Shown here: positions 1 through 64,000 of the stretch, piece after piece | Position numbering within the stretch: position 1 is the first letter of the stretch | Layout of the letters: every line of letters begins with the position of its first letter | Assembly (NCBI RefSeq): GCF_020745735.1 | Contig: NW_026867498.1 | Coordinates: 1,639,822 to 1,703,821 of the forward strand | Direction: 5' to 3' | Length of the DNA: 64,000 nucleotides | Source of the DNA: Hemiscyllium ocellatum | Taxonomy: Eukaryota | Notes under the pieces: model-generated | Told to the model about the DNA's origin: nothing | What the model saw: the letters and a program-made list of their open reading frames with translations, nothing else | The model's database searches: none | Made by a program: the position numbers and the translations under genes

Positions 1-203
1 CTCTTTCCCCCATGTGGATCCACTGGTGGGTCTGGAGGTTGGAGGAATCGCTGAAGCCCTTCCCGCAGTCAGGGCAGGGGAACGGCCTCTCCCCAGTGTG
101 ACTGCGCCAATGGGTCCCCAGGGCAGACGGGAAACAAGCCTTTCCCACAGTCGCCACACTTCCATGGTTTCTCCACGGGGCGGGATTCCTCGGGTTTCTC
201 CAT
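1..203 (-). pseudogene. C2H2 zinc-finger gene A, 5' part (continues off window), frameshifted in finger 1
   Basis: Reads [22 protein letters not shown], then has a 2-nt deletion relative to paralogues (ggctt--gtttcccg). [16 protein letters not shown] continues in a shifted frame. Confidence 0.8.
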
Positions 204-1099
204 GGCCGAAGCTTCTGCTGCACACAAACGCATGTGGAGCTTCTCTCCACCGTGAATTCCTCTTTCCAAACCGTATAGCTATTACACGCTCCTCACTCAG
301 TGCACTGCAATGGTAGGGTCTCTCATCCAGTCCCACTGCTGCTGAAAACGTACCCAAACAGGAACCAAAAAGCTTTGCTCCTTCTCACAGAATCAGAAAA
401 CTGTTGCTGTCCCGATGGATTGAATGACTGTCAGACATGGACGTCAAAGTAAGGACTGCAGATGCTGGAGAGTCAGAGTCAGTAAGTGCAGCGCTGGAAA
501 AGCACAGCAGGTCAGACAGCATCCGAGGAGCAGGAGAGTCAACGTTTTGGGCATTAGGCCTTCATCTGTTGATTTTGAAACTTAGATCTTCAGATCCTGA
601 AATGTAAAAAGAGATTACAAAAGGTCATCACTGTCAGTGCAGGGTAGAAATTCTGAACAAGGAATTCTGCGGAAAGTTCTCTTCTTTTGTCATTCCACAA
701 AATTGAAAGCACCATTCCACTCTCTCTCCCCCATGTTCTCACTCTGATCTAACTAATTCCCCTGAAGGTGCTGATTCAGGATCTTCCAGGGGCAGAAGAG
801 CAAAAACGTCAAGACTGACATCTCTCTGAATTTTGGATAACTCCACCTGGAAGTTAATATCTTTCACAAGATTGGGATACTGCTGAGAGGTGAGGAGGAC
901 TGATTTCGGGAAGAAAAAAAAAGTTTGTGCCAATCCCTTCCCTTCAGAGAATCCCCAGTGTGTGAAAGCAGGCCACTCAGCCCCACAAATCCATACCGAC
1001 CCTCTGAAAGGTAACAGACCCACACCTATTCCCCTACCCCTACTGCTCAACTTTTACTCCCTGATTAATGCAACTGACCTGCACATCTCTGGGCACGGT

Positions 1100-1570
1100 C
1101 AATCCATTCTAACCTGGACAAAGTTAAAAATCACACCACCAGGTGAGTGTTCAACAGGTTTATTTGGAAGCACTCGCTTTCAGAGCGCTGATCCTTCAGG
1201 TAGTTGTGGAGAATAAGATCATAAGACACAACTTATAGAAAAACGTTATAACGTCCTGCCACTGAAATGATATATTGAACAAACCTGGATTGTCAAGTCT
1301 TTCATCTTTTAGACTGGGTTGCAGCTATCATTCACATGTAAATCCCAGACCTTCCTGCAAGGCACCTTATCAAGATAACTCGAGATTTTACCGCAAAATG
1401 TGACATCTCAGTTCACACAACGCATTAAAGGTGTGAGGTCAGAGTCTGTGTCCCAGTCTTGAGTCAGACTGGTTCTATTTCCAAAGTGGAATTTACAAAA
1501 TATTACATGGATTGACTGCTTACAGGTTGTGTATTTTTTTGAGCAAAATAGAATGTATCTGCAAATACAA
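1100..1570 (-). mobile_element. Short Penelope-like (pLTR-derived) repeat with degenerate hammerhead core
   Basis: Same family as 53400-53660 (reverse complement of ...gaaagctagtgcttccaaataaacctgttg...gatttttaactttgtcc). The core lacks TGA. Confidence 0.6.
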
Positions 1571-1829
1571 ATAGAGCCCTATTTCTGGTTTACCTCCTAA
1601 TGAATAAACATTAAACGCGAGCACCTATTTATTTCTAATGTTGTTTCATTTTTCTTGTTTGATTCCCTGCTGTGACTACACTGTGCCTGGATGGTTCACA
1701 GGCTGGGAGATTGTGGGTTGGGACTTGATTGACTGAATGTTTTATTGTCCCAGAAGGTGTAAAGGGAGGGGGTGGGGGGGTTCAAAGCTTCAACAGAAAT
1801 CCAGCAGAGCTGAGAACAGACCAACATCC

Positions 1830-2470
1830 ACATGCCTTTTAAATGTTGTAATTGTGCCAGTCTCCACCACTTCCTCGAGCAGTTCGTGCCATACATGCAC
1901 CACCCTCTGTGTGAAAAGGTTGCCCCTCAGACCCCTGTTAAATCATTCTGCTCTCACCTCAAACATATGCCTTCTAGTTTTCTTGGACTCCCCTACCCTG
2001 GGGAAAAGACCTTCGGTTTCCCCCCACTATCCATGCCCATTACAAAGGTCCATAAGTTTACCCCTCAGCCACTGATGCTCCATGGAAAATGTCCCTGGCC
2101 TATTCAGCCTCTCCCTATAGCCCAAATCTTTTCTGACCCCTTTCAAAGTTTCATAACATCTTTCCTACAGCAGGGAGACCAGAACTGAACGCAGTATTCC
2201 AAAATTGGCTTAACCAACATCCTGGACAGCCACAACATGACCTCCCAACTCATCTACTCGATGCTCTGACCAATAAAGGCCATCCTACCAAATGCCTCAT
2301 TCACTATCCTGTCTACCTGAGACTCCACTTTCAAGGAACTATGGACCCTGCACTCCAAGGTCTCTTTGTTCTGCAACACTCCCCTTAACTGTGTCACTCC
2401 TGCCTGGATTGCTTGACCAAAATGCAACAACTCACATTTCTCACCATTTAATTCCATCTACTACACTTTG
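1830..2470 (-). mobile_element. CR1/HER1-like LINE 3' fragment
   Basis: Peptide ELNGEKCELLHFG...VHSSLKVESQVDRIVNEAFGRMAFIGQSIE is CR1 ORF2 C-terminal region. Confidence 0.85.
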
Positions 2471-2679
2471 GCCCATCCGATCAATTCTAATTTATAGCGA
2501 TCTCATTTTTCTCTCTCATTCTCTAGAAGCTGAAAATCTCCATCCACACACTCTCCCTCCATTCTCAGTTTACTGACCCTAATCCCTGCTGTACCTCATC
2601 CTGAAGGGTCTGGTTCATGCTGATTCATAGGCCCACACTCGGGAGGGGTGGTGGGTGTCGGGGGTGGGGGGAGGTCTAA

Positions 2680-3560
2680 ATGAAACATACATAATCCTGA
2701 ACAGCCCAGACAGAGTGGACGTTGCGAAGATGTTTCCATTGGTAGGACAGACTCAGACCAGAGGCACAGCTTTAGAGTAAAGGGAAGTCCTTTTAGAAAG
2801 GAGAAACTTCTTCAGCCAGAGAGCGGTGAATCTGTGGAATCTATTTCCATAGAAGGCTGTGGAGGCCAGGTCACTGGGGATATTTAAAACTGAGACAGAT
2901 AGGTTCTTGAGTATCAAGGGGATCGAGGGTTACGGGGAGAATGGGGTTGAGAAACCTAGCAGCCACGATTGAATGGGGTGATTAGACCTGATGGACTGAA
3001 TGGCCTAATTTCTGCTCCTCTGATTTAGGGTCTCTTGTTGTCCTGGACACAGTGAGAGAGTTGGGAGCAAGACTAGGCCATTCGGTCTTTCGAGTCTGCA
3101 CCAGCATTGAACAATTCATAACTGGATATGAATATACCTACAGTTAGGTGGATAGGGCTGGGACTTTTTTTCACTGGAACACATGAGGTTGAGAGGTGAT
3201 CTTAAAAGAGGTTCATAAAATCCTGAGGAGGGTAGATGAGGTGAACCGCAGGTGTCCTTTCCCTAGGATGGGGGTTTCAAGATTAGGGAGCAAATGAGGA
3301 AGGTGAGTGGAGAAAGATTTTCAAAAGACTGGAGTAGTGCCTTTTTTTTTGAGAGTAGTTTGTGTGTGGAATCAATGTCCAGACACAGTGGTGGATGTAG
3401 GTACAGTAACAACGTTTAAAAGACATTTGGATAAGTACATGAATAGGAAAGGTTCAGAGGGATATGGGCCAAATACACACAGGTGGGACTAGTTCAGTTT
3501 GTGAACACAGTCAGCACGGTTTAGTTGGACTGAAGGGTCTGTTTCTGTGTTGTCTGACTC
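2680..3560 (+). mobile_element. Two CR1-like LINE 3' fragments
   Basis: FFSQRAVNLWN and LRVVCVWN...FKRHLDKYMNRKG motifs, plus a CR1-type 3' UTR. Confidence 0.75.
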
Positions 3561-4671
3561 TGGAACTGTTCTAAACTGGGCTTAAAACCATTTTCTTGCC
3601 TTCCTCCATAAACATCCACTTCTTTCTTGTTCAAAGATCAGATTAACTCAGCCTTGAATTTATTCAAATGACCCCCTAACTGCAGGATGACATCGCCATT
3701 TCTGAACTCAATTCCTCTTACTAATTCCTGATGAAGGGCTTGTGCCTGAAACTTTGACTGTCCTACTGCTCGGATACACCTTGAATGAATCTACCGTCCC
3801 TACCTCTGCTGGCAATGCGTTCCAGGCACCTATCACCCTCTGAGTAATGTACTTTCTGTGTGCATCTCCAACATGATGTCCCAACTCCTGTACTCAGCAT
3901 GTGAACAATGAAGGCAAGTGTGCTGAACACCTTCTTCACCCCCCCCCCCCACCGTCTCCCAGTGATGTAACTTCCAAGAACAATGAACCTGAACACCTCC
4001 AGGTCTCTGTTCTACAACATGACCCAGGGCCCTACCATTACCTGTTCAAGTCTTGCCCTCCTTTGTTTTAGCAAAATGCAACCCTCACTTATATCCATAC
4101 CTCTCTCGTACACACACGCTCTCTCTCAGACATACACATACACCACCCCCTCAACACACACACCCTCTCGCAGGTTCATACTCCATCACAATCTCACTTT
4201 ATCAAGCAGGCACACATGTAAATACACACTCACAGCGCACAATCTTATACACAAACTCACACACACACACTTCCCTGAAGGGAGTTTCCCCGAAACGTCA
4301 ATTTTCCTGCTCCTCGGATGCTGCCTGACTTGCTGCAGCACCACACGCTCGATTCTAAACTTATTACCCTCTAGTTCTGGACTGCCCCATCCAAGGAAAA
4401 TACCACGTCTATTTACCCTATCCATGTCCCTCATGATGATATAAAAGTGTATAAGGTCACTCCTCAGACTCTGGCAAGCTACGGAAAACAGTCCTAACCT
4501 GAACTTCTGTCTCTCCTCACCCGGGTCACCCAGACACATACCTGAGGTCGCAAAGTCTGCTCCCTCTCTGGATTCACTCCAGTTGCTACAAGTGAGCCTG
4601 CTCCGTCATTCATTAAGATCATGGCTGATCTATCCATCGTTTCATCTTCTCCTCCCTGCACTGTCACAAGG

Positions 4672-4855
4672 AACAGCACAAGGTTTAATCAAAACAGTGA
4701 GGGGTAAACAGCACAAGGATTAAAAAACACAGTGAGGGGTAAACAGCACAAGGATTAAACACACAGTGAGGGGTAAACAGCACAAGGATTAAAAACACAG
4801 TGAGGGGTAAACAGCACAAGGATTAAACACACAGTGAGGGGTAAACAGCACAAGC
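4672..4855. repeat. Minisatellite, about 34-bp unit (acacagtgaggggtaaacagcacaaggatta), 5 copies
   Basis: cagtgaggggtaaacagcacaag recurs at about 4695, 4730, 4764, 4798 and 4832. The paralogous site at 58750-58800 has only about 1.5 units. Confidence 0.95.
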
Positions 4856-4889
4856 GCCAGTAAAAGCAGATGGAAAGTGAGTGTAAAAT

Positions 4890-5053
4890 GTCACTATGAC
4901 AGGACAGGCCCCACATTCCTTCCCCTCCGTCCCCCCCCACAACCTGCCTCACCTTTCACGTCCCGGGCCCAGTACCTTCCAGGTGGCCCCATAGTTGACA
5001 CAGGGGCCGCCCCACGACCAGTAGAACTCCACCACCCAGGCGCCCGACGAGTT
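4890..5053 (-). pseudogene. QSOX-family exon 1 fragment (3' half plus splice donor), copy A
   Basis: Reads NSSGAWVVEFYWSWGGPCVNYGATWKVL(+1)ARDVK followed by G|GTGAGG. Resembles the QSOX Trx1 segment AWxVEFYxSWCGHCxxxAPTWKALAxDVK. Confidence 0.85.
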
Positions 5054-5339
5054 TAGATTAGAGTGTAGGTTAGGGAGAATTGGCTGTGCTAAGTTACCCA
5101 TAGTGACCAGGGATGTACAGGCTAGGGTGGATTGGCCATGGGAAATACGGAGTAAGGGGTTGGGTATGGGTGGGATACTGTTCAGAGGGCCAGAATGAAA
5201 TAGATGGGTTGAATGGCCCACTCCCACATTGTCGGAATTCGAGACCCTCCCCACAAAGAGGCATTTTATCTGCATCTATCCTGTCAAGCCCCTTTCAGAA
5301 TTCTGCCGGTTTCAATAGAGGTATGCAGCCCAGAAACAG

Positions 5340-5985
5340 ACACTTCGGTCCAATTCGTCCATGCCCACCAGGATTCCAAACTAAACCAGTCCCACTTGCC
5401 TGCATTTGGCTCATTTCCCTCTAAATCTTTCTATTCATGTACCCAGCCAAATGCTGTTTCAATGTTGTCACTGTACCTGCATCTACCACATCCTCAGCAA
5501 GTTCATTCCACATGTAAATCACCCTCTTTCAAATCGTTGCCCCTCCGCTTCCTTTTAAATCTCTTTCCTCATATTTAAAAAAAGTCCCCTAGTTTTGAGT
5601 TCCCCTACGCTAAGCAAGAGCCATTTTCTATTCACCTTCCCTCCACTCCTCATGATTTTATCAAACTCAATGAGGTCAACCCCCAACCTCCTGTGCTCCA
5701 GTGAATAAAGTCCCAGCCTCTCCTTATAACTCAAACCCTCCAGTCCTTACAACATCCTGGTAAATCTTTATTAAACCCTCACTAATCGTATTCTTCCTAT
5801 TACAGGGCCACCAGAACTGTACTCAGTACTCTGAAAGTGGCCTCACCAACATCCTGTACAACCTCAACATGATGTCCCAACCCCTCTCCTCAGTGGTGTG
5901 AACAATGAAGGCAATGTTGCAAAATGCCACCTTAACCACTCTGTCTACCAGTGATGCAACTTGCAAAGAACTATGTACCTGAACA
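5340..5985 (-). mobile_element. CR1-like LINE 3' fragment (paralogue at 34745-35340)
   Basis: Peptide GVQVHSSLQVASLVDRVVKVAF...LYRMLVRPLSEY. Confidence 0.8.
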
Positions 5986-6659
5986 CCGACTCCCCCCACC
6001 TCCATGTCTATCTGTTCTCTTACATGACTCATGGCCCAACCATTATCTGTTCAAGTCCTTGTTTTAGCAAAAATGCAACCCCTTGCTTTTATTAAGCTTC
6101 TCTCTCACACATACTCTATCTCTCAGACAGACAGATGGACACCCCTCAACACTCTCACACTCACAGCATCATACTCCATCACACTCTCACTTTCCCAAGC
6201 ATGCACAACACACTTCTGTGCACACTCACAGACAAACTCACATGCACACACTCTCACTCTCACATGCACACACACACACACACAGTACTCTTTGGGGTGA
6301 AATTGTATTGGCAGAATTATATTTGCAGATACAGTCAATTTTGTTCAAAAGCACACAATCTGCAGGCAGTCAATCCATGTAATATTTTACAAATTCCGAC
6401 TTTGGAAACAGAACCAGTCTGATTCAAGATTGGAATACTGACAGACTCAAATCTCACACCTTTAATGCATTGTCTGAGCGGAGATGCCTTTTTTTTATAT
6501 AAAACCTTAAGTCATCTCAAGAACATTGTTACATATTAATGAACCAAAGCCCACACCCATTCTAAGAGATGAAGAATATCTAAGTTTGTTCAATATATTC
6601 TATCAGTTGCATGACACTGATCTTTTGATATAAGTTCTGTGTCTTATGATGCTGTTCCA

Positions 6660-7455
6660 TGAGGCTTATGTGTTGATGAAGCAAGATGGTACAGATGAGG
6701 CAATAGAGAATTACAGATCAGCTAGGAAGGATTTAAAGAGAGAGTTAAGAAGAGCAAAGAGAGGACACGAACAGTCTTAGGCAAATAGAATAAAGGAGAA
6801 CCCTAAAGCTTCCCATAGGCATGTGAGGAATAAAAGGATGATTAGGGTAGGAATAGGGCCAGTCAAAGACAGAAGCAGGAAGTGGAGTGTGGACACTGTA
6901 GAGATCGGAGAGGTGCTAAATGAACATTTCTCATCGGTGTTCACTCAGGAAAAGAATGAGGTACGAGATATTAGACTCGATAGGATCGAGGTTAGTTACA
7001 CACAGGTGTTATCAATTCGAGAAGGAGTGAAAGTAGACAAGTCCCTGGGCTGGATGGGATTTATCCGAGGATTCTCTGGGAAGCTAGGGAGGAGATAGCA
7101 GAGCCTTTGGCTTTGATATTTGAGTCGTCATTGTCCTCAGGTACTAAACCTGTAGACAAGAGGATTGCAAATGTTGTGCCCTTATTCAATAGAGGGTATA
7201 ACTACAAATTGAGGAGTGATAGATTTAAGACAGATGTCAGAGGCAAGGTCTTTACACAGAGAGTGGTAAGGGTGTGGAATGCCCTACCTGCTAAGGTAGT
7301 CAACTCAGCCACGTTAGGGAGATTTAAACAATCCTTAGATAAGTGCATGGATGATTTTGGGATAGTGTAGGGGGACGAGCTGAGAATAGTTCACAGGTCG
7401 GCGCAACATCGAAGGCCGAAGGGCCTGTTCTGTGCTGGATTGTTCTATGTTCTAA
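6660..7455 (+). mobile_element. CR1 LINE with large internal deletion, downstream of ZNF B
   Basis: EVLNEHFSSVFT and LIFESSL...ANVVPLF are joined at about 7190 directly to the C-terminus (TQRVVRVWNALP). Ends in a tgttctatgttcta tail. Confidence 0.85.
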
Positions 7456-8165
7456 ACTTAGTGCAGGAGGCTGAAAGAAATGAGCAGCTTTAAAACAAAA
7501 ACCTCTTGGAGCTCAAAGCTTTCAATGAGAGTCTGAGCCCGGTGGTAAGTTCAGGTAACCTTTATTGCAACCCAACTTCGTTACAGCTTCAGATCCCCCC
7601 AGCAAAAAGGCAGAGAAAAAGTAGTTGCTTTTTGAACAGCTCAAGGTGAAAGTGCACACACCACACCTCCCCTGGCCCCATCCCCACCCCCCTCACTGTC
7701 TTTACTATTGGCCAGCACCAAGTTGTCCCTTTGTAATTGGATCCTTGGTACAGCCGTAACCCGGAGGAAGTATTGCCTCACTCAGCAATTTCAACCCATA
7801 CCCTGTCTCCAGTTAAGTTTCTCCCCGCTCTTTTGCCAGTGGGGGGAGGGCAGTGTAGAGTCAACCAGACTGCTGTGGGTCTGGAGTCACGTGTAGGCCA
7901 GACCGGGTAAAGGATGCAGCTGGAACAACTGAGTGAATCCTCTCCCACAATAGCAGTTCCCTTCCCTAACAAGGGAGAGAGGGAATCAGATGGGGGCTTT
8001 CTCCCCCTACCACCCCCTCCCTGAAACGGTCTCATCGTTAGATTCCAAACTCCACATTTCTGACCGAATACCAATTCTGCCATCTGTTGTGGCGGGATTC
8101 AAACCCGGGAGTCCCCGGAACTGGGTTGATATTCCAATCGATAATGGCACTCGGCCGTCACTCCT

Positions 8166-9216
8166 TCAATCCCCCTGCGATGGCACGTGAACTCGCTGAT
8201 GCTTCCGCAGGTGGGAGGAGCAGGTGAAGCCCTTCCCGCACTGAGAGCAGATGTACGGCCTCTCCCCGGTGTGGATCCGCTGGTGGGTCAGCAGGGCGGA
8301 GGAAGTGCTGAAGGCCTTCCCACTTCCGGGGCAGCTCAAGGGCCTCTCCCTGGTGTGGACACGCTGGTGCCTCAGCAGGGTGGAGACCTGGGTAAAGGCC
8401 TTCCCGCACTGAGAGCAGGTGTGCGGTCTCTCCCCCGCGTGGACCCACGGTGGGTCAGCAGGTGGGAGGAGCAAGTGAAGCCCTTCCCGCACTGAGAGCA
8501 GGTGAACGGACTCTCCCCGTGTGGATCCGCTGGTGTCTCCGCAGGTTGGAGGAGCAGGTGAGGCCCTTCCCGCACTGAGGGCAGGTGTACGGTCTCTCCC
8601 CCGTGTGGACACGCTGGTGTCTCCGCAGGTTGGAGGAGCAGATGAAGCCCTTCCCACACTGAGAGCAGGTGAACGGCCTCTCCCCGGTGTGGACGTGACG
8701 GTGACTCCGCAGGGTGGTGGAATCGCTGAAGGCCTTCCTACACTCAGGGCAGCTGAAGGGCCTTTCCCCGGTGTGGACAAGCTGGTGCCTCAGCAGGATG
8801 GAGGCCTGGGTAAAGGCCTTTCCGCACTCTGGGCAGCTGAAGGGCCTCTCCCCCGTGTGGACCCGCTGGTGGGTCAGGAGGTTGGAGGAACAGGTGAAGC
8901 CCTTCCCACACTGAGAGCAGGTGAATGGCCTCTCCCCCGTGTGGACATGCTGGTGGGTCAGCAGGGCGGAGGAATTGCTGAAGGCCTTCCCGCACTCAGG
9001 GCAACTGAAGAGCCTCTCCCCCATGTGGCCCCGCTGGTGGGCCAGCAGGTGGGAGGAATACCTGAAGGCCTCCCCGCAGTCAGTGCAGGGGAATGGCCTC
9101 TCCCCGGTGTGACTGCGCCGATGAATCTCCAGGGCAGACAGGAAACGGAAGCCTTTCCCACAGTCCCCACACTTCCACGGTTTCTTCACGCGGCAGGATT
9201 CCTCAGATTTCTCCAT
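8166..9216 (-). pseudogene. C2H2 zinc-finger gene B: 12 finger repeats, two frameshifts after finger 8
   Basis: ATG at 9216 (MEKSEES...KPWKCGDC). Eight in-frame fingers with TGERP linkers. Frameshifts lie near 8515 and 8447. The remaining fingers end HVPSQGD* in another frame. It could still encode a truncated 8-finger protein. Confidence 0.85.
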
Positions 9217-10659
9217 GGCCACAGCTTCAGGTGCACACAAACACGTGTAGAACCCCTCCCTGCCGTGAAATCCCCTTCCCAGGCCGTATAACTGTTTCAG
9301 GCTCCACACACAGTGCGCTCCAACAGTGGGGTCTCTCGTCCAGTCCCACTGATGCTGAAAATGTCCTCAAACAGGAACCAAAAAGCGTTGATCCCTCTCA
9401 CAGAAATCACAGTCAAAAACAGCTGCTGTCCCGATGGATTGAGTGACTGTCAGACATTGACATCAAAGTGAGGACTGCTGACGCTGGACAGTCAGTCGAA
9501 ACATTTGGCACTGGAAAAGCACAGCAGATCAGGCAGCATCCGAGGAGCAGGAGAGTCAATGTTGCGGGCATAAGCCCTTTATCCGTTGATTTTGAAACTT
9601 CAGTCTTCAGATTTTCAAATACTCTGCAAAAAGAGATTACAAAAGTCATCACTATCAGTGCAGGGTAGAAATTCAGAACAAGCAATTCTACTTTCTGTGG
9701 AATATTCATTTGCTGTTCCACAAAATTGAAAGCACCATCCCACTCTCCCTTCCCCTCTGTTCTCACTCCGCTCTAACTAATTCCCCTGAAGGTGCTGATT
9801 CAGGATCTTACAGGGACAGAAAAGGCAAAAACATAAATACTGACATCTCTCTGAATTTTGGATGCCTCCACCTGAAAGTTAATATCTTTCACAACACTGG
9901 GATCCTGCTGAGAGTGAGCAGGTCTGATTTTGGGAAGCAAAACAAAGTGCCAATTCAGGGTGAACCTGCAATGCAGCTTCTTGAGGAAGGACCAGACACA
10001 AAATGGTTAACGACTCCGGGAAGGTGGGAGCAAAATGAGACATCAAGGCATTAACACCGACACACTTCAGTCAAACTCTTCTGCTCCCAGTCAGGGCAAA
10101 ACATGCCCTGAAAGTCCAGCCTTCACAACCACACTTCTGCTTTCACTGAAGACAATTAGAATCACACAGCACGGAAACAGACCCTTTGGCCCAACCTGCC
10201 CAGATATCTGAAATTAATCTAGTCACGTTTGCCATAACTTGGCCCCTATATGGGCCAGGTGCTGGCAGCTGGGACTAAATTGGGTTGGCTATCTTGTCAG
10301 CAAGGACGAGTTGGACCGAAGGGTCTGTTTCTGTGCTGTACATCTCGATGACTCCAGTTGCATTTGCCATCATCTGGCCCTGACCCATTTGAACCCTTCA
10401 TATTCAGATGCCCGTCCAGGAGCGTTTTGACATATCATCGTACCAGCACCCACCACTTCCTCTGGCAGCTCACGCCATCGCTCAAGCGACGCCACGTTGA
10501 AAGTGTCTGGTCTAGTGCGCCAGATGACATCAGGATAATCTCAGATCGTTCCAGATCGCATCGATACTCAGTCAGTGGCTTTCCCGATCAGGATGTTGTA
10601 CGTGATCATACAGGTCAGTGGGTAGGTGATCCCCCACCTCTTAGTTCAAGTATCTCTAC

Positions 10660-11480
10660 GAGAACTCCCTTGCTGGAGGGTCCCTTGGAGACACTTCAAC
10701 TGGACTTCATTGAGTTGTAGAAATGAGTTGAGTTGCTGTAAATATGTTTTGCTTATTGTTGATGTCTTTTCTAAGTGGATTGAAGCCGACCCTCCTCCTA
10801 ACGCGACTGCTGAGTCTGTGGTGAAAAATTTGTTTAAGGAAATAATTCCTTCAGTATACCTGCGTGCATTAGCTCAGACAATGGACCACACTTTGTAGGT
10901 AATATTAACGGAGAACTCTGTTCCCAGCTTTGTATTTGTCGGCAACTGCTCATCCTCAGGCGGCCGGCCTTGGTGAATGTTTTAACCAGAGTCAAGACTA
11001 AACTTGCCAAATTAATGGCTGAGTCTGGCCTCTCCTGGTTATGCTAATCCCTGTGGCCTCATTCCAGATGGGATCCATGTCTGTGGGCAAGATACGACTG
11101 TCTTCAGCTGAGAATCTCTCTGGTCACCCTCTCCGTACCCCTTGGAACGATTCGGCTCCCTTCTCAGTCCACCTCCACCACATGACCGAAGAAATGGTTG
11201 GTTATGTTCTTGCTTTAACTAGTGTTATGCGTGCCTATCACTCCCAGGGGTGTGCGGCCTGCAGCGATGTTCCCTCCCTTTCAGCCTCGTCACGGGTAGA
11301 GCCTGGTTCGTTGGTGCTCGTCAAGACCTGGACTTGCAGAGGTCTCCAACCTCGCTGGGATGGCCCCTTCCAGGTTTTACTTCCCATCCCTACGGTGGTC
11401 AAAGTCGCTGGGCGCTCAGCTTGGGTCCAACTGCACCATTGTAAATTGATTGACCGCACCAATCAAAAGTGGGGAAGAGG
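10660..11480 (+). mobile_element. Endogenous retrovirus pol integrase remnant (gamma/epsilon-like)
   Basis: GPLETLQLDFIEL, CKYVLLIVDVFSKWIEA and C-terminal QPRWDGPFQVLL..PTVVKVAGRSAWVQLHHCK (GPY/F region). Contains stops and frameshifts. Confidence 0.9.
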
Positions 11481-11949
11481 AGGAGAGAATACTGGAATCC
11501 CAACAAAAGGAGTGGACCCTGTCCAGTTGGGTTTTTGAATTTTGCTGTTGTTCTAATGTTAATCTTATTACAGATATTTGAACTAAGAGGAGGGACATGG
11601 GGGGGGGGAGGGGGGGGATCGCCTATCTCCTCACCTTTCTGATCACATACAACATCCTGATGGGGAAAGCCACTAAGTATGGATGTGACCAGGAATGATC
11701 AGAGATTATCCACCACCCATGCTAAGGAGATGTCGTCCAGTGCACCGGACCAGACGCCTTTGACGTGTGGGACGTGATGAAGATTGATTATTGCAATGGA
11801 CTCTTACATCAGAAAGACCAGATGGTCCATCTGGACAGTAGAAATCAGTGGGAGTTACCATGTCGTTACCATGGTTTTTTGATTTTACCTGCAGACGCAA
11901 GCCTAGTGAGGATAAAAATGGTCAACCCCGTTATTATGGTAAATATTTT

Positions 11950-13442
11950 AAGGATGCCTGGGAACACCATCCCTTTTTGCAGTACGGGCCGACTCGAGAA
12001 AAGGGAAGCTTGATAGGGGAAACTCCACAATCCGCAAACAACTTATTTATACAGGCCCACAGAACGCTCTTCACCCCAGAGGCAGGAGTATGTTACTCCT
12101 CTCTATCAGGAGATGACTTACTTGCCCCGTCCCCAGTCCCTGATTCCATACTATTCGTCAGTCTTCCTGCTGCCGACCCTGCGAAGTGAAATATCACGTT
12201 CCAATACCTCCGGTCTGTGTGTACAAACAGCTGGAGTAACACTGGCTGGGGTACAGCAGGCCTTATGCGGTACATGAACCTGGAACGGAACCCTTCCCTT
12301 GTGCATTTATAGGCCTTTTCTCTTTTCAGAATCTGATATTGTCACCAAGACCATGTACAATAGAGCTAAGGGAGAGCCCAATGGGAACAGCATTCTGAGG
12401 ACCATTGTCTCCTATACAGTGCGGGTGCTCGAGTCACTTGGCCCATTTTTTACAGCGCTCAAGCGAATCCTCTTGCAAAACATCGACCCTTTGCTCCTGT
12501 ATATCTGACCAGACCCCCTGCTGTAACATTTCAGTAACCTATTTTGACAAACTCTCCCTAATCTACCCCAAATCAGACTATTATTTCTTCAGCTGAGGTA
12601 AAGCTACCAATTTCCTTGTCATGGATGGCAAAGATGTCCCTCATAACATCAATATCGGAGCCCTTGTTCCCACAACAGTACCTTGTCCTGGTCAGTGGAC
12701 AAGTCGATGGAACCTCCATCTGAGGAGAATGCAGCGGTCGGTCTCAGCCAACTTTACTCCGACTGGAAGGATCCCAATGGACTGGGTGACAATACAGGAC
12801 ACCCAATAGGCTGGGGAATCCAGAATACCGAGGTTGGAAGGATCGGCAGGGGTGACAAGTCAAAAGAACCGCAATTCCCTCATTTGTGGCCTGACCATTC
12901 GAGAAAATAAAGAGGCTCTGGAACAGAGTAACCTGGGATTATCAGAGCTGTGTCTTTACTCTATGCAGAATCGGTATGGCCTAGACAATATACTCGCCCA
13001 GGAGGGTGAGGTCTGCACCACTGTCCAAGATAAATGCACTATGGGCATTCCCGATCTAACTGGCAATATTACTAAGATACAAGAAGAGATCCAGGTATTC
13101 CTTGACAGAATGACTGAAGGGACCAGTTGGGGAAACTGCAGGTCGGGCTGATGGTACAATTGACATATCAATTTAGATATTTATGTTTGTCGGTATTGGT
13201 ATTGTTAGGTATTTAATTGCTCGGCTTATGAGGTCCCTTAGAGATATAGATTTGCCCCAGAAGATGCTCCTTTTGCGATCCGATGGCTCACCCACGTGTC
13301 GATGGCGATGATAAATATGACCAGATGAGCTGCGAAGATGGTGGTGCCGCTCTACAGGATGTTGATGGCTGGACCACCTTGAAGGGCATTCGTTTGGACT
13401 AGCCTTCTCTTTCAGTGATCGCGGTGCAATCAAAGGGAGGAA
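11950..13442 (+). mobile_element. ERV env remnant (gamma-type TM) and polypurine tract
   Basis: Furin-like RRMQR|S. Immunosuppressive-domain-like MQNRYGLDNILAQEGEVC-TTVQDK-C at 12963. Hydrophobic anchor IFMFVGIGIVRYLIA. PPT aaagggaggaa at 13432-13442 followed by TG. Confidence 0.88.
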
Positions 13443-13860
13443 TGAGGGTGTGGGCATCTGGCTGATAAAGTCTACAGCCTTAAAACTTGTCATTAAACAT
13501 TTAGACTAAAAGGTAATGCTGAATTATTGAATACATTTACTGCACTAGAAAATAAACAGGCAAGAAGGCTCAGAAAGAGGAGAGAACTTAAAGATAGGGA
13601 CACCTGGGCTCACCAAGTGATAACAGGATGCTGTAAGGCAATTAAGAAGGTTTGCCTCAGCATCGGTGAATCTGTGTGAACAGGACACCAAGTGATAACA
13701 TTCACAGCCGTTCCCTTGTGAGACCATTTTAGTGCTGAGGCTGTTGAATCCCGTAGAAAATTAACTCTTAGTGTTTATCTGCAATGGATTGTAATGAATG
13801 GCATTTTGGGACTTTATGATGATATTGAGTAGCCATTACTGGTTATTAAATACAAACTCT
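13443..13860 (+). mobile_element. Putative ERV 3' LTR (3' end not defined)
   Basis: Begins TG immediately after the PPT. No clear terminal CA was found. Mirror copy at about 60750-61167. Confidence 0.45.
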
Positions 13861-13891
13861 GTAAAAGGAAATACTGATAAAGTTTGACCTT

Positions 13892-14455
13892 ACTTGCTGC
13901 AGCCGAGACTCCAGCGGAGGCAATAGGCCGCGGGCACACTTCCGTCTTCGGAACGGCCTCGACCCCGCCCCCTCCGACGCCAATGCGACACGTAAACCCC
14001 GCCCCTTCCGAACGCAGCTCGTAAACCCCGCCCCTTCCGAAGGCAGCCCGTAAACCCCGCCCCTTCCGAACAAATCTCCTAATACCCGCCCCTTCCGAAC
14101 GCTGACAGTAAACCCCGCCCTTTCCGGACGCAGCACGTAAAACCTCGCCCCTTTCGAACGCAACTCGTAAACCCTGCCCCTTCGAGACAAAGACCCGGCT
14201 CTTGGAACCACACCCCGTCGCGCACGAAAACCCACCCCTTTCCTTGGTCCCCGCGCGAATCAAAACCATGCCCCCTACCCTCACGAGCAACCGCGCGGCT
14301 CCAGGCTCAACGCGCCGCATCGCCCGCTGAGCCTCGTCCCGCCCACTAGCGCGCGACCCTCTCCCGAGACACGCCCCGCCCATGAGCACCGCCCTCCCGC
14401 TAAAACAGGCCCCCAGGCTAAACCCCGCCCCTCCTGGTAAACCCCGCCCCCCAGG
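13892..14455 (-). promoter_or_regulatory. CpG-island promoter with GC-box array, ETS site and candidate first exon/donor
   Basis: CpG-rich, many CCCCGCCCC boxes, ETS core ACGGAAGTG, and donor CAA|GTAAGG at 13893. Points toward ZNF B. Confidence 0.7.
13992..14192. repeat. 29-bp GC-box minisatellite, 7 units
   Basis: gtaaaccccgccccttccgaacgcagctc-like units start at 13992, 14021, 14050, 14079, 14108, 14137 and 14167. Confidence 0.95.
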
Positions 14456-14602
14456 TGTATTTGGAAGCACTAGCTTCTGCAGCGCTGCTCCTTCTGCGGG
14501 GAGCTGTGCTGCAGGATCATAAGACACAGAATTAATAGCAAAAGATCACAGCGTCATGCAACCGACGCAATATTTGGAACAAACCTGGATCGCTGCTGAG
14601 TC

Positions 14603-14814
14603 CTTTTCCCATTGTTCGGATAGCGTAAGAATGGATGGACGGCTGTTCACAGCGCACACGCCAAAGACGAACTGAATGAGATCACGCGGGGCCCAAGAGC
14701 TTTTCTGTTCGTACCTTGAATTTCGTATGTACATTGAAGCAAAATTTTCGTACAATCCTGTTCGTAAACCGATTTGTACGTGAACGGGTTTGTTCGTATG
14801 TCGAGGCGCTACTG
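14603..14814. mobile_element. Truncated Tigger/pogo-like MITE (one TIR left)
   Basis: Reverse complement of 50045-50257. Retains TIR gttcgtatgtcgaggcgctactg. The other end was removed by the 9.8-kb deletion. Confidence 0.85.
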
Positions 14815-15524
14815 TGCTCTGTAAAAAGAGATTACAAAGGTCATTAGTGCAGGGTAGAAATTCAGAACAAGCAATTCTACTTTCTGTGGAATATTCTTTT
14901 CTTTTGTTATTCCACAAAATTGAAAGCACATCCCACTCTCCCTCCCCCTCTGTTCTCACTCGGCTCGAACTAATTCCCCTGAAGGTGCTGATTCAGGATC
15001 TTACGGGACAGAAAAGCAAAAACATCAAGACTGCCGTGTCTCTGAACTTTGGATACCTCCGCCTGAAAGCTAATATCTTTCACAATACTGGGATACTGCT
15101 GAGAGTGAGCAGGTCTGATTTTGGGAAGCAAAAAGAAAGTGTCAATTCAGGGTGAACCTGCCACGCAGCTTCTTGAGGAAGGACCAGAGACAAAATAGTT
15201 AACGGCCCCAGGAAGGTGGGAGCAAAATGAGACGTCAAGGCATTAACATTGAAAGTAGAGAGAAAGTCAACCTCCTGACTCTGGCAAACGCCAGAGTTAT
15301 AGAGATACATAGCACAGAAGCAGACCCTTCTGTCCAACACAATTGTACTGACCAGATATCCTAAATTAATCTAGTCCCATTTGCTGGCATGTGGCCCATA
15401 GCTGGGATCATCCCCACCCCCTGTCCTGAGACCTTGATGCCTCCAAGCTGACCCTCGAAGGTTTCGTTTGTCCTCCATTCTTTCCCAGTTGTCTTCTGTA
15501 GGTTTTGAAAACTTTCCCAATCCT

Positions 15525-16140
15525 CTGAGTATAGGATTTGGGAAGTTATGTTGTGGCTGTACAGGACATTGGTTAGGCCACATTTGGAATATTGTGTGCA
15601 ATTCTGGTTTCCTTACTATCAGTAAGATGTTGTGAAACTTGAAAGGGTTCAGAAAAATTTACAAGGATGTTGCCAGGGTTGGAGGATTTGTTCTATTTGG
15701 AGGCTAGGGCTGTTTTCCCTGGAGCGTTGGAGACTAAGGAGTAACCTTTATAGAGGTTTACAAAATTATGAAGGGCATGAATAGGATAAATAGCCAAGGT
15801 CTTTTCCCAGGAGGGGGTGGGTCCAGAACTAGACGGCATAGGTTTAGGGTGAGGGTCGAAAGATACAGAAGAGATCTGAGGAGCAACCTTTTCACACCGA
15901 GGGTGGTACATGTTTGGAATGAGCTGTCAGAGGTGGAGGTTAGTACAATTGCAATATTTAAAAGGCATCTGGATGGGTATATGAATGGGAAGGATTTTGA
16001 GGGATGTGGGCCAGGTGCTGACAGGTGGGACCAGATTGTTGGTCCCACCATGGATGAGTTGGACCAAAGGGTCTGTTTCCATGTTGTATATCTCTATGAC
16101 AGGTTGGACTAAAGGGTCTGTTTCTGTGCTGTATGACTCT
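15525..16140 (+). mobile_element. CR1-like LINE 3' fragment (intronic; paralogues at 25060-25660, 38700-39300, 48720-49335)
   Basis: Motifs LYRTLVRPHLEYCVQFW and RVVHVWNEL...FKRHLDGYM. Confidence 0.85.
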
Positions 16141-16599
16141 GGAACCATTTTATACTGGTCTTAAACCATGTTCTCGCCTTCCCCCACAAACATCCACTTC
16201 TTTGTTCAAAAATCAGATGAACTCAGCATTGAATATACTCAATGACACCCTAACTGCAGGAAGACATCCCACTTGTGAACTCAATTCCTCTTGCTAATAT
16301 AACGCTTGCCTTGCCGATTGCTTCCTACATCTGTCTGACAACTGGCAGTGACTGGAGTAGGAGGACACTGAGGCCTCTTTGCCCATCCACACATCAGTCT
16401 AGATGAAGGGCTCGTGCCCAAAACGTCAACACACCTGTTCCTATGATGCTGCCTAACCTACCGTGCTCTTCCAGTACCACAATGTTTGACCCTGATCTTC
16501 AGCATCTGCAGTTCTCACTTTCTCCACATTCAAATACATCTCCATTTAAACAATGCACCTCCTTTCTGTTTTTCTTTGCCACAGCCAAAGCTATAATTT

Positions 16600-17065
16600 C
16601 ATATTGTGGTCCTGTGTTTGCCAATTGTGGTCCTCTCTATATCGGGGAGAGCGAGCGCAAACTTGGGGAACGGTTCACTGAGCATCACAGCTGGGTCCAC
16701 AGAGCCGACAAGACCTCCCAGTCACCACCCATTACAATTCCCTTTTCTGACATGACCATCTTTGGCCTCCTCCATTGCCACAACGAACCTAACTGCAAAT
16801 TGGAGGGACCACACCTCATCTTCCAGGCAGCCTACAGCCTGAAGGACTCAACGTTGAGTTTTCCAATTTCAAAAAAACCTCCCTCCTTGTTCTTTGCCAG
16901 CAACCACATGCATTCCTCCCATTGACCAACCAGGTCGTAGCCTCTACCTGTCTTGACCTATCTCCACTTCACTCCCACCCCCTTTATGTGCAGCTTCTCC
17001 AGCCAGCCCCAGCCCCAGCCCCGAGGAAGGGTTACACCTGAAACGTCGACTTCTCCACCTCCTGT
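16600..17065 (+). mobile_element. Old Penelope-like GIY-YIG 3' fragment (paralogues at about 23880-24330, 40030-40500, 47800-48240)
   Basis: CGPLYIGESERKLGERFTEH...FGLLHC...KLEGPHLIF, ending in a decayed hammerhead-like gaagggttacacctgaaacgtcgac. Confidence 0.75.
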
Positions 17066-17212
17066 CTATTTTGCAAATTGAGACACAGACCTGGACCAGC
17101 GTTTCCAGAGTCTGTCCCCTTCTGGATTCACTCTCTTTTCTTTCAGTTGCTGCAAGTCAACAACTGAACCCCAGAATGAAAAAGACATGGAATGGGAGCA
17201 AAATAGTGCCGT

Positions 17213-17560
17213 ACTCACAGATCTGGGACAGAGGAAGGAATGTGCAGTCTGGGTAAAGCTCTGTCTTTATTCAGAGAGAGAGGATCAGGAGCTGCAGCTT
17301 GAGAAGCTCATGGTCCGACTTCCGCATTCAGACAATGGGCTGACTCTGATTGACAGAAGGACCAGGCTCCTTCCGGTCCTCCAAGGTTGCCTATTGGTCC
17401 ATCAAAAGAAGGTTTCGCGCCTTTTTTGCGTACAGCGATGAGCATGCTCAGTGTTTTGCTGACACTGGTAAGCATGCGCACTGCGTTGCTGACACTGGCA
17501 AACATGCGCAGTATGCTCTATGGGGATGTTGGTGTTCCTGACAGATTTTAAGTGTCCAAA
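17213..17560 (-). promoter_or_regulatory. ZNF promoter module (3x NRF1-like, E2F-like, 2x CCAAT, ETS) plus non-coding exon and intact donor; its ZNF exon is deleted
   Basis: gcatgcgca-type repeats about 30 bp apart, tttcgcgc, ctattgg and ctgattg, cttccgc, and donor ATCT|GTGAGT at 17218. Confidence 0.65.
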
Positions 17561-18019
17561 TGCTAACGGGGGAAAAAAAGAGAGCCACAATTTTTTTTTC
17601 CTGCGGCTCGATATTTGATTTCTTTTGCATTTTGTCTGGCTGCTCAACTTTTGTATGTCGTTTCCCCTTGTTGTGGGGGCAAGGCACCGAGACCAGAACT
17701 GGAGGGCATAGGTTTAGGGTGAGAGGGGAAAGATTTCTGAGGGTACTAAGGGGCAATCCTTTCACACAGAGGGTGGTATGTGGATGGAATGAACTGTCAG
17801 ATGACGTGGTGGGGGCTGGTACAATTACATCATCTGGATGGGGATATGAATAGGAAAGATTCAGAGGGATAAGAGGCGACATGCTGGCATCTGGTCGACA
17901 TAGACTGAAGGGTTTGTTTCTGTGCTCTACAGCTCTGTGACTCTATTTTTAGATAGTATGGAAAATAAAGAGCATGAAAGCATGGGAAGTGTTAGAGCAT
18001 GGAGACCATTTCCAGTTCA

Positions 18020-18908
18020 TAGAGTCATAGAGAGATGTACAGCATGGAAACACACCCTTCGGTCCAACCCGCCCATGCCGACCAGATATCCCAACCCAAT
18101 CTAGTCTCACTTGCCAGCACCCAGCCCATATCCCTCCAAACCCTTCGTATTCATATACCCATCCAAATGCCTCTTAAATGTTGCAATTGTACCAGCCTCC
18201 ACCACTTCCTCTGGCAGCTCATTCCATACATGTACCACTCTCTGCATGAAAATGTTGCCCCTTAGGTCTCTTTAATATTTTTCCCCTCTCACCCTAAACC
18301 TATGCCCTCTAGTTCTGGACTCCCCAGGGAAAAGACTTTGCCTATTTATCCTATCCATGACCCTCATAATTTTGTAAACCTCTATAAGGTCACCCCCACC
18401 ACCCCTCCAAGTCTCTGACGCACCAGGGAATCAGCCCCAGCCTGTCCCAATAGCTCAAATCCACCAACACTGGCAACATCCTTGTAAATCTTTTCCGAAC
18501 CCTTTCACGTTTCACAACATCTTTCCGATAGGAAGGAGACCAGAATTGCATGCAATATTCCAACAGTGGCCTAACCAATGTCCTGTACAACCGCAACATG
18601 ACCTCCCAACTACTGTACTCAATACTCTGACCAATAAAGGAAAGCATACCAAACGTCTTCTTCACTATCTTATCTACCTGTGACTCCACTTTCAAGGAGC
18701 TATGAACCTGCACTCCAAGGTCTCTTTGTTCAGCTACACTCCCTAGGACCTCACCATCAAGTGTATAAGTCCTGCTAAGATTTGCTTTCACAAAATGCAG
18801 CACCTCACATTTATCTGAATTAAACTCCATCTGCCACTTCTCAGCCCATTGACCCATCTGGTCCAGATCCTGTTGTAATCTGAGGTAACTCTCTTCGCTG
18901 TCCACTAC
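18020..18908 (-). mobile_element. CR1 LINE 3' fragment (mirror at 45955-46840)
   Basis: LQQDLDQMGQWAEKWQMEFNSDKCEVLHF...LVRPLLEYCMQFWSP. Confidence 0.92.
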
Positions 18909-19530
18909 AGTTGCAAAGGATAGTGGAACACTCTTACACCAATTTGCAGAGTAAGGTTGAGGCTGAAAGGTCACTATGGCAAGATGAGATAACACCGTTA
19001 GTAAAGTTAGCCTCATCTGCTAACTATCATTATTGGGACAATAAATATTTGGGACATGACATTAAATATCTAATTGTTAGTGAGTAGAGTCAGCCTGCTT
19101 GAAACTACTGACAATAAATATCTAATCATGACATTAGGAAAATATTAAGTAGGGTCTAGAATGAAAGACTGTTGTTGCAAAAGCTGACATTAAATCTCTA
19201 ACCGAGACATTGGAATAACATGAAGTAGAATGTACAACTAAAGAGATAATGGGAACTAACATCACAGGCTTATTGTGTAGCTAGACTGAGGTACGTTGAT
19301 AAATATAGTTGGACATGCTGATAAGCTAACACAAACATGATTAAAAAAAAGATATTTTAAAACCACAGACCCTGAGGTTTGTGGGCATTCGAGAATCTGC
19401 TTTTCGAGTGTCACGGTCTTTTTGTTTGCAAATAAACGACCTACTTCTTGAAGAACTCTCTGCGTCTCCTGGTCGTTCTCTACATTTTATCCACGACAAC
19501 AGTCGGAACCAATTTCATGGTACGAGGAGA
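18909..19530 (+). mobile_element. LTR-like element with possible tRNA-Leu PBS (copies at 22410-22858, 41504-41935, 45345-45955)
   Basis: AT-rich. The paralogue at 41504 begins TGTTG. AATAAA at about 19431 and ...caaca at 19501, then ...ttca|TGGTACGAGGAG, which resembles the Leu-TAA PBS TGGTACCAGGAG. Confidence 0.5.
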
Positions 19531-19949
19531 GAAAGACTCGCGGGGGGGGGGGGGGGGGCAAAGGGTGGGGTGAGAGAAAGACTGGGGGGGACAGAGGGTG
19601 GGGTGAATTTTAACTTCGTACACCCCAGTCCAACACCGGCATCTCCAAATCGGGGACGTAGTTCTTTGAAAGTTGCATCATTGCTGGACAGGGTGGTGAA
19701 GGAGGCGTTTGGCACACTTGCCTTCATTGTTCACACCGTTCAGTGTAGGAATTGGGACATCACATTGAGGTTGTACAGGATATTGGTGAGACCACGTGTA
19801 GAGTACTGAGTACACTTCTGGTCGCCCTATCGACGACCACAAGTTGACTGGTGACCTTATTTCGATTTATAAAGTCATGGGGCGTGTAGGAAAGGTAAAT
19901 ATCACAAGGGGGAAGAAAGGGTGGATCTCCCCTTTTTTTACTTCTCTTG

Positions 19950-20220
19950 GCACTTGGACACAAATTCTGTCAGTAACAGCAGCATCACCAGAGAGCATAC
20001 TGCGCGTGCTCCTCGCCGCACGCATCGCGACTTTCTTTTGGTGGACCAATCGGAAGCCCTGGAGGACCGGAAGGATATAGGTCCTCCTGCCAATCAGAGC
20101 CTTCCTGTTGTCTGAATGCAGAAGCTGGAACACGAGCTTCGGAAGGTGCTGCTCCTCTCTCTGAATGAAGATTGAGTTTGTTCCAGACTGCAACCTCCTT
20201 ACTCCGCCAGTACACCGCTC
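19950..20220 (+). promoter_or_regulatory. Diverged copy of the ZNF promoter module, donor degenerate (mirror at 44650-44925)
   Basis: One NRF1-like site, accaatcg and gccaatcag boxes, and ctgaatgcagaag. No adjacent ZNF exon. Confidence 0.55.
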
Positions 20221-23200
20221 TCTTCTCAACTCCTTTTTCATTTTTTTTTCATTCTGGGCTTCAATTTTTGACTTGCACCAACCGAACGGAAAGGGAAATG
20301 AATCCACGAAGTGGACAGAATCTGGAAAAGGTTTTCATAAACAGAGAGTGGTTCATGTATGGAATGAATGTCCAGAGGAAATGGTGGATGCACGTACAGA
20401 TGCAACCTTTAAAAGACGTTTGGATAAGTACATGAATCGGGAAGGTGCGGGGGGATATGGGCCAAACATTGGCAAGTGGCACTGAAACATAGTCAGCATG
20501 GAATAGTAGGGCTGAAGGGTCCGTTTCTGTGCTGTCTAACTAACTGTTCTGTCGTGGTCTTAAAACTTTCTTGCCTTCCACAATAAACGTGGTTATTGTA
20601 CCTGCATCCAACACATAAACCACTGTCAACAAAAAAAAATCACCTCATCTACACAACATAAAAATCCACACTCTGTTGTTCAAAAAAGAGATGATATATT
20701 GCCAAATGAGACCAGGTTAATTTAGGATATTTGGTCAGCATGGACGTGTTTGGTTGGAGGGTCTGTTTCTGTGCTGTTATCCTGGAATTGTCTCTGGTGA
20801 ATGCAGAAGTCTGGTTGGACTTTCAGAGCAGCTTTCCAAGATGGGTTGCCCTTACTGGAAGCAAAAGAAGTCACAATGAAGTATTTCGTTTGTGAGACAG
20901 CAACTGAGTGAGTGAGTACATCTGGGAGTTTGGTGGAAAGTGGGAATTTATTGCACGGTGGGGATGAAGCCCTACCCTACCCTACCCAGGATGAGACCAG
21001 GCCTTGAGTTGAGGAGAGTAGATTTAGGACAGAGATGAGGAGGGACTGCTTTTCCCAGAGAGTAGTCAATCCATGGAATTCCCTGCCCAAGGAAGCAGTA
21101 GAGGCATCTTCATTAAGAATATTCAAAACACAGTTGGATGGGTATTTGCATGGTATGGGAATTAAGGGTAATTGGGACAATGCATGGAGGAGGATCTCAG
21201 ATGACGCATATATCAGCCATGATCATAATGAATGGTGGAGCAGGTTCGATGGGCCAAATGGCCAACTACTACTTCTTTTACTATGAAACTCTAACCCTGC
21301 ATTTCCCATGGCTACCCCACCTAACCTTCACATGCCTGTACATTATGGACAATTTAGCATGACCAATCCAAATCAAGGCCGGTGAGCAATGTAGTGATGT
21401 GGAAAATGAACATCAGAGAACGATAGAAAGGGACAAGGTGAGTAAATGTACCAGCAATCAAAACCGGATTCTGAAGATCACAAAACTTGAAACTAAAAAC
21501 GATGTTTCTGAATGTGTGGTGCATTGTAACAAAATTGACTGCACACATTGAAGAGAATAATTATGATCTGAGACTCCTTACAGAGGCATGGCTTCAGGAT
21601 GACAAGGATTGCATCCTGAATATCAAGGTGATAGTCAAATGGGAAGCGAGGCTTGGCGCTGCTCATCAAAGCACTGATCACAGGGAAGTCTAGTGTTAGC
21701 TTGGATTCAGGTCCTGATTTCTCTGTCCTCTGATGTCCCTGTACCCACAGAGTAAGATATTGGTCTGTTCTGCTCTGCTGGATTTCTGCTGAAGCTTTGA
21801 CCCCCCCACCCCTACACCTTCTGGAACAATAAAACATTCAGTCAATTAAGACCCAAGCCACAATCCCCAGCCTGTCAACCATCCAGACACACAGTGTAGT
21901 CCTAGCTGGGACTTATGATTTATAACAGCTATGATTTATAAAAATATTTACGCCAGCAGAATTAAAGCATCCGTTATCAAATAGACATCGGGATATACAG
22001 CACGCAATAGACTTTACTCTGTCTCATTCACACACATAAACACGTACATCCATGGGAGTGAATTTGTATTTGCAGAATTATATTTGCAGATACATTCTAT
22101 TTTTCTCAAAATATGCACACCCTGCAGGCTGTTTAATCAGTTTGACCTATACTGATAACTTCAGGGATTTCTGAACTTGGACAGCAAAGACCCTTTGTTC
22201 CTCAGCACTCTGTAGGGATCTACTATTTATTACTTCCTTCCTTCTCTTATTAAATTTCGCAGAATGCCTGGAGATTAAATTCCATAGTTCTGCCCCATTT
22301 ACGAGCTGATAGATATCAGAGTGTATCCAGAGACCATCCTTTTCCCTAGGAACAATACAACCTTTCCAGCGTTTATTCCTGGACAGAGGAGGCAGTGTTT
22401 TCTCCAGCTGAGCAGTGTGTTTGTTAGCATGTCCAACTATATTAATCAAAAGTTCCTCACGCTAGCTACACAATAAACCAGTGATTTTAGTTCCCATTAT
22501 CTCTTTATTTGTGCCCTCACAGTTTTTCCTACATTCTACTTAATGTTATTCTAATGTCACAGTTGGAGATTTAATGTCAGCTTTTGCAACAACGGTCTTG
22601 CATTCCAGACCCTACTTAATATTTTCCTAATGTAATGATTAGATATTTATTATCAATAGTCTCAAGCAGGCTGACTCTACTCATTATTAATCAGATATTT
22701 GATGTCATGTCCCAAATATTTATTGTTCCCGTCCTGTCAATCATATTTAGCAGGTGAGGCTAACTTTACTGAATGTTATCTCATCTTGCCATAGTGACCT
22801 TTCAGCCTCAACCTTACTCTGCTAATTGGTGTAAGAGCTTTCCACTATCCTTTGCAACAAATTGGCAGTAGTCTCCATGTTCTAACCCTTCCCATGCTTT
22901 CATGCTCTTTATTTTCCATACTATCTAAAGATAGACTCAGAGTTGTAGAGCACAGAAACAGACCCTGCGGTCCACGCTGACCAGATGTCCCAATTAATCT
23001 AGTGATCCATTTGTCAGCATGTCACCCCTTACCCCTCTGAATCTTTCCTATCCATATCCGCATTCAGATGCATTTTAAATACTGTAATTGCACCAGCCTC
23101 CACCACTTCCTCTGGCAGCTCATTCCATACACATACCACCCTCTGTGCGAAAGGATTGCCCCTTAGGACCCTCAGAAATCTTTCCCCTCTCACCCTAAAC

Positions 23201-23339
23201 CTATGCCCTCCAGTTCTGGTCTCGGTGCCTTGCCCCCACAACAAGGGGAAACGACATACAAAAGTTGAGCAGCCAGACAAAATGCAAAAGGAATAAAATA
23301 TCGAGATAAAGGCAAAACAAATTGTGGCTCTATCTTTTC

Positions 23340-23700
23340 ACCCCGTTGGCATTTGGACACTTAAAATCTGTCAGGAACACCAACATCCCCAGAGAGCATA
23401 CTGCGAATGTTTGCTGGTGTCAGCAACGCAGTGCGCATGCAGTCTAGTATCAGCAAAACACTGAGCATGCTCATCGCTGGACGCAAAAAAGGCGCGAGAC
23501 CTTTTTTTGGTTGGCCAATAGGCAATGTTGGAGGACTGGAAGGAGTCTGGTCCTCCTGCCAATCAGAGTCAGCCCATTGTCTGAATGCGGAAGTTGGACC
23601 ATGAACTTCTCAAGCTGCAGCTCCTGATCCTCTCTCTCTGAATAAAGATAGAGCTTTACCCAGACTGCACATTCCTTCCTCTGTCCCAGATCTGAGAGTC
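23340..23700 (+). promoter_or_regulatory. ZNF promoter module upstream of gene C; donor mutated GT>GA
   Basis: gtgcgcatgc, ggcgcgag, ccaatag, ccaatcag and gcggaagt. Reads ccagatct|GAGAGTC at 23694 where paralogues read |GTGAGTAC. Confidence 0.65.
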
Positions 23701-24671
23701 AGGCACTCTCTTATCTCGCCCCCTTTTCCATTTCTTTTTCATTCTGTAGTTCAGTTGTTGACTTGCAGCAACTGAAAGGAAAGAGTGAATTCGGCAGGGA
23801 CAGACTCCGGAAACGTTGATCCAGGTCTGTATCTCAATTGGCAAAATAGTTAGGCAGGAGGCATCAGATGGTGGAGAAGTCGACGAATCGGTTGTAACCC
23901 TTCTTCAGGGCTGGGGCTGGGTGCAGAAGCTGCAGAGAAAAGGGGGTGGGGATGAAGTGGGAAAAGGTCAAGACAGTTAGAGGGTACGACCTGGTTGGTC
24001 AATCGGAGGAATGAATCTTGTTGGTGGCAGGGAGGAGGGCGGGGATGGGAATGGAGTCAGGGAATGGAGAGGGAGGATTTTTGAAATTGGAAAACTCAAC
24101 GTTGAGTCCTTCGGGCTGCAGGCTGCCCGGAAGATGAGGTGTTGTCCCTCCAATTTGCGGTTAGATTGGTTGTGGCAATGGAGGAGGCCAAAGATGGTCA
24201 TGTCAGAAAGTGGGTGGGAAGGAAATTGGAATGGGTGGTTACTGAGAGGTGTGGTCGCCCTCTGCGGGCACAGCTGCCATGCTCAGCGAATCGTTCCCCA
24301 AGTTTGCACTCGCTCTCCGATATAGAGAAGATCGCAATGGCAAATGCAGTACCACAATATGAAGTTATAGCCTTGGCTGTGGAAAAAAAACGCAGAAAGG
24401 AGGTGCATTGTTTAAATGGAGATGTATTTGAATGTGGAGAAAGTGAGAACTGCAGATGCTGGAGATCAGGCTCAAACATTGTGGTACTGGAAGAGCACGG
24501 GAGGTTAGGCAGCATCCGAGGAGCAGGAGAGTTAACGTTTTGGACATGAGCCCTTTATCAGGAATGATGTGTGGATGGACAAAGAGGCCTCAGCATCCTT
24601 CTACACCAGTCACTGTCATTTGTCAGACAGGTGTAGCAAGCAATCAGCAAGGCAAGTGGTATATTAGCAAG

Positions 24672-25030
24672 AGGAGAAAGTGAGGACTGCAGATGCTGAA
24701 GATCAGAGCTGAAAATGTGTTGCTGGAAAAGCGCAGCAGGTCAGGCAGCATCCAAGGATCAGGAGATTCCACGTTTCGGGCATGAGCCCTTCTTCAGGAA
24801 TGAGGAAAGTGTGCCAAGCAGGCTAAGATAAAAGGAAGGGAGGAGGGACTTGGGGGAGGGGCGTTGGAAATGCGATAGGTGGAAGGATGTTAAGGTGAAG
24901 GTGATAGGCCGGAGTGGGAGAGGGGGTCGGGGTGGAGAGGTCAGGAAGAAGATTGCAGGTTGGGAAGGTGGTGCTGAGTTCGAGGGTTGGGACTCAGACA
25001 AGGTGGGGGGAGGGAAAATGAGAAAACTGG
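24672..25030 (-). mobile_element. Young Neptune-type Penelope 3' fragment with pLTR (mirror at 39330-39695)
   Basis: Near-identical to 30330-30680. Carries CTGAAGA-agggctcatgccc-GAAACGTG. Confidence 0.85.
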
Positions 25031-26793
25031 GGCTCAAGGGCGGAGGAGCGGTAAGTGGTCCAACTAGTCATGGAGATGTACAGCTTAGAAATAGACCCTT
25101 CGGTTCAACCTGTTAATGCCAACCAGATATCCCAACCCAATCTCATCCCAACTGCCAGCATTTGGCCCATATCCCTTCAAACCCTTCCTATTCATACACC
25201 TGTCCAGATGTCTTTTAAATGTTGCAATTGTACTGGCCTCCACCATTTCCTCTGGCAGCTCATTCCATACACGTAATACCCTCTGTGTGAAAAGGTTTCA
25301 CCTCAGATCTCATTTGTATCTATTCCCCTCACTCTAAACATATGCCCTCTAGTTCTGGACTCTTTTCTCCCCGACCCCCTCCCCTGGATAAGGCTTTGTC
25401 TATTTATCCTATCCATGCCCTTCATGATTTTATAGGTTACTCGTTAGCCTCCAACGCTGAGGGGAAACAGCCCTCGCCTCCCTATCGATCACATCCTCCA
25501 ACCCTGGCAACATCCTTGTAAATTTTTTCTGAACACTTTGATGTTTCACAACATCTTACCGATACTAAGGAAACCAGAATTGCACACAATATTCCAAATG
25601 TGGCCTAACCAATGTCCTGTACAGCCACAACATAACTTCCCAAATCCTATACTCAGAGGATTGGGGAACTTTTCAAAACCTACAAAAGACAACTGGGAAA
25701 GAATGGAGGGACAAACCGAACCTTTGAGGGTCAGCTTGGAGGCATCAAGGTCTCAGGACAGGGTGGGGATGATCCCAGCTATGGGCCACATACCAGCAAA
25801 TGGGACTAGATTGATTTAGGATATCTGGTCAGTACAGGCGTGTTGGACAGAAGGGTCTGTTTCTGTGCTGTACATCTCTATGTCTCTGGCTTTCCACTAA
25901 CTTTTGCCACGTCAATAGGTTCACTTTCTCTCTAATGTCGGCGTTAATGCCTTGACGTCTCATTTTGCTCCCACCTTCCTGGGGACATTAACCATCTTGT
26001 GGCTGGTCCTTGCTCAAGAAGCTGCGAGGCAGGTTCACCCTGAATTGGCACACTTTTTTTTTTGCTTCCCAAAATCAGACCTGCTCACTCTCAGCAGGAC
26101 CCCAGTGTTGGGAAAGATATTAACTTTCAGGTGGAGGTATCAAAAGTTCAGAGAGATGTCAGTCTTGACATTTTTGCTTTTTCTGTCCCTGTAAGATCCT
26201 GAATTAGCACCTTCAGGGGAATTAGTTAGAGCGGAGTGAGAACAGAGGGGGAGGGAGAGTGGGATGTGCTTTAAATTTTGTGGGATAACAAAAGAAAAGA
26301 ATGTTCTGCAAAAAGTAGAATTGCTTGTTCAGAATTTCTACCCTGCACTGACAATGATGACTTTTGTAATCTATTCTGACAGAATTTTTGAAGATTTGAA
26401 GAGGGAAGTTTTAAAATCAACAGATGAAGGGCTTAAAACCGAAACATTGACCCTCCTGCTCCTCGGATGCTGCCTGACTCCCCTGTGACTTTCCAGCGCC
26501 ACATTTTTCGACTGACTCTCCAGCATCTCCGGTCCTCACTTTGATGTCAATGTCTAACAGTCACTCAGTCCACTGGGGCCAGCAAAGATTTTCGCCGTGA
26601 TTTCTGAGAGAGGAATCAAAGCTTTTTGGTTCCTGTCTGAGTATGTTTTCAGCATCAGTGGGACTGGACGAGACACCCCACTGTTGCAGTGCACTGTGTG
26701 TGGAGCGTGAAACAGCTTAAAAAAGGCCTGGGAAGGGGATTTCACGGCAGGGAGGGGCTCTACACGTGTTTGTGTGCAGCTGAAGCTTTGGCC

Positions 26794-27930
26794 ATGGAGA
26801 AACCTGAGGAATCCCGCCCTGTGGAGAAACCGTGGAAGTGTGGGGACTGTGGGAAAGGCTTCCGTGTCCCGTCTGCCCTGGAGACTCATCGGCGCAGTCA
26901 CACCGGGGAGAGGCCATTCCCTTGCACCGACTGTGGGAAGGCCTTCAGACATTCCTCCCACCTGCTGGCCCACCAGCAGGACCACACGGGGGAAAGGCCC
27001 TTCAGCTGCCCCGAGTGCGGGAAGGCCTTCGTGTTTTTCTCCGCCCTGTTGGCCCATCAGCGGGTCCACACAGGAGAGAGGCCGTTCAGCTGCCCAGAGT
27101 GCGGGCAGGCTTTTACCAACAACTCCACCCTGCTGAGGCACCAGCGGATCCACACGGGGGAAAGGCCCTTCAGCTGCCCTGAGTGTGGGAAGGCCTTCAG
27201 CTATTCCTCCACCCTGCGGAGCCACCGGCGTGTCCACACCGGGGAGAGGCCCTTCAGCTGCCCAGAGTGTGGGAAGGCTTTTACCAACAACTCCACCCTG
27301 ATGAGGCACCAGCAGATCCACACTGGGGAGAGGCCGTACATCTGCTCTCAGTGCGGGAAGGCCTTCAGCAATTCCTACACTCTGCTGACCCACCAGCGTG
27401 TCCACACGGGGGAGAGGCCGTTCACCTGCTCTCAGTGTGGGAAGGGCTTCACCTGCTCCTCCCACCTGCGGAGCCACCAGCGGGTCCACACGGGGGAGAG
27501 GCCCTTCAGCTGCCCCGAGTGCGAGAAGGCTTTTACCAACAACTCCACCCTGCTGACCCACCAGCGTGTCCACACCGGGGAGAGGCCGTTCACCTGCTCA
27601 AAGTGCGGGAAGGGCTTCACCTGCTCCTCCATCCTGCGGAGCCACCAGCGGGTCCACACCGGGGAGAGGCCCTTCAGCTGCCCCGAGTGCGGGAAGGCCT
27701 TCAGCACATCCTCCTCCCTTCTGAAGCACCAGCGGGTCCACACCGAGGAGAGGCCTTACATCTGCTCTCAGTGTGGGAAGGGCTTCAGGTCTTCCTCCAA
27801 CCTGCTGACCCACCGGAGGGTCCACACCGGGGAGAGACCTTACACGTGCTTTCACTGTGGGAAGGGTTTCACCCGCCGCTCCCACCTGCGGAGCCACCAG
27901 CGAGTTCACGTGCCATCGCAGAGGGATTGA
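26794..27930 (+). CDS. C2H2 zinc-finger protein C, 378 aa, 13 fingers, no KRAB/SCAN/BTB domain visible
   Basis: Kozak-like gccATGG at 26794. Uninterrupted ORF of 13 CxxC-x12-HxxxH units with TGERP linkers, ending HVPSQRD*. Confidence 0.9.
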
Positions 27931-28635
27931 AGGAGTGACGGGCGAGTCCCATTATCGATTGGACTATCAACCCGGTTCCGGGGACTCCCAGGTTTGAATC
28001 CCGCCACGACAGATGGCAGACTTGGTATTCGGTCAGAAATGTGGAATTCGGAATCTAACGAGACCATTTCAGGGAGGAGGTGGTGCAAGGGAGAAAGCCC
28101 CCATCTGATTCCCTCTCTCCCTTGTTAGGGAAGGGAACCCCCATTGTGGGAAAGGATACACTCAAGTCGTTCCAGCTGCATCCTTTACCCGGTCTGGCCT
28201 ACACGTGACTCCAGACCCACAGCAGTCTGGTTGACTCTACACTGCCCCTTCCTGGTAAAGGAGCGGGGAGAAACTTACTTGGAGACAGGGTATGGGTTGA
28301 AATTGCTGAGTGAGGCAATACTTCCTCCGGGTTACGGCTGTGCCAAGGATCCAATTACAAAGGGACAACTTGGTGCTGGCCAATAGTAAAGACAGTGAGG
28401 GGGGTGGGGAGGGGGCCAGGGGAGGTGTGGTGTGTGCACTTTCACCTTGAGCTGTTCGAAAAGCAACTACTTTTTCTCTGCCTTTTTGCTGGGGGGATCT
28501 GAAGCTGTAACAAAGTTGGGTTGCAATAAAGGTTACCTGAAATTACCACCGGGCTCAGACTCTCATTGAAAGCTTTGAGCTCCAAGAGGTTTTTGTTTTA
28601 AAGCTGCTCATTTATTTCAGCCTCATGCACTAAGT

Positions 28636-30325
28636 TTAGAACATAGAACAATCCAGCGCAGAACAGGCCCTTCGACCTTCGATGTTGTGCCGACCTGTGA
28701 ACTATTCTCAGCTCATTCCCCGACACTATCCTAAAATCATCCATGCACTTATCTAAGGATTGTTTAAATCTCCCTAATGTGGCTGAGTTGACTACCTTAG
28801 CAGGTAGGGCTTTCCATGCCCTTACCACTCTCTGTGTCAAGAACTTGCCTCTGACATCTGTCTTAAATCTATCACTCCTCAATTTGTAGTTATGCCCTCT
28901 CGTACATGCTAACGTCATCATCCTAGGAAAATGTCTTTCTCGGTCTAAACTTTCTCATCCTCTGATCATCTTTTATGTCCCTATCAAATCCCCCCTGAGC
29001 CGCCGCCTTTCCAATGAGAAAAGACCCAAGTCTCTCAGCCTTTCCTCATAAGACCTTCCCTCCAGTCCAGGCAACATCCGGTAAATCTCCTCTGCACCTT
29101 TTCCAATGTTTCCACATCCTTTCTATGATGGGGCGACCAGAACTGTACACAATATTCCAAGTATGGCTGCACCAGTGTTTTGTATAGTTGCAGCATGATA
29201 TTGCGGTTCTGGAACTCAATCCCTCTCCCAATGAAAGCTAACACACCGTGTGCCTTCTAAACAGCACTGTACACCTGGGTTGCAACTTTCATGGATTTAT
29301 GCACATTATTAAGATCCCTCCGCACATCCACAATACCAAGAATCTTTCCATTGACCAACTACTCTGCCATCCTGTTATTCTTCCCGAAGTGCATCATCTC
29401 ACATTTAGCTGCATTGAACTCCATTTGCCACCTCTAAGCCCAATTCTGCAGTTTATCCAAATCCCCCTGCAATCTGTAACATTCTTCCAAACTGTCCAGT
29501 TCTCCACCGACTTTAGTGTCGTCTGCAAATTTACTAATCCATCCACCTGTGCCTTCATCTAAGTCAGTTATAAAAATGACAAACAGCAGTGGTCCCAAAA
29601 CATCCTTGTGGAACACCACTAGTAACTTGACTCCAGACTGAGTATTTTCTATCAACCACCACTCGCTGCCTTCTTCCAGTTTCTCATCCAAACTGACGAA
29701 GGGCTCTGGCCCGAAACGTCAAATTTCCTGTTCCTTGGATGCTGCCTAACCTGCTGTGCTTTAACCAGCAACACATTTTCAGCTCTAATCCAAACTGCTA
29801 AACCACCCTCAATTCCATGCCTCTGTACTTTCTCCATCAGCCTACCATGTGAACCTTATCAAAGGCTTTACTGAACCAAGTATACCACGTCAACTGCTCT
29901 ACCCTCATCTGCATGCTTGGTCACCTTCTCAAAAAACTCAATGAGGTTTGTGAGACACGATCTGCCCTTGACAAAACCATGTTGACTATCTGAAATTAAA
30001 TTGTTGCTTACTAGATGATTATAAGTTTTATCTCTTATAATCCTTTCCAAAATCTTTCGTACAATAGAAGGAAGGCTCACTGATCTATAATTACCTGGGT
30101 CATCTCTGCTGCCCTTCTTGAACAAGGGCACAACATTTGCAATCCTCCAGTCCTCAGATACTAAACCCGTAGACAATGATGACTCAAATATCAAAGCTAA
30201 AGGCTCTGCTATCTCCTCCCTAGCTTCCCAGAGAATCCTCGGATAAATCCCATCCAGCCCAGGGACTTTTCTACTTTCACTCCTTCTTGAATTGATAACA
30301 CCTGTGTGTGACTAACCTCGATCCT
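28636..30325 (-). mobile_element. CR1 LINE ORF2 (RT) fragment downstream of gene C
   Basis: DWRIANVVPLFKKGSRDDPGNYRSVSL...QHGFVKGRSCLTNLIEFFE and VLGPLLFVIFITDL...SKFADDTK. Tail agaacatagaaca. Confidence 0.95.
29693..29790 (+). mobile_element. Short Penelope pLTR insertion in the CR1, with hammerhead core and about 10-bp TSD
   Basis: CTGACGA-agggctctggccc-GAAACGTC. atccaaactg is repeated on both sides. Confidence 0.8.
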
Positions 30326-33300
30326 TTCGAGGAGAAAGTGAGGACTGCAGATGCTGGAGATCAGAGCTGAAAATGTGTTGCTGGAAAAGCACAGCAGGTC
30401 AGGCAGCATCCAAAGAGCAGGAGAATCGATGTTTCAGGCATAAGCCCTTCTTCAGGAATGAGGAAAGTGTGTCCAACAGGCTAAGATAAAAGTGGGGGAA
30501 GAGGGACTTGGGGGAGGGGCGTTGGAGATGCGATTGGTGGAAGGAGGTCAAGGTGAGGGTGGTAAGCCGGAGTGAGGTGGGGGTGGAGAGGTCAGGAAGA
30601 AGATTGCAGTTTAGGAAGGCGTTGCTGAGTTCGAGGGATTTGACTGAGACAAGGTGGGGGGAGGGGAAATGAGGAAACTGGAGAAATCTGAGTTCATCCC
30701 TTGTGGTTGGAGGGTTCCTAGGTGGAAGATGAGGCGCTCTTCCTCCAACCATCGTGTTGCTATGGTTTGGCGATGGAGGAGTCCAAGAGCCTGCATGTCC
30801 TTGGTGGAGTGGGAGGGGGAGTTGAAGTGTTGAGCCACGGGGTGGTTGGGTTGGTTGATCCGGGTGTCCCAGAGGTGTTCTCTGAAACGGTCTGCAAGTA
30901 GGCGGCCTGTCTCCCCAATATAGAGGAGGCCACATCGGGTGCAGCGGATGCAATAAATGATGTGTGTGGAGGTGCAGGTGAATTTGCAGTGGATATGGAA
31001 GGATCCCTTGGGGCCTTGGAGGGAAGGAAGGGGGGAGGTGTGGGCGCAAGTTTTGCATTTCTTGCGGTTGCAGGGGAAGGTACCACGAGTGGAGGTTGGG
31101 TTGGTGGGGGGTGTGGATGTGACGAGCGAGTCACGGAAGGAGTGGTCTTTCGGAACGCTGATAGGGGAGGGGAGGGAAATATATCCCTGGTGGTGGGGTC
31201 CGTTTGGAGGTGGCGGAAATGACGGCGGATGATACGCTGTATATGGAGGTTGGTGGGGTGGTAGGTGAGAACCAGTGGGGTTCTGTCCTGGTGGCGGATG
31301 AAGGGGTGGAGCTCAAGGGCGGAGGAACGGGAAGTGGAGGAGATGCGGTGGAGGACATTGTCGATCACGTTGAAGAAGGAGGCTATCTGGGTTGTATGGT
31401 ATTGAAACTGGTCCTCCTGGGAGCAGATGCGGCGGAGACGAAGGAATTGGGAATATGGGATGGCGTTTTTACAGGGGGCAGGGTTGGAGGAGGTGTAGTC
31501 TAGGTAGCTGTGAGCGTCAGTCGGTTTATAGTAAATGTCCGTGTTGATTCGGTTATCCGAGATAGAAATGGAAAGATCTAGGAAGGGAAGGGAGGGATCT
31601 GAGACGGTCCAGTTGAATTTGAGGTCAGGGTGGAAGGTGTTGGTAAAGTGGATGAACTGTTCAACCTCCTCGTGCGAGCACGAGGCAGCGCTAATACAGT
31701 CATCGACGTAGCAGAGGAAAAGGTGGGGCTGGTGCCAGTGTAGTTGCGGAAGATGGACAATTCCACATATCCTACGAAGAGACAGGCATAGCTGGGGCCC
31801 ATGCGGTTGCCCATGGCTACTCCTTTGGTTTGGAGGAGTGGGAGGATTGGAAAGAGAAGTTGTTCAGGGTGAGGACCAGTTCAGTCAGTCGAAGGAGGGT
31901 GTCAGTGGAAGGGTACTGGCTGGGTCGATGGGAAAGGAAGAAGCGGAGGGCTTTGAGTCCTTCATGATGGGGGATGGAGGTGGAAAGGGACTGGATGTCC
32001 ATGGTGAAGATAAGGCGTTGGGGACCGGGGAAGCGAAAGCCATGGAGGAGGTGGAGGGCGTGGGTGGTGTCCCGAACTTATGTGGGGAGTTCTTGGACTA
32101 AGGGGGACAGGACCGTGTCGAGGTATGCAGAGATGGGTTCGGTGGGGCAGGAGCAGGTTGAGACAATGGGCCGGCCGGGGCAGTCAGGTTTGTGGATTTT
32201 GGGCAGGAGGTAGAAACGGGCAGTGCAGGGTTGTGGGACTGAGGTTGGAGGTGGTGGATGGGAGATCCCCTGAGCTGATGAGGTTATGCATGGTCTGGGA
32301 GATGATGGTTTGGTGGTGGTCAAGGGGGCAGAAGGAGGAGGTGTCCATGAGCTGGCGTTTAGCCTCACCGGTGTAAAGGTCGGTGTGCCAAACTACTACC
32401 GCACCTCCCTTGTCTGCCAGTTTGATGGTGAGGTTGGGATTGGAGCGGAGGGAGTGGAGGGCTGCATATTCAGTGGGTGAGAGGTTGGAGTGGGTGAGAG
32501 GGGTGGAGAGGTTGAGGCGGTTAATGTCGCGGCGGCAGTTGGCTATAAAGTGATCGAGGGCAGGTAAGAGGCCAGCACGGGGCGTCCAGGTGGATGGGCT
32601 ATGTTGGAGGCGGGAGATGGGGTCGTCAGAGGATGGGCAAGAATCTTGGTTGAAGAAGTAGGCAGGGAGGCGAAGGCGGCGGAAGAATTGTTCGATGTCT
32701 CGCCGCGTGTTGAACTCGTTAATCCGAGAGCGTAGGGGAATGAAGGTGAGGCCTCTGCTGAGGACTGATCTTTTATCCTCAGAGAGGGGGAGGGCTGGAG
32801 GGATGGTGAAAACACGGCAGGGCTGGGCACTAGGACCTGGTGTGGGGCTGGAGCTAGGAGTGAGGGTGGGTTTAGGGGCGGGGACGGGGATGAAGATCGG
32901 TGTGGGGGCGGAGTTGGGCATGGTGACAGAGATCGGCGTGGGGGCGGAGACACATGCGGCGTTGTGGTCGTGCGGGTTAGTGATGTCACTGGGGGCGGAA
33001 GTGGCTGCGGCGATGGCAACCCAAGGGGCTAAAGTGGCTGTGGCGACGAAAGAAACCATGTTATTCCCGATAGCCGTGGAGGTCACAAACTGGCCATAAC
33101 CACGTCCAGGCAGCGGGCCGTGGAGGGGGTCGTTAGGGCCGACTGCCTTACCCCTCTTCCGCGGTTACGTTAGAGCCCGGGTGTCCTTGGAGAAGGAGCA
33201 CGCGGTGTCCACCAACACCTTGGAGTTGTTCAGGGGGAGGTGGGTGCCGCAGGGAGTGGAGTGCATCATTTCCCCCTCCAACTCTAATTTGATTGAGTCC

Positions 33301-33539
33301 CTGCCCTCCCCTTCACTGATTGATCACACAGCATTGCCCTTTGATGTGAAGGGCACTGCTTGTCACTGGCCACCCGGGTGTTTTCCTATCTTCCTGGTGG
33401 TGGGAATTGAATAAAGATTGGTGCACTTTGTTTCTCTCACTGTGTCTCATACCTGCTCACACACAACATGGTGCTGGGGAAAAAATAAGCACGACCGCAG
33501 TGAGGCGGTAGGGTGGGGGTTAATGTAAAAAAAGGGAAT

Positions 33540-34080
33540 AAACACTAGAACAAAGGACCCAATAGCCAGCACGAGCCAAACTAACGTAGTTTACAAAATA
33601 CCATGCAAGGACTGCACAAAACACTATTTAGGACAAACAGGAAGACAGCTAACAATCCGCATCCATGAACATCAGCTAGCCACAAAACGACACGACCAGC
33701 TATCTCTAGTAGCCACACACTCAGACAACCATGAACATGAATTTGACTGGGAAAACACTACCATCATAGGACAAGCCAGACAGAGAACAGCCAGGGAATT
33801 CCTAGAGGCATGGCATTCATCCACAAACTCCATCAACAGACACATTGACCTGGACCCCATATACAAACTACTACAGCTGAAACTGACACCCGGAAGCGGC
33901 AAGAACAAACCAATATAAATACTGGAAGAAACATCAAAGCAGCGCTTCACAGGAGGCTCCAATAGCACTGATGATGTTCCCCAGCCAGGGAACGAAACGT
34001 TTGCAGCAAAAACTTCCAGCTCGGCGAACAGAACCACAACAACGGACACCCGAGCTACAAATCTTCACCCAGACTTTAAA
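33540..34080 (+). mobile_element. Nested Poseidon-type Penelope 3' fragment (GIY-YIG plus pLTR)
   Basis: NVVYKIPCKDCTKHYLGQTGRQLTIRIHEH...AREFLEAWHS...NRHIDLDPIY. Confidence 0.88.
33965..34004 (+). ncRNA. Minimal type I hammerhead ribozyme motif
   Basis: gca-CTGATGA-t-gttccc-cagcca-gggaac-GAAAC-GTT-tgc: intact core, 6-bp stem II, palindromic ACGT stem III and 3-bp stem I. Confidence 0.75.
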
Positions 34081-34212
34081 GGGAAAAAACAAACAGGAGA
34101 TTTATGTTAGAGCCCGGGTGTCCTTGGAGAAGGAGCAAAAATAAATACTGTCACTATGACAGGACAGGCCCCACATTCCTTCCCCTCCGTCCCCCCCCAC
34201 AACCTGCCTCAC

Positions 34213-34467
34213 CTTTCACCTCCCGGGCCCAGTACCTTCCAGGTGGCCCCAGAGTTGACACAGGGGCCGCCCCACGACCAGTAGAACTCCACCACCCAGG
34301 CGCCCGACCAGTTCCCAAGCAGGTCCTTAACCCCATCCGCCTCCAGAATGTTCACCGGCTCCTGGCTGCTGTACAGCCGGCCGGTGTGGCCGTGACACAG
34401 CAGCTGCGCCAGGAAGGCGGCGGCGGCGGCCAGTGCCGGGTGTCTGCCCCGGGCCGCACGGCGCCAT
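34213..34467 (-). pseudogene. QSOX-family (QSOX1/QSOX2) exon 1, complete copy B, inactivated
   Basis: ATG at 34467. MAPCGPGQTP(+1)ALAAAAAFLAQLLCHGHTGRLYSSQEPVNILEADGVKDLLGNWSGAWVVEFYWSWGGPCVNSGATWKVL(+1)AREVK, then phase-1 donor GTGAGG at 34212. CGHC has become GGPC. Confidence 0.88.
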
Positions 34468-34745
34468 TTTCCTAACGGCCGCCCTCCCGCCGCTTCCTCG
34501 CTCGAGCGACTTCTCCTCCCAACCGCCTTCGCCCCCGCGTGACGTCTGCACGGGGGAATGGGCGGGGCCGGGGGAGCCTCACCGTCACCAAGCAACAGCC
34601 ACCTCGCGCTACAACTGCTCATTCACAAAAACAAACTCTCCTGTCTCGCTCTGCAGCTGCAGGGGGGGACACTGCCACGTTTCGAGGAGCCCTGTCTACA
34701 TTGGGAAAGCTCACCGCTCCATTTAAACAGATATTCCCACATCTC
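34460..34745 (-). promoter_or_regulatory. CpG-island promoter carried with the QSOX exon
   Basis: YY1-like CGCCATTTT over the ATG, CRE-like GTGACGTC, GC boxes GGGCGGGG. Confidence 0.65.
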
Positions 34746-36068
34746 ACTTGCCTGCATTTGGCCCATTTCCCTCTAAACCTTTCTATTCATGTACCCATCC
34801 AAATGCTGTTTCAATGTTGTCACTGCACCTGCATCGACCACATCCTCAGCAAGTTCATTCCACATGCAACTCACTCTCTTTCAAAATGTTGCCCCTCCGC
34901 TTCCTTTTAAATCTCTCTCCTTACATTAAAAAAAAAGCTCCCCGAGTTTTGAGTTCCCCTACGCTAAGCAAGAGCCATTTTCTATTCACCTTCCCTCCAC
35001 TCCTCATGATTTTATCAATCTCAATGAGGTCAACCCCCAACCTCCTGTGCTCCAGTGAATAAAGTCCCAGCCTCTCCTTATAACTCAAACCCTCCAGTCC
35101 TTACAACATCCTGGTAAATCTTTATTAAACCCTCTCTAATAGTATTCTTCCTAATACAGGGTCACCAGAACTGTACTCAGTACTCTGAAAGTGGCCTCAC
35201 CAACATCCTGTACAACCTCAACATGATGTCCCAACCCCTCTCCTCAATGGTGTGAACAATGAAGGCAATGTTGCAAAACGCCACCTTAACCACCCTGTCT
35301 ACCAGTGATGCAACCTCCAAAGAACTATGTACCTGAACACCCCAGCCCCATGTCTGTCTGTTCCATAACACGACTCATGGCCCGATCATTATCTGTACAA
35401 GTCCTTGTTTTGGCAAAAATGCAACCCCTTGCTTTTAATAAGCCTCTCTCTCACACACATATCCATCTCTCACACAGACAACACACACCCCTTAACACTC
35501 TCACACTCACAGCCTCATACTCCATCACACACTCACTTTCCCAAGCATGCACACTCACACACAAACTCACATGCACACGCTCTCATTCTCTCATGCACAC
35601 ACACACACGACTCTTTGGGTTGAAATTGTATTGGCAGAATTATATTTGCAGATACATTTAATTTTGTTCAAAAAGCACACAATCTGCAGGCAGTCAATGC
35701 ATGTAATATTTTACAAATTCCAACTTTGGAAACAGAACCAGTCTGACTCAAGATTGGAATACAGACAGACTCAAATCTCATATCTTTAATGCATTGTCTG
35801 AGGGGAGATATCTTTGTTTTATAAAACCTTAAGTTATCTCAAGAACATTGTTACATATTAATGAACCAAAGCCTGCACCCATTCTAAGAGATGAAGACTA
35901 TCTAAGTTTGTTCAATATATCAGTTGCATGACACTGATCTTTTGATATAAGTTCTGTGTCTTATGACGCTGTTCCATGAGGCTTATATATTGATGAGCTG
36001 AAAATGTGTTGCTGGAAAAGCGCAGCAGGTTAGGCAGCATCCAAAGAGCAAGAGAGTCAACATTTCGA

Positions 36069-36470
36069 GCTGAGAGACTTGGGTCTTTTCTCATTGGAAA
36101 GAAGGTGGTTAAGGGGGGATTTGATAGAGACATAAAAGATGATCAGAGGATTTGATAGGGTAGACAGAGAAAGACTTTTTCCTAGGATGATAACGTTAGC
36201 TTGTACGAGGGGGCATAACTACAAATTGAGGGGTGATAGCTTTAAGACAGATGTCAGAGGCAAGTTCTTTACACAGAGAGTGGTAAGGGCGTGGAATGCC
36301 CTACCTGCTAAGGTAGTCAACTCAGCCACATTAGGGAGATTTAAACAATCCTTAGATAAGTGCATGGATGATTTTGGGATAGTGTAGGGGAGCGAGCTGA
36401 GAATAGTTCGTAGGTCAGCACAACATCGAGGGCCGAAGGGCCTGTTCTGCATTGGATTGTTCTATGTTCT
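36069..36470 (+). mobile_element. CR1 3' end downstream of gene D (same insertion as 6660-7455 and 28636-30325)
   Basis: GFDRVDRERLFP...TQRVVRAWNALP. Shares the 3' junction tgttctaaac.tagtgcagg with the other two copies. Confidence 0.9.
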
Positions 36471-37166
36471 AAACGTAGTGCAGGAGGCTGAAAGAAATGA
36501 GCAGCTTTAAAACAAAAACCTCTTGGAGCTCAAAGCTTTCAATGAGAGTCTGAGCCCGGTGGTAAGTTCAGGTAACCTTTATTGCAACCCAACTTTGTTA
36601 CAGCTTCAGATCCCCCCAGCAAAGAGGCAGAGAAAAAGTAGTTGCTTTTTGAACAGCTCAAGGTGAAAGCGCACACACCACACCTCACCTGCCCACCCCC
36701 CCCACCTCACTGTCTTTACTATTGGTCAGCACCAAGCTGTCCCTTTGTATTTGGATCCTTGGTTCAGCTGTAACCCGGAGGAAGTATTGCCTCACTCAGC
36801 AATTTCAACCCATACCCTGTCTCCAAATAAGTTTCTCCCCGCTCCTTTACCAGGAAGGGGCAGTGTAGATTCAACCATACTGCTGTGGGTCTGGAGTCAC
36901 GTGTAGGCCAGACCGGGTAAAGGATGCAGCTGGAACGACTTGAGTGTATCCTTTCCCACAGTGGCGGTTCCCTTCCCTAACAAGGGAGAGATGGGGGCTT
37001 TCTCCCTCTACCACCCCCTCCCTGAAATGGTCTCATCGTTAGATTCCGAATTCTACATTTCTGACCAAATACCAATTCTGCCATCTGTCGTGGCGGGATT
37101 CAAACCCGGGAGTCCCCGGAACCGGGTTGATATTCCAATCGATAATGGGACTCGGCCGTCTCTCCT

Positions 37167-37580
37167 TCAATCCCCCTGCGATGGCACGTGAACTCGTTGG
37201 TGGCTCCGCAGGTGGGAGGAGCGGGTGAAGCCCTTCCCGCACTGAGAGCAGATGTACGGCCTCTCCCCGGTGTGGATCCGCTGGTGTCTCCGCAGGTGGT
37301 AGGGGCGGGTGAAACCCTTCCCGCACTGAGAGCAGGTGAACGGCCTCTCCCCCGTGTGGACCCGCTGGTGGGTCAGCAGGGCGGAGGAATTGCTGAAGGC
37401 CTTCCCGCACTTGGGGCAGCTGAAGGGCCTCTCCCCCGTGTGGATCTGCTGGTGCCTCATCAGGGAGGAGGTCTGGGTAAAGGCCTTCCCACACAGGGCA
37501 GATGGGAAACGGAAGCCTTTCCCACAGTCCCCACACTTCCACGGTTTCTCCACAGGGCGGGATTCCTCAGGTTTCTCCAT
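37167..37580 (-). CDS. C2H2 zinc-finger gene D, 137 aa, in-frame internal deletion, 3 intact fingers (possible pseudogene)
   Basis: ATG at 37580. Fusion FRFPSAL|[10 protein letters not shown], then three fingers ending HVPSQGD*. Confidence 0.7.
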
Positions 37581-40500
37581 GGCCAAAGCTTCAGCTGCAC
37601 ACAAACACGTGTAGAGCCCCTCCCTGCCGTGAAATCCCCTTCCCAGGCCGTATAACTGTTTCAGGCTCCACACACAGTGCGCTCCAACAGTGGGGTCTCT
37701 CGTCCAGTCCCACTGATGCTGAAAACATACTCAGACAGGAACCAAAAAGCTCTGATTCCTCTCTCAGAAATCACGGCGAAAATCTTTGCTGGCCCCAGTG
37801 GACTGAGTGACTGTTAGACATTGACATCAAAGTGAGGACCGGAGATGCTGGAGAGTCAGTCAAAAAATGTGGCACTGGAAAATCACAGGGGAGTCAGGCA
37901 GCATCCGAGGAGCAGGAGGGTCAATGTTTCGGTTATAAGCCCTTCATCTGTTGATTTTAAAACTTCCCTCTTCAAATCTTCAAAAATTCTGTCAGAATAG
38001 ATTACAAAAGTCATCACTGTCAGTGCAGGGTAGAAATTCTGAACAAGCAATTCTACTTTTTGCAGAACATTCTTTTCTTTTGTTATTCCAGAAAATTTAA
38101 AGCACATCCCACTCTCTCCCCCCTCTGTTCTCACTCCGCTCTAACTAATTCCCCTGAAGGTGCTGATTCAGGATCTTACAGGGACAGAAAAAGCAAAAAT
38201 GTCAAGACTGACATCTCTCTGAACTTTTGATACCTCCACCTGAAAGTTAATATCTTTCCCAACACTGGGATCCTGCTGAGAGTGAGCAGGTCTGATTTTG
38301 GGAAGCAAAAAAAGTGTGTCAATTCAGGGTGAACCTGCCTCGCAGCTTCTTGAGCAAGGACCAGACACAAGATGGTTAACGTCCCCAGGAAGGTGGGAGC
38401 AAAATGAGACGTCAAGGCATTAACGCCGACATTAGAGAGAAAGTGAACCTACTGACGTGGCAAAAGTTAGTGGAAAGCCAGAGTCATAGAGATGTACAGC
38501 ACAGAAACAGACCCTTCTGTCCAACACGCCTGTACTGACCAGATATCCTAAATCAATCTAGTCCCATTTTCTGGTATGTGGCCCATAGCTGGGGTCATCC
38601 CCACCCCCTGTCCTGAGACCTTGAGCCTCCAAGCTGACCCTCAAAGGTTCGGTTTGTCCTCGATTCTTTCCCAGTTGTCTTTTGTAGGTTTTGAAAACTT
38701 TCCCAATCCTCTGAGTATAGGATTTGGGAAGTTATGTTGTGGCTGGACAGGACATTGGTTAGGCCACATTTGGAATATTGTGTGCAATTCTGGTTTCCTT
38801 AGTATCGGTAAGATGTTGTGAAACATCATAGTGTTCAGAAAAAATTTACAAGGATGTTGCCAGGGTTGGAGGATGTGATCGATAGGGAGGCGAGGGCTGT
38901 TTCTCCTCAGCGTTGGAGGCTAAGGAGTAATCTATAAAATCATGAAGGGCATGGATAGCATAAATAGACAAAGCCTTATCCAGGGGAGGGGGTCGGCGGG
39001 GAAAAGAGTCCAGAACTAGAGGGCATATGTTTAGGGTGAGGGGAAAAAATACAAATGAGATCTGAGGTGAAACTTTTTCACACAGAGGGTATTACGTGTA
39101 TGGAATGAGCTGCCAGAGGAAATGGTGGAGGCCAGTACAATTGCAACATTTAAAAGACATCTGGACAGGTGTATGAATAGGAAGGGTTTGAAGGGGTATG
39201 GGCCAAATGCTGGCAGTTGGGATTAGATTGGGTTGGGATATCTGGTTGGCATGAACGGGTTGAACCGAAGGGTCTTTTTCTAAGCTGTACATCTCCATGA
39301 CTAGTTGGACCATTTCCCGCTCCTCCGCCCTTGAGCCCCAGTTTTCTCATTTTCCCTCCCCCCACCTTGTCTCAGTCCCAACCCTCGAACTCAGCACCAC
39401 CAGCCCAACCTGCAATCTTCTTCCTGACCTCTCCACCCCGACCCCCGCTCCCACTCCGGCCTATCAGCTTCACCTTAACATCCTTCCACCTATCGTATTT
39501 CCAACGCCCCTCCCCCAAGTCCCTCCTCCCTTCCTTTTATCTTAGCCTGCTTGGCACACTTTCCTCATTCCTGAAGAAGGGCTCATGCCCGAAACGTGGA
39601 TTCTCCTGATCCTTGGATGCTGCCTGACCTGCTGCGCTTTTCCAGCAACACATTTTCAGCTCTGATCTCCAGCATCTGCAGTCCTCACTTTCTCCTCTTG
39701 CTAATATACCACTTGCCTTGCTGATTGCTTGCTACACCTGTCTGACAAATGACAGTGACTGGTGTAGAAGGACGCTGAGGCCTCTTTGTCCATCCACACA
39801 TCATTCCTGATAAAGGGCTCATGTCCAAAACGTCAACTCTCCTGCTCCTCGGATGCTGCCTAACCTACCGTGCTCTTCCAGTACCACACTGTTTGACCCT
39901 GATCTCCAGCATCTGCAGTTCTCACTTTCTCCAATTCAAATACATCTCCATTTAAACAATGCACCTCCTTTCTGCGTTTTTTTTTCCACAGCCAAGGCTA
40001 TAACTTCATATTGTGGTACTGCATTTGCCATTGCGGTCTTCTCTATATCGGAGAGTGAGTGCAAACTTGGGGAACGATTCGCCGAGCATCGCAGCTGTGC
40101 CCGCAGAGGGCGACCAGACCTCTCAGTAACCACCCATTCCAATTTCCTTCCCACCCTCTTTCTGACATGACCATCTTTGGCCTCCTCCATTGCCACAACA
40201 AATCTAACCGCAAATTGGAGGGACAACACCTCATCTTCCGAGCAGCCTGCAGCCCGAAGGACTCAACGTTGAGTTTTCCAATATCAAAAATCCTCCCTCT
40301 CCATTCCCTGACTCCATTCCCATCCCCGCCCTCCTCCCTGCCACCAACAAGATTCATTCCTCCGATTGACCAACCAGGTCGTACCCTCTAACTGTCTTGA
40401 CCTTTTCCCACTTCACCCCCACCCCCTTTTCTCTGCAGCTTCTGCACCCAGCCCCAGCCCTGAAGAAGGGTTACAACCGATTCGTCGACTTCTCCGCCAT

Positions 40501-40668
40501 CTGATGCCTCCTGCCTAACTATTTTGCCAATTGAGATACAGACCTGGATCAACGTTTCCGGAGTCTGTCCCTGCCGAATTCACTCTTTCCTTTCAGTTGC
40601 TGCAAGTCAACAATTGAATTACAGAATGAAAAAGAAATGGAAAAGGGGGCGAGATAAGAGAGTGCCGT

Positions 40669-41030
40669 ACTCACAGATCTGGGACAGAGGAAGGAATGTG
40701 CAGTCTGGGTAAAGCTCTATCTTTATTCAGAGAGAGAGGATCAGGAGTCGCAGCTTGAGAAGTTCATGGTCCAACTTCCGCATTCAATGGGCTGACTCTG
40801 ATTGGCAGGAGGACCAGTCTCCTTCCAGTCCTCCAACGTTGCCTATTGGTCAATCAAAAGAAGGTCTCGCGCCTTTTTTGCGTCCAGCGATGAGCATGCT
40901 CAGTAGTTTGCTGACACTAGACAGCATGCGCACTGCGTTGCTGACACCAGCAAACATGCGCAGTATGCTCTCTGGGGATGTTGGTGCTCCTGCCAGATTT
41001 TAAGTGTCCAAATGCCAACGGGGTGAAAAG
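40669..41030 (-). promoter_or_regulatory. ZNF promoter module plus exon 1 with intact donor, upstream of gene D
   Basis: Mirror of 23340-23700. Donor GTGAGT at 40674, candidate acceptor at 37990-37989. Confidence 0.65.
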
Positions 41031-44000
41031 ATAGAGCCACATTTTTTTTCCCTGTGGCTCGATATTTTATTCCTTTTGCATTTTGTGTGGCTGCTCAACT
41101 TTTGTATGTCGTTTCCCCTTGTTGTGGGGGCAAGGCACCGAGACCAGAACTGGAGGGCACAGGTTTAGGGTGAGAGGGGAAAGATTTCTGAGGGTCCGAA
41201 GGAGCAATCCTTTCGCACAGAGGGTGGTATGTGTATGGAATGAGCTGCCAGAGGAAGTGGTGGAGGCTGGTACAATTACAGTATTTAAAATGCATGTGAA
41301 TGCGGATATGGATAGGAAAGATTCAGAGGGGTAAGGGGCGATATGCTGACAAATGGATCACTAGATTAATTAGGACATCTAGTCAGCGTGGACCGCAGGG
41401 TCTGTTTCTGTGCTCTACAACTCTGAGTCTATCTTTAGATAGTATGGAAAATAAAGAGCATGAAAGCATGGGAAGGGTTAGAGCATGGAGACTACTGCCA
41501 ATTTGTTGCAAAGGATAGTGGAAAGCTCTTACACCAATTAGCAGAGTAAGGTTGAGGCTGAAAGGTCACTATGGCAAGATGAGGTAACAGTTAGTAAAGT
41601 TAGCCTCACCTGCTAAATATGATTGACAGGATGGGAACAATAAATATTTGGGACATGACATCAAATATCTAATTAATAATGAGTAGAGTCAGCCTGCTTG
41701 AGACTATTGATAATAAATATCTAATCATGACATTAGGAAAATAGGGTCTGGAATGCAAGACCGTTGTTGCAAAAGCTGACATTAAATCTCCAACTGTGAC
41801 ATTAGAATAACATTAAGTAGAATGTTGGAAAAACTGTGAGGGCACAAATAAAGAGATAATGGGAACTAAAATCACTGGTTTATTGCGTAGCTAGCGTGAG
41901 GAACTTTTGATTAATATAGTTGGACATGCTAACAAACACACTGCTCAGCTGGAGAAAACACTGCCTCCTCTGTCCAGGAATAAACGCTGGAAAGGTTGTA
42001 TTGTTCCTAGGGAGGAGGATGGTCTCTGGCTACACTCTGATATCAATCAGCTAGTAAATGGGGCAGAACTATGGAATTTAATCTCCAGGCATTCTGCGAA
42101 ATTTAATAAGAGAAGGAAGGAAGTAATAAATAGTAAATCCCTACAGAGTGCTGAGGAACAAAGGATCCTTGCTGTCCAAGTTCAGAAATCCCTGAAGGTA
42201 TCAGTATAGGTCAAACTGATTGAACAGCCTGCAGGTTGTGCATTTTTTGAGAAAAATAGAATGTATCTGCAAATACAAATTCACCCCCATGGATGTACGT
42301 GTTTATGTGTGTGAATGAGACAGAGTAAAGTCTATTGCGTGCTGTATATCCCGATGTCTACTTGATAACAGATGCTTTAATTCTGCTGGCGAAAATATTT
42401 TTATAAATCATAGCTGTTATAAATCATAAATCCCAGCTCGGACTACACTGTGTGTCTGGATGGTTGACAGGCTGGGGATTGTGGCTTGGGTCTTAATTGA
42501 CTGAATGTTTTATTGTTCCAGAAGGTGGAGGGGTGGGGGGGTCAAAGCTTCAGCAGAAATCCAGCAGAGCAGAACAGACCAATATCTTACTCTGTGGGTA
42601 CAGGGACATCACAGGACAGAGAAATCAGGACCTGAATCCAAGCTAACACCATACTTCCCTGTGATCAGTGCTTTGATGAGCAGCGCCAAGCCTCTACCTT
42701 CACCTCGCTTCCCATTTGACAATCACCTTGATATTCAGGATCCAATCCTTGTCATCCTGAAGCCATGCCTGTGTAAGGAGTCTCAGATCATAATTATTCT
42801 CTTCAATGTGTGCAGTCAATTTTGTTACAATGCACCACACATTCAGAAACATCGTTTTTAGTTTCAAGTTTTGTGATCTTCAGAATCTGGTTTTGATTGC
42901 TGGTACATTTACTCACCTTGTCCCTTTCTATCGTTCTCTGATGTTCATTTTCCACATCATGACATTGTTCACTGGCCTTGATTTGGATTGGCCATGCTAA
43001 ATTGCCCATTGTGCGCAGGGATGTACAGGTTAGATGGGGTAGCCATGGGAAATGCAGGGTTAGAGTTTCATAGTAAAAGAAGTAGTAGTTGGCCATTTGG
43101 CCCATCGAACCTGCTCCACCGTTCATGATGATCATGGCTGATATATGCGTCATCTGAGATCCTCCTCCTCCCTGCATTGTCCCAACTACCCTTAATTCCC
43201 ATACCATGCAAATACCCATCCAACTGTGTTTTGAATATTCTTAATGAAGATGCCTCTACTGCTTCCTTGGGCAGGGAATTCCATAGATTGACTACTCTCT
43301 GGGAAAAGCAGTCCCTCCTCATCTCTGTCCTAAATCTACTCTCCTCAACTCAAGGCCTGGTCTCATCCTGGGTAGGGTAGGGCTTCATCCCCACAGTGCA
43401 ATAAATTCCCACTTTCCACCAAACTCCCAGATGTACTCACTCACTCAATTGCTGTCTCACAAACGAAATACTTCATTGTAACTTCTTTTGCTCCCAGTAA
43501 GGGCAACCCATCTTGGAAAGCTGCTCTGAAAGTCCAACCACACTTCTGCATTCACCAGAGACAATTCCAGGATAACAGCACAGAAACAGACCCTCCAACC
43601 AAACACGTCCATGCTGACCAAATATCCTAAATTAACCTGGTCTCATTTGCCCAGATATCCCTCTAATCTCTTCCTATTCATGTACCCATCAAGATGGGTT
43701 TTAAATGTTGTACCTGTTCCAGCCTCCACCACTTCGTTCCATACATGCACCACCCTCTGTGTGAAAAGGTTGTCCCTCATGTCCCTTTCCCCACTCACCT
43801 AAAATCTATGCCACTTTAGTTCTGGACTCTCCTAACTTGGGGAAAGACCTTGCCCCTTATAAAGGTTAACCCTCAGCGTCCGATGTACAGAAAGTGAGAC
43901 CTGCAGATGCTGGAATCAGAGTCTAAAAGTGTGGGGCTGAACAAGCACAGCAGAACAGGCAGTATCGGAGGAGTGGGAGAGTCGACATTTCAGGCCCGAA

Positions 44001-47000
44001 CCCTTCATCAGGAATGATGCATGGATGTACAAAGGGGCCTCAGCGTCCTTCTCCACCAGTCATCAGACAGATGCACAAGCAATCAGCAAGGCAAGTGGTA
44101 TATTCGGAAGATGAACTGGGATTAGCAGTGGGGATGTCATCCTGCAGTTAGGGGGTCATTGAATATATCCAAGGCTGAGTTCATCTGTTTTTTGAACAAC
44201 AGAGTGTGGATTCTTATGTTGTGTGGATGAGGTGATTTTTTTTGTTGACAGTGGTTTATGTGTTGGATGCAGGTACAATAACCACGTTTAAAGTGGAAGG
44301 CAAGAAAGTTTTAAGACCACGACAGAACAGTTAGTTAGACAGCACAGAAACGGACCCTTCAGCCCTACTATTCCATGCTGACTATGTTTCAGTGCCACTT
44401 GCCAATGTTTGGCCCATATCCCCCCGCACCTTCCCGATTCATGTACTTATCCAAACGTCTTTTAATGGTTGCATCTGTACGTGCATCCACCACTTCCTCT
44501 GGACATTCATTCCATACATGAACCACTCTCTGTTTATGAAAACCTTTTCCAGATTCTGTCCACTTCGTGGATTCATTTCCCTTTCCGTTCGGTTGGTGCA
44601 AGTCAAAAATTGAAGCCCAGAATGAAAAAAAAATGAAAAAGGAGTTGAGAAGAGAGCGGTGTACTGGCGGAGTAAGGAGGTTGCAGTCTGGAACAAACTC
44701 AATCTTCATTCAGAGAGAGGAGCAACACCTTCCGAAGCTCGTGTTCCAGCTTCTGCATTCAGACAACAGGAAGGCTCTGATTGGCAGGAGGACCTATATC
44801 CTTCCGGTCCTCCAGGGCTTCCGATTGGCCCACCAAAAGAAAGTCGCGATGCGTGCGGCGAGGAGCATGCGCAGTATGCTCTCTCGTGATGCTGCTGTCA
44901 CTGACAGAATTTGTGTCCAAGTGTCCAAGAGAAGAAAAAAAAGGGGAGATCCACCCTTTTTTCCCCCCTGTGATATTTACCTTTCCTACACGCCCCATGA
45001 CTTTATAAATCGAAATAAGGTCACCAGTCAACTTGTGGTCGTCGATAGGGCGACCAGAAGTGTACTCAGTACTCTACACGTGGTCTCACCAATATCCTGT
45101 ACAACCTCAATGTGATGTCCCAATTCCTACACTGAACGGTGTGAACAATGAAGGCAAGTGTGCCAAACGCCCCCTTCACCACCCTGTCCAGCAATGATGC
45201 AACTTTCAAAGAACTACGTCCCCGATTTGGAGATGCCGGTGTTGGACTGGGGTGTACGAAGTTAAAATTCACACCACCATTGTCCCCCCCAGTCTTTCTC
45301 TCACCCCACCCTTTGCCCCCCCCCCCCGAGTCTTTTTCTCCTCGTACCATGAAATTGGTTCCGACTGTTGTCGTGGATAAAATGTAGAGAACGACCAGGA
45401 GACGCAGAGAGTTCTTCAAGAAGTAGGTCGTTTATTTGCAAACAAAAAGACCGTGACACTCGAAAAGCAGATTCTCGAATGCCCACAAACCTCAGGGTCT
45501 GTGGTTTTAAAATATCTTTTTTTTAATCATGTTTGTGTTAGCTTATCAGCATGTCCAACTATATTTATCAACGTACCTCAGTCTAGCTACACAATAAGCC
45601 AGTGATGTTAGTTCCCATTATCTCTTTAGTTGTACATTCTACTTCATGTTATTCCAATGTCTCGGTTAGAGATTTAATGTCAGCTTTTGCAACAATGGTC
45701 TTTCATTCTAGACCCTACTTAATATTTTCCTAATGTCATGATTAGATATTTATTGTCAGTAGTTTCAAGCAGGCTGACTCTACTAACAATTAGATATTTA
45801 ATGTCATGTCCCAAATATTTATTGTCCCAATAATGATAGTTAGCAGATGAGGCTAACTTTACTAACTGTGTTATCTCATCTTGCCATAGTGACCTTTCAG
45901 CCTCAACCTTACTCTGCTAATTGATGTAAGAGTGTTCCACTATCCTTTGCAACTGTAGTGGACAGCGAAGGGGGTTACCTCAGATTACAACAGGATCTGG
46001 ACCAGATGGGTCAATGGGCTGAGAAGTGGCAAATGGAGTTTAATTCAGATAAATGCGAGGTGCTGCATTTTGGGAAAGCAAATCTTAGCAGGACTTATAC
46101 ACTTGATGGTGAGGTCCTAGGGAGTGTAGCTGAACAGAGAGACCTTGGAGTGCAGGTTCATAGCTCCTTGAAAGTGGAGTCACAGGTAGAAAAGATAGTG
46201 AAGAAGACGCTTGGTATGCTTTCCTTTATTGGTCAGAGTATTGAGTACAGTAATTGGGAGGTCATGTTGCGGTTGTACAGGACATTGGTTAGGCCACTAT
46301 TGGAATATTGCATGCAATTCTGGTCTCCTTCCTATCGGAAAGATGTTGTGAAACGTGAAAGGGTTCGGAAAATATTTACAAGGATGGTGCCAGTGTTGGA
46401 GGATTTGAGCTATAGGGACAGGCTGGGGCTGATTCACTGGTGCGTCAGAGGCTTGGGGGAGGGTGAGCTTATAGAGGTTTACAAAATTATGAGGGGCATG
46501 GATAGGATAAATAGGCAATGTCTTTTCCCTGGGGAGTCCAGAACTAGAGGGCATAGGTTTAGGGTGAGAGGGGAAAAATATTAAAGAGACCTCAGGAGCA
46601 ACATTTTCATGCAGAGAGTGGTACATGTATGGAATGAGCTGCCAGAGGAAGTGGTGGAGACTGGTACAATTGCAACATTTAAGTGGCATTTGGATGGGTA
46701 TATGAATATGAAGGGTTTGGAGGGATATGGGCCGGGTGCTGGCAAGTGAGACTAGATTGGATGGGGATATCTGGTCGGCATGGACGGGTTGGACCGAAGG
46801 GTGTGTTTCCATGCTGTACATCTCTCTATGACTCTATGAACTGGAAATGGTCTCCATGCTCTAACACTTCCCATGCTTTCATGCTCTTTATTTTCCATAC
46901 TATCTAAAAATAGTCACAGAGCTGTAGAGCACAGAAACAAACCCTTCAGTCTATGCCGACCAGATGCCAGCATGTCGCCTCTTATCCCTCTGAATCTTTC

Positions 47001-47284
47001 CTATTCATATCCCCATCCAGATGATGTAATTGTACCAACCCCCACCACGTCATCTGACAGTACATTCCATACACATACCACCCTCTGTGCAAAAGGATTG
47101 CCCCTTAGTACCCTCAGAAATCTTTCCCCTCTCACCCTAAACCTATGCCCTCCAGTTCTGGTCTCGGTGCCTTGCCCCCACAACAAGGGGAAACGACATA
47201 CAAAAGTTGAACAGCCAGACAAAATGCAAAAGGAATAAAATATCGAGCCGCAGGGAAAAAAAAATTGTGGCTCTATCTTTTTTC

Positions 47285-47645
47285 CCCTGTTGGCATTTGG
47301 ACACTTAAAATCTGTCAGGAACACCAACATCCCCATAGAGCATACTGCGCATGTTTGCCAGTGTCAGCAACGCAGTGCGCATGCTTACCAGTGTCAGCAA
47401 AACACTGAGCATGCTCATTCGCTGTATGCAAAAAAGGCGCGAAACATTCTTTTGATGGACCAATACGCAACCTTGGAGGACCGGAATGAGCCTGGTCCTC
47501 CTGTCAATCAGAGTCAGCCCATTGTCTGAATGCGGAAGTCGGACCATGAGCTTCTCAAGCTGCAGCTCCTGATCCTCTCTCTCTGAATAAAGATAGAGCT
47601 TTACCCAGACTGCACATTCCTTCCTCTGTCCCAGATCTGTGAGTA
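47285..47645 (+). promoter_or_regulatory. ZNF promoter module plus exon 1 with intact donor, upstream of gene E
   Basis: Three tgcgcatg-type sites, ggcgcgaaa, ccaatac, tcaatcag and gcggaagt. Donor at 47639, candidate acceptor ctttttacAG at 50040. Confidence 0.7.
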
Positions 47646-50044
47646 CGGCACTATTTTGCTCCCACTCCATGTCTTTTTCATTCTGGGGTTCAGTTGTTGA
47701 CTTGCAGCAACTGAAAGAAAAGAGTGTGAATCCGGAAGGGGACAGACTCTGGAAACGCTGGTCCAGGTCTGTGTCTCAATTTGCAAAATAGACAGGAGGT
47801 GGAGAAGTCGACGTTTCAGGTGTAACCCTTCCTCGGGGCTGGGGCTGGGGCTGGCTGGAGAAGCTGCAGATGAAGGGGGTGGGAGTGAAGTGGAGATAGG
47901 TCAAGACAGGTAGAGGCTACGACCTGGTTGGTCAATGGGAGGAATGCATGGGATTGCTGGCAAAGAACAAGGAGGGAGGTTTTTTTTGAAATTGGAAAAC
48001 TCAACGTTGAGTCCTTCAGGCTGTAGGCTGCCTGGAAGATGAGGTGTGGTCCCTTCAATTTGCAGTTAGGTTCGTAGTGGCAATGGAGGAGGCCAAAGAT
48101 GGTCATGTCAGAAAAGGGAATTGTAATGGGTGGTGACTGGGAGGTATGGTCGGCTCTGTGGACCCAGCTGTGATGCTCAGTGAACCGTTCCTCAAGTTTG
48201 CGCTCGCTCTCCCCGATATAGAGAGGACCACAATTGGCAAACACAGGACCACGATATGAAATTATAGCTTTGGCTGTGGCAAAGAAAAACAGAAAGGAGG
48301 TGCATTGTTTAAATGGAGATGTATTTGAATGTGGAGAAAGTGAGAACTGCAGATGCTGGAGATCAGGCTCAAACATTGTGGTACTGGAAGAGCACGGTAG
48401 GTTAGGCAGCATCTTAGGAGCAGGAGTGTTGACGTTTTGGGCACGAGCCCTTCATCTAGACTGATGTGTGGATGGGCAAAGAGGCCTCAGTGTCCTCCTA
48501 CTCCAGTCACTGCCAGTTGTCCGACAGATGTAGGAAGCAATCGGCAAGGCAAGCGTTATATTAGCAAGAGGAATTGAGTTCACAAGTGGGATGTCTTCCT
48601 GCAGTTAGGGTGTCATTGAGTATATTCAAGGCTGAGTTCATCTGATTTTTGAACAAAGAAGTGGATGTTTGTGGGGGAAGGCGAGAACATGGTTTAAGAC
48701 CAGTATAGAATGGTTCCAGAGTCATACAGCACAGAAACAGACCCTTTAGTCCAACCTGTCATAGAGATATACAACATGGAAAAAGACCCTTTGGTCCAAC
48801 TCATCCAACTCAACCAACAATCTGGTCCCACCTGTCAGCACCTGGCGCACATCCCTCAAAATCCTTCCCATTCATGTACCCATCCAGATGCCTTTTAAAT
48901 ATTGCAATTGTACTAACCTCCACCTCCGACAGCTCATTCCAAACATGTCCCACCCTCAGTGTGAAAAGGTTGCTCCTCAGATCTCTTCTGTATCTTTCCC
49001 CCCTCACCCTAAACCTATGCCCTCTAGTTCTGGACCCACCCCCTCCTGGGAAAAGACCTTGGCTATTTATCCTATTCATGCCCTTCATAATTTTGTAAAC
49101 CTCTATAAGGTTACTCCTTAGTCTCCAACGCTCCAGGGAAAACAGCCCTAGCCTCCAAATAGAACAAATCCTCCAACCCTGGCAACATCCTTGTAAATTT
49201 TTCTGAACCCTTTCAAGTTTCACAACATCTTCCTGATAGTAAGGAAACCAGAATTGCACACAATATTCCAAATGTGGCCTAACCAATGTCCTGTACAGCC
49301 ACAACATAACTTCCCAAATCCTAAACTCAGAGGATTGGGAGAGTTTTCAAAACCTACAAAAGACAACTGGGAAAGAATAGAGAACAAACCAAACCTTCGA
49401 GGGTCAGCTTGGAGGCATCAAGGTCTCAGGACAGGGGGTGGGGATGATCCCAGCTATGGGCCACATGCCAGCAAATGGGACTAGATTAATTTAGGATATC
49501 TGGTCAGTACAATTGTGTTGGACAGAAGGGTCTGTTTCTGTGCTATGTATCTCTATGACTCTGGCATTTGCCAGAGTCAGGAGGTTCACTTTCTCTCTAC
49601 TTTCAATGTTAATGCCTTGACGTCTCATTTTGCTCCCACCTTCCTGGGGTCGTTAACCATTTTGTGTCTGGTCCTTCCTCAAGAAGCTGCGTGGCAGGTT
49701 CACCCTGAATTGACACTTTCTTTTTGCTTCCCAAAATCAGACCTGCTCACTCTCAGCAGTATCCCAGTGTTGTGAAAGATATTAGCTTTCAGGTGGAGGT
49801 ATCCAAAGTTCAGAGAGACGGCAGTCTTGATGTTTTTGCTTTTCTGTCCCTGTAAGATCCTGAATCAGCACCTTCAGGAGAATTAGTTCGAGCCGAGTGA
49901 GAAGAGAGGGGGAGAGAGAGAGTGGGATGGTGCTTTCAATTTTGTGGAATAACAAAAGAAAAGAATATTCCACAGAAAGTAGAATTGCTTGTTCTGAATT
50001 TCTACCCTGCACTAATGACCTTTGTAATCTCTTTTTACAGAGCA

Positions 50045-50310
50045 CAGTAGCGTCTCGACATACGAACAAACCCGTTCATGTACAAATCGGTTTACGAACA
50101 GGAGCGTACGTAAAATTTTGCTTCAACGTACGTACGAAATTCAAGGTATGAACACAAAAGCTCTCGGGCCCCGCGTGATCTCATTCAGTTCATCTTTGGC
50201 GTGTGCGCTGTGAACAGCCATCCAACCATTCTTACGCTATCCGAACAATGGGAAAAGTTAATTCAGTTCGCGAACTCTTCGGATTAAGTTCCTAAGTCGA
50301 GGCGCTACTG
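50045..50310. mobile_element. Tigger/pogo-like MITE, 266 bp
   Basis: TIRs cagtagcgtctcgacatacgaac and gttcctaagtcgaggcgctactg. Inserted at a TA; the empty site ttttcaaaTActctgc is seen at 9612-9627. Confidence 0.9.
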
Positions 50311-50695
50311 TATTTGAAAATCTGAAGGCGGAAGTTTCAACATCAACAGATGAAGGGCTTAAGCCCGAAACGTTGACTCTCCTACTTCTCGGATGCAGCC
50401 TCACCTGCTGTGCTTTTCCAGCGCCGCACTTTTCAATACTGACTCTCCAGTGTCTGCAGTCCTCACTTTGACGTCAATGTCTGACAGTCACTCAATCCAT
50501 CGGGACCGCAACGGTTTTCATCTATGATTCTGTGAGAAGGAGCAAAGCTTTTTGGTTCCTGTCTAAGTACGTTTTCAGCATCAGCGGGACTGGATGAGAG
50601 ACCCTACCATTGCAGTGCACTGAGTGTGGAGCCTAAAATAACTATACAGCCTGGAAAGAGGAATTCACAGCAGGGAGTGGCTCCACACTTCGGCC

Positions 50696-52084
50696 ATGGA
50701 GAAACGCGAGGAATCCCACCTCTTGGAGAAACCATGGAAGTGTGGTGACTGCGGGAAAGGCTTCCGTTTTCCATCTTCCCTGGAGATTCATCGGCGTAGT
50801 CACACCGGGCAGAGGCCATTCACCTGCCCAGTCTGTGGGGAGGCCTTCAGATATTCCTCCACCCTGCTGACCCACCAGCGGATCCACACGCGGGAGACGC
50901 CCTACAGCTGCCCCGAGTGCGGGAAGGCCTTTACCCAGGTCTCTGGACTGCAAAACCACCAGTGGGTCCACACAGGGGAGAGGTCCTTCAGCTGTCCCGA
51001 GTACAGGAAGGGCTTCAGCAATTCCTCCTCTCTGCTGAGGCACCAGCGGGTCCACACGGGGGAGAGGCCCTTCAGCTGCCCTAAGTGCGGAAAAGCCTTC
51101 AGGGATTCCTCCTCTCTGCTGAGGCACCAGCGGGCCCACACTGGGGAGAGGCCCTTCAGCTGCCCCGAGTGCAGGAAGGCCTTTATCCAGGTCTCTGGAC
51201 TGCTAAACCACCAGTGTGTCCACACAGGGGAGAGGCCGTTCAGGTGCCCAGACTGCAGGAAGGCCTTCAGCAATTCCTCCTCTCTGCTGAGGCACCAGCG
51301 GATCCACACGGGGGAGAGGCCCTTCAGCTGCCCCGAGTGCAGGAAGGCCTTCAGCAATTCCTCTGCCCTGCTGACTCACCGGAGGGTCCACACGGGGGAG
51401 AGGCCCTTCAGCTGCCCCGAGTGCAGGAAGGCCTTCAGCAATTCCTCTGCCCTGCTGAGCCACCAGCGGGTCCAGACGGGGGAGAGGCCCTTCAGCTGCC
51501 CCGAGTGCAGGAAGGCCTTCAGCAATTCCTCTGCCCTGCTGAGCCACCAGCGGATCCACACGGGGGAGAGGCCATTCAGCTGCCCCGCGTGCAGGAAGGC
51601 CTTCAGCAATTCCTCTGCCCTGCTGAGCCACCAGCGGGTCCAGACGGGGGAGAGGCCCTTCAGCTGCCCCGAGTGCGGGAAGGCCTTCAGCAATTCCCCC
51701 AACCTGCTGAGGCACCAGCGGGTCCACACAGGGGAGAGGCCCTTCAGCTGCCCCGAGTGCAGGAAGGCCTTCAGCAATTCCTCCGCCCTGCTGACTCACC
51801 GGAGGGTCCACACGGGGGAGAGGCCCTTCAGCTGTCCTGAGTGCGGGAAGGCCTTTACCCGCTCCTCCCACCTGCTGAGGCACCAGCGGGTCCACACTGG
51901 GGAGAGGCCCTTCAGCTGCCCCGAGTGCGGGAAGGCCTTCAGCAATTCCTCTGACAGGCTGACCCACCAGCGGGTCCACACTGGCGAGAGGCCATTCCCC
52001 TGCCCCAAGTGTGGGAAGGCCTTCATCAGCTCCTCCCACCTCCGGAGGCACCAGCGAGTTCACATTCCATCGCAGGGGGATTGA
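50696..52084 (+). CDS. C2H2 zinc-finger protein E, 462 aa, 16 finger repeats (3 lack a canonical Zn ligand)
   Basis: gccATGG start and an open ORF. Repeat 4 has CPEY and repeats 9 and 11 have HQRVQ. Ends HIPSQGD*. Confidence 0.92.
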   Translation: MEKREESHLLEKPWKCGDCGKGFRFPSSLEIHRRSHTGQRPFTCPVCGEAFRYSSTLLTHQRIHTRETPYSCPECGKAFTQVSGLQNHQWVHTGERSFSCPEYRKGFSNSSSLLRHQRVHTGERPFSCPKCGKAFRDSSSLLRHQRAHTGERPFSCPECRKAFIQVSGLLNHQCVHTGERPFRCPDCRKAFSNSSSLLRHQRIHTGERPFSCPECRKAFSNSSALLTHRRVHTGERPFSCPECRKAFSNSSALLSHQRVQTGERPFSCPECRKAFSNSSALLSHQRIHTGERPFSCPACRKAFSNSSALLSHQRVQTGERPFSCPECGKAFSNSPNLLRHQRVHTGERPFSCPECRKAFSNSSALLTHRRVHTGERPFSCPECGKAFTRSSHLLRHQRVHTGERPFSCPECGKAFSNSSDRLTHQRVHTGERPFPCPKCGKAFISSSHLRRHQRVHIPSQGD

Positions 52085-53568
52085 AGGAGTGAAGGCTGAA
52101 AGTCCAGTGAATAATGACAATCAGCCCAGCTCCCGGGACTCCCGGGTTTGAATCCCGCTGCAGCAGATGGCGCTATACAGGGTATGGGTTGAAATTGCTG
52201 AGTGAGGCAATGCTTCCTCCGGGTTACGGCTCTACCAAGGATCCAATTAGAAAGGGACACCTCGGTGCTGACCAATAGTGAAGACAGTGAGGTTGGGTGG
52301 GCGTATAAGCGTGAGTGAGTGTGCTTTGATCTTGAGCTGTTTAAAAAGCAGCTACTTTTTCTCTGCCTTTTTGCTGAGGGGGATTTGAAGCTTTAACAAA
52401 GTTGGGTCACAATGAAGGTGAAGTGAACTTAACGCCGAGCTCAGACTCTCATTGAAAGCTTTGAGCTCCAAGAGGTTTTGGTTTTAAAGCTACTCATTCC
52501 TTTCAGCCTCCTGCACTAAGCTTCCCATGTCGCTTATCAGTTGGATCAGTGAATGAGCAGCCAATATCGTTAGAAATTGTAAATGTTTCAGGAGTGCAGA
52601 GTGTGAGAATTCTATTCGAGAGGGTTCAGTAAAGATTTACCAGGATGTTGCCAAGACTGGAGGGAGGGTTTGAGTTATCAGGAGAAGCTGGGACTTTATT
52701 CACTGGAGCACAGGAAATTAAGGGGTGCCATCATTGAGATTGATAAAATCATGGGGAGTGGAGGTAAGGGCTCTTCCTTAGCGTAGGGGAGCTCAAGTCT
52801 AGGGGGCACATTTCTTTAAAGTGAGAGGAGAGAGATTTAAAAGGAACCTGAGCGGCAAGGTTTTGACAGAAGGCAGTTTACATGTGGAATGAAGTTGGAT
52901 GAGGATGTGGTAGATGCAGATGAAGTTCCAAATTTTAAATGACATTTGGATGAGTACATGAATAGGAAGGTTTAGAGGGACATGGGCCAAACGCAGACAA
53001 ATGGGATCTTATTGAAGTGGCCTTATTGAAAGCAGTAGAATTCTGAAAGGGGCTTGACAGGATTGATGCAGATAAAATGCTCCTTTGTGGGGTGAGTCAT
53101 AGAATGCCAACAATGTGGGTGCAGGCCATTCAGCCCATTTATTCCATGCTAGCCCTTCGAAGAGCATCTCGCCCACATCCATCCCATGGCCCATCAACCC
53201 TAAATTGCACATCTAGGGTCACTATGGGTAATTTACCACAGCCAATCCACCCGAACCTTTACACTCTAATCTATAAATTACCTTCTCAAAAATGACATTT
53301 AAATGTAGAGTTTTTCTCTAAGCAAAACGTCAGTCTGACTCAACATTCGGGTGCAGTCAGAATTCACACTTATTGTCAGAAAAGCTCTGCATTTGAATGA
53401 CATTCTTGAGTAGGTAACAAAAAACAAGTTCTGGGATTAACATGCTAAAGAACAGAAACCCATTCTAAAGGTGAAAAGATTTAATCTAAAATTGTTTGAT
53501 GTGTCACATTTCCATGACACTAGAATCCTTTCGATATAAATTGTGATCATGATCTCATTCTCCACAGC

Positions 53569-53603
53569 CACCTGATGAAGGAGCGGCGCTCCGAAAGCTA
53601 GTG
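53569..53603 (+). ncRNA. Minimal hammerhead motif in a third Penelope-derived family
   Basis: cac-CTGATGA-a-ggagc-ggc-gctcc-GAAA-GCTA-gtg: intact core, palindromic AGCT, stem I cac/gtg. Confidence 0.7.
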
Positions 53604-54844
53604 CTTCCAAACAAACCTGTTGGATTATAGCCTGGTGTTGTGCGATTTTTAACTTTGTCCATGGGAAACACATGAGTTGTGGGACTGGTAACAGTTCTTA
53701 TTTTGTGATCTATTCCAAGTGAAATTTCTCCTCTGCGCAGGCACGGGTGAACAGTTTGTTTTTTGTGCTTTGCGCGAGATCGGGCTAGCAGCTTTTAAAT
53801 CCTTATGTTAAGCAGTCGAAGTAAACTGTCGATCAGCAACTGTATTCCGAGAGTGGTACTTCCAGCTCTGGTAATCCTGTTGCATCAGAGAGAGGGAGAG
53901 GATGTCACATCTAAAGAGCAGACTGAAAAGTTATTTCGCTTGTTGAGTCAGTTCCTCCCTCAGATGAGACGGGATATTGCTTTTAATGGATCATAATTAA
54001 ATGCTACAATGGAACATCTTAAATTTGAGGAGGTTTGAAAGGGCAAACAAAACAGTTTCTTTGAAAAGAGATATTGTTCCATTTCTAATCTTGGGTGACC
54101 CATGAGACATTTTTACTGAGAGCGCCATAATCATCTTCCTGCTGGATTTTTTTCAGGGCAAGCAATTTCTGGTGAGAGAAATTCTGCATCCTGGGAAGGC
54201 GGGGAAATTAACATAAAAACAGGCTGTTAAAAGCATTTTAACTGTGGGTCCAGGAGCTTTCGTGGGAGCAGTGCATTTGCCAAAAACATTTCGGAGGAAT
54301 TCTGTCGAACTGTTGGACTGAAAGTAGTTTCCCCACTGAACATTAAACAGGCATTGAGAACGTTGCGCATTATAGTGTGTTCCTGAGGACCGGAGGAGGA
54401 TTGAACTTGCCAACGTGAACCACACTTTGCAGAGAGAGGAAATTTCTCCGGATGGAAGAGGTTGATGGAAGTCAACAATTGTCAGATTATTTCATGAAAA
54501 TAACAGCTGCTATAGGGAACACCTAGAAGAGGGGCGTGTGTAATGAGTACACAGAAACAAACTCTTCAGTCCAGGCCAGCCAGATATCCTAAATTAATCT
54601 AGTGATCCATTTGCCAGCATTTGGCCCATATCCCTCTGAATGCTTCCTATTCATATCCCCATCCAGATGTATGGTTTTCTTTGGAGAATACTTGGGTGAG
54701 AGCCAAGATATGCTATTACTCAGCCTTTTCCCACTGAGCTTGACCTTTTCTTCATGTTAATTGGAGCTGGAAAAGCCTGAAAGCTGAAAAGGATTCCTGG
54801 GGAAAAAAAAACTTTTCCTTTCAGTCGCTACAAGTCAATAATTT

Positions 54845-55035
54845 ATAGAATCCCTGCAGTGTGGGAAGAGGCCTTTCGGACCAACCAGTCCACACCAACT
54901 CTCCGAAGAGCAACCCATTCAGACCCATTTCCCTATGACTCTACACTTACTTCTGAGTAATGCACCTAACCTACACATCCCTGATTGCAATGGGGAATTC
55001 ACCTAACCTGCACATCTTTGGATTGTGGGAGTAAA
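54845..55035 (-). mobile_element. HE1/V-SINE 3' portion
   Basis: Reverse complement has the V-core cccacaatccaaagatgtgcaggttaggtgaatt and the CR1-derived tail gtgtggactggttggtccgaaaggcct. Confidence 0.75.
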
Positions 55036-55097
55036 ACCCACGGCCCTTGAGCCCAGCATTAAAAATAAATGGAAAACGGCAGTGGCAAAAGAGAGCG

Positions 55098-55455
55098 CCG
55101 TACTCACAGAAGTGGGACAAAGGAGGGAAGTTGCAGTCCGGCGTGAAGGTGAATCTTCATTCATGGCAGAGAATCAGCAGCAGGTTCAGAAACTCATGGT
55201 GCACCTTCCGCATTCAGACACCATGGGGGGTTCTGATTGGCAGGAGGACCGGTCTTCTTCTGGTCCTCCTTGGCATTCTATTGGTTCGTCAAAAGTAGTT
55301 CGCGCGCCTTTTCGGCGGACAGCAAGAAGCATGCGCAGTGATTTGCTGACACCAGCAAATATACGTTATGCCTTACTAACACCGAGGAGCATGCGCAGTA
55401 TGCTCTGTGGAGATGCCGTTATTACTGACGTTTTTAAGCGTCCAAATGCAAATCG
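55098..55455 (-). promoter_or_regulatory. Further copy of the ZNF promoter module with intact donor, pointing toward the 3' end of gene E
   Basis: gcatgcgcag twice, ttcgcgc, ctattgg, ctgattgg, cttccgc and gtactcac (donor). Confidence 0.6.
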
Positions 55456-55936
55456 GAAAAAAAAGGATAGAATCACATTTTTTCCTGTGGCTTAAGATTT
55501 TATTCCTTTTGCATTCTCTCTGGCTGTTCCATACATGTACCACCCTCTGTGTGAAAAGACTGCCCCTTAGGTCTCTTTTATATCTTTCCCCTCTCACCCG
55601 AAACCACGTCATTCCAGATGAAGGGCTTGTGCCGATAGGTCAACTTTCCTACTCCTTGGATGCTGCCTGACCTGCTGTGCTTTTTCAGCACTGCACTTTT
55701 TGACTCTGATCTCCAGCATTAGCAGTCCTCACTTTCTCCACTTCCCAATATATCACCATTTAAACAATACACCTCATTTCTGCTTTTTTTTCCACAGCAA
55801 AGACTATAACTTCACACTGTGGTACTGCACTTGCCACATGTTTGAGGCACAGACCTGGACCAGCTTTTCCAGAGTCTGGCCTCTTTCTGGATTCACTCCC
55901 TTTCTTTGCAGTTGCTGCAAGTCAACAATTGGATCC

Positions 55937-56166
55937 CAGCTGAAAATGTGTTGCTGGTTAAAGCACAGCAGGTTAGGCAGCATCTCAGGAATAGGAAATT
56001 CGACGTTTCGAGCATAAGCCCTTCATCAGGATGTTTCCTGAAAAAGGGCTTATGCTCGAAACGTCGAATTTCCTATTCCTGAGATGCTGCCTAACCTGCT
56101 GTGCTTTAACCAGCAACACATTTTCAGCTGTGATCTCCAGCATCTGCAGACCTCATTTTTTACTCG
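55937..56166. mobile_element. Head-to-head Penelope pLTR insertion: 95-bp palindrome with 17-bp TSD
   Basis: Arms 55937-56031 and 56036-56130 with 2 mismatches. TSD aacaattggatcccagc at 55924-55940 and 56167-56183. Confidence 0.92.
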
Positions 56167-57670
56167 AACAATTGGATCCCAGCAAGAAAATAAAAGAAAT
56201 AGAAAAGGGAGTGAGAGTAGTGTGTGCTGTTGGACAGACGAAGGAAATTACAGTCTTGGATGAATCTCAATCTTCATTCAAAGAGGGAGGAGCAGCAGCA
56301 GCTTCAGAAGCTCATGGGTCAAGATTGAAGTCGTGCTGGAAAAGCACAGCTGGTCAGGCAGCATCCGAAGAGCAGGAAAATCGACATCTCGGATTCAGAC
56401 AATAGGGCTGCTCTGAATGGTAGGAGGACTAGACTCCCTCCGGTGTTCCAGTGCTCCTCATTGGTCCGGCCGCTAATACTATTCTTCCTATTACAGGGCG
56501 GCCACAGGTGTACTCAGGACTCCAGAAAAATGGCCTCACCAACATCCTGTACAACCTCAACATAGAACAAAGAAAATTTACAACCCAGCAATAGGCCCTC
56601 CAGCCCTCCAAACCTGAGCTGATCCAAATCCCCTGTCTAAACCTATCGCACAATTCCTGAATCTGTATCCATCTGTTCTCCAATGACTCATGCATCTGTC
56701 CAGATGCACCTTAAATGAATCTACCGTCCCTGCCTCTACTACCTCTGCTGGCAATGCGTTCCAGACACTTATCACCGTCTGAATAATGTACTTTCTGTGT
56801 GCATCTCCAACATGATGTCCCAACACCTGTACTCAGCATGTGAACAATGAAGGCAAGTGTGCTGAACACCTTCTTCACCCCCCTGATCTACCAGTGATGT
56901 AACTGCCACGAACAATGAACCTGAACACCTCCAGGTCTTTGTTCCACAACACGACTCGGGCCCTACCATTACCTGCTCAAGTCTTGCCCTCCTTTATTTT
57001 AGCAAAATGCAACTCCTCACTGATATCCGTACCCCTCTCATACACACACGCGCTCTCTCAGACATACACATGCACCACCCTCTCAACACACACACCCTCT
57101 CGCAAGTTCATACTCCATCACAATCTCACTTTATCAAGCAGGCACACATGCTCTCACACACACTTCCCTGATGAAGGGCGTTTCCCCGGAACGTCAATCT
57201 TCCTGCTCCTTGGATGCTGCCTGACTTGCTGCAGTACCACACACTCAATCCTAAACCTATTACCCTCTAGTTCTGGACTGCCCCATCCAAAGGAAAATAT
57301 CACATCCATTTACCCTATCCATGCCCTTCATGATGATATAAAAGCATATAAGGTCACTCCTCAGACTCTGGCAAGCTGCGGAAAACAGTCCCAACCTGAA
57401 CTTGTCTCTCCTCACCCGGGTCACCAAGACACATACCTGAGGTGGTAAAGTCTGCTCCCTCTCTGGATTCACTCCAGTTGCTACAAGTGAGCCTGCTCCA
57501 TCATTCATTAAGATCATGGCTGATCTATCCATCGTCTCATCTCCTTCTCCCTGCACTGCCGCAAGGAACCCCTTAATTCCCTTACCAGGCCAAATCCCAC
57601 CCAACTGTGTCTTGAATATACTTAATGAAGCTGCCTCTATTGCTTCCTTGGCCAGAGTATTCCATAGATT

Positions 57671-57763
57671 TTGATGAAGGGCTTTTGCCCGAAACATCGA
57701 TCTTCCTGTGCACTGGATGCTGCCTGACCTGCTGTGCTTTTCCAGCACCACTCTAATCTAGAT
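57671..57763 (+). mobile_element. Short Penelope pLTR insertion with 13-bp TSD
   Basis: ttgatgaagggcttttgcccgaaacatcg..., flanked by tattccatagatt at 57658 and 57764. Confidence 0.8.
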
Positions 57764-58837
57764 TATTCCATAGATTCACGACCCTCTGGGAAAAGCAGTT
57801 CCTCATCTCTGTCTGAAAGCTACTCCCTCTAACCTGGAGGCCTAGTGTCACCCACTAGCAGAAATGACCGGACAAGGTAGGACTTCATTCCCACAGTGCA
57901 ATGACATTGGGAAGATGTTTCCATCGGTAGGAGAGATGAGGACCAGAGGACACAGCTTTAAGAATAAAGTGAAAACCTTCAGGAACAGAGATAAACGATG
58001 TCTCCTTTTCTGCTGACAGCGAGGAGCATGGACAATGTATTGGTGACATGAGCGAGCAGGTGCACTGTTGTTCACACCGAGGAGCAGTCGCAATGTGCTC
58101 TGTGGCGATGCTGGTGTTGTTGACAGATGTTAAGTGTTCAAATGCCAAGAGGAGAAATAAAGGGTAGAGCCACAGTTTTTTTTTCCCCTATGAGGCTCAA
58201 CATTTTATAGCTGGCTGCTCAACTTTTTCTAAAATGTCTTTTCCCCAGAGTAGGGGTGAGGTTCACAACTAGAGGGCATAGATTTTGGGTGAGAGCAGAA
58301 GGATAGAAAAGGTACCGCAGGGGCAACTTTTCCATGCAGAGGATGGTGCATGTATGAAATGAGCTGCGAGAGGAAGCAGTGGGGGCTGGTATAACTACAA
58401 CATTTAAAAGGCATCTGGATAGATATATGAATATAAAGGGTTCAGAGGGATATGAGCCAAGTGCTGGCAAATGGGACTACATTCATTTAGGATATCTGGT
58501 TGGCATGGACAGGTTGCACCAAGTGAATGTGTTCCCATGCTGTACAACTTTGTGACTCAATAATAAAAAAGTATATTTTTCAAAAACCAAACTATCTCCA
58601 TGTTAACAAGGCTTAGTTCACCACATACTTTACTAACCATTCTCAACAGGTCCTGCCCCTTCAATGACTGAGGAACATATACATGTTGGGGCATAGTATC
58701 CTTCACTAGTATTTACACACTACCCTCAGCAATTGCACAAGTAACAGCAAAGGGCAAACAGCACAAGGATTAAACACACAGTGAGGGGTAAACAGCACAA
58801 GCGCCAGTAAAAGCAGATGGAAAGTGAGTGTAAAATA

Positions 58838-59133
58838 CCGGTGTCTGCCCCGGGCCGCACGGCGCCATTTTCCTAACGGCCGCTTCCTCGCTCGAGCGAC
58901 TTCTCCTCCCAACCGCCTTCGCCCCCGCGTGACGTCTGCACGGGGGGATGGGCGGGGCCGGGGGAGCCTCACCGTCACCAAGCAACAGCCACCTCGCGCT
59001 ACAACTGCTCATTCACAAAAACAAACTCTCCTGTCTCGCTCTGCAGCTGCAGGGGGGGACACTGCCACGTTTCGAGGAGCCCTGTCTACATTGGGAAAGC
59101 TCACCGCTCCATTTAAACAGATATTCCCACATC
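58838..59133 (-). pseudogene. QSOX-derived promoter plus first codons, copy C (rest of exon deleted)
   Basis: Near-identical to 34437-34745. MAPCGPGQTP is joined directly to the sequence flanking the minisatellite. Confidence 0.85.
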
Positions 59134-59759
59134 TAACGGAACGGCCTCATATCTAAAGGGGGCAATCTGCATTTTAAAGGGACATGGACATTTTAACGGT
59201 ATTTCTGCAAATAAAGAAATTTAAATGGACGAGATTACATTTCAAAGGGATGTGGGCACATTCAAAGGGATATCTTAATATATAAAGTGACGCAGTTATA
59301 TCTAAATGAATCTACATTTCGAAGAGACGTTGCCCTGTTTATAAGTAGAGACAATAGCTGTGAATACTGTCTGTGCCCCAATGTTCAGTCAGACTGACAT
59401 TTTTCTCAGAAAAGCTCTGCACTTAAATTACATTCTTGAGAAGGTAATTTATAGATTAGAGTGTAGGTTAGGGAGAATTGGCCGTGCTAAGTTACCCATA
59501 GTGACCAGGGATGTACAGGTTAGGGTGGATTGGCCGTGGGAAATACAGAGTAAGGGGTTGGGTATGGGTGGGATACTGTTCAGAGGGCCAGAGTGAAATA
59601 GATGGGCTGAATGGCCTGCTTCCACATTGTCGGAATTCGAGACCCTCCCCACAAAGAGGCATTTTATCTGCATCGATCTTGTCAAGCCCCTTTCGGAATT
59701 CTACTGGTTTCAATAGAGGCTGCTGCCGCTGGAATACAGAAAATGTACCATTTATTTGT

Positions 59760-59975
59760 TGGTATCACTGCTGCCTCACAGCGGCAGAGCCCCGGGTTCA
59801 ATTCCTCTCCCACATCTGCGTGGGTATCCTCGCGGGTTAGGGTGAATTGGCCACGCTAAATTGCCCCGTAGTGTTAGGTGACGGCGAATGGGGCTGGGTG
59901 TTTTGCTCTTCGGCGGGTCGGTGTGGACTTGTTGGGCCGAAGGGCCTGTTTCCACACTGTAGGAATCTGATCTAA
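59760..59975 (+). mobile_element. HE1/V-SINE with internal deletions
   Basis: tRNA-derived head cactgctgcctcacagc...cccgggttcaattcc (B box), V-core remnant and tail gggccgaagggcctgtttccacactgta. Confidence 0.85.
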
Positions 59976-60184
59976 AGTTCTGGAATTTATATATTGATGA
60001 ACTAAAACCTGCAACCTGTTTTAAAAGATGAAGGACTCAGCAGCGATCCAGGTTTGTTCCAAATATTGCGTCGGTTGCATGACGCTGTGATCTGTTGCTA
60101 TTAATTCTGTGCCTTATGATCCTGCAGCACAGCTCCCCGCAGAGGAGCAGCGCTGCAGAGGCTAGTGCTTCCAAACACACCTGG

Positions 60185-60722
60185 GTGGGCGGGGCTTACC
60201 AGGAGGGGCGGGGTTTAGCCTGGGGGCGGGTTTTAGCGGGAGGGTGTTGCTCATGGGCGGGGCGTGTCTCGTGAAAGGAACGCGCGCTAGTAGGCGGGGC
60301 GATGCGGTGCGTTGAGCCTGGAGGCGCGCGGCTTTGTGGGCGGTTGCTCGTGGGGGAAGGGGGCGTGGTTTTTATTCGCGCGGGGTCCAGGGAAGGGGTG
60401 GGTTTTGGTGCGGAAGGGGGAAGGAAGTGTGGTTCCAAGAGGCGGGGCTTTGTCTCGAAGGGCCAGGGTTTACGAGCTTTGTTCGGAAGGGGCGGGGTTT
60501 ACAAGCTGCGTTCGGAAGGGGCGGGTATTACGAGGTTTGTTCGGAAGGGGCGGGTATTACGAGCTCTGTTCGGAAGGGGCGGGGTTTACGTGCTGCGTTC
60601 TGAGGGGGCGGGGTTTACGTGTCGCATTGGCGTCGGAGGGGGCGGGGCCGAGGCCGTCCCGAAGACGGAAGTGTGTCCGCGGCCTATTGCCTCCGCTGGA
60701 GTCTCGGCTGCAGCAAGTAAGG
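60185..60722 (+). promoter_or_regulatory. CpG-island promoter with 6-unit GC-box minisatellite and donor (mirror of 13892-14455)
   Basis: 29-bp units ending at 60473, 60502, 60531, 60560, 60589 and 60618. ACGGAAGTG, and donor at 60717. Confidence 0.7.
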
Positions 60723-61167
60723 TAAAACTTTATCGGTATTTCCTTTTACAGAGTTTGTATTTAATAACCAGTAATGGCTACTCAATATCATCATAAAGTC
60801 CCAAAATGCCATTCATTTCAATCCATTGCAGATAAACACTAAGAGTTAATTTTCTACGGGATTCAACAGCCTCAGCACTAAAATGGTCTCACAAGGGAAC
60901 GGCTGTGAATGTTATCACTTGGTGTCCTGTTCACACAGATTCACCGATGCTGAGGCAAACCTTCTTAATTGCCTTACAGCATCCTGTTATCACTTGGTGA
61001 GCCCAGGTGTCCCTATCTTTAAGTTCTCTCCTCTTTCTGAGCCTTCCTGCCTGTTTATTTTCTAGTGCAGTAAATGTGTTCAATAATTCAGCATTACATT
61101 TTAGTCTAAATGTTTAATGACAAGTTTTAAGGCTGTAGACTTTATCACCCAGATGCCCACACCCTCA

Positions 61168-64000
61168 TTCCTCCCTTTGATTGCACCGCGATCACTGAAA
61201 GAGAAGGCTGGTCCAAACGAATGCCCTTCAAGGTGGTCCAGCCATCAACATCCTGTAGAGCGGCACCACCATCTTCGCGGCTCATCTGGTCGTATTTATC
61301 ATCGCCATCGACACATGTGGGTGAGCCATCGGATCGCAAAAGGTGGATCTTCTGGGGCAAATCTATATCACTAAGGGACCTCATAAGCCGAGCAATTAAA
61401 TACCTAACAATACCAATACCGACAAACATAAATAGCTAAATTGATAAGCCACTTGTACCATCAGACGGACCTGCAGTCTCCCCAACTGGTCCCTTCAGTC
61501 ATTCTGTCAAGGAATACCCGGATCTCTTCTTGTATCTTAGTAATATTGCCAGTGAGATCGGGAATGCCCATAGTGCATTTATCTTGGACAGTGGTGCAGA
61601 CCTCACCCTCCCGGGCGAGTGTATAGTCTAAGCATACCGATTCTGCATAGAGTAAAGACACAGGTCTGATAATCCCAGTTTACTCTGTTCCAGAGCCTCT
61701 TTAGTCTTATTTCCTCGAATGGTCAGGCCACAAAAGAGGGAATTGCGGTTCTTTTGACTTGTCACCCCTGCCGATCCTTCCAACCTCAGGGTACTCTGGA
61801 TTCCCCAGCCTATTGGGTGTCCTGTATTGTTACCCAGTCCATTGGGATCCTTCCAGTCGGAGTAAAGTTGACTGAGACCGACCGCTGCATTCTCCTCAGA
61901 TGGAGGTTCCATCGACTTGTCCACTGACCAGGACAAGGTACTGTTGTGGGAACAAGGTCTCCGATATTGATGTTATGAGGGACATCTTTGCCATCCATGA
62001 CAAGGAAATTGGTAGCTTTACCTCAGCTGAAGAAATAATAGTCTCATTTGGGGTAGATTAGGGAGAGTTTGTCAAAATAGGTTACTGAAATGTTACAGCA
62101 GGGGGTCTGGTCAGATATACAGGAGCAAAGGGTCGACGTTTTGCAAGAGGATTCGCTTGAGCGCTGTAAAAAATGGGCCAAGTGACTCGAGCACCCGCAC
62201 TGTATAGGAGACAATGGTCCTCAGAATGCTGTTCCCATTAGGCTCTCCCTTAGCTCTATTGTACATGGTCTTGGTGACAATATCAGATTCTGAAAAGAGA
62301 AAAGGCCTATAAATGCGCAAGGGAAGGGTTCCGTTCCAGGTCCATGTACCGCATGAGGCCTGCTGTACCCCAGCCAGTGTTACACCAGCTGTTTGTATAC
62401 ACAGACCGGAGCTATTGGAAAGTGATATTTCACTTCGCAGGGTTGGCAGTAGGAAGACTGACGAATAGTATGGAATCGGGGACTGGGGACTGGGCAAGTA
62501 AGTCATCTCCTGATAGAGAGGAGTAACATACTCCTGCCTCTGGGGTGAAGAGCGTTCTGTGGGCCTGTATAAATAAGTTGTTTGCGGATTGTGGAGTTTC
62601 CCCTATCAGGCTTCCCTTTTCTCGAGTCGGCCCGTCCTGCAAAATGGGATGGTGTTCCCAGGCATCCTTAAAATATTTACCATAATAACGGGGTTGATCA
62701 TTTTTATCCTCACTAGGCTTGCGTCTGCAGGTAAAATAAAAAAACCATGGTAACGACATGGTAACTCCCACTGATTTCTACTGTCCAGATGGACCATCTG
62801 GTCTTTCTGATGTAAGAGTCCATTGCAATAATCAATCTTCATCACGTCCCACACGTCAAAGGCGTCTGGTCCGGTGCACTGGACGACATCTCCTCAGCAT
62901 GGGTGGTGGATAATCTCTGATCATTCCTGGTCGCATCCATACTCAGTGGCTTTCCCCATCAGGATGTTGTACGTGATCAGAAAGGTGAGGAGATAGGCGA
63001 TCCCCCACATGTCCCTCCTCTTAGTTCAAGTATCTGTAATAAGATTAACATTAGAACAACAGCAAAATTCAAAAACCCAACTGGACAGGGTCCTCTCCTT
63101 TTGTTGGGATTCCAGTATTCTCTCCTCCTCTTCCCCACTTTTGATTGGTGCAGTCAATCAATTTACAATGGTGCAGTTGGACCCAAGCTGAGTGCCCAGC
63201 GACTTTGACCGCCGTAGGGGTGGGAAGTAAAACCTGGAAGGGGCCATCCCAACGAGGTTGGAGACCTTTGCAAGTCCAGGTCTTGACGAGCACCAACGAA
63301 CCAGGCTCTACCCGTGACGAGGCTGAAAGGGAGGGAACATCGCTGTAGGCTGCACGCTCCTGGGTGTGAAAGGCACGCATAACATTAGTTAAAGCAAGAA
63401 CATAACCAACCATTTCTTCGGTCATGTGGTGGAAGGGGACTGCAAAGGGAGCCGAATCGTTCCAAGGGGTACGGAGGGGGTGACCAGAGAGATTCTCAGC
63501 TGAAGACAGTCACGTCTTGCCCACAGACATGGATCCCATCTGGAATGAGGCCACAGGGATTAGCATAACCAGGAGAGGCCAGACTCAGCCATTAATTTGG
63601 CAAGTTTAGTCTTGAGTCTGGTTAAAACATTCACCAAGGCCGGCCGCCTGAGGATGATAAGCACCATGCAGTTGCCGACAAATACAAAGCTGGGAACAGA
63701 GTTCTCCGTTAATATTACCTACAAAGTGTGGTCCATTGTCCGAGCTAATGCACGCAGGTATACTGAAGGAATTATTTCCTTAAACAAAATCTTCACCACA
63801 GACTCAGCAGTAGTGTTAGGAAGAGGGTAGGCTTCAATCCACTTAGAAAAGACATCAACAATAAGCAAAACATATTTACAGCATCTCAACTCATTTCTAC
63901 AACTCAATGAAGTCCAGTTGAAGTGTCTCCAAGGGACCCTCCAGCAAGGGAGTTCTCGTAGAGATACTTGAACTAAGAGGTGGGGGATCGCCTACCCACT
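61168..64000 (-). mobile_element. Mirror copy of the ERV integrase and env remnant
   Basis: Reverse complement of 10617-13442. KYVLLIVDVFSKWIEAYP, QPRWDGPFQVLL and LDYTLAREGEVCTTVQDKC. Confidence 0.92.

What the first reader, a model, noticed from the sequence alone, without database searches (positions are those of the whole stretch)
10617..64000. Giant palindrome (over 50 kb span, about 7 kb spacer) organising a KRAB-less zinc-finger cluster
Seen: 10617-29040 is the co-linear reverse complement of 36069-64000, with every repeat, promoter and ERV piece mirrored. The arms differ by frequent substitutions and private indels, so this is not a fold-back assembly artefact. Known: large palindromes on mammalian sex chromosomes maintain gene families by arm-to-arm conversion. 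Inference: this shark-type ZNF cluster expands by inverted duplication, and the mirror of gene B should lie just beyond 64000.
Basis: partly seen in the sequence, partly recalled or inferred. Interest (0 to 1): 0.8.

Follow-up and report, generated by a model that had tools for sequence, protein, structure and literature searches.

The report
Decaying inverted duplication, shark zinc-finger cluster
A stretch of shark DNA carrying zinc-finger genes was copied back-to-front next to itself long ago, making a hybrid gene at the join, and the two copies have since drifted apart rather than repairing each other; this is a known way such gene clusters grow, seen here in a shark.

Summary
The inverted duplication is real, but it is not a conversion-maintained palindrome. 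The young arms are 10617-26880 and 37494-64000 (open at the window end). They share 16.3 kb at 2.55% substitutions, spread almost evenly; the longest identical run (264 bp) is what chance gives. The mirror is incomplete, because the left arm lost 9.8 kb, including the body of a 16-finger gene. Gene D (37167-37718, minus) is a hybrid: gene C's promoter and first half-finger joined in frame, at an 8-bp microhomology, to the last fingers and 3' flank of an older, oppositely oriented paralogue. This resembles hybrid Alu/LINE junctions of human inverted duplications. An older head-to-head inverted repeat (13% diverged) is nested in each arm. The genes are KRAB-less C2H2 arrays; the closest named relative is from Chiloscyllium punctatum. 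Verdict: a new shark example of a known kind, a decaying inverted segmental duplication in a birth-and-death ZNF cluster. Misassembly is unlikely but untested without reads.

The parts
10617..26880 (+). Left arm of the young inverted duplication; its outer limit is set by the window end on the other arm
37494..64000 (-). Right arm, including two blocks absent from the left arm; runs off the window
26881..37493 (.). Spacer of the young duplication (10.6 kb): C zinc-finger array and 3' flank, LINE and Penelope-like remains, QSOX1-like piece, D 3' flank and fingers
27603..29039 (+). C last fingers and 3' flank; inverted match to 37494-36069 is older paralogy (5.1% in the flank, 8.3% in the LINE part), equidistant with gene B
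37494..37501 (-). Junction of hybrid gene D: 8-bp CTGCCCTG shared with C finger 1 (26873-26880) and with the C-P-x-C start of later fingers
   Evidence: the donor's original sequence is not in the window, so the microhomology is inferred
37167..37718 (-). Gene D coding exon (ATG 37580): in-frame hybrid, one broken finger plus 3 intact fingers
40674..41135 (-). Promoter-like unit and predicted non-coding exon 1 of D (CCAAT, ETS-like and NRF1-like motifs; GT donor at 40674)
   Evidence: motif-based, motif names recalled, no RNA data
26653..27930 (+). Gene C coding exon (acceptor 26653, ATG 26794): 378 aa, 13 intact C2H2 fingers, no KRAB
23230..23694 (+). Promoter-like unit and predicted exon 1 of C; the donor reads GA here where the four paralogous units read GT
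50579..52084 (+). Gene E coding exon (ATG 50696): 16 fingers, 3 with a broken zinc ligand; no mirror in the left arm
47165..47639 (+). Promoter-like unit and predicted exon 1 of E (GT donor at 47639)
14605..17690 (-). Orphan mirror of E: promoter-like unit, donor at 17218 and intron, cut off at 14605 before the coding exon
50256..60030 (.). 9.8-kb block present only in the right arm; deleted from the left arm (3-bp CTT overlap at the break; the break cuts a small TIR element that is whole in E)
50045..50310 (+). 266-bp element with terminal inverted repeats in the E intron; marker that shows the direction of the 9.8-kb indel
43660..44180 (.). About 0.5-kb block present only in the right arm; deleted from the left arm (a repeat runs across the right-arm junction)
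14818..19319 (-). Older inverted repeat X1, partner of X2 (head-to-head E/C upstream modules, 13.3% diverged); mirrored at 45548-50041
22426..26383 (+). Older inverted repeat X2; mirrored at 37988-41930
8166..9354 (-). Gene B coding exon (ATG 9216): 8 fingers in frame, then a frameshift; just outside the aligned arm
13893..14460 (-). CpG island with 29-bp GC-box/ETS-like repeats and a GT donor at 13893; probable promoter of gene B
   Evidence: assignment to B is inferred
60150..60717 (+). Mirror of that CpG island, donor at 60717 pointing out of the window
1..341 (-). Gene A, start of coding exon (ATG 203), frameshifted in finger 1; runs off the window
11023..11538 (+). Retroviral integrase C-terminal remnant (PF18697), mirrored at 63069-63509 on the minus strand
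34149..35996 (.). Segment downstream of D, co-linear and same-strand with the segment downstream of B (4889-6679; 6.0% diverged over 1,251 sites); shows that D's 3' half belongs to a B-type minus-strand unit

Best explanation
A real, old inverted segmental duplication in a birth-and-death cluster of two-exon, KRAB-less C2H2 zinc-finger genes of a shark. Before the event, gene C (plus) faced an older paralogue D0 (minus) across about 10 kb. A broken or stalled strand inside D0's finger array re-paired with finger 1 of C and copied outwards through C's promoter, the head-to-head E module and beyond. This made the right arm and the hybrid gene D. The arms then diverged independently (about 1.3% each) and the left arm lost 9.8 kb and 0.5 kb by deletion. 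There is no sign of arm-to-arm homogenisation; conversion appears only as a short tract between paralogues. The likely role of the genes is rapidly turning-over DNA-binding repressors, possibly of transposons. Shown: geometry, identities, end point, hybrid ancestry of D, direction of the deletions, absence of KRAB in the window. Inferred: the fold-back or template-switch step, which arm was the template, the exon structure, and any function.
For: The high-identity match stops at 26880/37494, exactly at D's out-of-register finger junction. 5' of it C and D are sisters (22 of 847 differences; 100/100 support). 3' of it B, C and D are unresolved (49 of 956 for C-D; p=3.5e-5 against the arm rate, tested on 48 of 966). 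D's 308-nt finger block differs from its best ungapped placement in C at 46 sites, where about 8 are expected. D's downstream 2.4 kb and more is co-linear with B's on the same strand. Private mutations split evenly, 76 left and 71 right, over 3,558 four-way columns. Hybrid Alu or LINE repeats and 2-8 bp microhomologies mark the spacer junction of human inverted duplications, with spacers of 0.8-70 kb (PMC3907307, passages).
Against: Only the inner junction is in the window, so one-step inverted copying cannot be told from tandem duplication followed by inversion. D0's original sequence is gone, so the microhomology is inferred, and D lacks 2 nt relative to a clean join with a C-P-E-C finger start. 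A later deletion could have removed the real crossover point. Parts of the C/D 3' flank are locally as close as the arms (5 of 196 in columns 300-500). Arm divergence is over-dispersed with the 29-bp repeat region included (p<1e-5), and still at 250-column scale without it (p=0.0009; p=0.12 and 0.09 at 500 and 1000). No reads or second genome were available. Contact-position pN (0.44) exceeds other positions (0.17) but is close to pS (0.36-0.49), so positive selection is not shown.
Confidence: 0.6

Rival explanations
1. Real duplication, different route: a tandem or full-length inverted copy of C was made first, and D's 3' part was later replaced by conversion, or flipped by recombination between opposite ZNF paralogues, with a deletion in the array.
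For: A short B-like tract in D's leader (7 substitutions and 1 indel, all D=B; D-B 1 of 97 against 20 of 100 and 9 of 100 either side; p about 0.04 after correction for windows) shows that paralogues exchange sequence. Recombination between KZFP clusters caused an inversion in mouse (PMC12575710, passages).
Against: It needs replacement of more than 1.4 kb of flank, including a shared LINE, up to a point where D continues co-linearly with B and not with C, and the replaced tract must end exactly at the abnormal finger junction.
Confidence: 0.22
2. Assembly error: two divergent haplotypes joined in opposite orientation (heterotype false duplication).
For: Such errors are common in vertebrate assemblies and rise with repeat content (PMC8081667, passages). 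ZNF clusters can differ structurally between haplotypes. No reads were available.
Against: 2.55% uniform divergence is about 13 times the nucleotide diversity of 0.002 in a related carpet shark (PMC10587355, passages; the species of the window is not known). There is no gap in the window. The spacer is 10.6 kb of non-mirrored sequence whose right part has its own paralogy to gene B.
Confidence: 0.1
3. One reading: a palindrome that maintains the ZNF family by ongoing arm-to-arm gene conversion, as on mammalian X and Y.
For: Palindromic geometry with arms over 8 kb. Slow, steady conversion in short tracts could lower divergence without leaving long identical runs; this cannot be excluded without an outgroup.
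Against: 97.5% identity against over 99% (PMC9122934, passages) and over 99.9% (PMC13688818, Discussion); longest identical run at chance level; no weak-to-strong bias; two unrepaired deletions; no matched gene pair in the window.
Confidence: 0.06

Closest known systems
Young mouse KRAB-ZFP clusters expanded by segmental duplication (PMC12575710, passages read)
   Same: Multi-gene blocks duplicated together with the transposons already in them, partial duplications from several rounds, chimeric elements at boundaries, an inversion from recombination between clusters.
   Different: No KRAB here; shark lineage; the chimeric element at the boundary is a ZNF gene, not a LINE or ERV; the duplication is local and inverted.
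Human inverted duplications with a disomic spacer, fold-back model (PMC3907307, passages read; ODIRA alternative in PMC10766186, passages read)
   Same: Single-copy spacer in the 0.8-70 kb range; hybrid repeat or short microhomology at the spacer junction.
   Different: Those are de novo disease rearrangements with terminal deletions. This one is interstitial as far as seen, 2.5% diverged, and its outer junction is outside the window.
Mouse autosomal palindromic duplication SD12A1 (PMC13688818, abstract and Discussion read)
   Same: Palindromic arms around a spacer, roughly uniform divergence, no evidence of inter-arm conversion, arms drifting independently.
   Different: Megabase scale and about 93% identity there; here tens of kb, 97.5%, and the arms carry ZNF modules.
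Mammalian X/Y large palindromes (PMC9122934, passages read)
   Same: Inverted arms over 8 kb carrying gene-family members.
   Different: Defined by over 99% identity and arm-to-arm conversion; not met here. Sex linkage and testis expression unknown.
Zebrafish FiNZ-ZNF family (bioRxiv 10.1101/2022.11.29.518450, passages read)
   Same: KRAB-less, lineage-specific, clustered ZNF genes with one exon for the finger array; shown there to repress young transposons.
   Different: FiNZ is cyprinid-specific and coded by the upstream exon. Here the predicted upstream exon looks non-coding and the proteins start about 14 residues before finger 1.

Membership tests
Large conversion-maintained palindrome (mammalian X/Y type) | Inverted arms longer than 8 kb | tested here: met
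   16.3 kb aligned per arm
Large conversion-maintained palindrome (mammalian X/Y type) | Arm identity over 99% | tested here: not met
   395 substitutions in 15,510 columns, 97.5%; criterion from PMC9122934
Large conversion-maintained palindrome (mammalian X/Y type) | Signs of arm-to-arm conversion within one sequence (long identical tracts, GC bias) | tested here: not met
   Longest run 264 bp, P=0.34 under uniform divergence; 48 W>S against 67 S>W
Large conversion-maintained palindrome (mammalian X/Y type) | Concerted evolution across species | not testable with these tools
   No shark genomic DNA collection available
Large conversion-maintained palindrome (mammalian X/Y type) | Near-identical gene copies on both arms | tested here: not met
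   E body missing from the left arm; D is a truncated hybrid; the B mirror lies outside the window
Large conversion-maintained palindrome (mammalian X/Y type) | Sex-chromosome location, germ-line expression | not testable with these tools
   No position or RNA data
Inverted segmental duplication | At least 1 kb at 90% identity or more (threshold recalled), co-linear, inverted, spanning unrelated repeat classes | tested here: met
Inverted segmental duplication | Present in the genome rather than made by assembly | tested here: inconclusive
   Mutation spectrum, no N and divergence far above a related shark's diversity argue for real; no reads
Fold-back / template-switch inverted duplication | Single-copy spacer with homology or microhomology at the spacer junction | tested here: met
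   10.6-kb spacer; hybrid ZNF gene with an inferred 8-bp overlap
Fold-back / template-switch inverted duplication | Second (outer) junction and pre-event allele consistent with one event | not testable with these tools
   Outside the window
KRAB zinc-finger genes | Tandem C2H2 array with TGERP linkers in one exon | tested here: met
   PF00096/PF13465 on B, C, D, E; 42 fingers listed
KRAB zinc-finger genes | KRAB domain | tested here: not met
   Profile from 14 of 31 KRAB-bearing hits: best E=1.4 over 2,567 six-frame pieces; 13 of 13 held-out KRAB proteins found at E<=7e-7. A very divergent KRAB, or an exon outside the window, is not excluded
Chondrichthyan KRAB-less ZNF family | N-terminus and leader shared with shark ZNF proteins | tested here: met
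   The 62-residue leader query found 1 protein among 214 candidates, from Chiloscyllium punctatum, 77% identity; 12 of 35 hits to the first 42 residues are named as sharks or skates
TE-repressing ZNF family (KZFP/FiNZ-like function) | Binding and repression of transposons | not testable with these tools
   Needs ChIP or knock-down
TE-repressing ZNF family (KZFP/FiNZ-like function) | Positive selection at DNA-contact residues | tested here: inconclusive
   pN contact 0.44, other 0.17, pS 0.36-0.49 over 42 non-independent fingers

The most novel reading that the evidence does not exclude
Shark ZNF clusters grow mainly by repeated inverted duplication in which the finger arrays of facing genes are themselves the fold-back substrate. 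Each round would double a multi-gene block and create an in-frame hybrid gene with a new promoter and finger combination, leaving nested palindromes (13% and 2.5% here). These persist for about 10^7 generations without arm-to-arm conversion (1.9e7 at the epaulette shark rate of 7e-10, rate from PMC10587355).
Probability: 0.25. Interest if true: 0.62.

Novelty: new member of a known kind. Interest (0 to 1): 0.36.

Why it matters
Expansion of ZNF clusters by segmental duplication is described in mice, and inverted duplications with hybrid-repeat junctions in humans. Nine literature searches listed no paper on the architecture of shark ZNF clusters, but the library lacks most subscription journals and only the top 2 to 25 listings of each search were seen. 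The locus offers a dated, nested record of how a KRAB-less ZNF family turns over in a slowly evolving vertebrate, and a testable idea: that finger arrays act as the inverted repeats and that junctions yield new genes. It is also a caution: palindromic shape alone does not imply conversion or gene maintenance.

Tried and rejected
Whole-protein homologue search with gene C was saturated (8,000 candidates scored, 120 listed, best identities under 60%, no shark named among the 120) and says nothing on taxon; N-terminal regions were used instead. Rfam and tRNA scans found nothing. Pfam gave no family for the long Penelope-like ORFs 30760-31863 and 32184-33164; only GIY-YIG at 30611-31312 (E=2e-4, just under the curated cut-off) and weakly at 33529-33918 (E=0.15), so the label Penelope rests partly on recall, as do CR1, SINE and MITE. 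The Fisher test printed used a count typed in before the measurement (25 of 386; measured 32 of 386) and is not used. Fold-back read artefact rejected: arms differ at 2.55% with a mutation-like spectrum. Conversion between the old repeats X1/X2 within an arm rejected: 378 sites support the old split, 1 groups by arm and 1 crosswise, of 3,558. Shark N-termini other than the shared leader found no upstream coding exon in the window, apart from a LINE-like match of P0150 at 29401-29592 (12 proteins). Left open: flanking DNA, reads and orthologous shark loci could not be fetched; the metagenome and viral contig collections were not searched, and the bacterial genome collection is not relevant. The bioRxiv ZNF survey has 0 mentions of shark, cartilaginous or chondrichth in its main text; its supplements, not seen, may hold shark ZNF counts.


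Full report
Observation. Self-comparison of the window shows four co-linear minus-strand blocks between 10617-29039 and 36069-64000; a shuffled window gives none. The first three blocks belong to one event. Leaving out the 29-bp tandem-repeat region (13950-14620) and everything past 26880, the arms differ at 395 of 15,510 ungapped columns (2.55%), with 2.1-3.1% in each of five sub-segments. There are 50 indel events, 24 of them single-base. Transitions outnumber transversions 221 to 174, and CpG-context sites differ more often (87 of 733 against 308 of 14,775; the definition inflates this). The window has no N. This is the pattern of two copies that have mutated apart, not of a folded read.

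At 93% identity or more, the inverted match ends at 26880/37494. The further match 27603-29039/37494-36069 is older: in the 3' flank C and D differ at 49 of 956 sites, B and C at 48 of 968, B and D at 56 of 958, and the odd-one-out counts are 27, 20 and 28 of 955. Tested against the arm rate on 48 of 966 sites, p=3.5e-5. So the young spacer is 10.6 kb. The mirror is also incomplete. The right arm holds 9.8 kb (50256-60030) and about 0.5 kb (43660-44180) with no left-arm partner. Both are deletions from the left arm: the first cuts a 266-bp element whose terminal inverted repeats are both present in the right arm, with a 3-bp overlap at the break; the second cuts a repeat that runs across the junction in the right arm.

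Genes. Five C2H2 genes share one N-terminus and splice-acceptor context: A (minus, ATG 203, frameshifted in finger 1), B (minus, ATG 9216, 8 fingers then a frameshift), C (plus, ATG 26794, 13 fingers), D (minus, ATG 37580, 3 intact fingers and a broken one) and E (plus, ATG 50696, 16 fingers, 3 with a broken ligand). A repeated promoter-like unit with CCAAT, ETS-like and NRF1-like motifs (names recalled) and a donor lies about 3 kb upstream of C, D, E and the lost mirror of E; the donor reads GT in four of five copies and GA in C's. A CpG island with a donor at 13893 points at B, and its mirror at 60717 points out of the window. These exon models are motif-based. A KRAB profile found nothing in 2,567 six-frame pieces (best E=1.4) while finding 13 of 13 held-out KRAB proteins, in line with reported loss of KRAB families in cartilaginous fishes (PMC8455134, passages). 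The 62-residue leader matched one protein among 214 candidates, from Chiloscyllium punctatum, at 77%, and 12 of 35 hits to the first 42 coding residues are named as sharks or skates. The window is therefore shark, probably a carpet shark; the species was not determined.

The junction. Upstream of finger 1, C and D are sisters (22 of 847 differences; 100/100 support). Identity ends inside finger 1, where D's helix joins out of register but in frame to the C-G-K of a later finger. The last shared 8 bases, CTGCCCTG, also begin C-P-x-C fingers, though D is 2 nt short of a clean join to a C-P-E-C finger. D's remaining 308 nt differ from their best placement in C, B and E at 46, 48 and 53 sites, where about 8 would be expected for a copy of C. 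D's last finger is nearer B's (5 of 100) than C's (12 of 100), and the DNA downstream of D runs co-linear with that downstream of B on the same strand at about 6%. D is thus C's 5' end on the 3' end of an older minus-strand paralogue. Human inverted duplications show the same arrangement with other repeats: spacers of 766-70,466 bp, 3 of 21 junctions forming hybrid Alu or LINE elements and 13 with 2-8 bp microhomology (PMC3907307, passages). Secondary rearrangement of a tighter palindrome is an alternative origin for such junctions (PMC10766186, passages).

Nested history. Each arm contains an older inverted repeat, 14818-19319 against 26383-22426, which places the E and C modules head to head. 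In the four-way alignment the old copies differ by 13.1-13.5%, the young ones by 2.5-2.6%; 378 sites support the old split and only 2 conflict, and private changes number 76 on the left arm and 71 on the right (3,558 columns). So there were at least two inverted events, with same-strand duplications of 3' modules at about 5-6% in between.

No sign of arm-to-arm maintenance. The longest identical run is 264 bp, against a simulated median of 244 (P=0.34). Polarised changes are 48 weak-to-strong and 67 strong-to-weak. Against this reading, divergence is over-dispersed at 250-column scale (p=0.0009) though not at 500 or 1000 (p=0.12, 0.09), and slow conversion cannot be excluded without an outgroup. 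The one clear tract is between paralogues, not arms: in D's leader, 7 substitutions and an indel all match B (p about 0.04 after correction). Mammalian sex-chromosome palindromes are defined by over 99% identity (PMC9122934, passages). The better parallel is a mouse autosomal palindromic duplication with uniform divergence and no conversion (PMC13688818, abstract and Discussion), and mouse KZFP clusters that grow by multi-gene segmental duplication with chimeric elements at boundaries (PMC12575710, passages).

Artefact risk and age. Haplotype mis-joins are common (PMC8081667, passages) and cannot be excluded without reads. The arm divergence is about 13 times the diversity of 0.002 measured in the epaulette shark (PMC10587355, passages). 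At that paper's rate of 7e-10 per generation the duplication would be about 1.9e7 generations old; this is rough, since rate and species are borrowed.

Function. By analogy with KZFPs and the KRAB-less zebrafish FiNZ family, which represses young transposons (bioRxiv 10.1101/2022.11.29.518450, passages), these are probably fast-turnover repressors. This is inference. Contact positions vary more than other finger positions (pN 0.44 against 0.17) but not clearly above pS (0.36-0.49).

Verdict. This is a decaying inverted segmental duplication with a hybrid ZNF gene at its inner junction: a new shark member of a known kind. Interest 0.36. It would rise to about 0.6 if finger arrays proved to be the usual junction of inverted duplications across shark ZNF clusters.

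Noticed in passing
window 34149-34747 (minus); partial copies 4889-5053 and 58840-59137: A QSOX1 (sulfhydryl oxidase 1) first-exon-like piece with CpG-rich upstream DNA and a donor-like site at 34212; best PDB match E=3.5e-9, the CxxC motif reads GGPC. The copies are much closer (3 of 165, 2 of 298) than their flanks (5-6.6%), suggesting recent conversion or a captured, mobile promoter. The copy at 4889-5053 points towards gene A.
   Followed up: partly
window 33165-33200 and 34102-34137: A 36-bp direct repeat (97%) flanks about 900 bp that include a GIY-YIG-like fragment; looks like an unusually long target-site duplication.
   Followed up: no
window 23694-23695: The predicted exon-1 donor of the only fully intact array (gene C) reads GA, while the truncated hybrid D keeps GT; C may be mis-spliced or use another donor.
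   Followed up: partly
window 55050-55560 (minus); 19980-20345 and its mirror 44530-44880: Further copies of the promoter-like unit with no zinc-finger exon downstream; the 20-kb and 44-kb copies have lost the donor.
   Followed up: no
window 13991-14183 and 60447-60647: 29-bp tandem repeat (about 6 copies) rich in GC-box and CGGAAG motifs inside the strongest CpG island; a second promoter type, different from that of C, D and E, and one of the more diverged parts of the arms.
   Followed up: partly
window 14605-17690 (minus): After the deletion, the orphan E promoter and donor (17218) point at gene B's acceptor (9354), so they could act as an alternative promoter for B.
   Followed up: no
window 50801-52064: Gene E's array is internally homogenised (many N-S-A fingers; adjacent registers up to 86% identical), pointing to recent finger duplications inside the gene.
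   Followed up: no
window 55932-56135: A 204-bp near-perfect hairpin (95%) formed by two repeat ends head to head.
   Followed up: no
window 3773-6679, 34149-35996, 56703-59719: Three same-strand copies of a mosaic 'downstream of a minus gene' segment at 5-7% divergence; the copy at 56.7-59.7 kb has no gene beside it.
   Followed up: partly
window 4672-4854: 34-bp tandem repeat (5.3 copies); one unit recurs at 58752-58836 next to the third QSOX1-like piece.
   Followed up: no

What the first reader, a model, noticed from the sequence alone, without database searches (positions are those of the whole stretch)
14820..26380. Palindrome inside the palindrome: each arm is an older head-to-head ZNF cassette
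Seen: 14820-19330 is a more diverged inverted copy of 22420-26380, and 38000-41935 pairs with 45500-50040 in the same way. The layout is ZNF(-), promoter, about 3-kb core, promoter, ZNF(+). Inference: there were at least two successive rounds of inverted duplication, and the divergent gene pair is the amplification unit.
Basis: partly seen in the sequence, partly recalled or inferred. Interest (0 to 1): 0.7.

Follow-up and report, generated by a model that had tools for sequence, protein, structure and literature searches.

The report
Nested inverted duplications of ZNF genes
A shark-like zinc-finger gene cluster holds an old head-to-head gene pair that was later copied again in mirror image, a real but ordinary way for such gene families to grow, and only one copy of each gene is still intact.

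Summary
14818-19324 is an inverted, collinear copy of 22421-26383, and 37988-41935 of 45543-50041. A four-way alignment gives 86.5-86.9% within an arm (K2P 0.145-0.150) and 97.4-97.7% between arms (K2P 0.023-0.027). 380 informative sites support (outer,outer)(inner,inner), against 1 and 1 for the alternatives. Every indel of 12 bp or more follows the same split. So an old inverted duplication of a KRAB-less poly-C2H2 ZNF gene came first, and a younger, larger inverted duplication came second.

- The complete ZNF(-)/ZNF(+) layout exists only in the right arm. The left arm lacks 9.8 kb, including the outer ZNF exon.
- The second duplication runs past the gene pair, through a degraded endogenous-retrovirus fragment, to the window edge. 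The gene pair is therefore not shown to be the unit.
- Nothing marks promoters at the core edges. The core is transposon debris and the CpG islands lie elsewhere.

Two further paralogues (Z1, Z2) and a mosaic Z2 show more than two rounds. Only Z3 and Z5 keep intact reading frames. The window looks elasmobranch. This is a new member of a known kind and of modest interest.

The parts
14818..19324 (-). O_L: outer copy of the old inverted duplication in the left arm. It is the upstream (putative intron) region of an O-type ZNF gene whose ZNF exon is missing.
   Evidence: 97.5% to O_R and 86.7% to I_L. It ends at 14818 next to a truncated MITE (14603-14817).
18019..18909 (.). LINE-derived insertion found only in the O copies (mirror copy at 45954-46837).
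   Evidence: gap pattern 1100; a weak RVT_1 hit on ORF 18390-19013.
19325..22420 (.). Left core (spacer of the old inverted duplication). It has no internal symmetry and is largely repeat fragments.
   Evidence: 53% of bases hit other places in the window; only weak CpG enrichment at 19401-20200.
22421..26383 (+). I_L: inner copy, the upstream region of Z3.
   Evidence: 97.4% to I_R.
26653..27930 (+). Z3 last exon. A conserved polypyrimidine-AG acceptor ends at 26652. The CDS 26794-27930 encodes 378 aa with 13 C2H2 fingers and is intact.
27931..29039 (+). Z3 3' flank and the inner end of the left arm of the young palindrome. It is only about 93-95% identical to the Z4 flank and equally close to the Z2 flank.
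29040..36068 (.). Spacer of the young palindrome. It holds a LINE fragment (RT at 29868-30191, minus strand), retroelement ORFs at 30.3-33.1 kb (minus strand), a CpG island at 34.2-34.8 kb, and Z4's ancestral downstream sequence at 34742-35996.
37167..37580 (-). Z4 CDS, the mirror of Z3. The finger array has collapsed to 3 intact fingers plus one fused, broken finger. The frame stays open (137 aa).
37988..41935 (-). I_R: inner copy in the right arm.
41936..45542 (.). Right core. It carries a 521-bp repeat-derived indel (43660-44180) absent from the left core.
45543..50041 (+). O_R: outer copy in the right arm, the upstream region of Z5.
50042..50312 (.). MITE with 24-nt terminal inverted repeats, found only in O copies. 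The left-arm copy is cut at 14603.
50696..52084 (+). Z5 CDS, 462 aa with 16 finger units (3 lack a zinc ligand). The frame is intact.
50257..60031 (.). Right-arm block with no counterpart in the left arm (9.8 kb). It includes the Z5 exon and a CpG island at 58.6-59.2 kb.
10617..14605 (+). Outermost visible segment of the young palindrome (mirror 64000-60031). It is the 3' part of a degraded retrovirus-like element: integrase C-terminal domain, an env TM-like piece, and a CpG-rich region with a 29-bp tandem repeat.
8166..9366 (-). Z2 ZNF exon, a further paralogue with at least 2 frameshifts. It is a mosaic: the proximal intron is slightly O-like, while the exon leader and 3' flank are I-like.
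1..934 (-). Z1, a further and most diverged paralogue, cut by the window edge, with a frameshift in finger 1.

Best explanation
The region is part of a fast-evolving cluster of KRAB-less poly-C2H2 zinc-finger genes in what appears to be an elasmobranch genome. The whole CDS of each gene lies in one 3' exon, behind a conserved splice acceptor.

Step 1 (shown). One gene, with at least 4 kb of upstream sequence, its exon and 3' flank, was duplicated in inverted orientation. This gave a head-to-head pair (O type and I type) around a spacer that now measures 3.1-3.6 kb and is rich in repeat fragments.

Step 2 (shown). The two copies diverged to K2P of about 0.147. Each gained private insertions: a LINE fragment and a MITE in O, and a 360-bp element in I.

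Step 3 (shown). A much larger segment was then duplicated in inverted orientation around a 7-kb spacer, giving mirror partners at K2P of about 0.025. That segment held the pair plus a flanking degraded retrovirus-like fragment, and possibly more beyond the window.

Step 4 (the states are shown; their order relative to step 3 is inferred). The redundant copies decayed in complementary fashion. The left arm lacks 9.8 kb including the O-type exon, with a 3-bp microhomology at the junction. The right-arm I-type array collapsed from 13 to 3 intact fingers. One intact I gene (Z3) and one intact O gene (Z5) remain.

The molecular route of each inverted duplication is inferred, not shown. Candidates are replication template switching, fold-back at a break, or tandem duplication followed by inversion. 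The palindromic shape itself needs no function. It is a by-product of local duplication in a gene family that turns over quickly.
For: - Collinear inverted blocks.
- Four-way distances: 0.145-0.150 within an arm vs 0.023-0.027 between arms.
- Informative sites 380: 1: 1, with balanced private changes of 32, 36, 44 and 35.
- ML tree with 100/100 support.
- All indels of 12 bp or more are shared by mirror partners only. The MITE has 24-nt TIRs and occurs only in O copies.
- Substitution identity between the big arms is nearly uniform at 96-99% from 10.6 to 26.5 kb, apart from one 90.9% window in the tandem-repeat region at 14.0-14.5 kb.
- The within-arm similarity holds in low-copy columns.
- ZNF arrays, strands and reading frames.
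- Deletion junction with CTT microhomology.
- Retroelement ORF 81% identical to a Chiloscyllium punctatum protein, with all named hits from elasmobranchs.
Against: - The 3' flank of Z3 and Z4 (27.9-29.0 kb) is only about 93-95% identical, and Z2 is equally close to both. So the centre of the young palindrome has a different history, either gene conversion with other paralogues or an older tail-to-tail pair.
- The outer limit of the young duplication is outside the window.
- No transcript evidence exists for exon-intron structure or promoters.
- If the big arms underwent arm-to-arm gene conversion, their 2.5% divergence dates the last homogenisation and not the duplication.
Confidence: 0.85

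Rival explanations
1. The inner symmetry is not a duplication. It reflects the same transposon families having inserted independently, in opposite orientations, on either side of the core.
For: About 80% of each arm also hits other places in the window. LINE- and SINE-like fragments are everywhere.
Against: Block order is kept over about 4 kb. The 576 low-copy columns are 90.6-91.1% identical. Repeat-derived columns are 85.9% identical between arms but only 57-80% identical to other family members. The homology continues through the ZNF exon and 3' flank.
Confidence: 0.02
2. The two duplications are not as far apart in time as the distances suggest. The big arms could be old and kept similar by arm-to-arm gene conversion, as in sex-chromosome palindromes, while the small inner arms escaped it.
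For: Palindrome arms in mammals are homogenised by gene conversion (PMC8600007, PMC8981503). The centre-proximal 3' flanks are more diverged, at about 93-95%. There is local evidence of exchange: the Z2 leader is 95.6% identical to Z4 but 91.8% to Z3.
Against: Divergence is largely even (96-99% per 500 bp) over 16 kb. Private changes are balanced among the four copies. 2.5% is far from the >99% typical of actively converting palindromes. The order of events (inner first) is unaffected, because all type-specific indels are shared by mirror partners.
Confidence: 0.1
3. The head-to-head pair arose by tandem (direct) duplication followed by inversion of one copy, not by a one-step inverted duplication.
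For: Direct-orientation paralogues exist in the same cluster (Z1, Z2, and Z2 vs Z4). Tandem duplication is the usual mode reported for ZNF clusters (PMC2443715).
Against: None decisive. The inner boundaries (about 19330 and 22415) show no flanking inverted repeats that could have mediated an inversion.
Confidence: 0.25
4. The large palindrome is an assembly artefact, either a false inverted duplication or two haplotypes joined head to head.
For: Palindromic and duplicated regions are error-prone in assemblies. The source and the reads are not available here.
Against: There are no N gaps. The arms differ by about 2.5% in substitutions, many indels, a 9.8-kb block, a 521-bp indel and a different finger number, and they are separated by a 7-kb spacer with its own retroelements. 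Chimeric-read artefacts give identical arms without a spacer.
Confidence: 0.03

Closest known systems
Human Y-chromosome palindrome P1 with its internal palindromes P1.1 and P1.2
   Same: A smaller inverted-repeat pair sits inside each arm of a larger palindrome, so the architecture is nested (PMC8600007).
   Different: Y palindromes are much larger (P1.1 and P1.2 are 24 kb each). Their arms are >99% identical through ongoing gene conversion, and they carry testis gene families. Here the arms are 97.5% and 86.7% identical, show no sign of ongoing conversion, and carry ZNF genes in what appears to be an elasmobranch.
Autosomal palindromic segmental duplication SD12A1 on mouse chromosome 12
   Same: Inverted arms flank a spacer. 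Cross-arm identity is well below 99% (median 93%). There is no evidence of inter-arm homogenisation, and the duplication history is layered (PMC13688818 abstract).
   Different: SD12A1 is megabase-scale. It is not described there as an old head-to-head gene pair re-duplicated in mirror image.
Clustered C2H2/KRAB zinc-finger gene families of mammals
   Same: Lineage-specific local duplication of single genes and of multi-gene blocks. Finger number gains and losses, and frequent pseudogenes (PMC2443715).
   Different: No KRAB or SCAN box was found. The growth documented here is by inverted rather than tandem duplication, and the host looks like a cartilaginous fish.
Large X-chromosome palindromes of primates and mouse
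   Same: Inverted arms with a unique spacer, carrying duplicated protein-coding genes (PMC8327919, bioRxiv 10.1101/800185).
   Different: Those are kept at >99% identity and are preserved by selection and conversion. Here one gene of each mirror pair has decayed.

Membership tests
Palindromic segmental duplication (inverted arms plus spacer) | Two collinear arms in inverted orientation flanking a non-duplicated spacer | tested here: met
   Outer: 10617-29039 vs 64000-36069, with spacer 29040-36068. Inner: 14818-19324 vs 26383-22421, with spacer 19325-22420, and its mirror in the right arm.
Palindromic segmental duplication (inverted arms plus spacer) | Arm-to-arm identity above 99%, as in classical sex-chromosome palindromes | tested here: not met
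   97.4-97.7% (outer) and 86.5-86.9% (inner) substitution identity.
Palindromic segmental duplication (inverted arms plus spacer) | Ongoing arm-to-arm gene conversion | tested here: inconclusive
   Divergence is largely even and private changes are balanced, which argues against recent conversion. The Z2/Z3/Z4 exon and flank show patchy exchange.
Nested palindrome (Y-chromosome P1 / P1.1 / P1.2 type) | A smaller inverted-repeat pair contained within each arm of a larger palindrome | tested here: met
Clustered poly-C2H2 zinc-finger gene family | Tandem C2H2 fingers of 28 aa with TGE(R/K)P linkers in one large 3' exon, with several paralogues side by side | tested here: met
   Five arrays with an 84-bp period. 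The best database hits are poly-ZNF proteins at 50-58% identity.
KRAB- or SCAN-ZNF subfamily | KRAB or SCAN box encoded upstream of the finger exon | tested here: not met
   A fuzzy six-frame motif search of the whole window found none. Pfam scans of the larger upstream ORFs found nothing. These are motif and ORF-level tests only. A small diverged exon could be missed.
Bidirectional-promoter (head-to-head) gene pair | Two start sites close together, usually within a shared CpG island | tested here: not met
   No CpG island lies at 19.3 or 22.4 kb. The conserved arms are 3.1-3.6 kb apart across repeat debris.
Bidirectional-promoter (head-to-head) gene pair | Mapped transcription start sites | not testable with these tools
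   No transcript or annotation data for this genome were available.

The most novel reading that the evidence does not exclude
Repeated inverted (mirror-image) duplication of a divergent gene pair, followed by complementary loss of one member in each copy, may be a regular growth-and-turnover mode of KRAB-less poly-ZNF clusters in cartilaginous fishes. The window would then catch one cycle of it. In that case the head-to-head pair would be a preferred substrate for fold-back or template-switch events and not a one-off.
Probability: 0.12. Interest if true: 0.45.

Novelty: new member of a known kind. Interest (0 to 1): 0.3.

Why it matters
The region is a cleanly datable example of layered inverted duplication in a vertebrate lineage where ZNF cluster dynamics are little described. 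Private transposon insertions and indels give an unambiguous order of events. The two cassettes show complementary decay of redundant genes. It adds no new mechanism. It is useful mainly as a worked case, and as a warning for annotation and assembly of such clusters.

Tried and rejected
- The whole-protein search with Z3 was saturated by generic poly-ZNF hits at 36-58% identity and gave no orthologue.
- An exact look-up of Z3, Z4 and Z5 proteins found nothing.
- A leader-restricted search gave only a few shark hits at 65-67%. The source species was therefore not identified from the ZNF genes. The taxon call rests on a retroelement ORF.
- Rfam found no RNA family.
- KRAB/SCAN motif search: none.
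- Pfam on upstream, core and central ORFs found nothing except reverse-transcriptase, integrase and env pieces.
- A search for stop-free stretches shared by all four arm copies did not discriminate and was dropped.
- Looking for symmetry or mediating inverted repeats in the core and at the junctions found none.
- I considered that the 14603/60031 boundary might be the end of the retroviral LTR. I rejected this because a different repeat family spans 59975-60100.
- I considered Z2 as the missing left-arm O exon. I rejected this because it is only about 78-81% identical to Z5, not about 97%.
Full report
**What the window is**

The window has no N runs, 48% G+C and a CpG observed/expected ratio of 0.42. 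It holds five arrays of 84-bp C2H2 finger units:
- Z1: at or below 292, minus strand, cut by the window edge.
- Z2: 8166-9366, minus strand.
- Z3: CDS 26794-27930, plus strand, 13 fingers.
- Z4: CDS 37167-37580, minus strand.
- Z5: CDS 50696-52084, plus strand, 16 finger units.

All copies share a polypyrimidine-AG acceptor about 140 bp upstream of a GCCATGG start codon. In Z5 the frame is closed between the acceptor and the ATG. The CDS therefore most likely starts inside this last exon.

No KRAB or SCAN box was found. Database relatives are generic poly-ZNF proteins at 36-58% identity. A retroelement ORF in the centre (32184-33083, minus strand) is 81% identical to a Chiloscyllium punctatum protein, and all its named hits are elasmobranch. 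The source is therefore probably a shark or ray. The species was not identified.

**The observation**

Self-BLAST gives three collinear inverted blocks joining 14818-19324 to 26383-22421, and the mirror set joining 37988-41935 to 50041-45543. The inner ends are sharp (about 19330 and 22415). The 3.1-kb core between them has no symmetry and is at least half repeat fragments.

About 80% of each arm is itself old repeat debris. The similarity is still a true segmental duplication, for three reasons:
- Low-copy columns are 90.6-91.1% identical.
- Repeat-derived columns are 85.9% identical, against 57-80% to other members of the same repeat families.
- Block order is preserved, and the homology continues through the ZNF exon and 350 bp of 3' flank in the right arm.

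I aligned the four copies in gene-sense orientation (O_L, I_L, I_R, O_R).

| Comparison | Substitution identity | K2P |
|---|---|---|
| Within an arm | 86.5-86.9% | 0.145-0.150 |
| Between arms | 97.4-97.7% | 0.023-0.027 |

- Parsimony-informative sites split 380 for (O_L,O_R)(I_L,I_R), against 1 and 1 for the other two groupings. Private changes are balanced at 32, 36, 44 and 35.
- The ML tree gives 100/100 support for both pairs.
- All ten indels of 12 bp or more are shared by mirror partners only. They include an 884-bp LINE-derived insertion (18019-18909 and 45954-46837). A 272-bp MITE with 24-nt terminal inverted repeats is likewise found only in the O copies (50042-50312, with a truncated copy at 14603-14817).

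So the inner inverted pair existed, and had diverged and collected its own insertions, before the large mirror duplication.

**The large palindrome**

The arms are 10617-29039 and 64000-36069, around a 7-kb spacer. Substitution identity per 500 bp is 96-99% from 10.6 to 26.5 kb, apart from one 90.9% window in the tandem-repeat region at 14.0-14.5 kb. BLAST's different percentages for the sub-blocks are due to gap columns.

1. The right arm carries 50257-60031 (9.8 kb, with the Z5 exon), which has no counterpart in the left arm. The left junction at 14603/14605 lies inside the MITE and shows a CTT microhomology. The left cassette therefore has no outer ZNF exon. Either it was deleted later, or it was skipped during a template-switching duplication.
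2. The young duplication continues past the gene pair through 10617-14605 / 64000-60031 and is cut by the window edge. The gene pair is therefore not shown to be the unit. That outer segment is the 3' part of a degraded retrovirus-like element:
   - integrase C-terminal domain, E = 4e-12 and 2e-14;
   - weak integrase core;
   - an env TM-like piece at 26.6 bits;
   - a CpG-rich stretch with a 29-bp tandem repeat, which I take to be LTR by inference.
3. The strongest CpG islands are at 13.8-14.6 kb and its mirror 60.0-60.8 kb. Others lie at 34.2-34.8 and 58.6-59.2 kb. None is at the core edges. The sequence just inside the inner boundaries is AT-rich, without obvious promoter features. Promoter positions remain untested.

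**More than two rounds**

- Z1 and Z2 are further paralogues in direct orientation. They share only the exon, 640-700 bp upstream and (for Z2) the downstream region.
- In the shared 444-bp proximal segment, Z1 is the outgroup. Z2, the O pair and the I pair form an unresolved three-way split.
- Z2 is a mosaic. Its proximal intron is 92.5-93.2% identical to O and 90.3-91.0% to I. Its exon leader is 95.6% identical to Z4, 91.8% to Z3 and 80.9% to Z5.
- In the 3' flank, Z2, Z3 and Z4 are equidistant at about 93-94%, with patchy sharing. That is also why Z3 and Z4 are only 93-95% identical there, against about 97.5% elsewhere.

This points to gene conversion or recombination among I-type exons, or to an older tail-to-tail pair at the centre. 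I could not decide between these.

**Fate of the copies**

| Copy | State |
|---|---|
| Z3 | Intact |
| Z5 | Intact. Three units lack a zinc ligand. Fingers 8/13 and 9/11 are 99% identical, which points to a recent intra-array duplication. |
| Z4 | Lost most of its array through several in-frame deletions. It keeps 3 intact fingers plus one fused, broken finger. |
| Z2 | At least two frameshifts. |
| Z1 | A frameshift in finger 1. |
| Left-arm O gene | No exon. |

Each mirror cassette thus retains a different member, the I type on the left and the O type on the right. This is complementary loss after duplication.

**Mechanism**

The order of events is shown. The molecular route is inferred. 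The junctions carry no mediating inverted repeats. The one clear junction has 3 bp of microhomology, which fits end joining or template switching. A one-step inverted duplication cannot be told apart from tandem duplication followed by inversion. An assembly artefact is unlikely, given 2.5% divergence, many indels, a 7-kb spacer with its own retroelements and no gaps. It cannot be excluded without reads.

**Comparison with known cases**

- Nested palindromes are known: human Y P1 hosts P1.1 and P1.2 (PMC8600007).
- Autosomal palindromic duplications with about 93% arm identity and a layered history are described in mouse (PMC13688818).
- ZNF clusters are known to grow by local duplication of single genes and multi-gene blocks (PMC2443715).

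This locus fails the >99% identity criterion of classical palindromes, and it is not a KRAB-ZNF cluster. It is best filed as a new example of layered inverted segmental duplication in a poly-ZNF cluster.

**Verdict**

This is a new member of a known kind, with interest 0.3.

Noticed in passing
window 10617-14605 (+) and 60031-64000 (-): Two mirror copies of the 3' part of a degraded gammaretrovirus-like endogenous element. It has an integrase C-terminal domain, a weak integrase core and an env TM-like piece. env is broken into many short ORFs. A CpG-rich region follows, with a 29-bp tandem repeat in about 6-7 copies that carries GC-box-like motifs, and this is a putative LTR. The element is 5'-truncated near 10.1-10.6 kb in the left arm.
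   Followed up: partly
window 26794-27930, 37167-37580, 50696-52084, 14603: Complementary decay after the mirror duplication. The left cassette keeps the inner gene (Z3) and lacks the outer exon. The right cassette keeps the outer gene (Z5), while its inner gene (Z4) has collapsed to 3 intact fingers.
   Followed up: yes
window 50741-52084: In the Z5 array, fingers 8 and 13 and fingers 9 and 11 are 99% identical at the DNA level, which indicates a recent intra-array duplication. Fingers 4, 9 and 11 each lack one zinc ligand.
   Followed up: partly
window 8166-10062: Z2 is a mosaic paralogue. Its proximal intron is slightly closer to the O type. Its exon leader is 95.6% identical to Z4 and only 80.9% to Z5. 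Its 3' flank is equidistant from Z3 and Z4. It also has at least two frameshifts near 8470-8520, and the first lies in a G run, so a sequencing error is possible for that one.
   Followed up: partly
window 27900-29039 vs 37196-36069: The centre-proximal 3' flanks of Z3 and Z4 are only about 93-95% identical, whereas the rest of the arms are about 97.5%. Z2 is as close to each as they are to one another. This remains unexplained. It could be gene conversion with other paralogues, or an older tail-to-tail pair.
   Followed up: partly
window 29040-36068: The spacer of the large palindrome is mostly retroelements on the minus strand. A LINE fragment has an RVT_1 hit at 29868-30191. A 2.8-kb element at 30.3-33.1 kb has broken ORFs that match only uncharacterised elasmobranch proteins. 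From memory it resembles a Penelope-like element, and this was not confirmed by Pfam. The strong positive GC skew at 30-34 kb comes from this element.
   Followed up: partly
window 3766-5330, 34149-34747, 56696-59727: A further repeated segment in direct orientation (87-98% identity). It includes 34-bp tandem repeats (4672-4854, 58744-58836) and two CpG islands (34.2-34.8 kb and 58.6-59.2 kb) that are 95.8% identical. Their role is unknown, and they lie downstream of ZNF exons, not upstream.
   Followed up: no
window 446-566, 9465-9583, 26423-26542, 37829-37948, 50349-50469 and at least 15 other places: A SINE-like element of about 120 bp is scattered through the window. One copy sits in the proximal intron of every ZNF gene copy, so that copy predates the whole family expansion seen here.
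   Followed up: no
window 17441-17512, 23.4 kb, 40893-40965, 47344-47415: A 30-bp unit repeated about 2.4 times and containing a GCATGCGCA motif (similar to an NRF1 site, from memory) lies in all four arm copies. It is part of a larger repeated element also seen at 19999-20328 and 55050-55529, so it is probably transposon-derived and not a gene promoter.
   Followed up: no

Follow-up and report, generated by a model that had tools for sequence, protein, structure and literature searches.

The window, i.e., the whole 64,000-nucleotide stretch of Hemiscyllium ocellatum DNA analysed here, holds a cluster of C2H2 zinc-finger (ZNF) ORFs, and a QSOX (sulfhydryl oxidase)-like segment near 34.2 kb lies among them, as the original prediction had placed it. 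The sequence of the window is free of Ns. The ORF list and, where named, Pfam identify the following ZNF ORFs:

26689-27930, (+) strand: single-exon C2H2 ZNF ORF of 413 aa with 12 fingers and no KRAB (ORF list, Pfam)
50696-52084, (+) strand: single-exon C2H2 ZNF ORF (ORF list)
8166-9309, (-) strand: single-exon C2H2 ZNF ORF, frameshifted (ORF list)
37167-37673, (-) strand: short single-exon C2H2 ZNF ORF (ORF list)
below ~300, (-) strand: 5' end of a further ZNF ORF (ORF list)

A protein search with the ZNFs returned generic vertebrate ZNFs, with no shark entry among the matches listed. As a whole, the window forms a large imperfect palindrome, in which 10617-29039 pairs with 64000-36069 at 90-97% identity, and it also contains a direct repeat whose unit at 4884-10062 corresponds to 34142-38431. 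In both direct-repeat units a QSOX piece is located ~2.5-3 kb downstream of a minus-strand ZNF. Self-comparison of the window together with a three-way alignment defined three copies of this piece, all on the minus strand, here termed A, B and C. Copy B is situated in the ~7-kb spacer of the palindrome and copy C in an extra 9.8 kb of the right arm. Only copy B spans the complete series from the island through ~64 bp of intron, and its layout is as follows:

34468-34745, (-) strand: CpG island resembling a promoter, 5' of the QSOX ATG (direct reading and CpG computation)
34213-34467, (-) strand: QSOX exon 1 remnant, with the ATG, a signal-peptide-like stretch and the start of Trx1 (translation)
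34149-34212, (-) strand: phase-1 splice donor and ~64 bp of retained intron 1 (sequence and self-comparison)

The ATG of copy B (34467-34465) lies within AAAATGGCG and is followed by the hydrophobic stretch ALAAAAAFLAQLLCHGHTG, directly after which comes the QSOX-like peptide RLYSSQEPVNILEADGVKDLLGNWSGAWVVEFYWSWGGPCVNSGATWKVL. A +1 shift at 34450-34446, within a G-run plus C, leads into the frame of this peptide. The Trx1 motif WCGHC has become WGGPC, with the GGPC codons at 34271-34260, so that the change from CGHC to GGPC that had been described is present and the redox-active CxxC is not retained. A second +1, an extra G at 34230-34228, shifts the reading to AREVK up to the exon end at 34213, and the QSOX-like frame meets a stop right at the donor. 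The donor itself, AAAG|GTGAGG with its GT at 34212-34211, is intact and of phase 1, in agreement with the original description. Translation thus yields no open frame from the ATG via exon 1 into the phase-1 donor, and with GGPC and the frameshifts copy B has no coding function left. All sequence strings that had been quoted for the locus were found at the places given for them.

QSOX1 and QSOX2 carry an N-terminal signal peptide and the Trx1 WCGHC motif. Copy B shares with exon 1 of these genes a signal-peptide-like N-terminus, the elements (R)LYS..DP..L, AWVVEFY.SW and TWK.LA..VK, and a phase-1 boundary after ..VK; it differs from them in having WGGPC for WCGHC, in the +1 before the donor and in a second +1. 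When a 74-residue piece of copy B was compared with all PDB sequences by phmmer, the first seven entries were all QSOX1 (best E=4.6e-10), and the top non-QSOX match was the thioredoxin-fold protein TXNDC5 (E=4.7e-4). An exhaustive phmmer search of 1.8 billion representative proteins placed two near-identical short proteins on top (E=8e-35 and 8e-22), the closest matches being RefSeq "sulfhydryl oxidase-like" models; below these came proteins with thioredoxin repeats, fragments of QSOX exon 1, and QSOX2 and QSOX1 in full length. The TBLASTN comparison with QSOX that had been suggested was run with seven full-length QSOX proteins against the 64-kb window and gave matches only at 34.2 kb and 5.0 kb, covering QSOX residues ~20-87, i.e., exon 1; the same search detected none of the Trx2, helix-rich region (HRR) or Erv/ALR FAD exons in the 64-kb window. 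The exon boundary was taken from a Logan contig (L001), the best non-shark match, which is distant and resembles copy B at the DNA level over just 41 bp: it holds a genuine QSOX exon 1 ending in ..GDVK|GT in phase 1, and copy B ends in ..REVK|GT at the identical boundary. The PDB ranking, the restriction of tblastn matches to exon 1 and this boundary bear out the proposal that the segment is a QSOX first exon, and we regard the identification of copy B as QSOX exon 1 with a promoter-like island, of non-processed origin, as secure.

Pfam Thioredoxin scored the 74-aa peptide below threshold (E=0.18), which is in line with a Trx fragment of ~55 residues that has lost the CxxC. Exon-1 profiles of QSOX1 and QSOX2 matched the family peptides at 53-70 bits, copy B being scored as a peptide with its last five residues from the shifted frame. 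In these small profiles QSOX2 was ahead of QSOX1 by 3-8 bits for six family members, with a QSOX2 set drawn from teleosts only, and blastp identity was 51-52% for QSOX2 vs. 45-49% for QSOX1. No elasmobranch QSOX1 or QSOX2 appeared in a lamprey-seeded search, which returned reptile, ray-finned fish and mammal QSOX1, or in the cluster listings. As no shark QSOX was among the matches and the QSOX2 profile set is limited to teleosts, the parent paralog may be either QSOX1 or QSOX2, and RefSeq names the copies both ways.

Two other accounts of the locus can be set aside. A functional QSOX gene was rejected in view of the several copies, the dead active site and the lack of further QSOX exons in the window; a long intron reaching past the window would be possible for one copy and would not explain three. 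The module also differs from QSOX1 and QSOX2 genes in being multicopy and in having no Trx2, HRR or Erv/ALR exons nearby in the window. A retrocopy was rejected because an intron stub and a donor are present and there is no poly-A. The original statement that this is a genomic exon and not a retrocopy therefore stands, on the strength of the donor and the intron sequence.

The region upstream of the ATG of copy B has the composition of a CpG island. GC content is 0.65 and CpG o/e 0.77 across 34212-34745, and in the upstream part, 34468-34745, the values are 0.61 and 0.90, compared with a CpG o/e of 0.42 for the whole window and 0.22 for the TE next to copy B; copy C reaches a CpG o/e of 0.87. 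By direct reading, the island of copy B contains a GC box, GGCCCCGCCC, at 34569-34560 and a CRE-like element, AGACGTCA, at 34547-34540, and the YY1-like AAAATGGCG that encloses the ATG is located at 34470-34462. Promoter motifs of the kinds that had been said to survive were thus read at copy B. Its position and its CpG content suggest that the island may be a piece of the parental QSOX promoter.

Copies A and C are each incomplete; they are listed here with sequences that adjoin copies C and B:

4889-5053, (-) strand: copy A, the 3' half of the exon from ..NSSGAWVVEFYWSWGGPC, with donor and intron stub; promoter and 5' half deleted
58840-59134, (-) strand: copy C, with the promoter region, the ATG at 58868-58866 and the 9 initial codons; donor and remaining exon sequence deleted
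59135-59719, (-) strand: unique sequence of 318 bp upstream of copy C, followed by a TE-like block of 268 bp (59452-59719)
30400-34137, (-) strand: degraded retroelement in the intron stub of copy B, starting ~10 bp after homology to copy A stops

Copy A begins within the exon (..NSSGAWVVEFY..), has its donor at 4952-4951 followed by the same intron stub as copy B, and is identical to copy B at 162 of 165 positions; the second donor that had been reported at 4952 is therefore real and belongs to this copy. Copy C matches copy B at 294 of 295 positions apart from an 11-bp gap, and its deletion junction leads into the flank found next to the intron stub of copy A, on the downstream side. Copy C, at 58840-59134, had not been listed in the original prediction. 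On the other side, the TE-like block at 59452-59719 corresponds to 5054-5321 beside copy A with 94.8% identity, and copies A and C share a further ~1 kb of downstream flank. Since the flanks of A and C are shared beyond the QSOX part, the copies descend from one larger duplicated unit. Homology between copies A and B stops at about 34149. On the upstream side, a deletion has brought copy B next to a LINE-like tail, and downstream the retroelement, which contains a 36-bp direct repeat (34102-34137 and 33165-33200), separates it from what originally followed. On visual inspection this element showed a GIY-YIG-like motif; Pfam matched nothing in two of its ORFs or in the ORF of a CpG-rich minisatellite. 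The end points of the module differ among copies A, B and C, and a search for terminal inverted or direct repeats flanking it found none. As judged from the alignments, the differences among the three copies are apparently those of later deletions and one insertion in a segmental duplicate. With the donor and ~64 bp of intron common to A and B, flanks common to A and C, and no poly-A, the module is a non-processed duplicated fragment.

To find homologues outside the window, the 137-codon ORF of copy B was used as query; 51 of these codons are translated upstream sequence. This protein search returned only RefSeq models of three hemiscylliid sharks (Hemiscyllium ocellatum, Chiloscyllium plagiosum and C. 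punctatum), where the module is labelled as short genes named "sulfhydryl oxidase 1-like/2-like" (e.g., XP_060678593, XP_043538291, XP_072411752); H. ocellatum and the two Chiloscyllium species together have a dozen or more such loci. The closest is an H. ocellatum "sulfhydryl oxidase 1-like" protein (P0127) encoded on a 110-kb scaffold, 99% identical and one residue apart; copy B of the window is itself absent from the listed RefSeq proteins, and P0127 is its nearest relative there. The cluster listings contain more than 20 models, comprising, besides P0127, five from H. ocellatum, more than 10 C. plagiosum isoforms and at least 5 C. punctatum models. These are distributed over at least 4 scaffolds in H. 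ocellatum and at least 2 loci in C. plagiosum (isoforms X1-X7), and the C. punctatum models are on one chromosome. Across the whole 137-codon ORF of copy B, translated promoter stretch included, the models show 82-99% protein identity. One C. plagiosum copy lies within the span of a cadherin gene. The protein search yielded no models from other sharks, which suggests that, as far as these sequences tell, the module family is limited to hemiscylliids, and there was no Logan or transcript-derived member among the homologues.

All of the more than 20 models carry WSWGGPC and KVLGPGGER, the product of the 3' frameshift; as these two lesions occur in every model, they arose once, before the amplification and before the Hemiscyllium/Chiloscyllium split. 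The 5' shift is not universal, as the G-run after MAPCGPG varies in length between copies: P0129, P0130, P0131 and P0133 are in frame from the ATG, and the others, including copies B and C, are out of frame. The two +1 shifts originally called in copy B are thus both present there, but only the 3' one is common to the family, the 5' one varying with the G-run. This variable length argues against selection on the peptide. RefSeq calls these "sulfhydryl oxidase-like" records protein-coding, whereas the evidence assembled here is that of incidental ORFs.

Beyond exon 1 the models diverge. All of them read past GPGGE, over the exon-1 donor, into differing second exons, and up to 7 RefSeq isoforms per locus all contain the exon-1 donor. 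By tblastn, VFEDLKTEVSKSTD and VIENLKSKVSKTTDEG, which are the tails of P0132 (C. punctatum) and P0137 (C. plagiosum), matched only five sites of the window, which correspond to the ZNF leader ~330 nt upstream of the ZNF ATG in all five ZNF units; this correspondence was read from protein tails, and RefSeq models may in part be ab initio predictions or follow protein homology. The five leaders and one further exon are as follows:

9548-9623, (-) strand: start of the ZNF leader exon, preceded by a polypyrimidine tract and a CAG acceptor at 9627-9624 (tblastn match at 9625-9548; five-leader alignment)
37993-37913, (-) strand: ZNF leader (tblastn and alignment)
26378-26458, (+) strand: ZNF leader (tblastn and alignment)
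50301-50384, (+) strand: ZNF leader (tblastn and alignment)
602-515, (-) strand: ZNF leader (tblastn and alignment)
54085-54190, (-) strand: exon located 4.65 kb downstream of copy C that matches the tail of P0129 with 94% aa identity and has a strong acceptor, its AG being at 54192-54191

A polypyrimidine tract and an AG precede four of the five ZNF leaders. Other tails correspond to antisense-LINE exons. In C. punctatum, one strand carries a 386-aa single-exon gene, a 3.3 kb spacer, a 19-kb QSOX-like gene and a second QSOX-like gene, with a period of ~27 kb; the offsets in the window are 24-29 kb. None of the three window copies forms a complete unit of promoter, donor and same-strand ZNF. 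For the complete copy B, the next ZNF downstream (26689-27930) is on the opposite (+) strand; copy A, which has a donor and no promoter, is followed 4.35 kb downstream by the same-strand ZNF leader at ~602; and for copy C, which has a promoter and no donor, the next ZNF is on the + strand.

The QSOX pieces are more similar to one another than are the sequences around them. Within the QSOX piece, 3 of 165 positions distinguish copy A from copy B (98.2% identity), compared with 254 of 3409 in the flanks of their direct-repeat units (Fisher test, P=0.003), and 1 of 295 distinguishes copy B from copy C (99.7%), whose comparison set, the A-C flanks, has 88 differences in 1254 positions (P about 1e-7 to 2e-7). 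Identity of the flanks is 92.5-93%, and the youngest other duplicates in the window are ~97% identical. Between genera, 2-3 changes were counted in the 51 codons of the upstream 153 nt and 9-10 in the 85 codons of the exon, a difference that is not significant. The high identity of the copies may be explained by gene conversion of the GC-rich segment or by more recent duplication instead of selection.

Taken together, we favour, with moderate confidence, an origin of the module as a 3'-truncated, non-processed QSOX duplicate that was amplified with the ZNF cluster and has probably been reused as promoter and first exon. A partial QSOX duplicate made up of a CpG-island promoter, exon 1 and some tens of bases from the start of intron 1 would have joined the repeat unit of a C2H2 ZNF cluster in the hemiscylliid lineage (Hemiscyllium, Chiloscyllium) and would then have been multiplied by direct and inverted segmental duplication. 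With only ~55 Trx1 residues, the first catalytic cysteine gone and a +1 G before the donor, it cannot encode an oxidase; the parts that are left are the promoter-like CpG island and a strong splice donor. Transcription would start in the island, and the exon-1 donor would be spliced to any downstream acceptor on the same strand, be it that of a ZNF leader exon, a TE-derived exon or another exon. The predicted products are either ZNF-leader chimeras or non-coding RNAs, in which the upstream ORF derived from QSOX would be meaningless. Within the window, copy B is cut off from any same-strand ZNF by the retroelement and the centre of the palindrome, and copies A and C are deletion derivatives. 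From the island, the shared donor and the modelled second exons, use of the module as a promoter and first exon giving chimeric ZNF-leader or non-coding transcripts appears probable, and the recruitment originally proposed gains indirect support. A counterpoint to such reuse is that an upstream ORF of 85-170 codons would hinder translation of the downstream ZNF ORF.

Whether anything of the module is in use at all can be questioned, since the QSOX piece might have been carried along passively by duplications of the ZNF cluster, its identity being due to conversion or recent duplication and the RefSeq genes being homology-driven artefacts. The deletions in copies A and C, the stranding of copy B by the retroelement and the palindrome centre, the variation of reading frame between copies and the lack of Logan or transcript-derived homologues all fit such an inert relic. 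It is harder to reconcile with CpG content kept at the level of an island while the neighbouring sequence has fallen to an o/e of 0.2-0.5, with 1 mismatch in 295 bp against ~3% in the youngest other duplicates of the window, or with up to 7 RefSeq isoforms per locus sharing one common donor in three species, and we consider a wholly inert piece rather unlikely. At the opposite end, the module might be a selectively kept promoter and 5'-leader, domesticated by the amplifying C2H2-ZNF family before the Hemiscyllium/Chiloscyllium split, such that each ZNF unit was copied with a broadly active promoter and the upstream ORF would act as a translational brake; we put this forward only tentatively.

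Spread by a mobile element, either of Helitron/Pack type or through retroelement transduction, that captured the QSOX promoter and exon 1 would account for copies on several scaffolds and chromosomes, for the C. plagiosum copy within the span of a cadherin gene and for the TE sequence that abuts all three window copies. However, copies A, B and C have no common termini, no terminal inverted or direct repeats surround the module, the flanks of A and C are shared on both sides, deletions and one insertion account for the end points, and the module has an intron stub and no poly-A, which makes capture by a transposon very improbable. We give hardly any credence to a short secreted peptide in which the signal peptide and about 60-100 residues have acquired a new function. 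P0129, P0130, P0131 and P0133 do keep a single frame across the exon, starting at the QSOX ATG, and the N-terminus resembles a signal peptide, but the frame after the ATG changes with the length of the G-run (copies B and C, several paralogs) and the C-termini vary with each downstream exon. Moreover, the Trx fold ends after ~55 residues without a CxxC and scores below the threshold of Pfam Thioredoxin, and conservation of the upstream stretch tends to equal or exceed that of the "coding" part (not significant).

The favoured scenario, i.e., an amplified partial duplicate that lends its promoter and first exon to neighbouring sequences, has well-documented parallels in primates, where 3'-truncated segmental duplicates that keep the ancestral promoter are fused to neighbouring family genes, among them NOTCH2NL-NBPF (PMC6169893). 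Another is NPEPPSP1-TBC1D3, a fusion transcript that is driven by a duplicated promoter and has two separate ORFs (PMC12871316). Common to these cases and the shark module are the promoter and first exon of a partial duplicate beside an amplifying family and, in the shark, a donor modelled into neighbour exons. In contrast to both primate examples, the shark module keeps one exon only, and the fragment itself has been amplified (a dozen or more loci in three species) rather than forming a single junction. Furthermore, its transcription is deduced from annotation, and its host is an elasmobranch ZNF cluster without KRAB. A literature search found no relevant report on QSOX with shark zinc-finger genes.

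For the annotation of these genomes, it is almost certain that the more than 20 RefSeq "sulfhydryl oxidase 1-like/2-like" models of the three sharks do not represent oxidases, and they are better treated as pseudogene-derived leaders or non-coding RNAs. If active, the module would be a clear non-mammalian case of a partial duplicate that provides an expanding ZNF cluster with a first exon and a CpG-island promoter, and the promoter piggy-backing of primate segmental duplications would also be at work in slowly evolving shark genomes.

The window is organized as a large imperfect palindrome, in which positions 10617-29039 pair with 64000-36069 at an arm identity of 90-97% around a spacer of ~7 kb (29040-36068). 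The right arm carries an additional 9.8-kb segment (50257-60031), comparable in length to a single ZNF repeat unit. Two ZNF units look damaged: the one at 8166-9309 (-) is split by a frameshift into two overlapping ORFs, and the one at 37167-37673 (-) has undergone an internal deletion that leaves only some four fingers (168 aa). Further elements of the window are as follows:

13851-14650 and 60001-60750, strongest CpG islands of the window (CpG o/e 1.0-1.1)
9560-9480, 30480-30350 and paralogous ZNF leaders, SINE-like segment
30400-34137, (-) strand, degraded retroelement inserted in the intron stub of QSOX copy B

The core of the strongest CpG islands is a 29-bp minisatellite (13991-14183), and no similarity was found between these islands and the QSOX module (promoter-like region, exon 1 remnant and donor). 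Relative to the ZNF leader at 9623 they sit ~4.3-5 kb upstream, which matches the placement of QSOX copy A with respect to the ZNF at ~602. The minisatellite islands may serve as an alternative ZNF promoter. The SINE-like segment (gaagggcttatgcccgaaac...ctgctgtgcttttccag) occurs within ZNF leader exons as well as elsewhere in the window, and the ZNF 5' leader is therefore partly derived from transposable elements.

Within the retroelement beside copy B, a GIY-YIG-like motif read in the sequence (CGLLYIGETGRLLADRFREH, near 30930-30870) suggests a Penelope-like element. Pfam searches of two of its ORFs returned no match; a 36-bp direct repeat is present at 34102-34137 and 33165-33200.

Because the G-run following MAPCGP varies in length between paralogs (34450-34446 and 58851-58847 in the window), the frame of the QSOX-derived ORF differs from copy to copy. 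In H. ocellatum, C. plagiosum and C. punctatum, over 20 RefSeq proteins carry the name 'sulfhydryl oxidase 1-like/2-like' (models P0127-P0147, P0001 and P0002); they consist of the translated dead QSOX exon joined to the promoter or to arbitrary downstream exons, and their protein-coding label is almost certainly a mis-annotation.

What the first reader, a model, noticed from the sequence alone, without database searches (positions are those of the whole stretch)
47285..52084. Recurrent ZNF promoter module (NRF1x3, E2F, CCAATx2, ETS, short non-coding exon, GTGAGT) defines a two-exon gene model
Seen: a module of about 350 bp occurs at 17.2-17.6, 19.95-20.2, 23.3-23.7, 40.7-41.0, 44.65-44.9, 47.3-47.6 and 55.1-55.45 kb, with a remnant at 58.0-58.15 kb. 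It has GCATGCGCA-type sites in 30-bp tandem units, TTTCGCGC, two CCAAT boxes, GCGGAAGT and then a donor. Four copies point to a conserved acceptor 2.4-2.7 kb away, which precedes the ZNF exon where that exon survives. Known: NRF1, NF-Y, E2F and ETS combinations mark TATA-less housekeeping or cell-cycle promoters, and NRF1 binding is methylation sensitive. Inference: the family is co-regulated, possibly in a methylation-responsive way.
Basis: partly seen in the sequence, partly recalled or inferred. Interest (0 to 1): 0.7.

Follow-up and report, generated by a model that had tools for sequence, protein, structure and literature searches.

The report
Shared 5' end of shark ZNF paralogs
The repeated 350-450 bp module is real, but it is most simply the upstream region and short non-coding first exon of one zinc-finger gene copied many times by segmental duplication in a shark genome; this is ordinary for such clusters, and its promoter role is untested.

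Summary
The window is not human. One product (37170-37580, minus strand) is on record exactly in the Hemiscyllium ocellatum assembly GCA_020745735.1.

All eight listed module copies exist, and there is a ninth at 56.19-56.49 kb. However, the window is one large inverted duplication, 94-97% identical. 17.2/47.3, 23.3/40.7 and 19.9/44.7 kb are therefore mirror pairs. That leaves about six older lineages (A-F).

Only two lineages (A, B) still carry the unit module, 2.4-2.7 kb intron, acceptor and C2H2 exon. The others are truncated remnants with ragged, differing ends, so they are not a transposon or LTR.

The motif reading is only partly right:
- There is no full NRF1 palindrome, only TGCGCATG half-sites.
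- TTTCGCGC occurs only in the A pair.
- The second CCAAT is TCAAT in the focal copy.
- The modules are not CpG islands (o/e 0.39-0.63; 0.82 in D).
- The named motifs are no better conserved than the spacers.
- One donor (23.7 kb) is mutated.

In support, the acceptor with about 130 nt of intron, and the promoter core, recur in a cow shark ZNF locus. There the core lies on the opposite strand.

Verdict: probable family promoter plus 5' exon, spread by gene duplication. Low novelty. No transcript data could be obtained.

The parts
47285..47534 (+). Promoter-like part of module copy A2 (the focal copy)
   Evidence: blastn and nhmmer copies; alignment A1; CpG o/e 0.49, not a CpG island
47344..47415 (+). 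30-bp tandem units (2.4 copies), each carrying TGCGCATG or TGAGCATG. These are NRF1-like half-sites, not full palindromes
   Evidence: TRF. YGCGCAYGY occurs 10 times in the window, all inside modules, and GCGCATGCGC occurs 0 times
47437..47444 (-). TTTCGCGC (E2F-like), present only in the A1/A2 pair
   Evidence: Motif scan; column conservation 0.72, the lowest of the named motifs
47460..47464 (+). CCAAT box 1, identical in A, B, C, D and F
   Evidence: conservation 1.00
47475..47501 (.). Inverted repeat GGAGGACC ... GGTCCTCC around a CCGGAA(G/T) core, among the best-conserved blocks
   Evidence: arms 0.93 and 0.97
47504..47508 (+). Second box: TCAAT here and in A1, CCAAT in B, C and D. The 44-bp spacing to box 1 has no indels in any copy
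47520..47539 (+). CATTGTCTGAATGCGGAAGT: invariant TCTGAAT followed by the ETS-like GCGGAAGT
47535..47638 (+). Putative non-coding exon 1. The 5' end is inferred and the 3' end is set by the donor. It contains an 8-codon upstream ORF at 47546-47572
   Evidence: AATAAA inside it is derived (AATGAA in C, D and F)
47639..50040 (+). Putative intron 1 (2402 nt), from GTGAGT to TTTTTACAG. It carries LINE-like (48758-49317) and SINE-like (48337-48457) fragments
49812..50040 (+). Conserved 3' intron block plus acceptor. It is present at all six exon-2 copies, and about 130 nt of it is conserved in Heptranchias perlo
50041..50315 (+). Tc1/mariner-type MITE (terminal inverted repeats CAGTAGCG...; TA target site) inserted a few bases after the acceptor. 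It is absent from the copies at 9.6, 26.4 and 38.0 kb. CpG o/e up to 1.6
50336..50480 (+). SINE-like dispersed repeat inside the exon-2 leader of every family copy. It is absent from the H. perlo locus
   Evidence: at least 20 copies in the window
50696..52084 (+). Z5: intact 462-aa C2H2 array with no N-terminal effector domain. Start context GGCCATGGAG is conserved in all copies
17197..17571 (-). Module A1, mirror of A2. Its exon-2 equivalent (starting at 14818) is cut off at 14603 and the ZNF exon is missing
23341..23707 (+). Module B1, upstream of the intact Z3 ORF. Its donor is mutated (GAGAGT)
26794..27930 (+). Z3: intact 378-aa C2H2 array. The acceptor precedes exon 2, which starts at 26383
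40661..41023 (-). Module B2, mirror of B1, with an intact GTGAGT donor
37170..37580 (-). Z4: 136-aa in-frame contracted array (723 bp shorter than Z3). Its exact product is on record in Hemiscyllium ocellatum GCA_020745735.1
19944..20192 (+). Module C1 (mirror C2 at 44670-44928, minus strand): degenerate, with one tandem unit, the donor deleted and no ZNF exon
55094..55449 (-). Module D: old copy (76% to A2) with all blocks and a GTGAGT donor, CpG o/e 0.82. There is no acceptor or ZNF exon downstream on its strand
56187..56493 (-). Module F (not listed in the finding): 3' half only. A SINE-like insertion disrupts the ETS site. It is followed by pieces of the intron's 5' part
57985..58212 (-). 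Module E: 5' half only, keeping about 300 bp of the upstream flank shared with B
8461..9216 (-). Z2: frameshifted array (251 aa, then out of frame) with the conserved acceptor block at 9606-9852. No module lies upstream of it

Best explanation
The module is the 5' end of one lineage-specific shark poly-C2H2 zinc-finger gene that has no effector domain. It comprises a TATA-less proximal promoter region (two CCAAT boxes 44 bp apart, a conserved inverted repeat, an ETS-like GCGGAAG and upstream TGCGCATG repeats). A roughly 100-nt non-coding first exon and a GT donor follow.

The module recurs because whole gene units were copied by tandem and inverted segmental duplication. A unit is the module, a 2.4-2.7 kb intron, the acceptor and the single large zinc-finger exon. 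Units were then broken by deletions and transposon insertions.

Shown: the copies, their mirror-pair relationship, their ragged ends, the linkage to the acceptor and ZNF exon in two lineages, and the age of the acceptor block.

Inferred: that transcription starts in the module and that exon 1 is spliced to the acceptor.

Any co-regulation of the paralogs would simply be inherited. NF-Y-type and ETS-type factors are the more likely binders. NRF1 and E2F are doubtful.
For: - Nine copies are detected at E 1e-62 to 1e-143.
- The large inverted duplication explains three of the pairs.
- A and B units are homologous along their whole length, from about 450 bp upstream of the module to about 90 bp past the stop codon.
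- Orphan copies carry different amounts of adjacent unit sequence: E has 300 bp of upstream flank, C about 100 bp of intron, and F pieces of the intron's 5' part. This fits broken gene copies.
- The acceptor block is present at all six exon-2 copies. About 130 nt of it, plus the AG and the first bases of exon 2, are conserved at 75-78% in Heptranchias perlo. That equals the identity of the coding fingers, while the rest of the intron does not align.
- CCAAT box 1, both arms of the inverted repeat, box 2 and TCTGAAT are the best-kept blocks, and their spacing is invariant.
- The core 18-mer and an 11-mer each occur once in the 26.7-kb H. perlo locus. They are co-linear and lie about 2 kb from its acceptor.
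- The start context GGCCATGGAG is conserved.
Against: - No transcript, CAGE or junction evidence could be obtained. DNA of the closest annotated sharks was not retrievable.
- The modules are CpG-poor.
- Named motifs are not better conserved than spacers. A-B identity in the module is matched by many intron stretches, which suggests gene conversion rather than constraint.
- B1, the copy upstream of the intact Z3 ORF, has lost the donor GT.
- The predicted leaders are long and carry 6-9 upstream ATGs.
- Two ZNF exons (Z1, Z2) have no module upstream.
- In H. perlo the core lies on the strand opposite to the ZNF exon.
- NCBI's annotation of this region has a 1141-aa model on the plus strand spanning more than 20 kb, rather than simple two-exon genes.
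Confidence: 0.6

Rival explanations
1. The module is inert passenger DNA. It is simply part of a recently duplicated and gene-converted block, the motif matches are incidental, and the real start sites of the ZNF transcripts lie elsewhere, or most copies are pseudogenes.
For: - CpG o/e is 0.39-0.63, close to the window median of 0.39.
- The named motifs show no excess conservation.
- A-B identity is patchy at 80-99% everywhere.
- The B1 donor is broken.
- The leaders are long and rich in upstream ATGs.
- Z1 and Z2 are frameshifted.
Against: - The module is the only alignable piece kept in the old copies C and D at 74-76% identity.
- Block spacing is invariant, and CCAAT1 and TCTGAAT are perfectly kept.
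- The core recurs in a shark that, from general knowledge, diverged more than 200 million years ago.
- The conserved acceptor implies an upstream exon somewhere.
Confidence: 0.25
2. The module is a mobile element: a solo LTR, a SINE or another transposon carrying its own promoter, which spread independently of the ZNF genes.
For: - There are nine copies in 64 kb.
- AATAAA lies downstream of CCAAT boxes in A and B.
- An ERV fragment lies nearby.
- Several copies have no ZNF exon.
Against: - The ends of homology differ between copies: E from about 46950, D 47209-47690, C 47278-47755, F from 47474.
- AATAAA is derived, since C, D and F have AATGAA.
- I noticed no terminal repeats, target-site duplications or primer-binding site when reading the alignments and flanks, but no dedicated search was run.
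- True dispersed repeats in the same window behave differently, with 20-35 or more scattered pieces on both strands.
- Orphan copies drag along neighbouring unit sequence.
Confidence: 0.05
3. The module is a promoter, but it is bidirectional or belongs to another transcript (a non-coding or antisense RNA). Its orientation relative to the ZNF exon would then not be essential.
For: - In H. perlo the conserved core is on the strand opposite to the adjacent ZNF exon.
- CCAAT, ETS and GC-box promoters are often bidirectional (general knowledge).
- A1 and C1 lie head to head, 2.4 kb apart.
- Modules D, E and F point away from any acceptor.
Against: All three surviving units in the window have the same orientation, a conserved donor on that strand and a fixed distance to the acceptor. 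These trace to one ancestral unit, so they count as a single data point.
Confidence: 0.1

Closest known systems
Paralogous promoters and 5'UTR exons of tandemly amplified C2H2 zinc-finger gene clusters, such as primate KRAB-ZNF clusters on chromosome 19 and the zebrafish chromosome 4 ZNF arrays (from general knowledge, not tested here)
   Same: A lineage-specific cluster grown by segmental duplication. Each unit carries its upstream region, a short non-coding first exon and one large exon encoding all fingers. Arrays expand and contract in 84-bp steps, and many copies decay.
   Different: No KRAB, SCAN or BTB exon lies between exon 1 and the finger exon. The promoter is CpG-poor rather than a CpG island. 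The whole cluster segment forms a large palindrome.
TATA-less NF-Y/ETS promoters with two CCAAT boxes
   Same: Two CCAAT boxes at a fixed spacing, an ETS-like GCGGAAG close to the presumed start, and no TATA box.
   Different: The spacing is 44 bp, whereas my recollection is roughly 32-33 bp for classical cell-cycle promoters (not checked here). There is no CpG island, the start site is unknown, and box 2 is mutated in the focal copy.
NRF1 (alpha-Pal) target promoters
   Same: TGCGCATG cores are repeated three times upstream, and they occur only in the modules.
   Different: The defining palindrome GCGCATGCGC is absent from every copy. Only one half-site is present in each unit.
Retroviral or LTR-retrotransposon long terminal repeats acting as promoters
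   Same: CCAAT boxes are followed by a short transcribed stretch that contains AATAAA in two lineages.
   Different: The ends are ragged and AATAAA is not ancestral. No terminal repeats, target-site duplications or primer-binding site were noticed on reading, though none was searched for. The copies are linked to gene-unit sequence.

Membership tests
C2H2 poly-zinc-finger gene | Tandem C2H2 fingers with TGERP-type linkers encoded in one exon | tested here: met
   Pfam zf-C2H2 at E 4.9e-106 and zf-H2C2_2 at E 2.1e-131, 15 stretches in the 462-aa ORF.
KRAB-, SCAN- or BTB-type ZNF gene | An N-terminal effector domain | tested here: not met
   The ORFs start [16 protein letters not shown] directly before the first finger, and no such domain appears in the Pfam scan. 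Upstream coding exons were not searched exhaustively.
RNA polymerase II promoter with NF-Y/CCAAT boxes | A conserved CCAAT pentamer with suitable flanks | tested here: met
   Box 1 is invariant in five lineages. Box 2 (GCCAATCAGAG) is intact in B, C and D and mutated in A and F.
RNA polymerase II promoter with NF-Y/CCAAT boxes | A transcription start site about 60-100 bp downstream of the boxes | not testable with these tools
   No CAGE, RACE or transcript data were available. Exact-product look-ups found no transcript contigs.
CpG-island housekeeping promoter | CpG observed/expected of at least 0.6 together with raised G+C over several hundred bp | tested here: not met
   A and B copies have o/e 0.39-0.52 at 49-51% GC. 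C reaches 0.62-0.63 over only about 250 bp at 53% GC, and D 0.82 at 51% GC. The window median is 0.39.
NRF1 target promoter | The palindromic site GCGCATGCGC, or a close match with both GCGC halves | tested here: not met
   There are no occurrences in the window. The sites are TGCGCATG(C/T)T, matching 6-8 of 10 positions.
E2F-regulated promoter | TTTSGCGC conserved near the start site | tested here: not met
   An exact site occurs only in A1/A2. B and D match 7 of 8 positions. This is the least conserved of the named motifs at 0.72.
LTR or other transposable element | Fixed termini shared by all copies | tested here: not met
   The homology ends differ in every old copy.
LTR or other transposable element | Terminal repeats or TG..CA ends, target-site duplications, and a primer-binding site next to an LTR | not tested
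   No dedicated search was run. None was noticed when reading the alignments and flanks. The AATAAA in A and B is not ancestral.
Two-exon gene model (exon 1, intron, ZNF exon) | A GT donor and an AG acceptor conserved among paralogs | tested here: inconclusive
   The donor is intact in A1, A2, B2 and D, broken in B1 and deleted in C and F. The acceptor is kept in all six copies and in H. perlo. Other AG candidates lie nearer the ATG.
Two-exon gene model (exon 1, intron, ZNF exon) | Spliced transcripts joining the two exons | not testable with these tools
   No RNA data were available.

The most novel reading that the evidence does not exclude
The module core and the acceptor block may belong to an ancient cis-regulatory cassette shared across sharks. 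It would have been co-amplified with KRAB-less poly-ZNF genes since before the split of galeomorph and squalomorph sharks. The core is CCAAT, the GGAGGACC/GGTCCTCC inverted repeat, a second CCAAT and CATTGTCTGAA. The acceptor block is about 130 nt, longer than splicing alone needs. Hundreds of fast-evolving ZNF genes would then be held under one common control, possibly orientation-independent.
Probability: 0.25. Interest if true: 0.45.

Novelty: new member of a known kind. Interest (0 to 1): 0.22.

Why it matters
If the module is the family promoter, it gives a usable gene model for a class of shark ZNF genes that automatic annotation handles poorly. That class has a non-coding exon 1, a roughly 2.5-kb intron and one finger exon. 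In the public annotation of this region there is a 137-aa single-exon gene and a 1141-aa model spanning more than 20 kb. The module would also be a simple marker for counting live and dead copies.

The wider point is modest. Paralogs in a duplicated cluster share their promoter by descent, so 'co-regulation' needs no special mechanism. The one feature worth following is the deep conservation of the acceptor block and the promoter core between distant sharks.

Tried and rejected
1. Word-index protein search with the full 462-aa ORF was swamped by generic ZNFs of at most 58% identity, with no lineage signal. Restricting the search to the N-terminal leader worked.

2. Fetching DNA of related loci failed because the files were too large: Chiloscyllium, Mustelus, Heterodontus and Hemiscyllium. 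Only Heptranchias perlo was retrievable.

3. Exact-product look-ups for Z5, Z3 and Z2, done in the hope of finding transcript contigs, found nothing on record.

4. A metagenome scan for the 20-nt core gave 0 hits.

5. Rfam found no family anywhere in the window.

6. Profile and Smith-Waterman searches of the whole module against the H. perlo locus were not significant. Only the two short core blocks match.

7. LTR reading rejected: ragged ends and a derived AATAAA.

8. An apparent circular permutation of unit pieces around D, F and C turned out to be hits to two dispersed repeats, LINE-like and SINE-like.

9. CpG-island reading rejected.

10. Motif-versus-spacer conservation showed no excess. 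The coordinates were off by one for two motifs and were corrected.

11. ORFs in the palindrome centre and in the introns had no Pfam hits.

12. The large profile search of protein representatives was not used, because the protein family was not in question.

Full report
SOURCE

The window has no N runs. It is a vertebrate C2H2 zinc-finger cluster. It is not human, and nothing in it was treated as human.
- The N-terminal leader [16 protein letters not shown] finds its best matches only in sharks: Chiloscyllium, Scyliorhinus, Heterodontus, Heptranchias, Mustelus, Pristiophorus and Hemiscyllium.
- The product of 37170-37580 (minus strand) is on record exactly in NCBI GCA_020745735.1 on a 3.07-Mb contig. 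That is the same assembly that encodes the protein named 'Hemiscyllium ocellatum'.
- Human proteins that appeared in the hit list were not fetched, saved or compared.

THE OBSERVATION

The module is real. blastn of 47285-47660 against the window and a profile built from the copies (E 1e-62 to 1e-143) give nine copies:

| Copy | Coordinates | Note |
|---|---|---|
| A2 | 47285-47660 (+) | focal copy |
| A1 | 17571-17197 (-) | 97.6% to A2 |
| B1 | 23341-23707 (+) | 91.6% to A2 |
| B2 | 41023-40661 (-) | 91.6% to A2 |
| C1 | 19944-20192 (+) | degenerate |
| C2 | 44928-44670 (-) | mirror of C1 |
| D | 55449-55094 (-) | 76% to A2 |
| E | 58152-58004 (-) | 5' half only |

The 20-nt core GGTCCTCCTGYCAATCAGAG occurs seven times against none expected.

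The copies are not independent. Self-alignment shows that the window is one large inverted duplication:
- 10617-14605 pairs with 64000-60031 (94%).
- 14603-20694 pairs with 50257-44181 (97%).
- 20693-26880 pairs with 43659-37494 (96%).

So A1/A2, B1/B2 and C1/C2 are mirror images, and about six older lineages remain.

WHAT THE COPIES BELONG TO

Five zinc-finger exons are present:
- Z1 at 203 down to 1 (-), frameshifted.
- Z2 at 9216-8461 (-), frameshifted near its end.
- Z3 at 26794-27930 (+), 378 aa, intact.
- Z4 at 37580-37170 (-), 136 aa, an in-frame contraction.
- Z5 at 50696-52084 (+), 462 aa, intact, 15 fingers by Pfam.

A conserved 230-bp block that ends in a pyrimidine tract and AG precedes each of them. 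It also lies at 15043-14818.

Units A and B are homologous along their whole length, from about 450 bp upstream of the module through the intron to about 90 bp past the stop codon. Introns are 2402, about 2400, 2689 and 2686 nt. So the 'recurrent module that defines a gene model' is, in independent terms, two paralogous gene units (A-Z5 and B-Z3, with its mirror B2-Z4) plus remnants.

The remnants keep different amounts of neighbouring unit sequence:
- E keeps about 300 bp of upstream flank.
- C keeps about 100 bp of intron.
- F is followed by pieces of the intron's 5' part.
- D keeps about 40 bp of intron.

No acceptor block lies near C, D, E or F. The left arm has lost the equivalent of 50257-60031, which is why A1 has no finger exon. 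Z1 and Z2 have the acceptor block but no module upstream.

TRANSPOSON OR PROMOTER?

The ends of homology differ from copy to copy. The AATAAA inside 'exon 1' of A and B reads AATGAA in C, D and F, so it is not an ancestral poly(A) signal. I noticed no terminal repeats, target-site duplications or primer-binding site when reading the alignments and flanks, but I ran no dedicated search for them.

True dispersed repeats in the same window look quite different:
- A SINE-like piece of 120-145 bp has at least 20 scattered copies.
- A LINE-like piece of about 590 bp has at least 35 fragments.

I therefore reject the transposon reading, with one limit: no genome-wide search was possible.

MOTIF CONTENT

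- TRF confirms a 30-bp unit with 2.4 copies at 47344-47415.
- YGCGCAYGY occurs ten times in the window, always inside modules. The NRF1 palindrome GCGCATGCGC occurs nowhere, so each unit has one half-site.
- TTTCGCGC is exact only in A1/A2.
- CCAAT box 1 is identical in A, B, C, D and F.
- Box 2 is GCCAATCAGAG in B, C and D but TCAAT in A1/A2, the focal copy.
- GCGGAAGT is kept in A and B, is GCGGAAGG in D, and is lost in C and F.

Conservation by column among the six lineages:

| Block | Conservation |
|---|---|
| CCAAT box 1 | 1.00 |
| TCTGAAT | 1.00 |
| Inverted-repeat arms GGAGGACC / GGTCCTCC | 0.93 / 0.97 |
| CCAAT box 2 | 0.92 |
| E2F-like site | 0.72 |

Taken together, the named motifs are no better conserved than the rest of the promoter part: 0.858 against 0.841, a difference reached by 110 of 255 circular shifts.

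A-versus-B identity is patchy, at 80-99% along the whole unit. Intron stretches are as conserved as the module, which looks like gene conversion rather than focused constraint.

The modules are not CpG islands. Observed/expected CpG is 0.39-0.63 (0.82 in D) against a window median of 0.39. The CpGs shared by most lineages are those in the first TGCGCATG, in GGCGCG and in GCGGAAG. Most of the changes at the other shared CpG sites are to TG or CA.

SPLICING AND LEADERS

- The GTGAGT donor is intact in A1, A2, B2 and D.
- B1, upstream of the intact Z3 ORF, reads GAGAGT.
- C and F have lost the donor.

Taken exon by exon, exon 1 is about 104 nt if transcription starts at the ETS-like site, and it holds an 8-codon upstream ORF. 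The exon-2 leaders are 408-655 nt and hold five to eight upstream ATGs. Other AG candidates lie nearer the ATG, for example TTTTCAG at 50572-50578.

One early script joined the two segments locally only to count ATGs, and one search repeated the count segment by segment.

COMPARISON WITH A DISTANT SHARK

The only related locus whose DNA could be fetched is Heptranchias perlo JAYJKY010001828.1 (L001).
- The last 130 nt or so of the intron, the AG and the first bases of exon 2 align at 75-78% (L001 15259-15390). That is as high as the finger-coding DNA, while the rest of the intron does not align.
- The SINE-like insert in the leader is absent there.
- The stretch that is now leader in the window still reads as zinc fingers in H. 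perlo.
- The window family's ATG corresponds to a Leu codon in a finger helix.

So the acceptor is old, and the long leader is a recent result of decay of the N-terminal fingers plus insertions.

The whole module does not align to L001. However, GGTCCTCCAACCAATCGGAG (13371-13390) and CATTGTCTGAA (13303-13313) each occur exactly once in 26.7 kb. They are co-linear, 57 nt apart and about 2 kb from the acceptor (expected 0.00 and 0.04). Both lie on the strand opposite to the finger exon. I cannot explain this orientation from one locus. A bidirectional promoter, a lost head-to-head neighbour and a local inversion are all possible.

PUBLIC ANNOTATION

In GCA_020745735.1, Z4 is a single-exon gene of 137 residues. 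A 1141-aa model on the window's plus strand spans at least 27167-47580. Z3, Z5 and Z2 are not on record as separate products. The ranges shown appear to be coding ranges only, so they say nothing about non-coding first exons.

CONCLUSION

The most likely reading (about 0.6) is that the module is the proximal promoter and non-coding first exon of one shark poly-ZNF gene. It was spread by segmental and inverted duplication, and many copies are now broken.
- CCAAT-binding (NF-Y-type) and ETS-type factors are the plausible regulators.
- The NRF1 and E2F assignments and the methylation-responsive idea are not supported by what could be tested.
- Shared regulation, if any, is inherited rather than a designed feature.

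This is an ordinary property of a duplicated gene cluster. Its novelty is that of a new member of a known kind. The deep conservation of the acceptor block and of the short promoter core is the only part that deserves follow-up.

Noticed in passing
window 10617-29039 and 36069-64000: The window is one large inverted duplication (palindrome) with arms 94-97% identical. The arm homology reaches the right-hand edge of the window, so the arms probably extend beyond it. The left arm lacks the equivalent of 50257-60031.
   Followed up: partly
window 50041-50315 (mirror 14818-14603): A Tc1/mariner-type MITE of about 265 bp, with terminal inverted repeats CAGTAGCG(T/C)CTCGAC and a TA target site. It is inserted a few bases after the exon-2 acceptor of unit A only. 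Its CpG o/e is 1.4-1.6, which suggests a young insertion. The left-arm deletion breakpoint lies inside it.
   Followed up: partly
window 50336-50480, 26410-26553, 9454-9596, 435-579, and at least 15 other sites: A SINE-like repeat of 120-145 bp (core ...CTCCTGCTCCTCGGATGCTGCCTGACCTGCTGTGCTTTTCCAG...) sits in the exon-2 leader of every family copy and is absent from the Heptranchias locus. Another copy is inserted into the ETS site of module F (around 56335-56368).
   Followed up: partly
window 11041-11538 (+) and 12834-13151 (+); mirrored near 60-64 kb: A fragment of a gamma-type endogenous retrovirus. One ORF has an MLV-type integrase C-terminal domain (E 4e-12), and another matches the Env transmembrane part (TLV_coat, E 3e-6). 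The 5' part is missing. A CpG-rich stretch at 13.7-14.6 kb may be its 3' LTR.
   Followed up: partly
window 37170-37580 (-) versus 26794-27930 (+): Z4 is an in-frame contraction of its mirror copy Z3, shorter by 723 bp or about 8.6 finger repeats. It leaves an intact 136-aa ORF. This looks like unequal exchange between 84-bp finger repeats after the inverted duplication.
   Followed up: partly
window 26600-26793, 50500-50695; L001 15500-15760: The stretch just upstream of the ATG is the wreck of two older N-terminal fingers that still read as fingers in Heptranchias. The present ATG (GGCCATGGAG) aligns with a CTG (Leu) codon in a finger helix there.
   Followed up: partly
window 23693-23700: B1, the module upstream of the intact Z3 ORF, has GAGAGT where its mirror copy B2 and copies A and D have the GTGAGT donor.
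   Followed up: yes
L001 13303-13390 (-), Heptranchias perlo: The two best-conserved core blocks of the module occur once each and co-linear, about 2 kb from the conserved acceptor. They lie on the strand opposite to the ZNF exon, among GC-boxes and CCGGAA cores.
   Followed up: partly
window 30300-36100: The centre of the palindrome holds a block of about 5.6 kb with strong G-over-C skew (+0.26 to +0.38). It is flanked by two direct copies of the SINE-like repeat (30364-30435 and 35995-36066). Long minus-strand ORFs (219-300 aa) have no Pfam match. It is probably an unclassified retroelement.
   Followed up: partly
window about 27167-47580 (+): The public annotation of the same assembly places a 1141-aa gene model on the plus strand across this whole stretch. 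It may chain several finger exons (a guess from the summed ORF lengths). Its sequence could not be retrieved.
   Followed up: no
window 52130-52175 and equivalents after Z2, Z3 and Z4: A tRNA-like stretch (GGGACTCCCGGGTTTGAATCCCGCC) lies within about 50-90 bp after the stop codon of every finger exon. It suggests a tRNA-derived SINE in the shared 3' flank.
   Followed up: no
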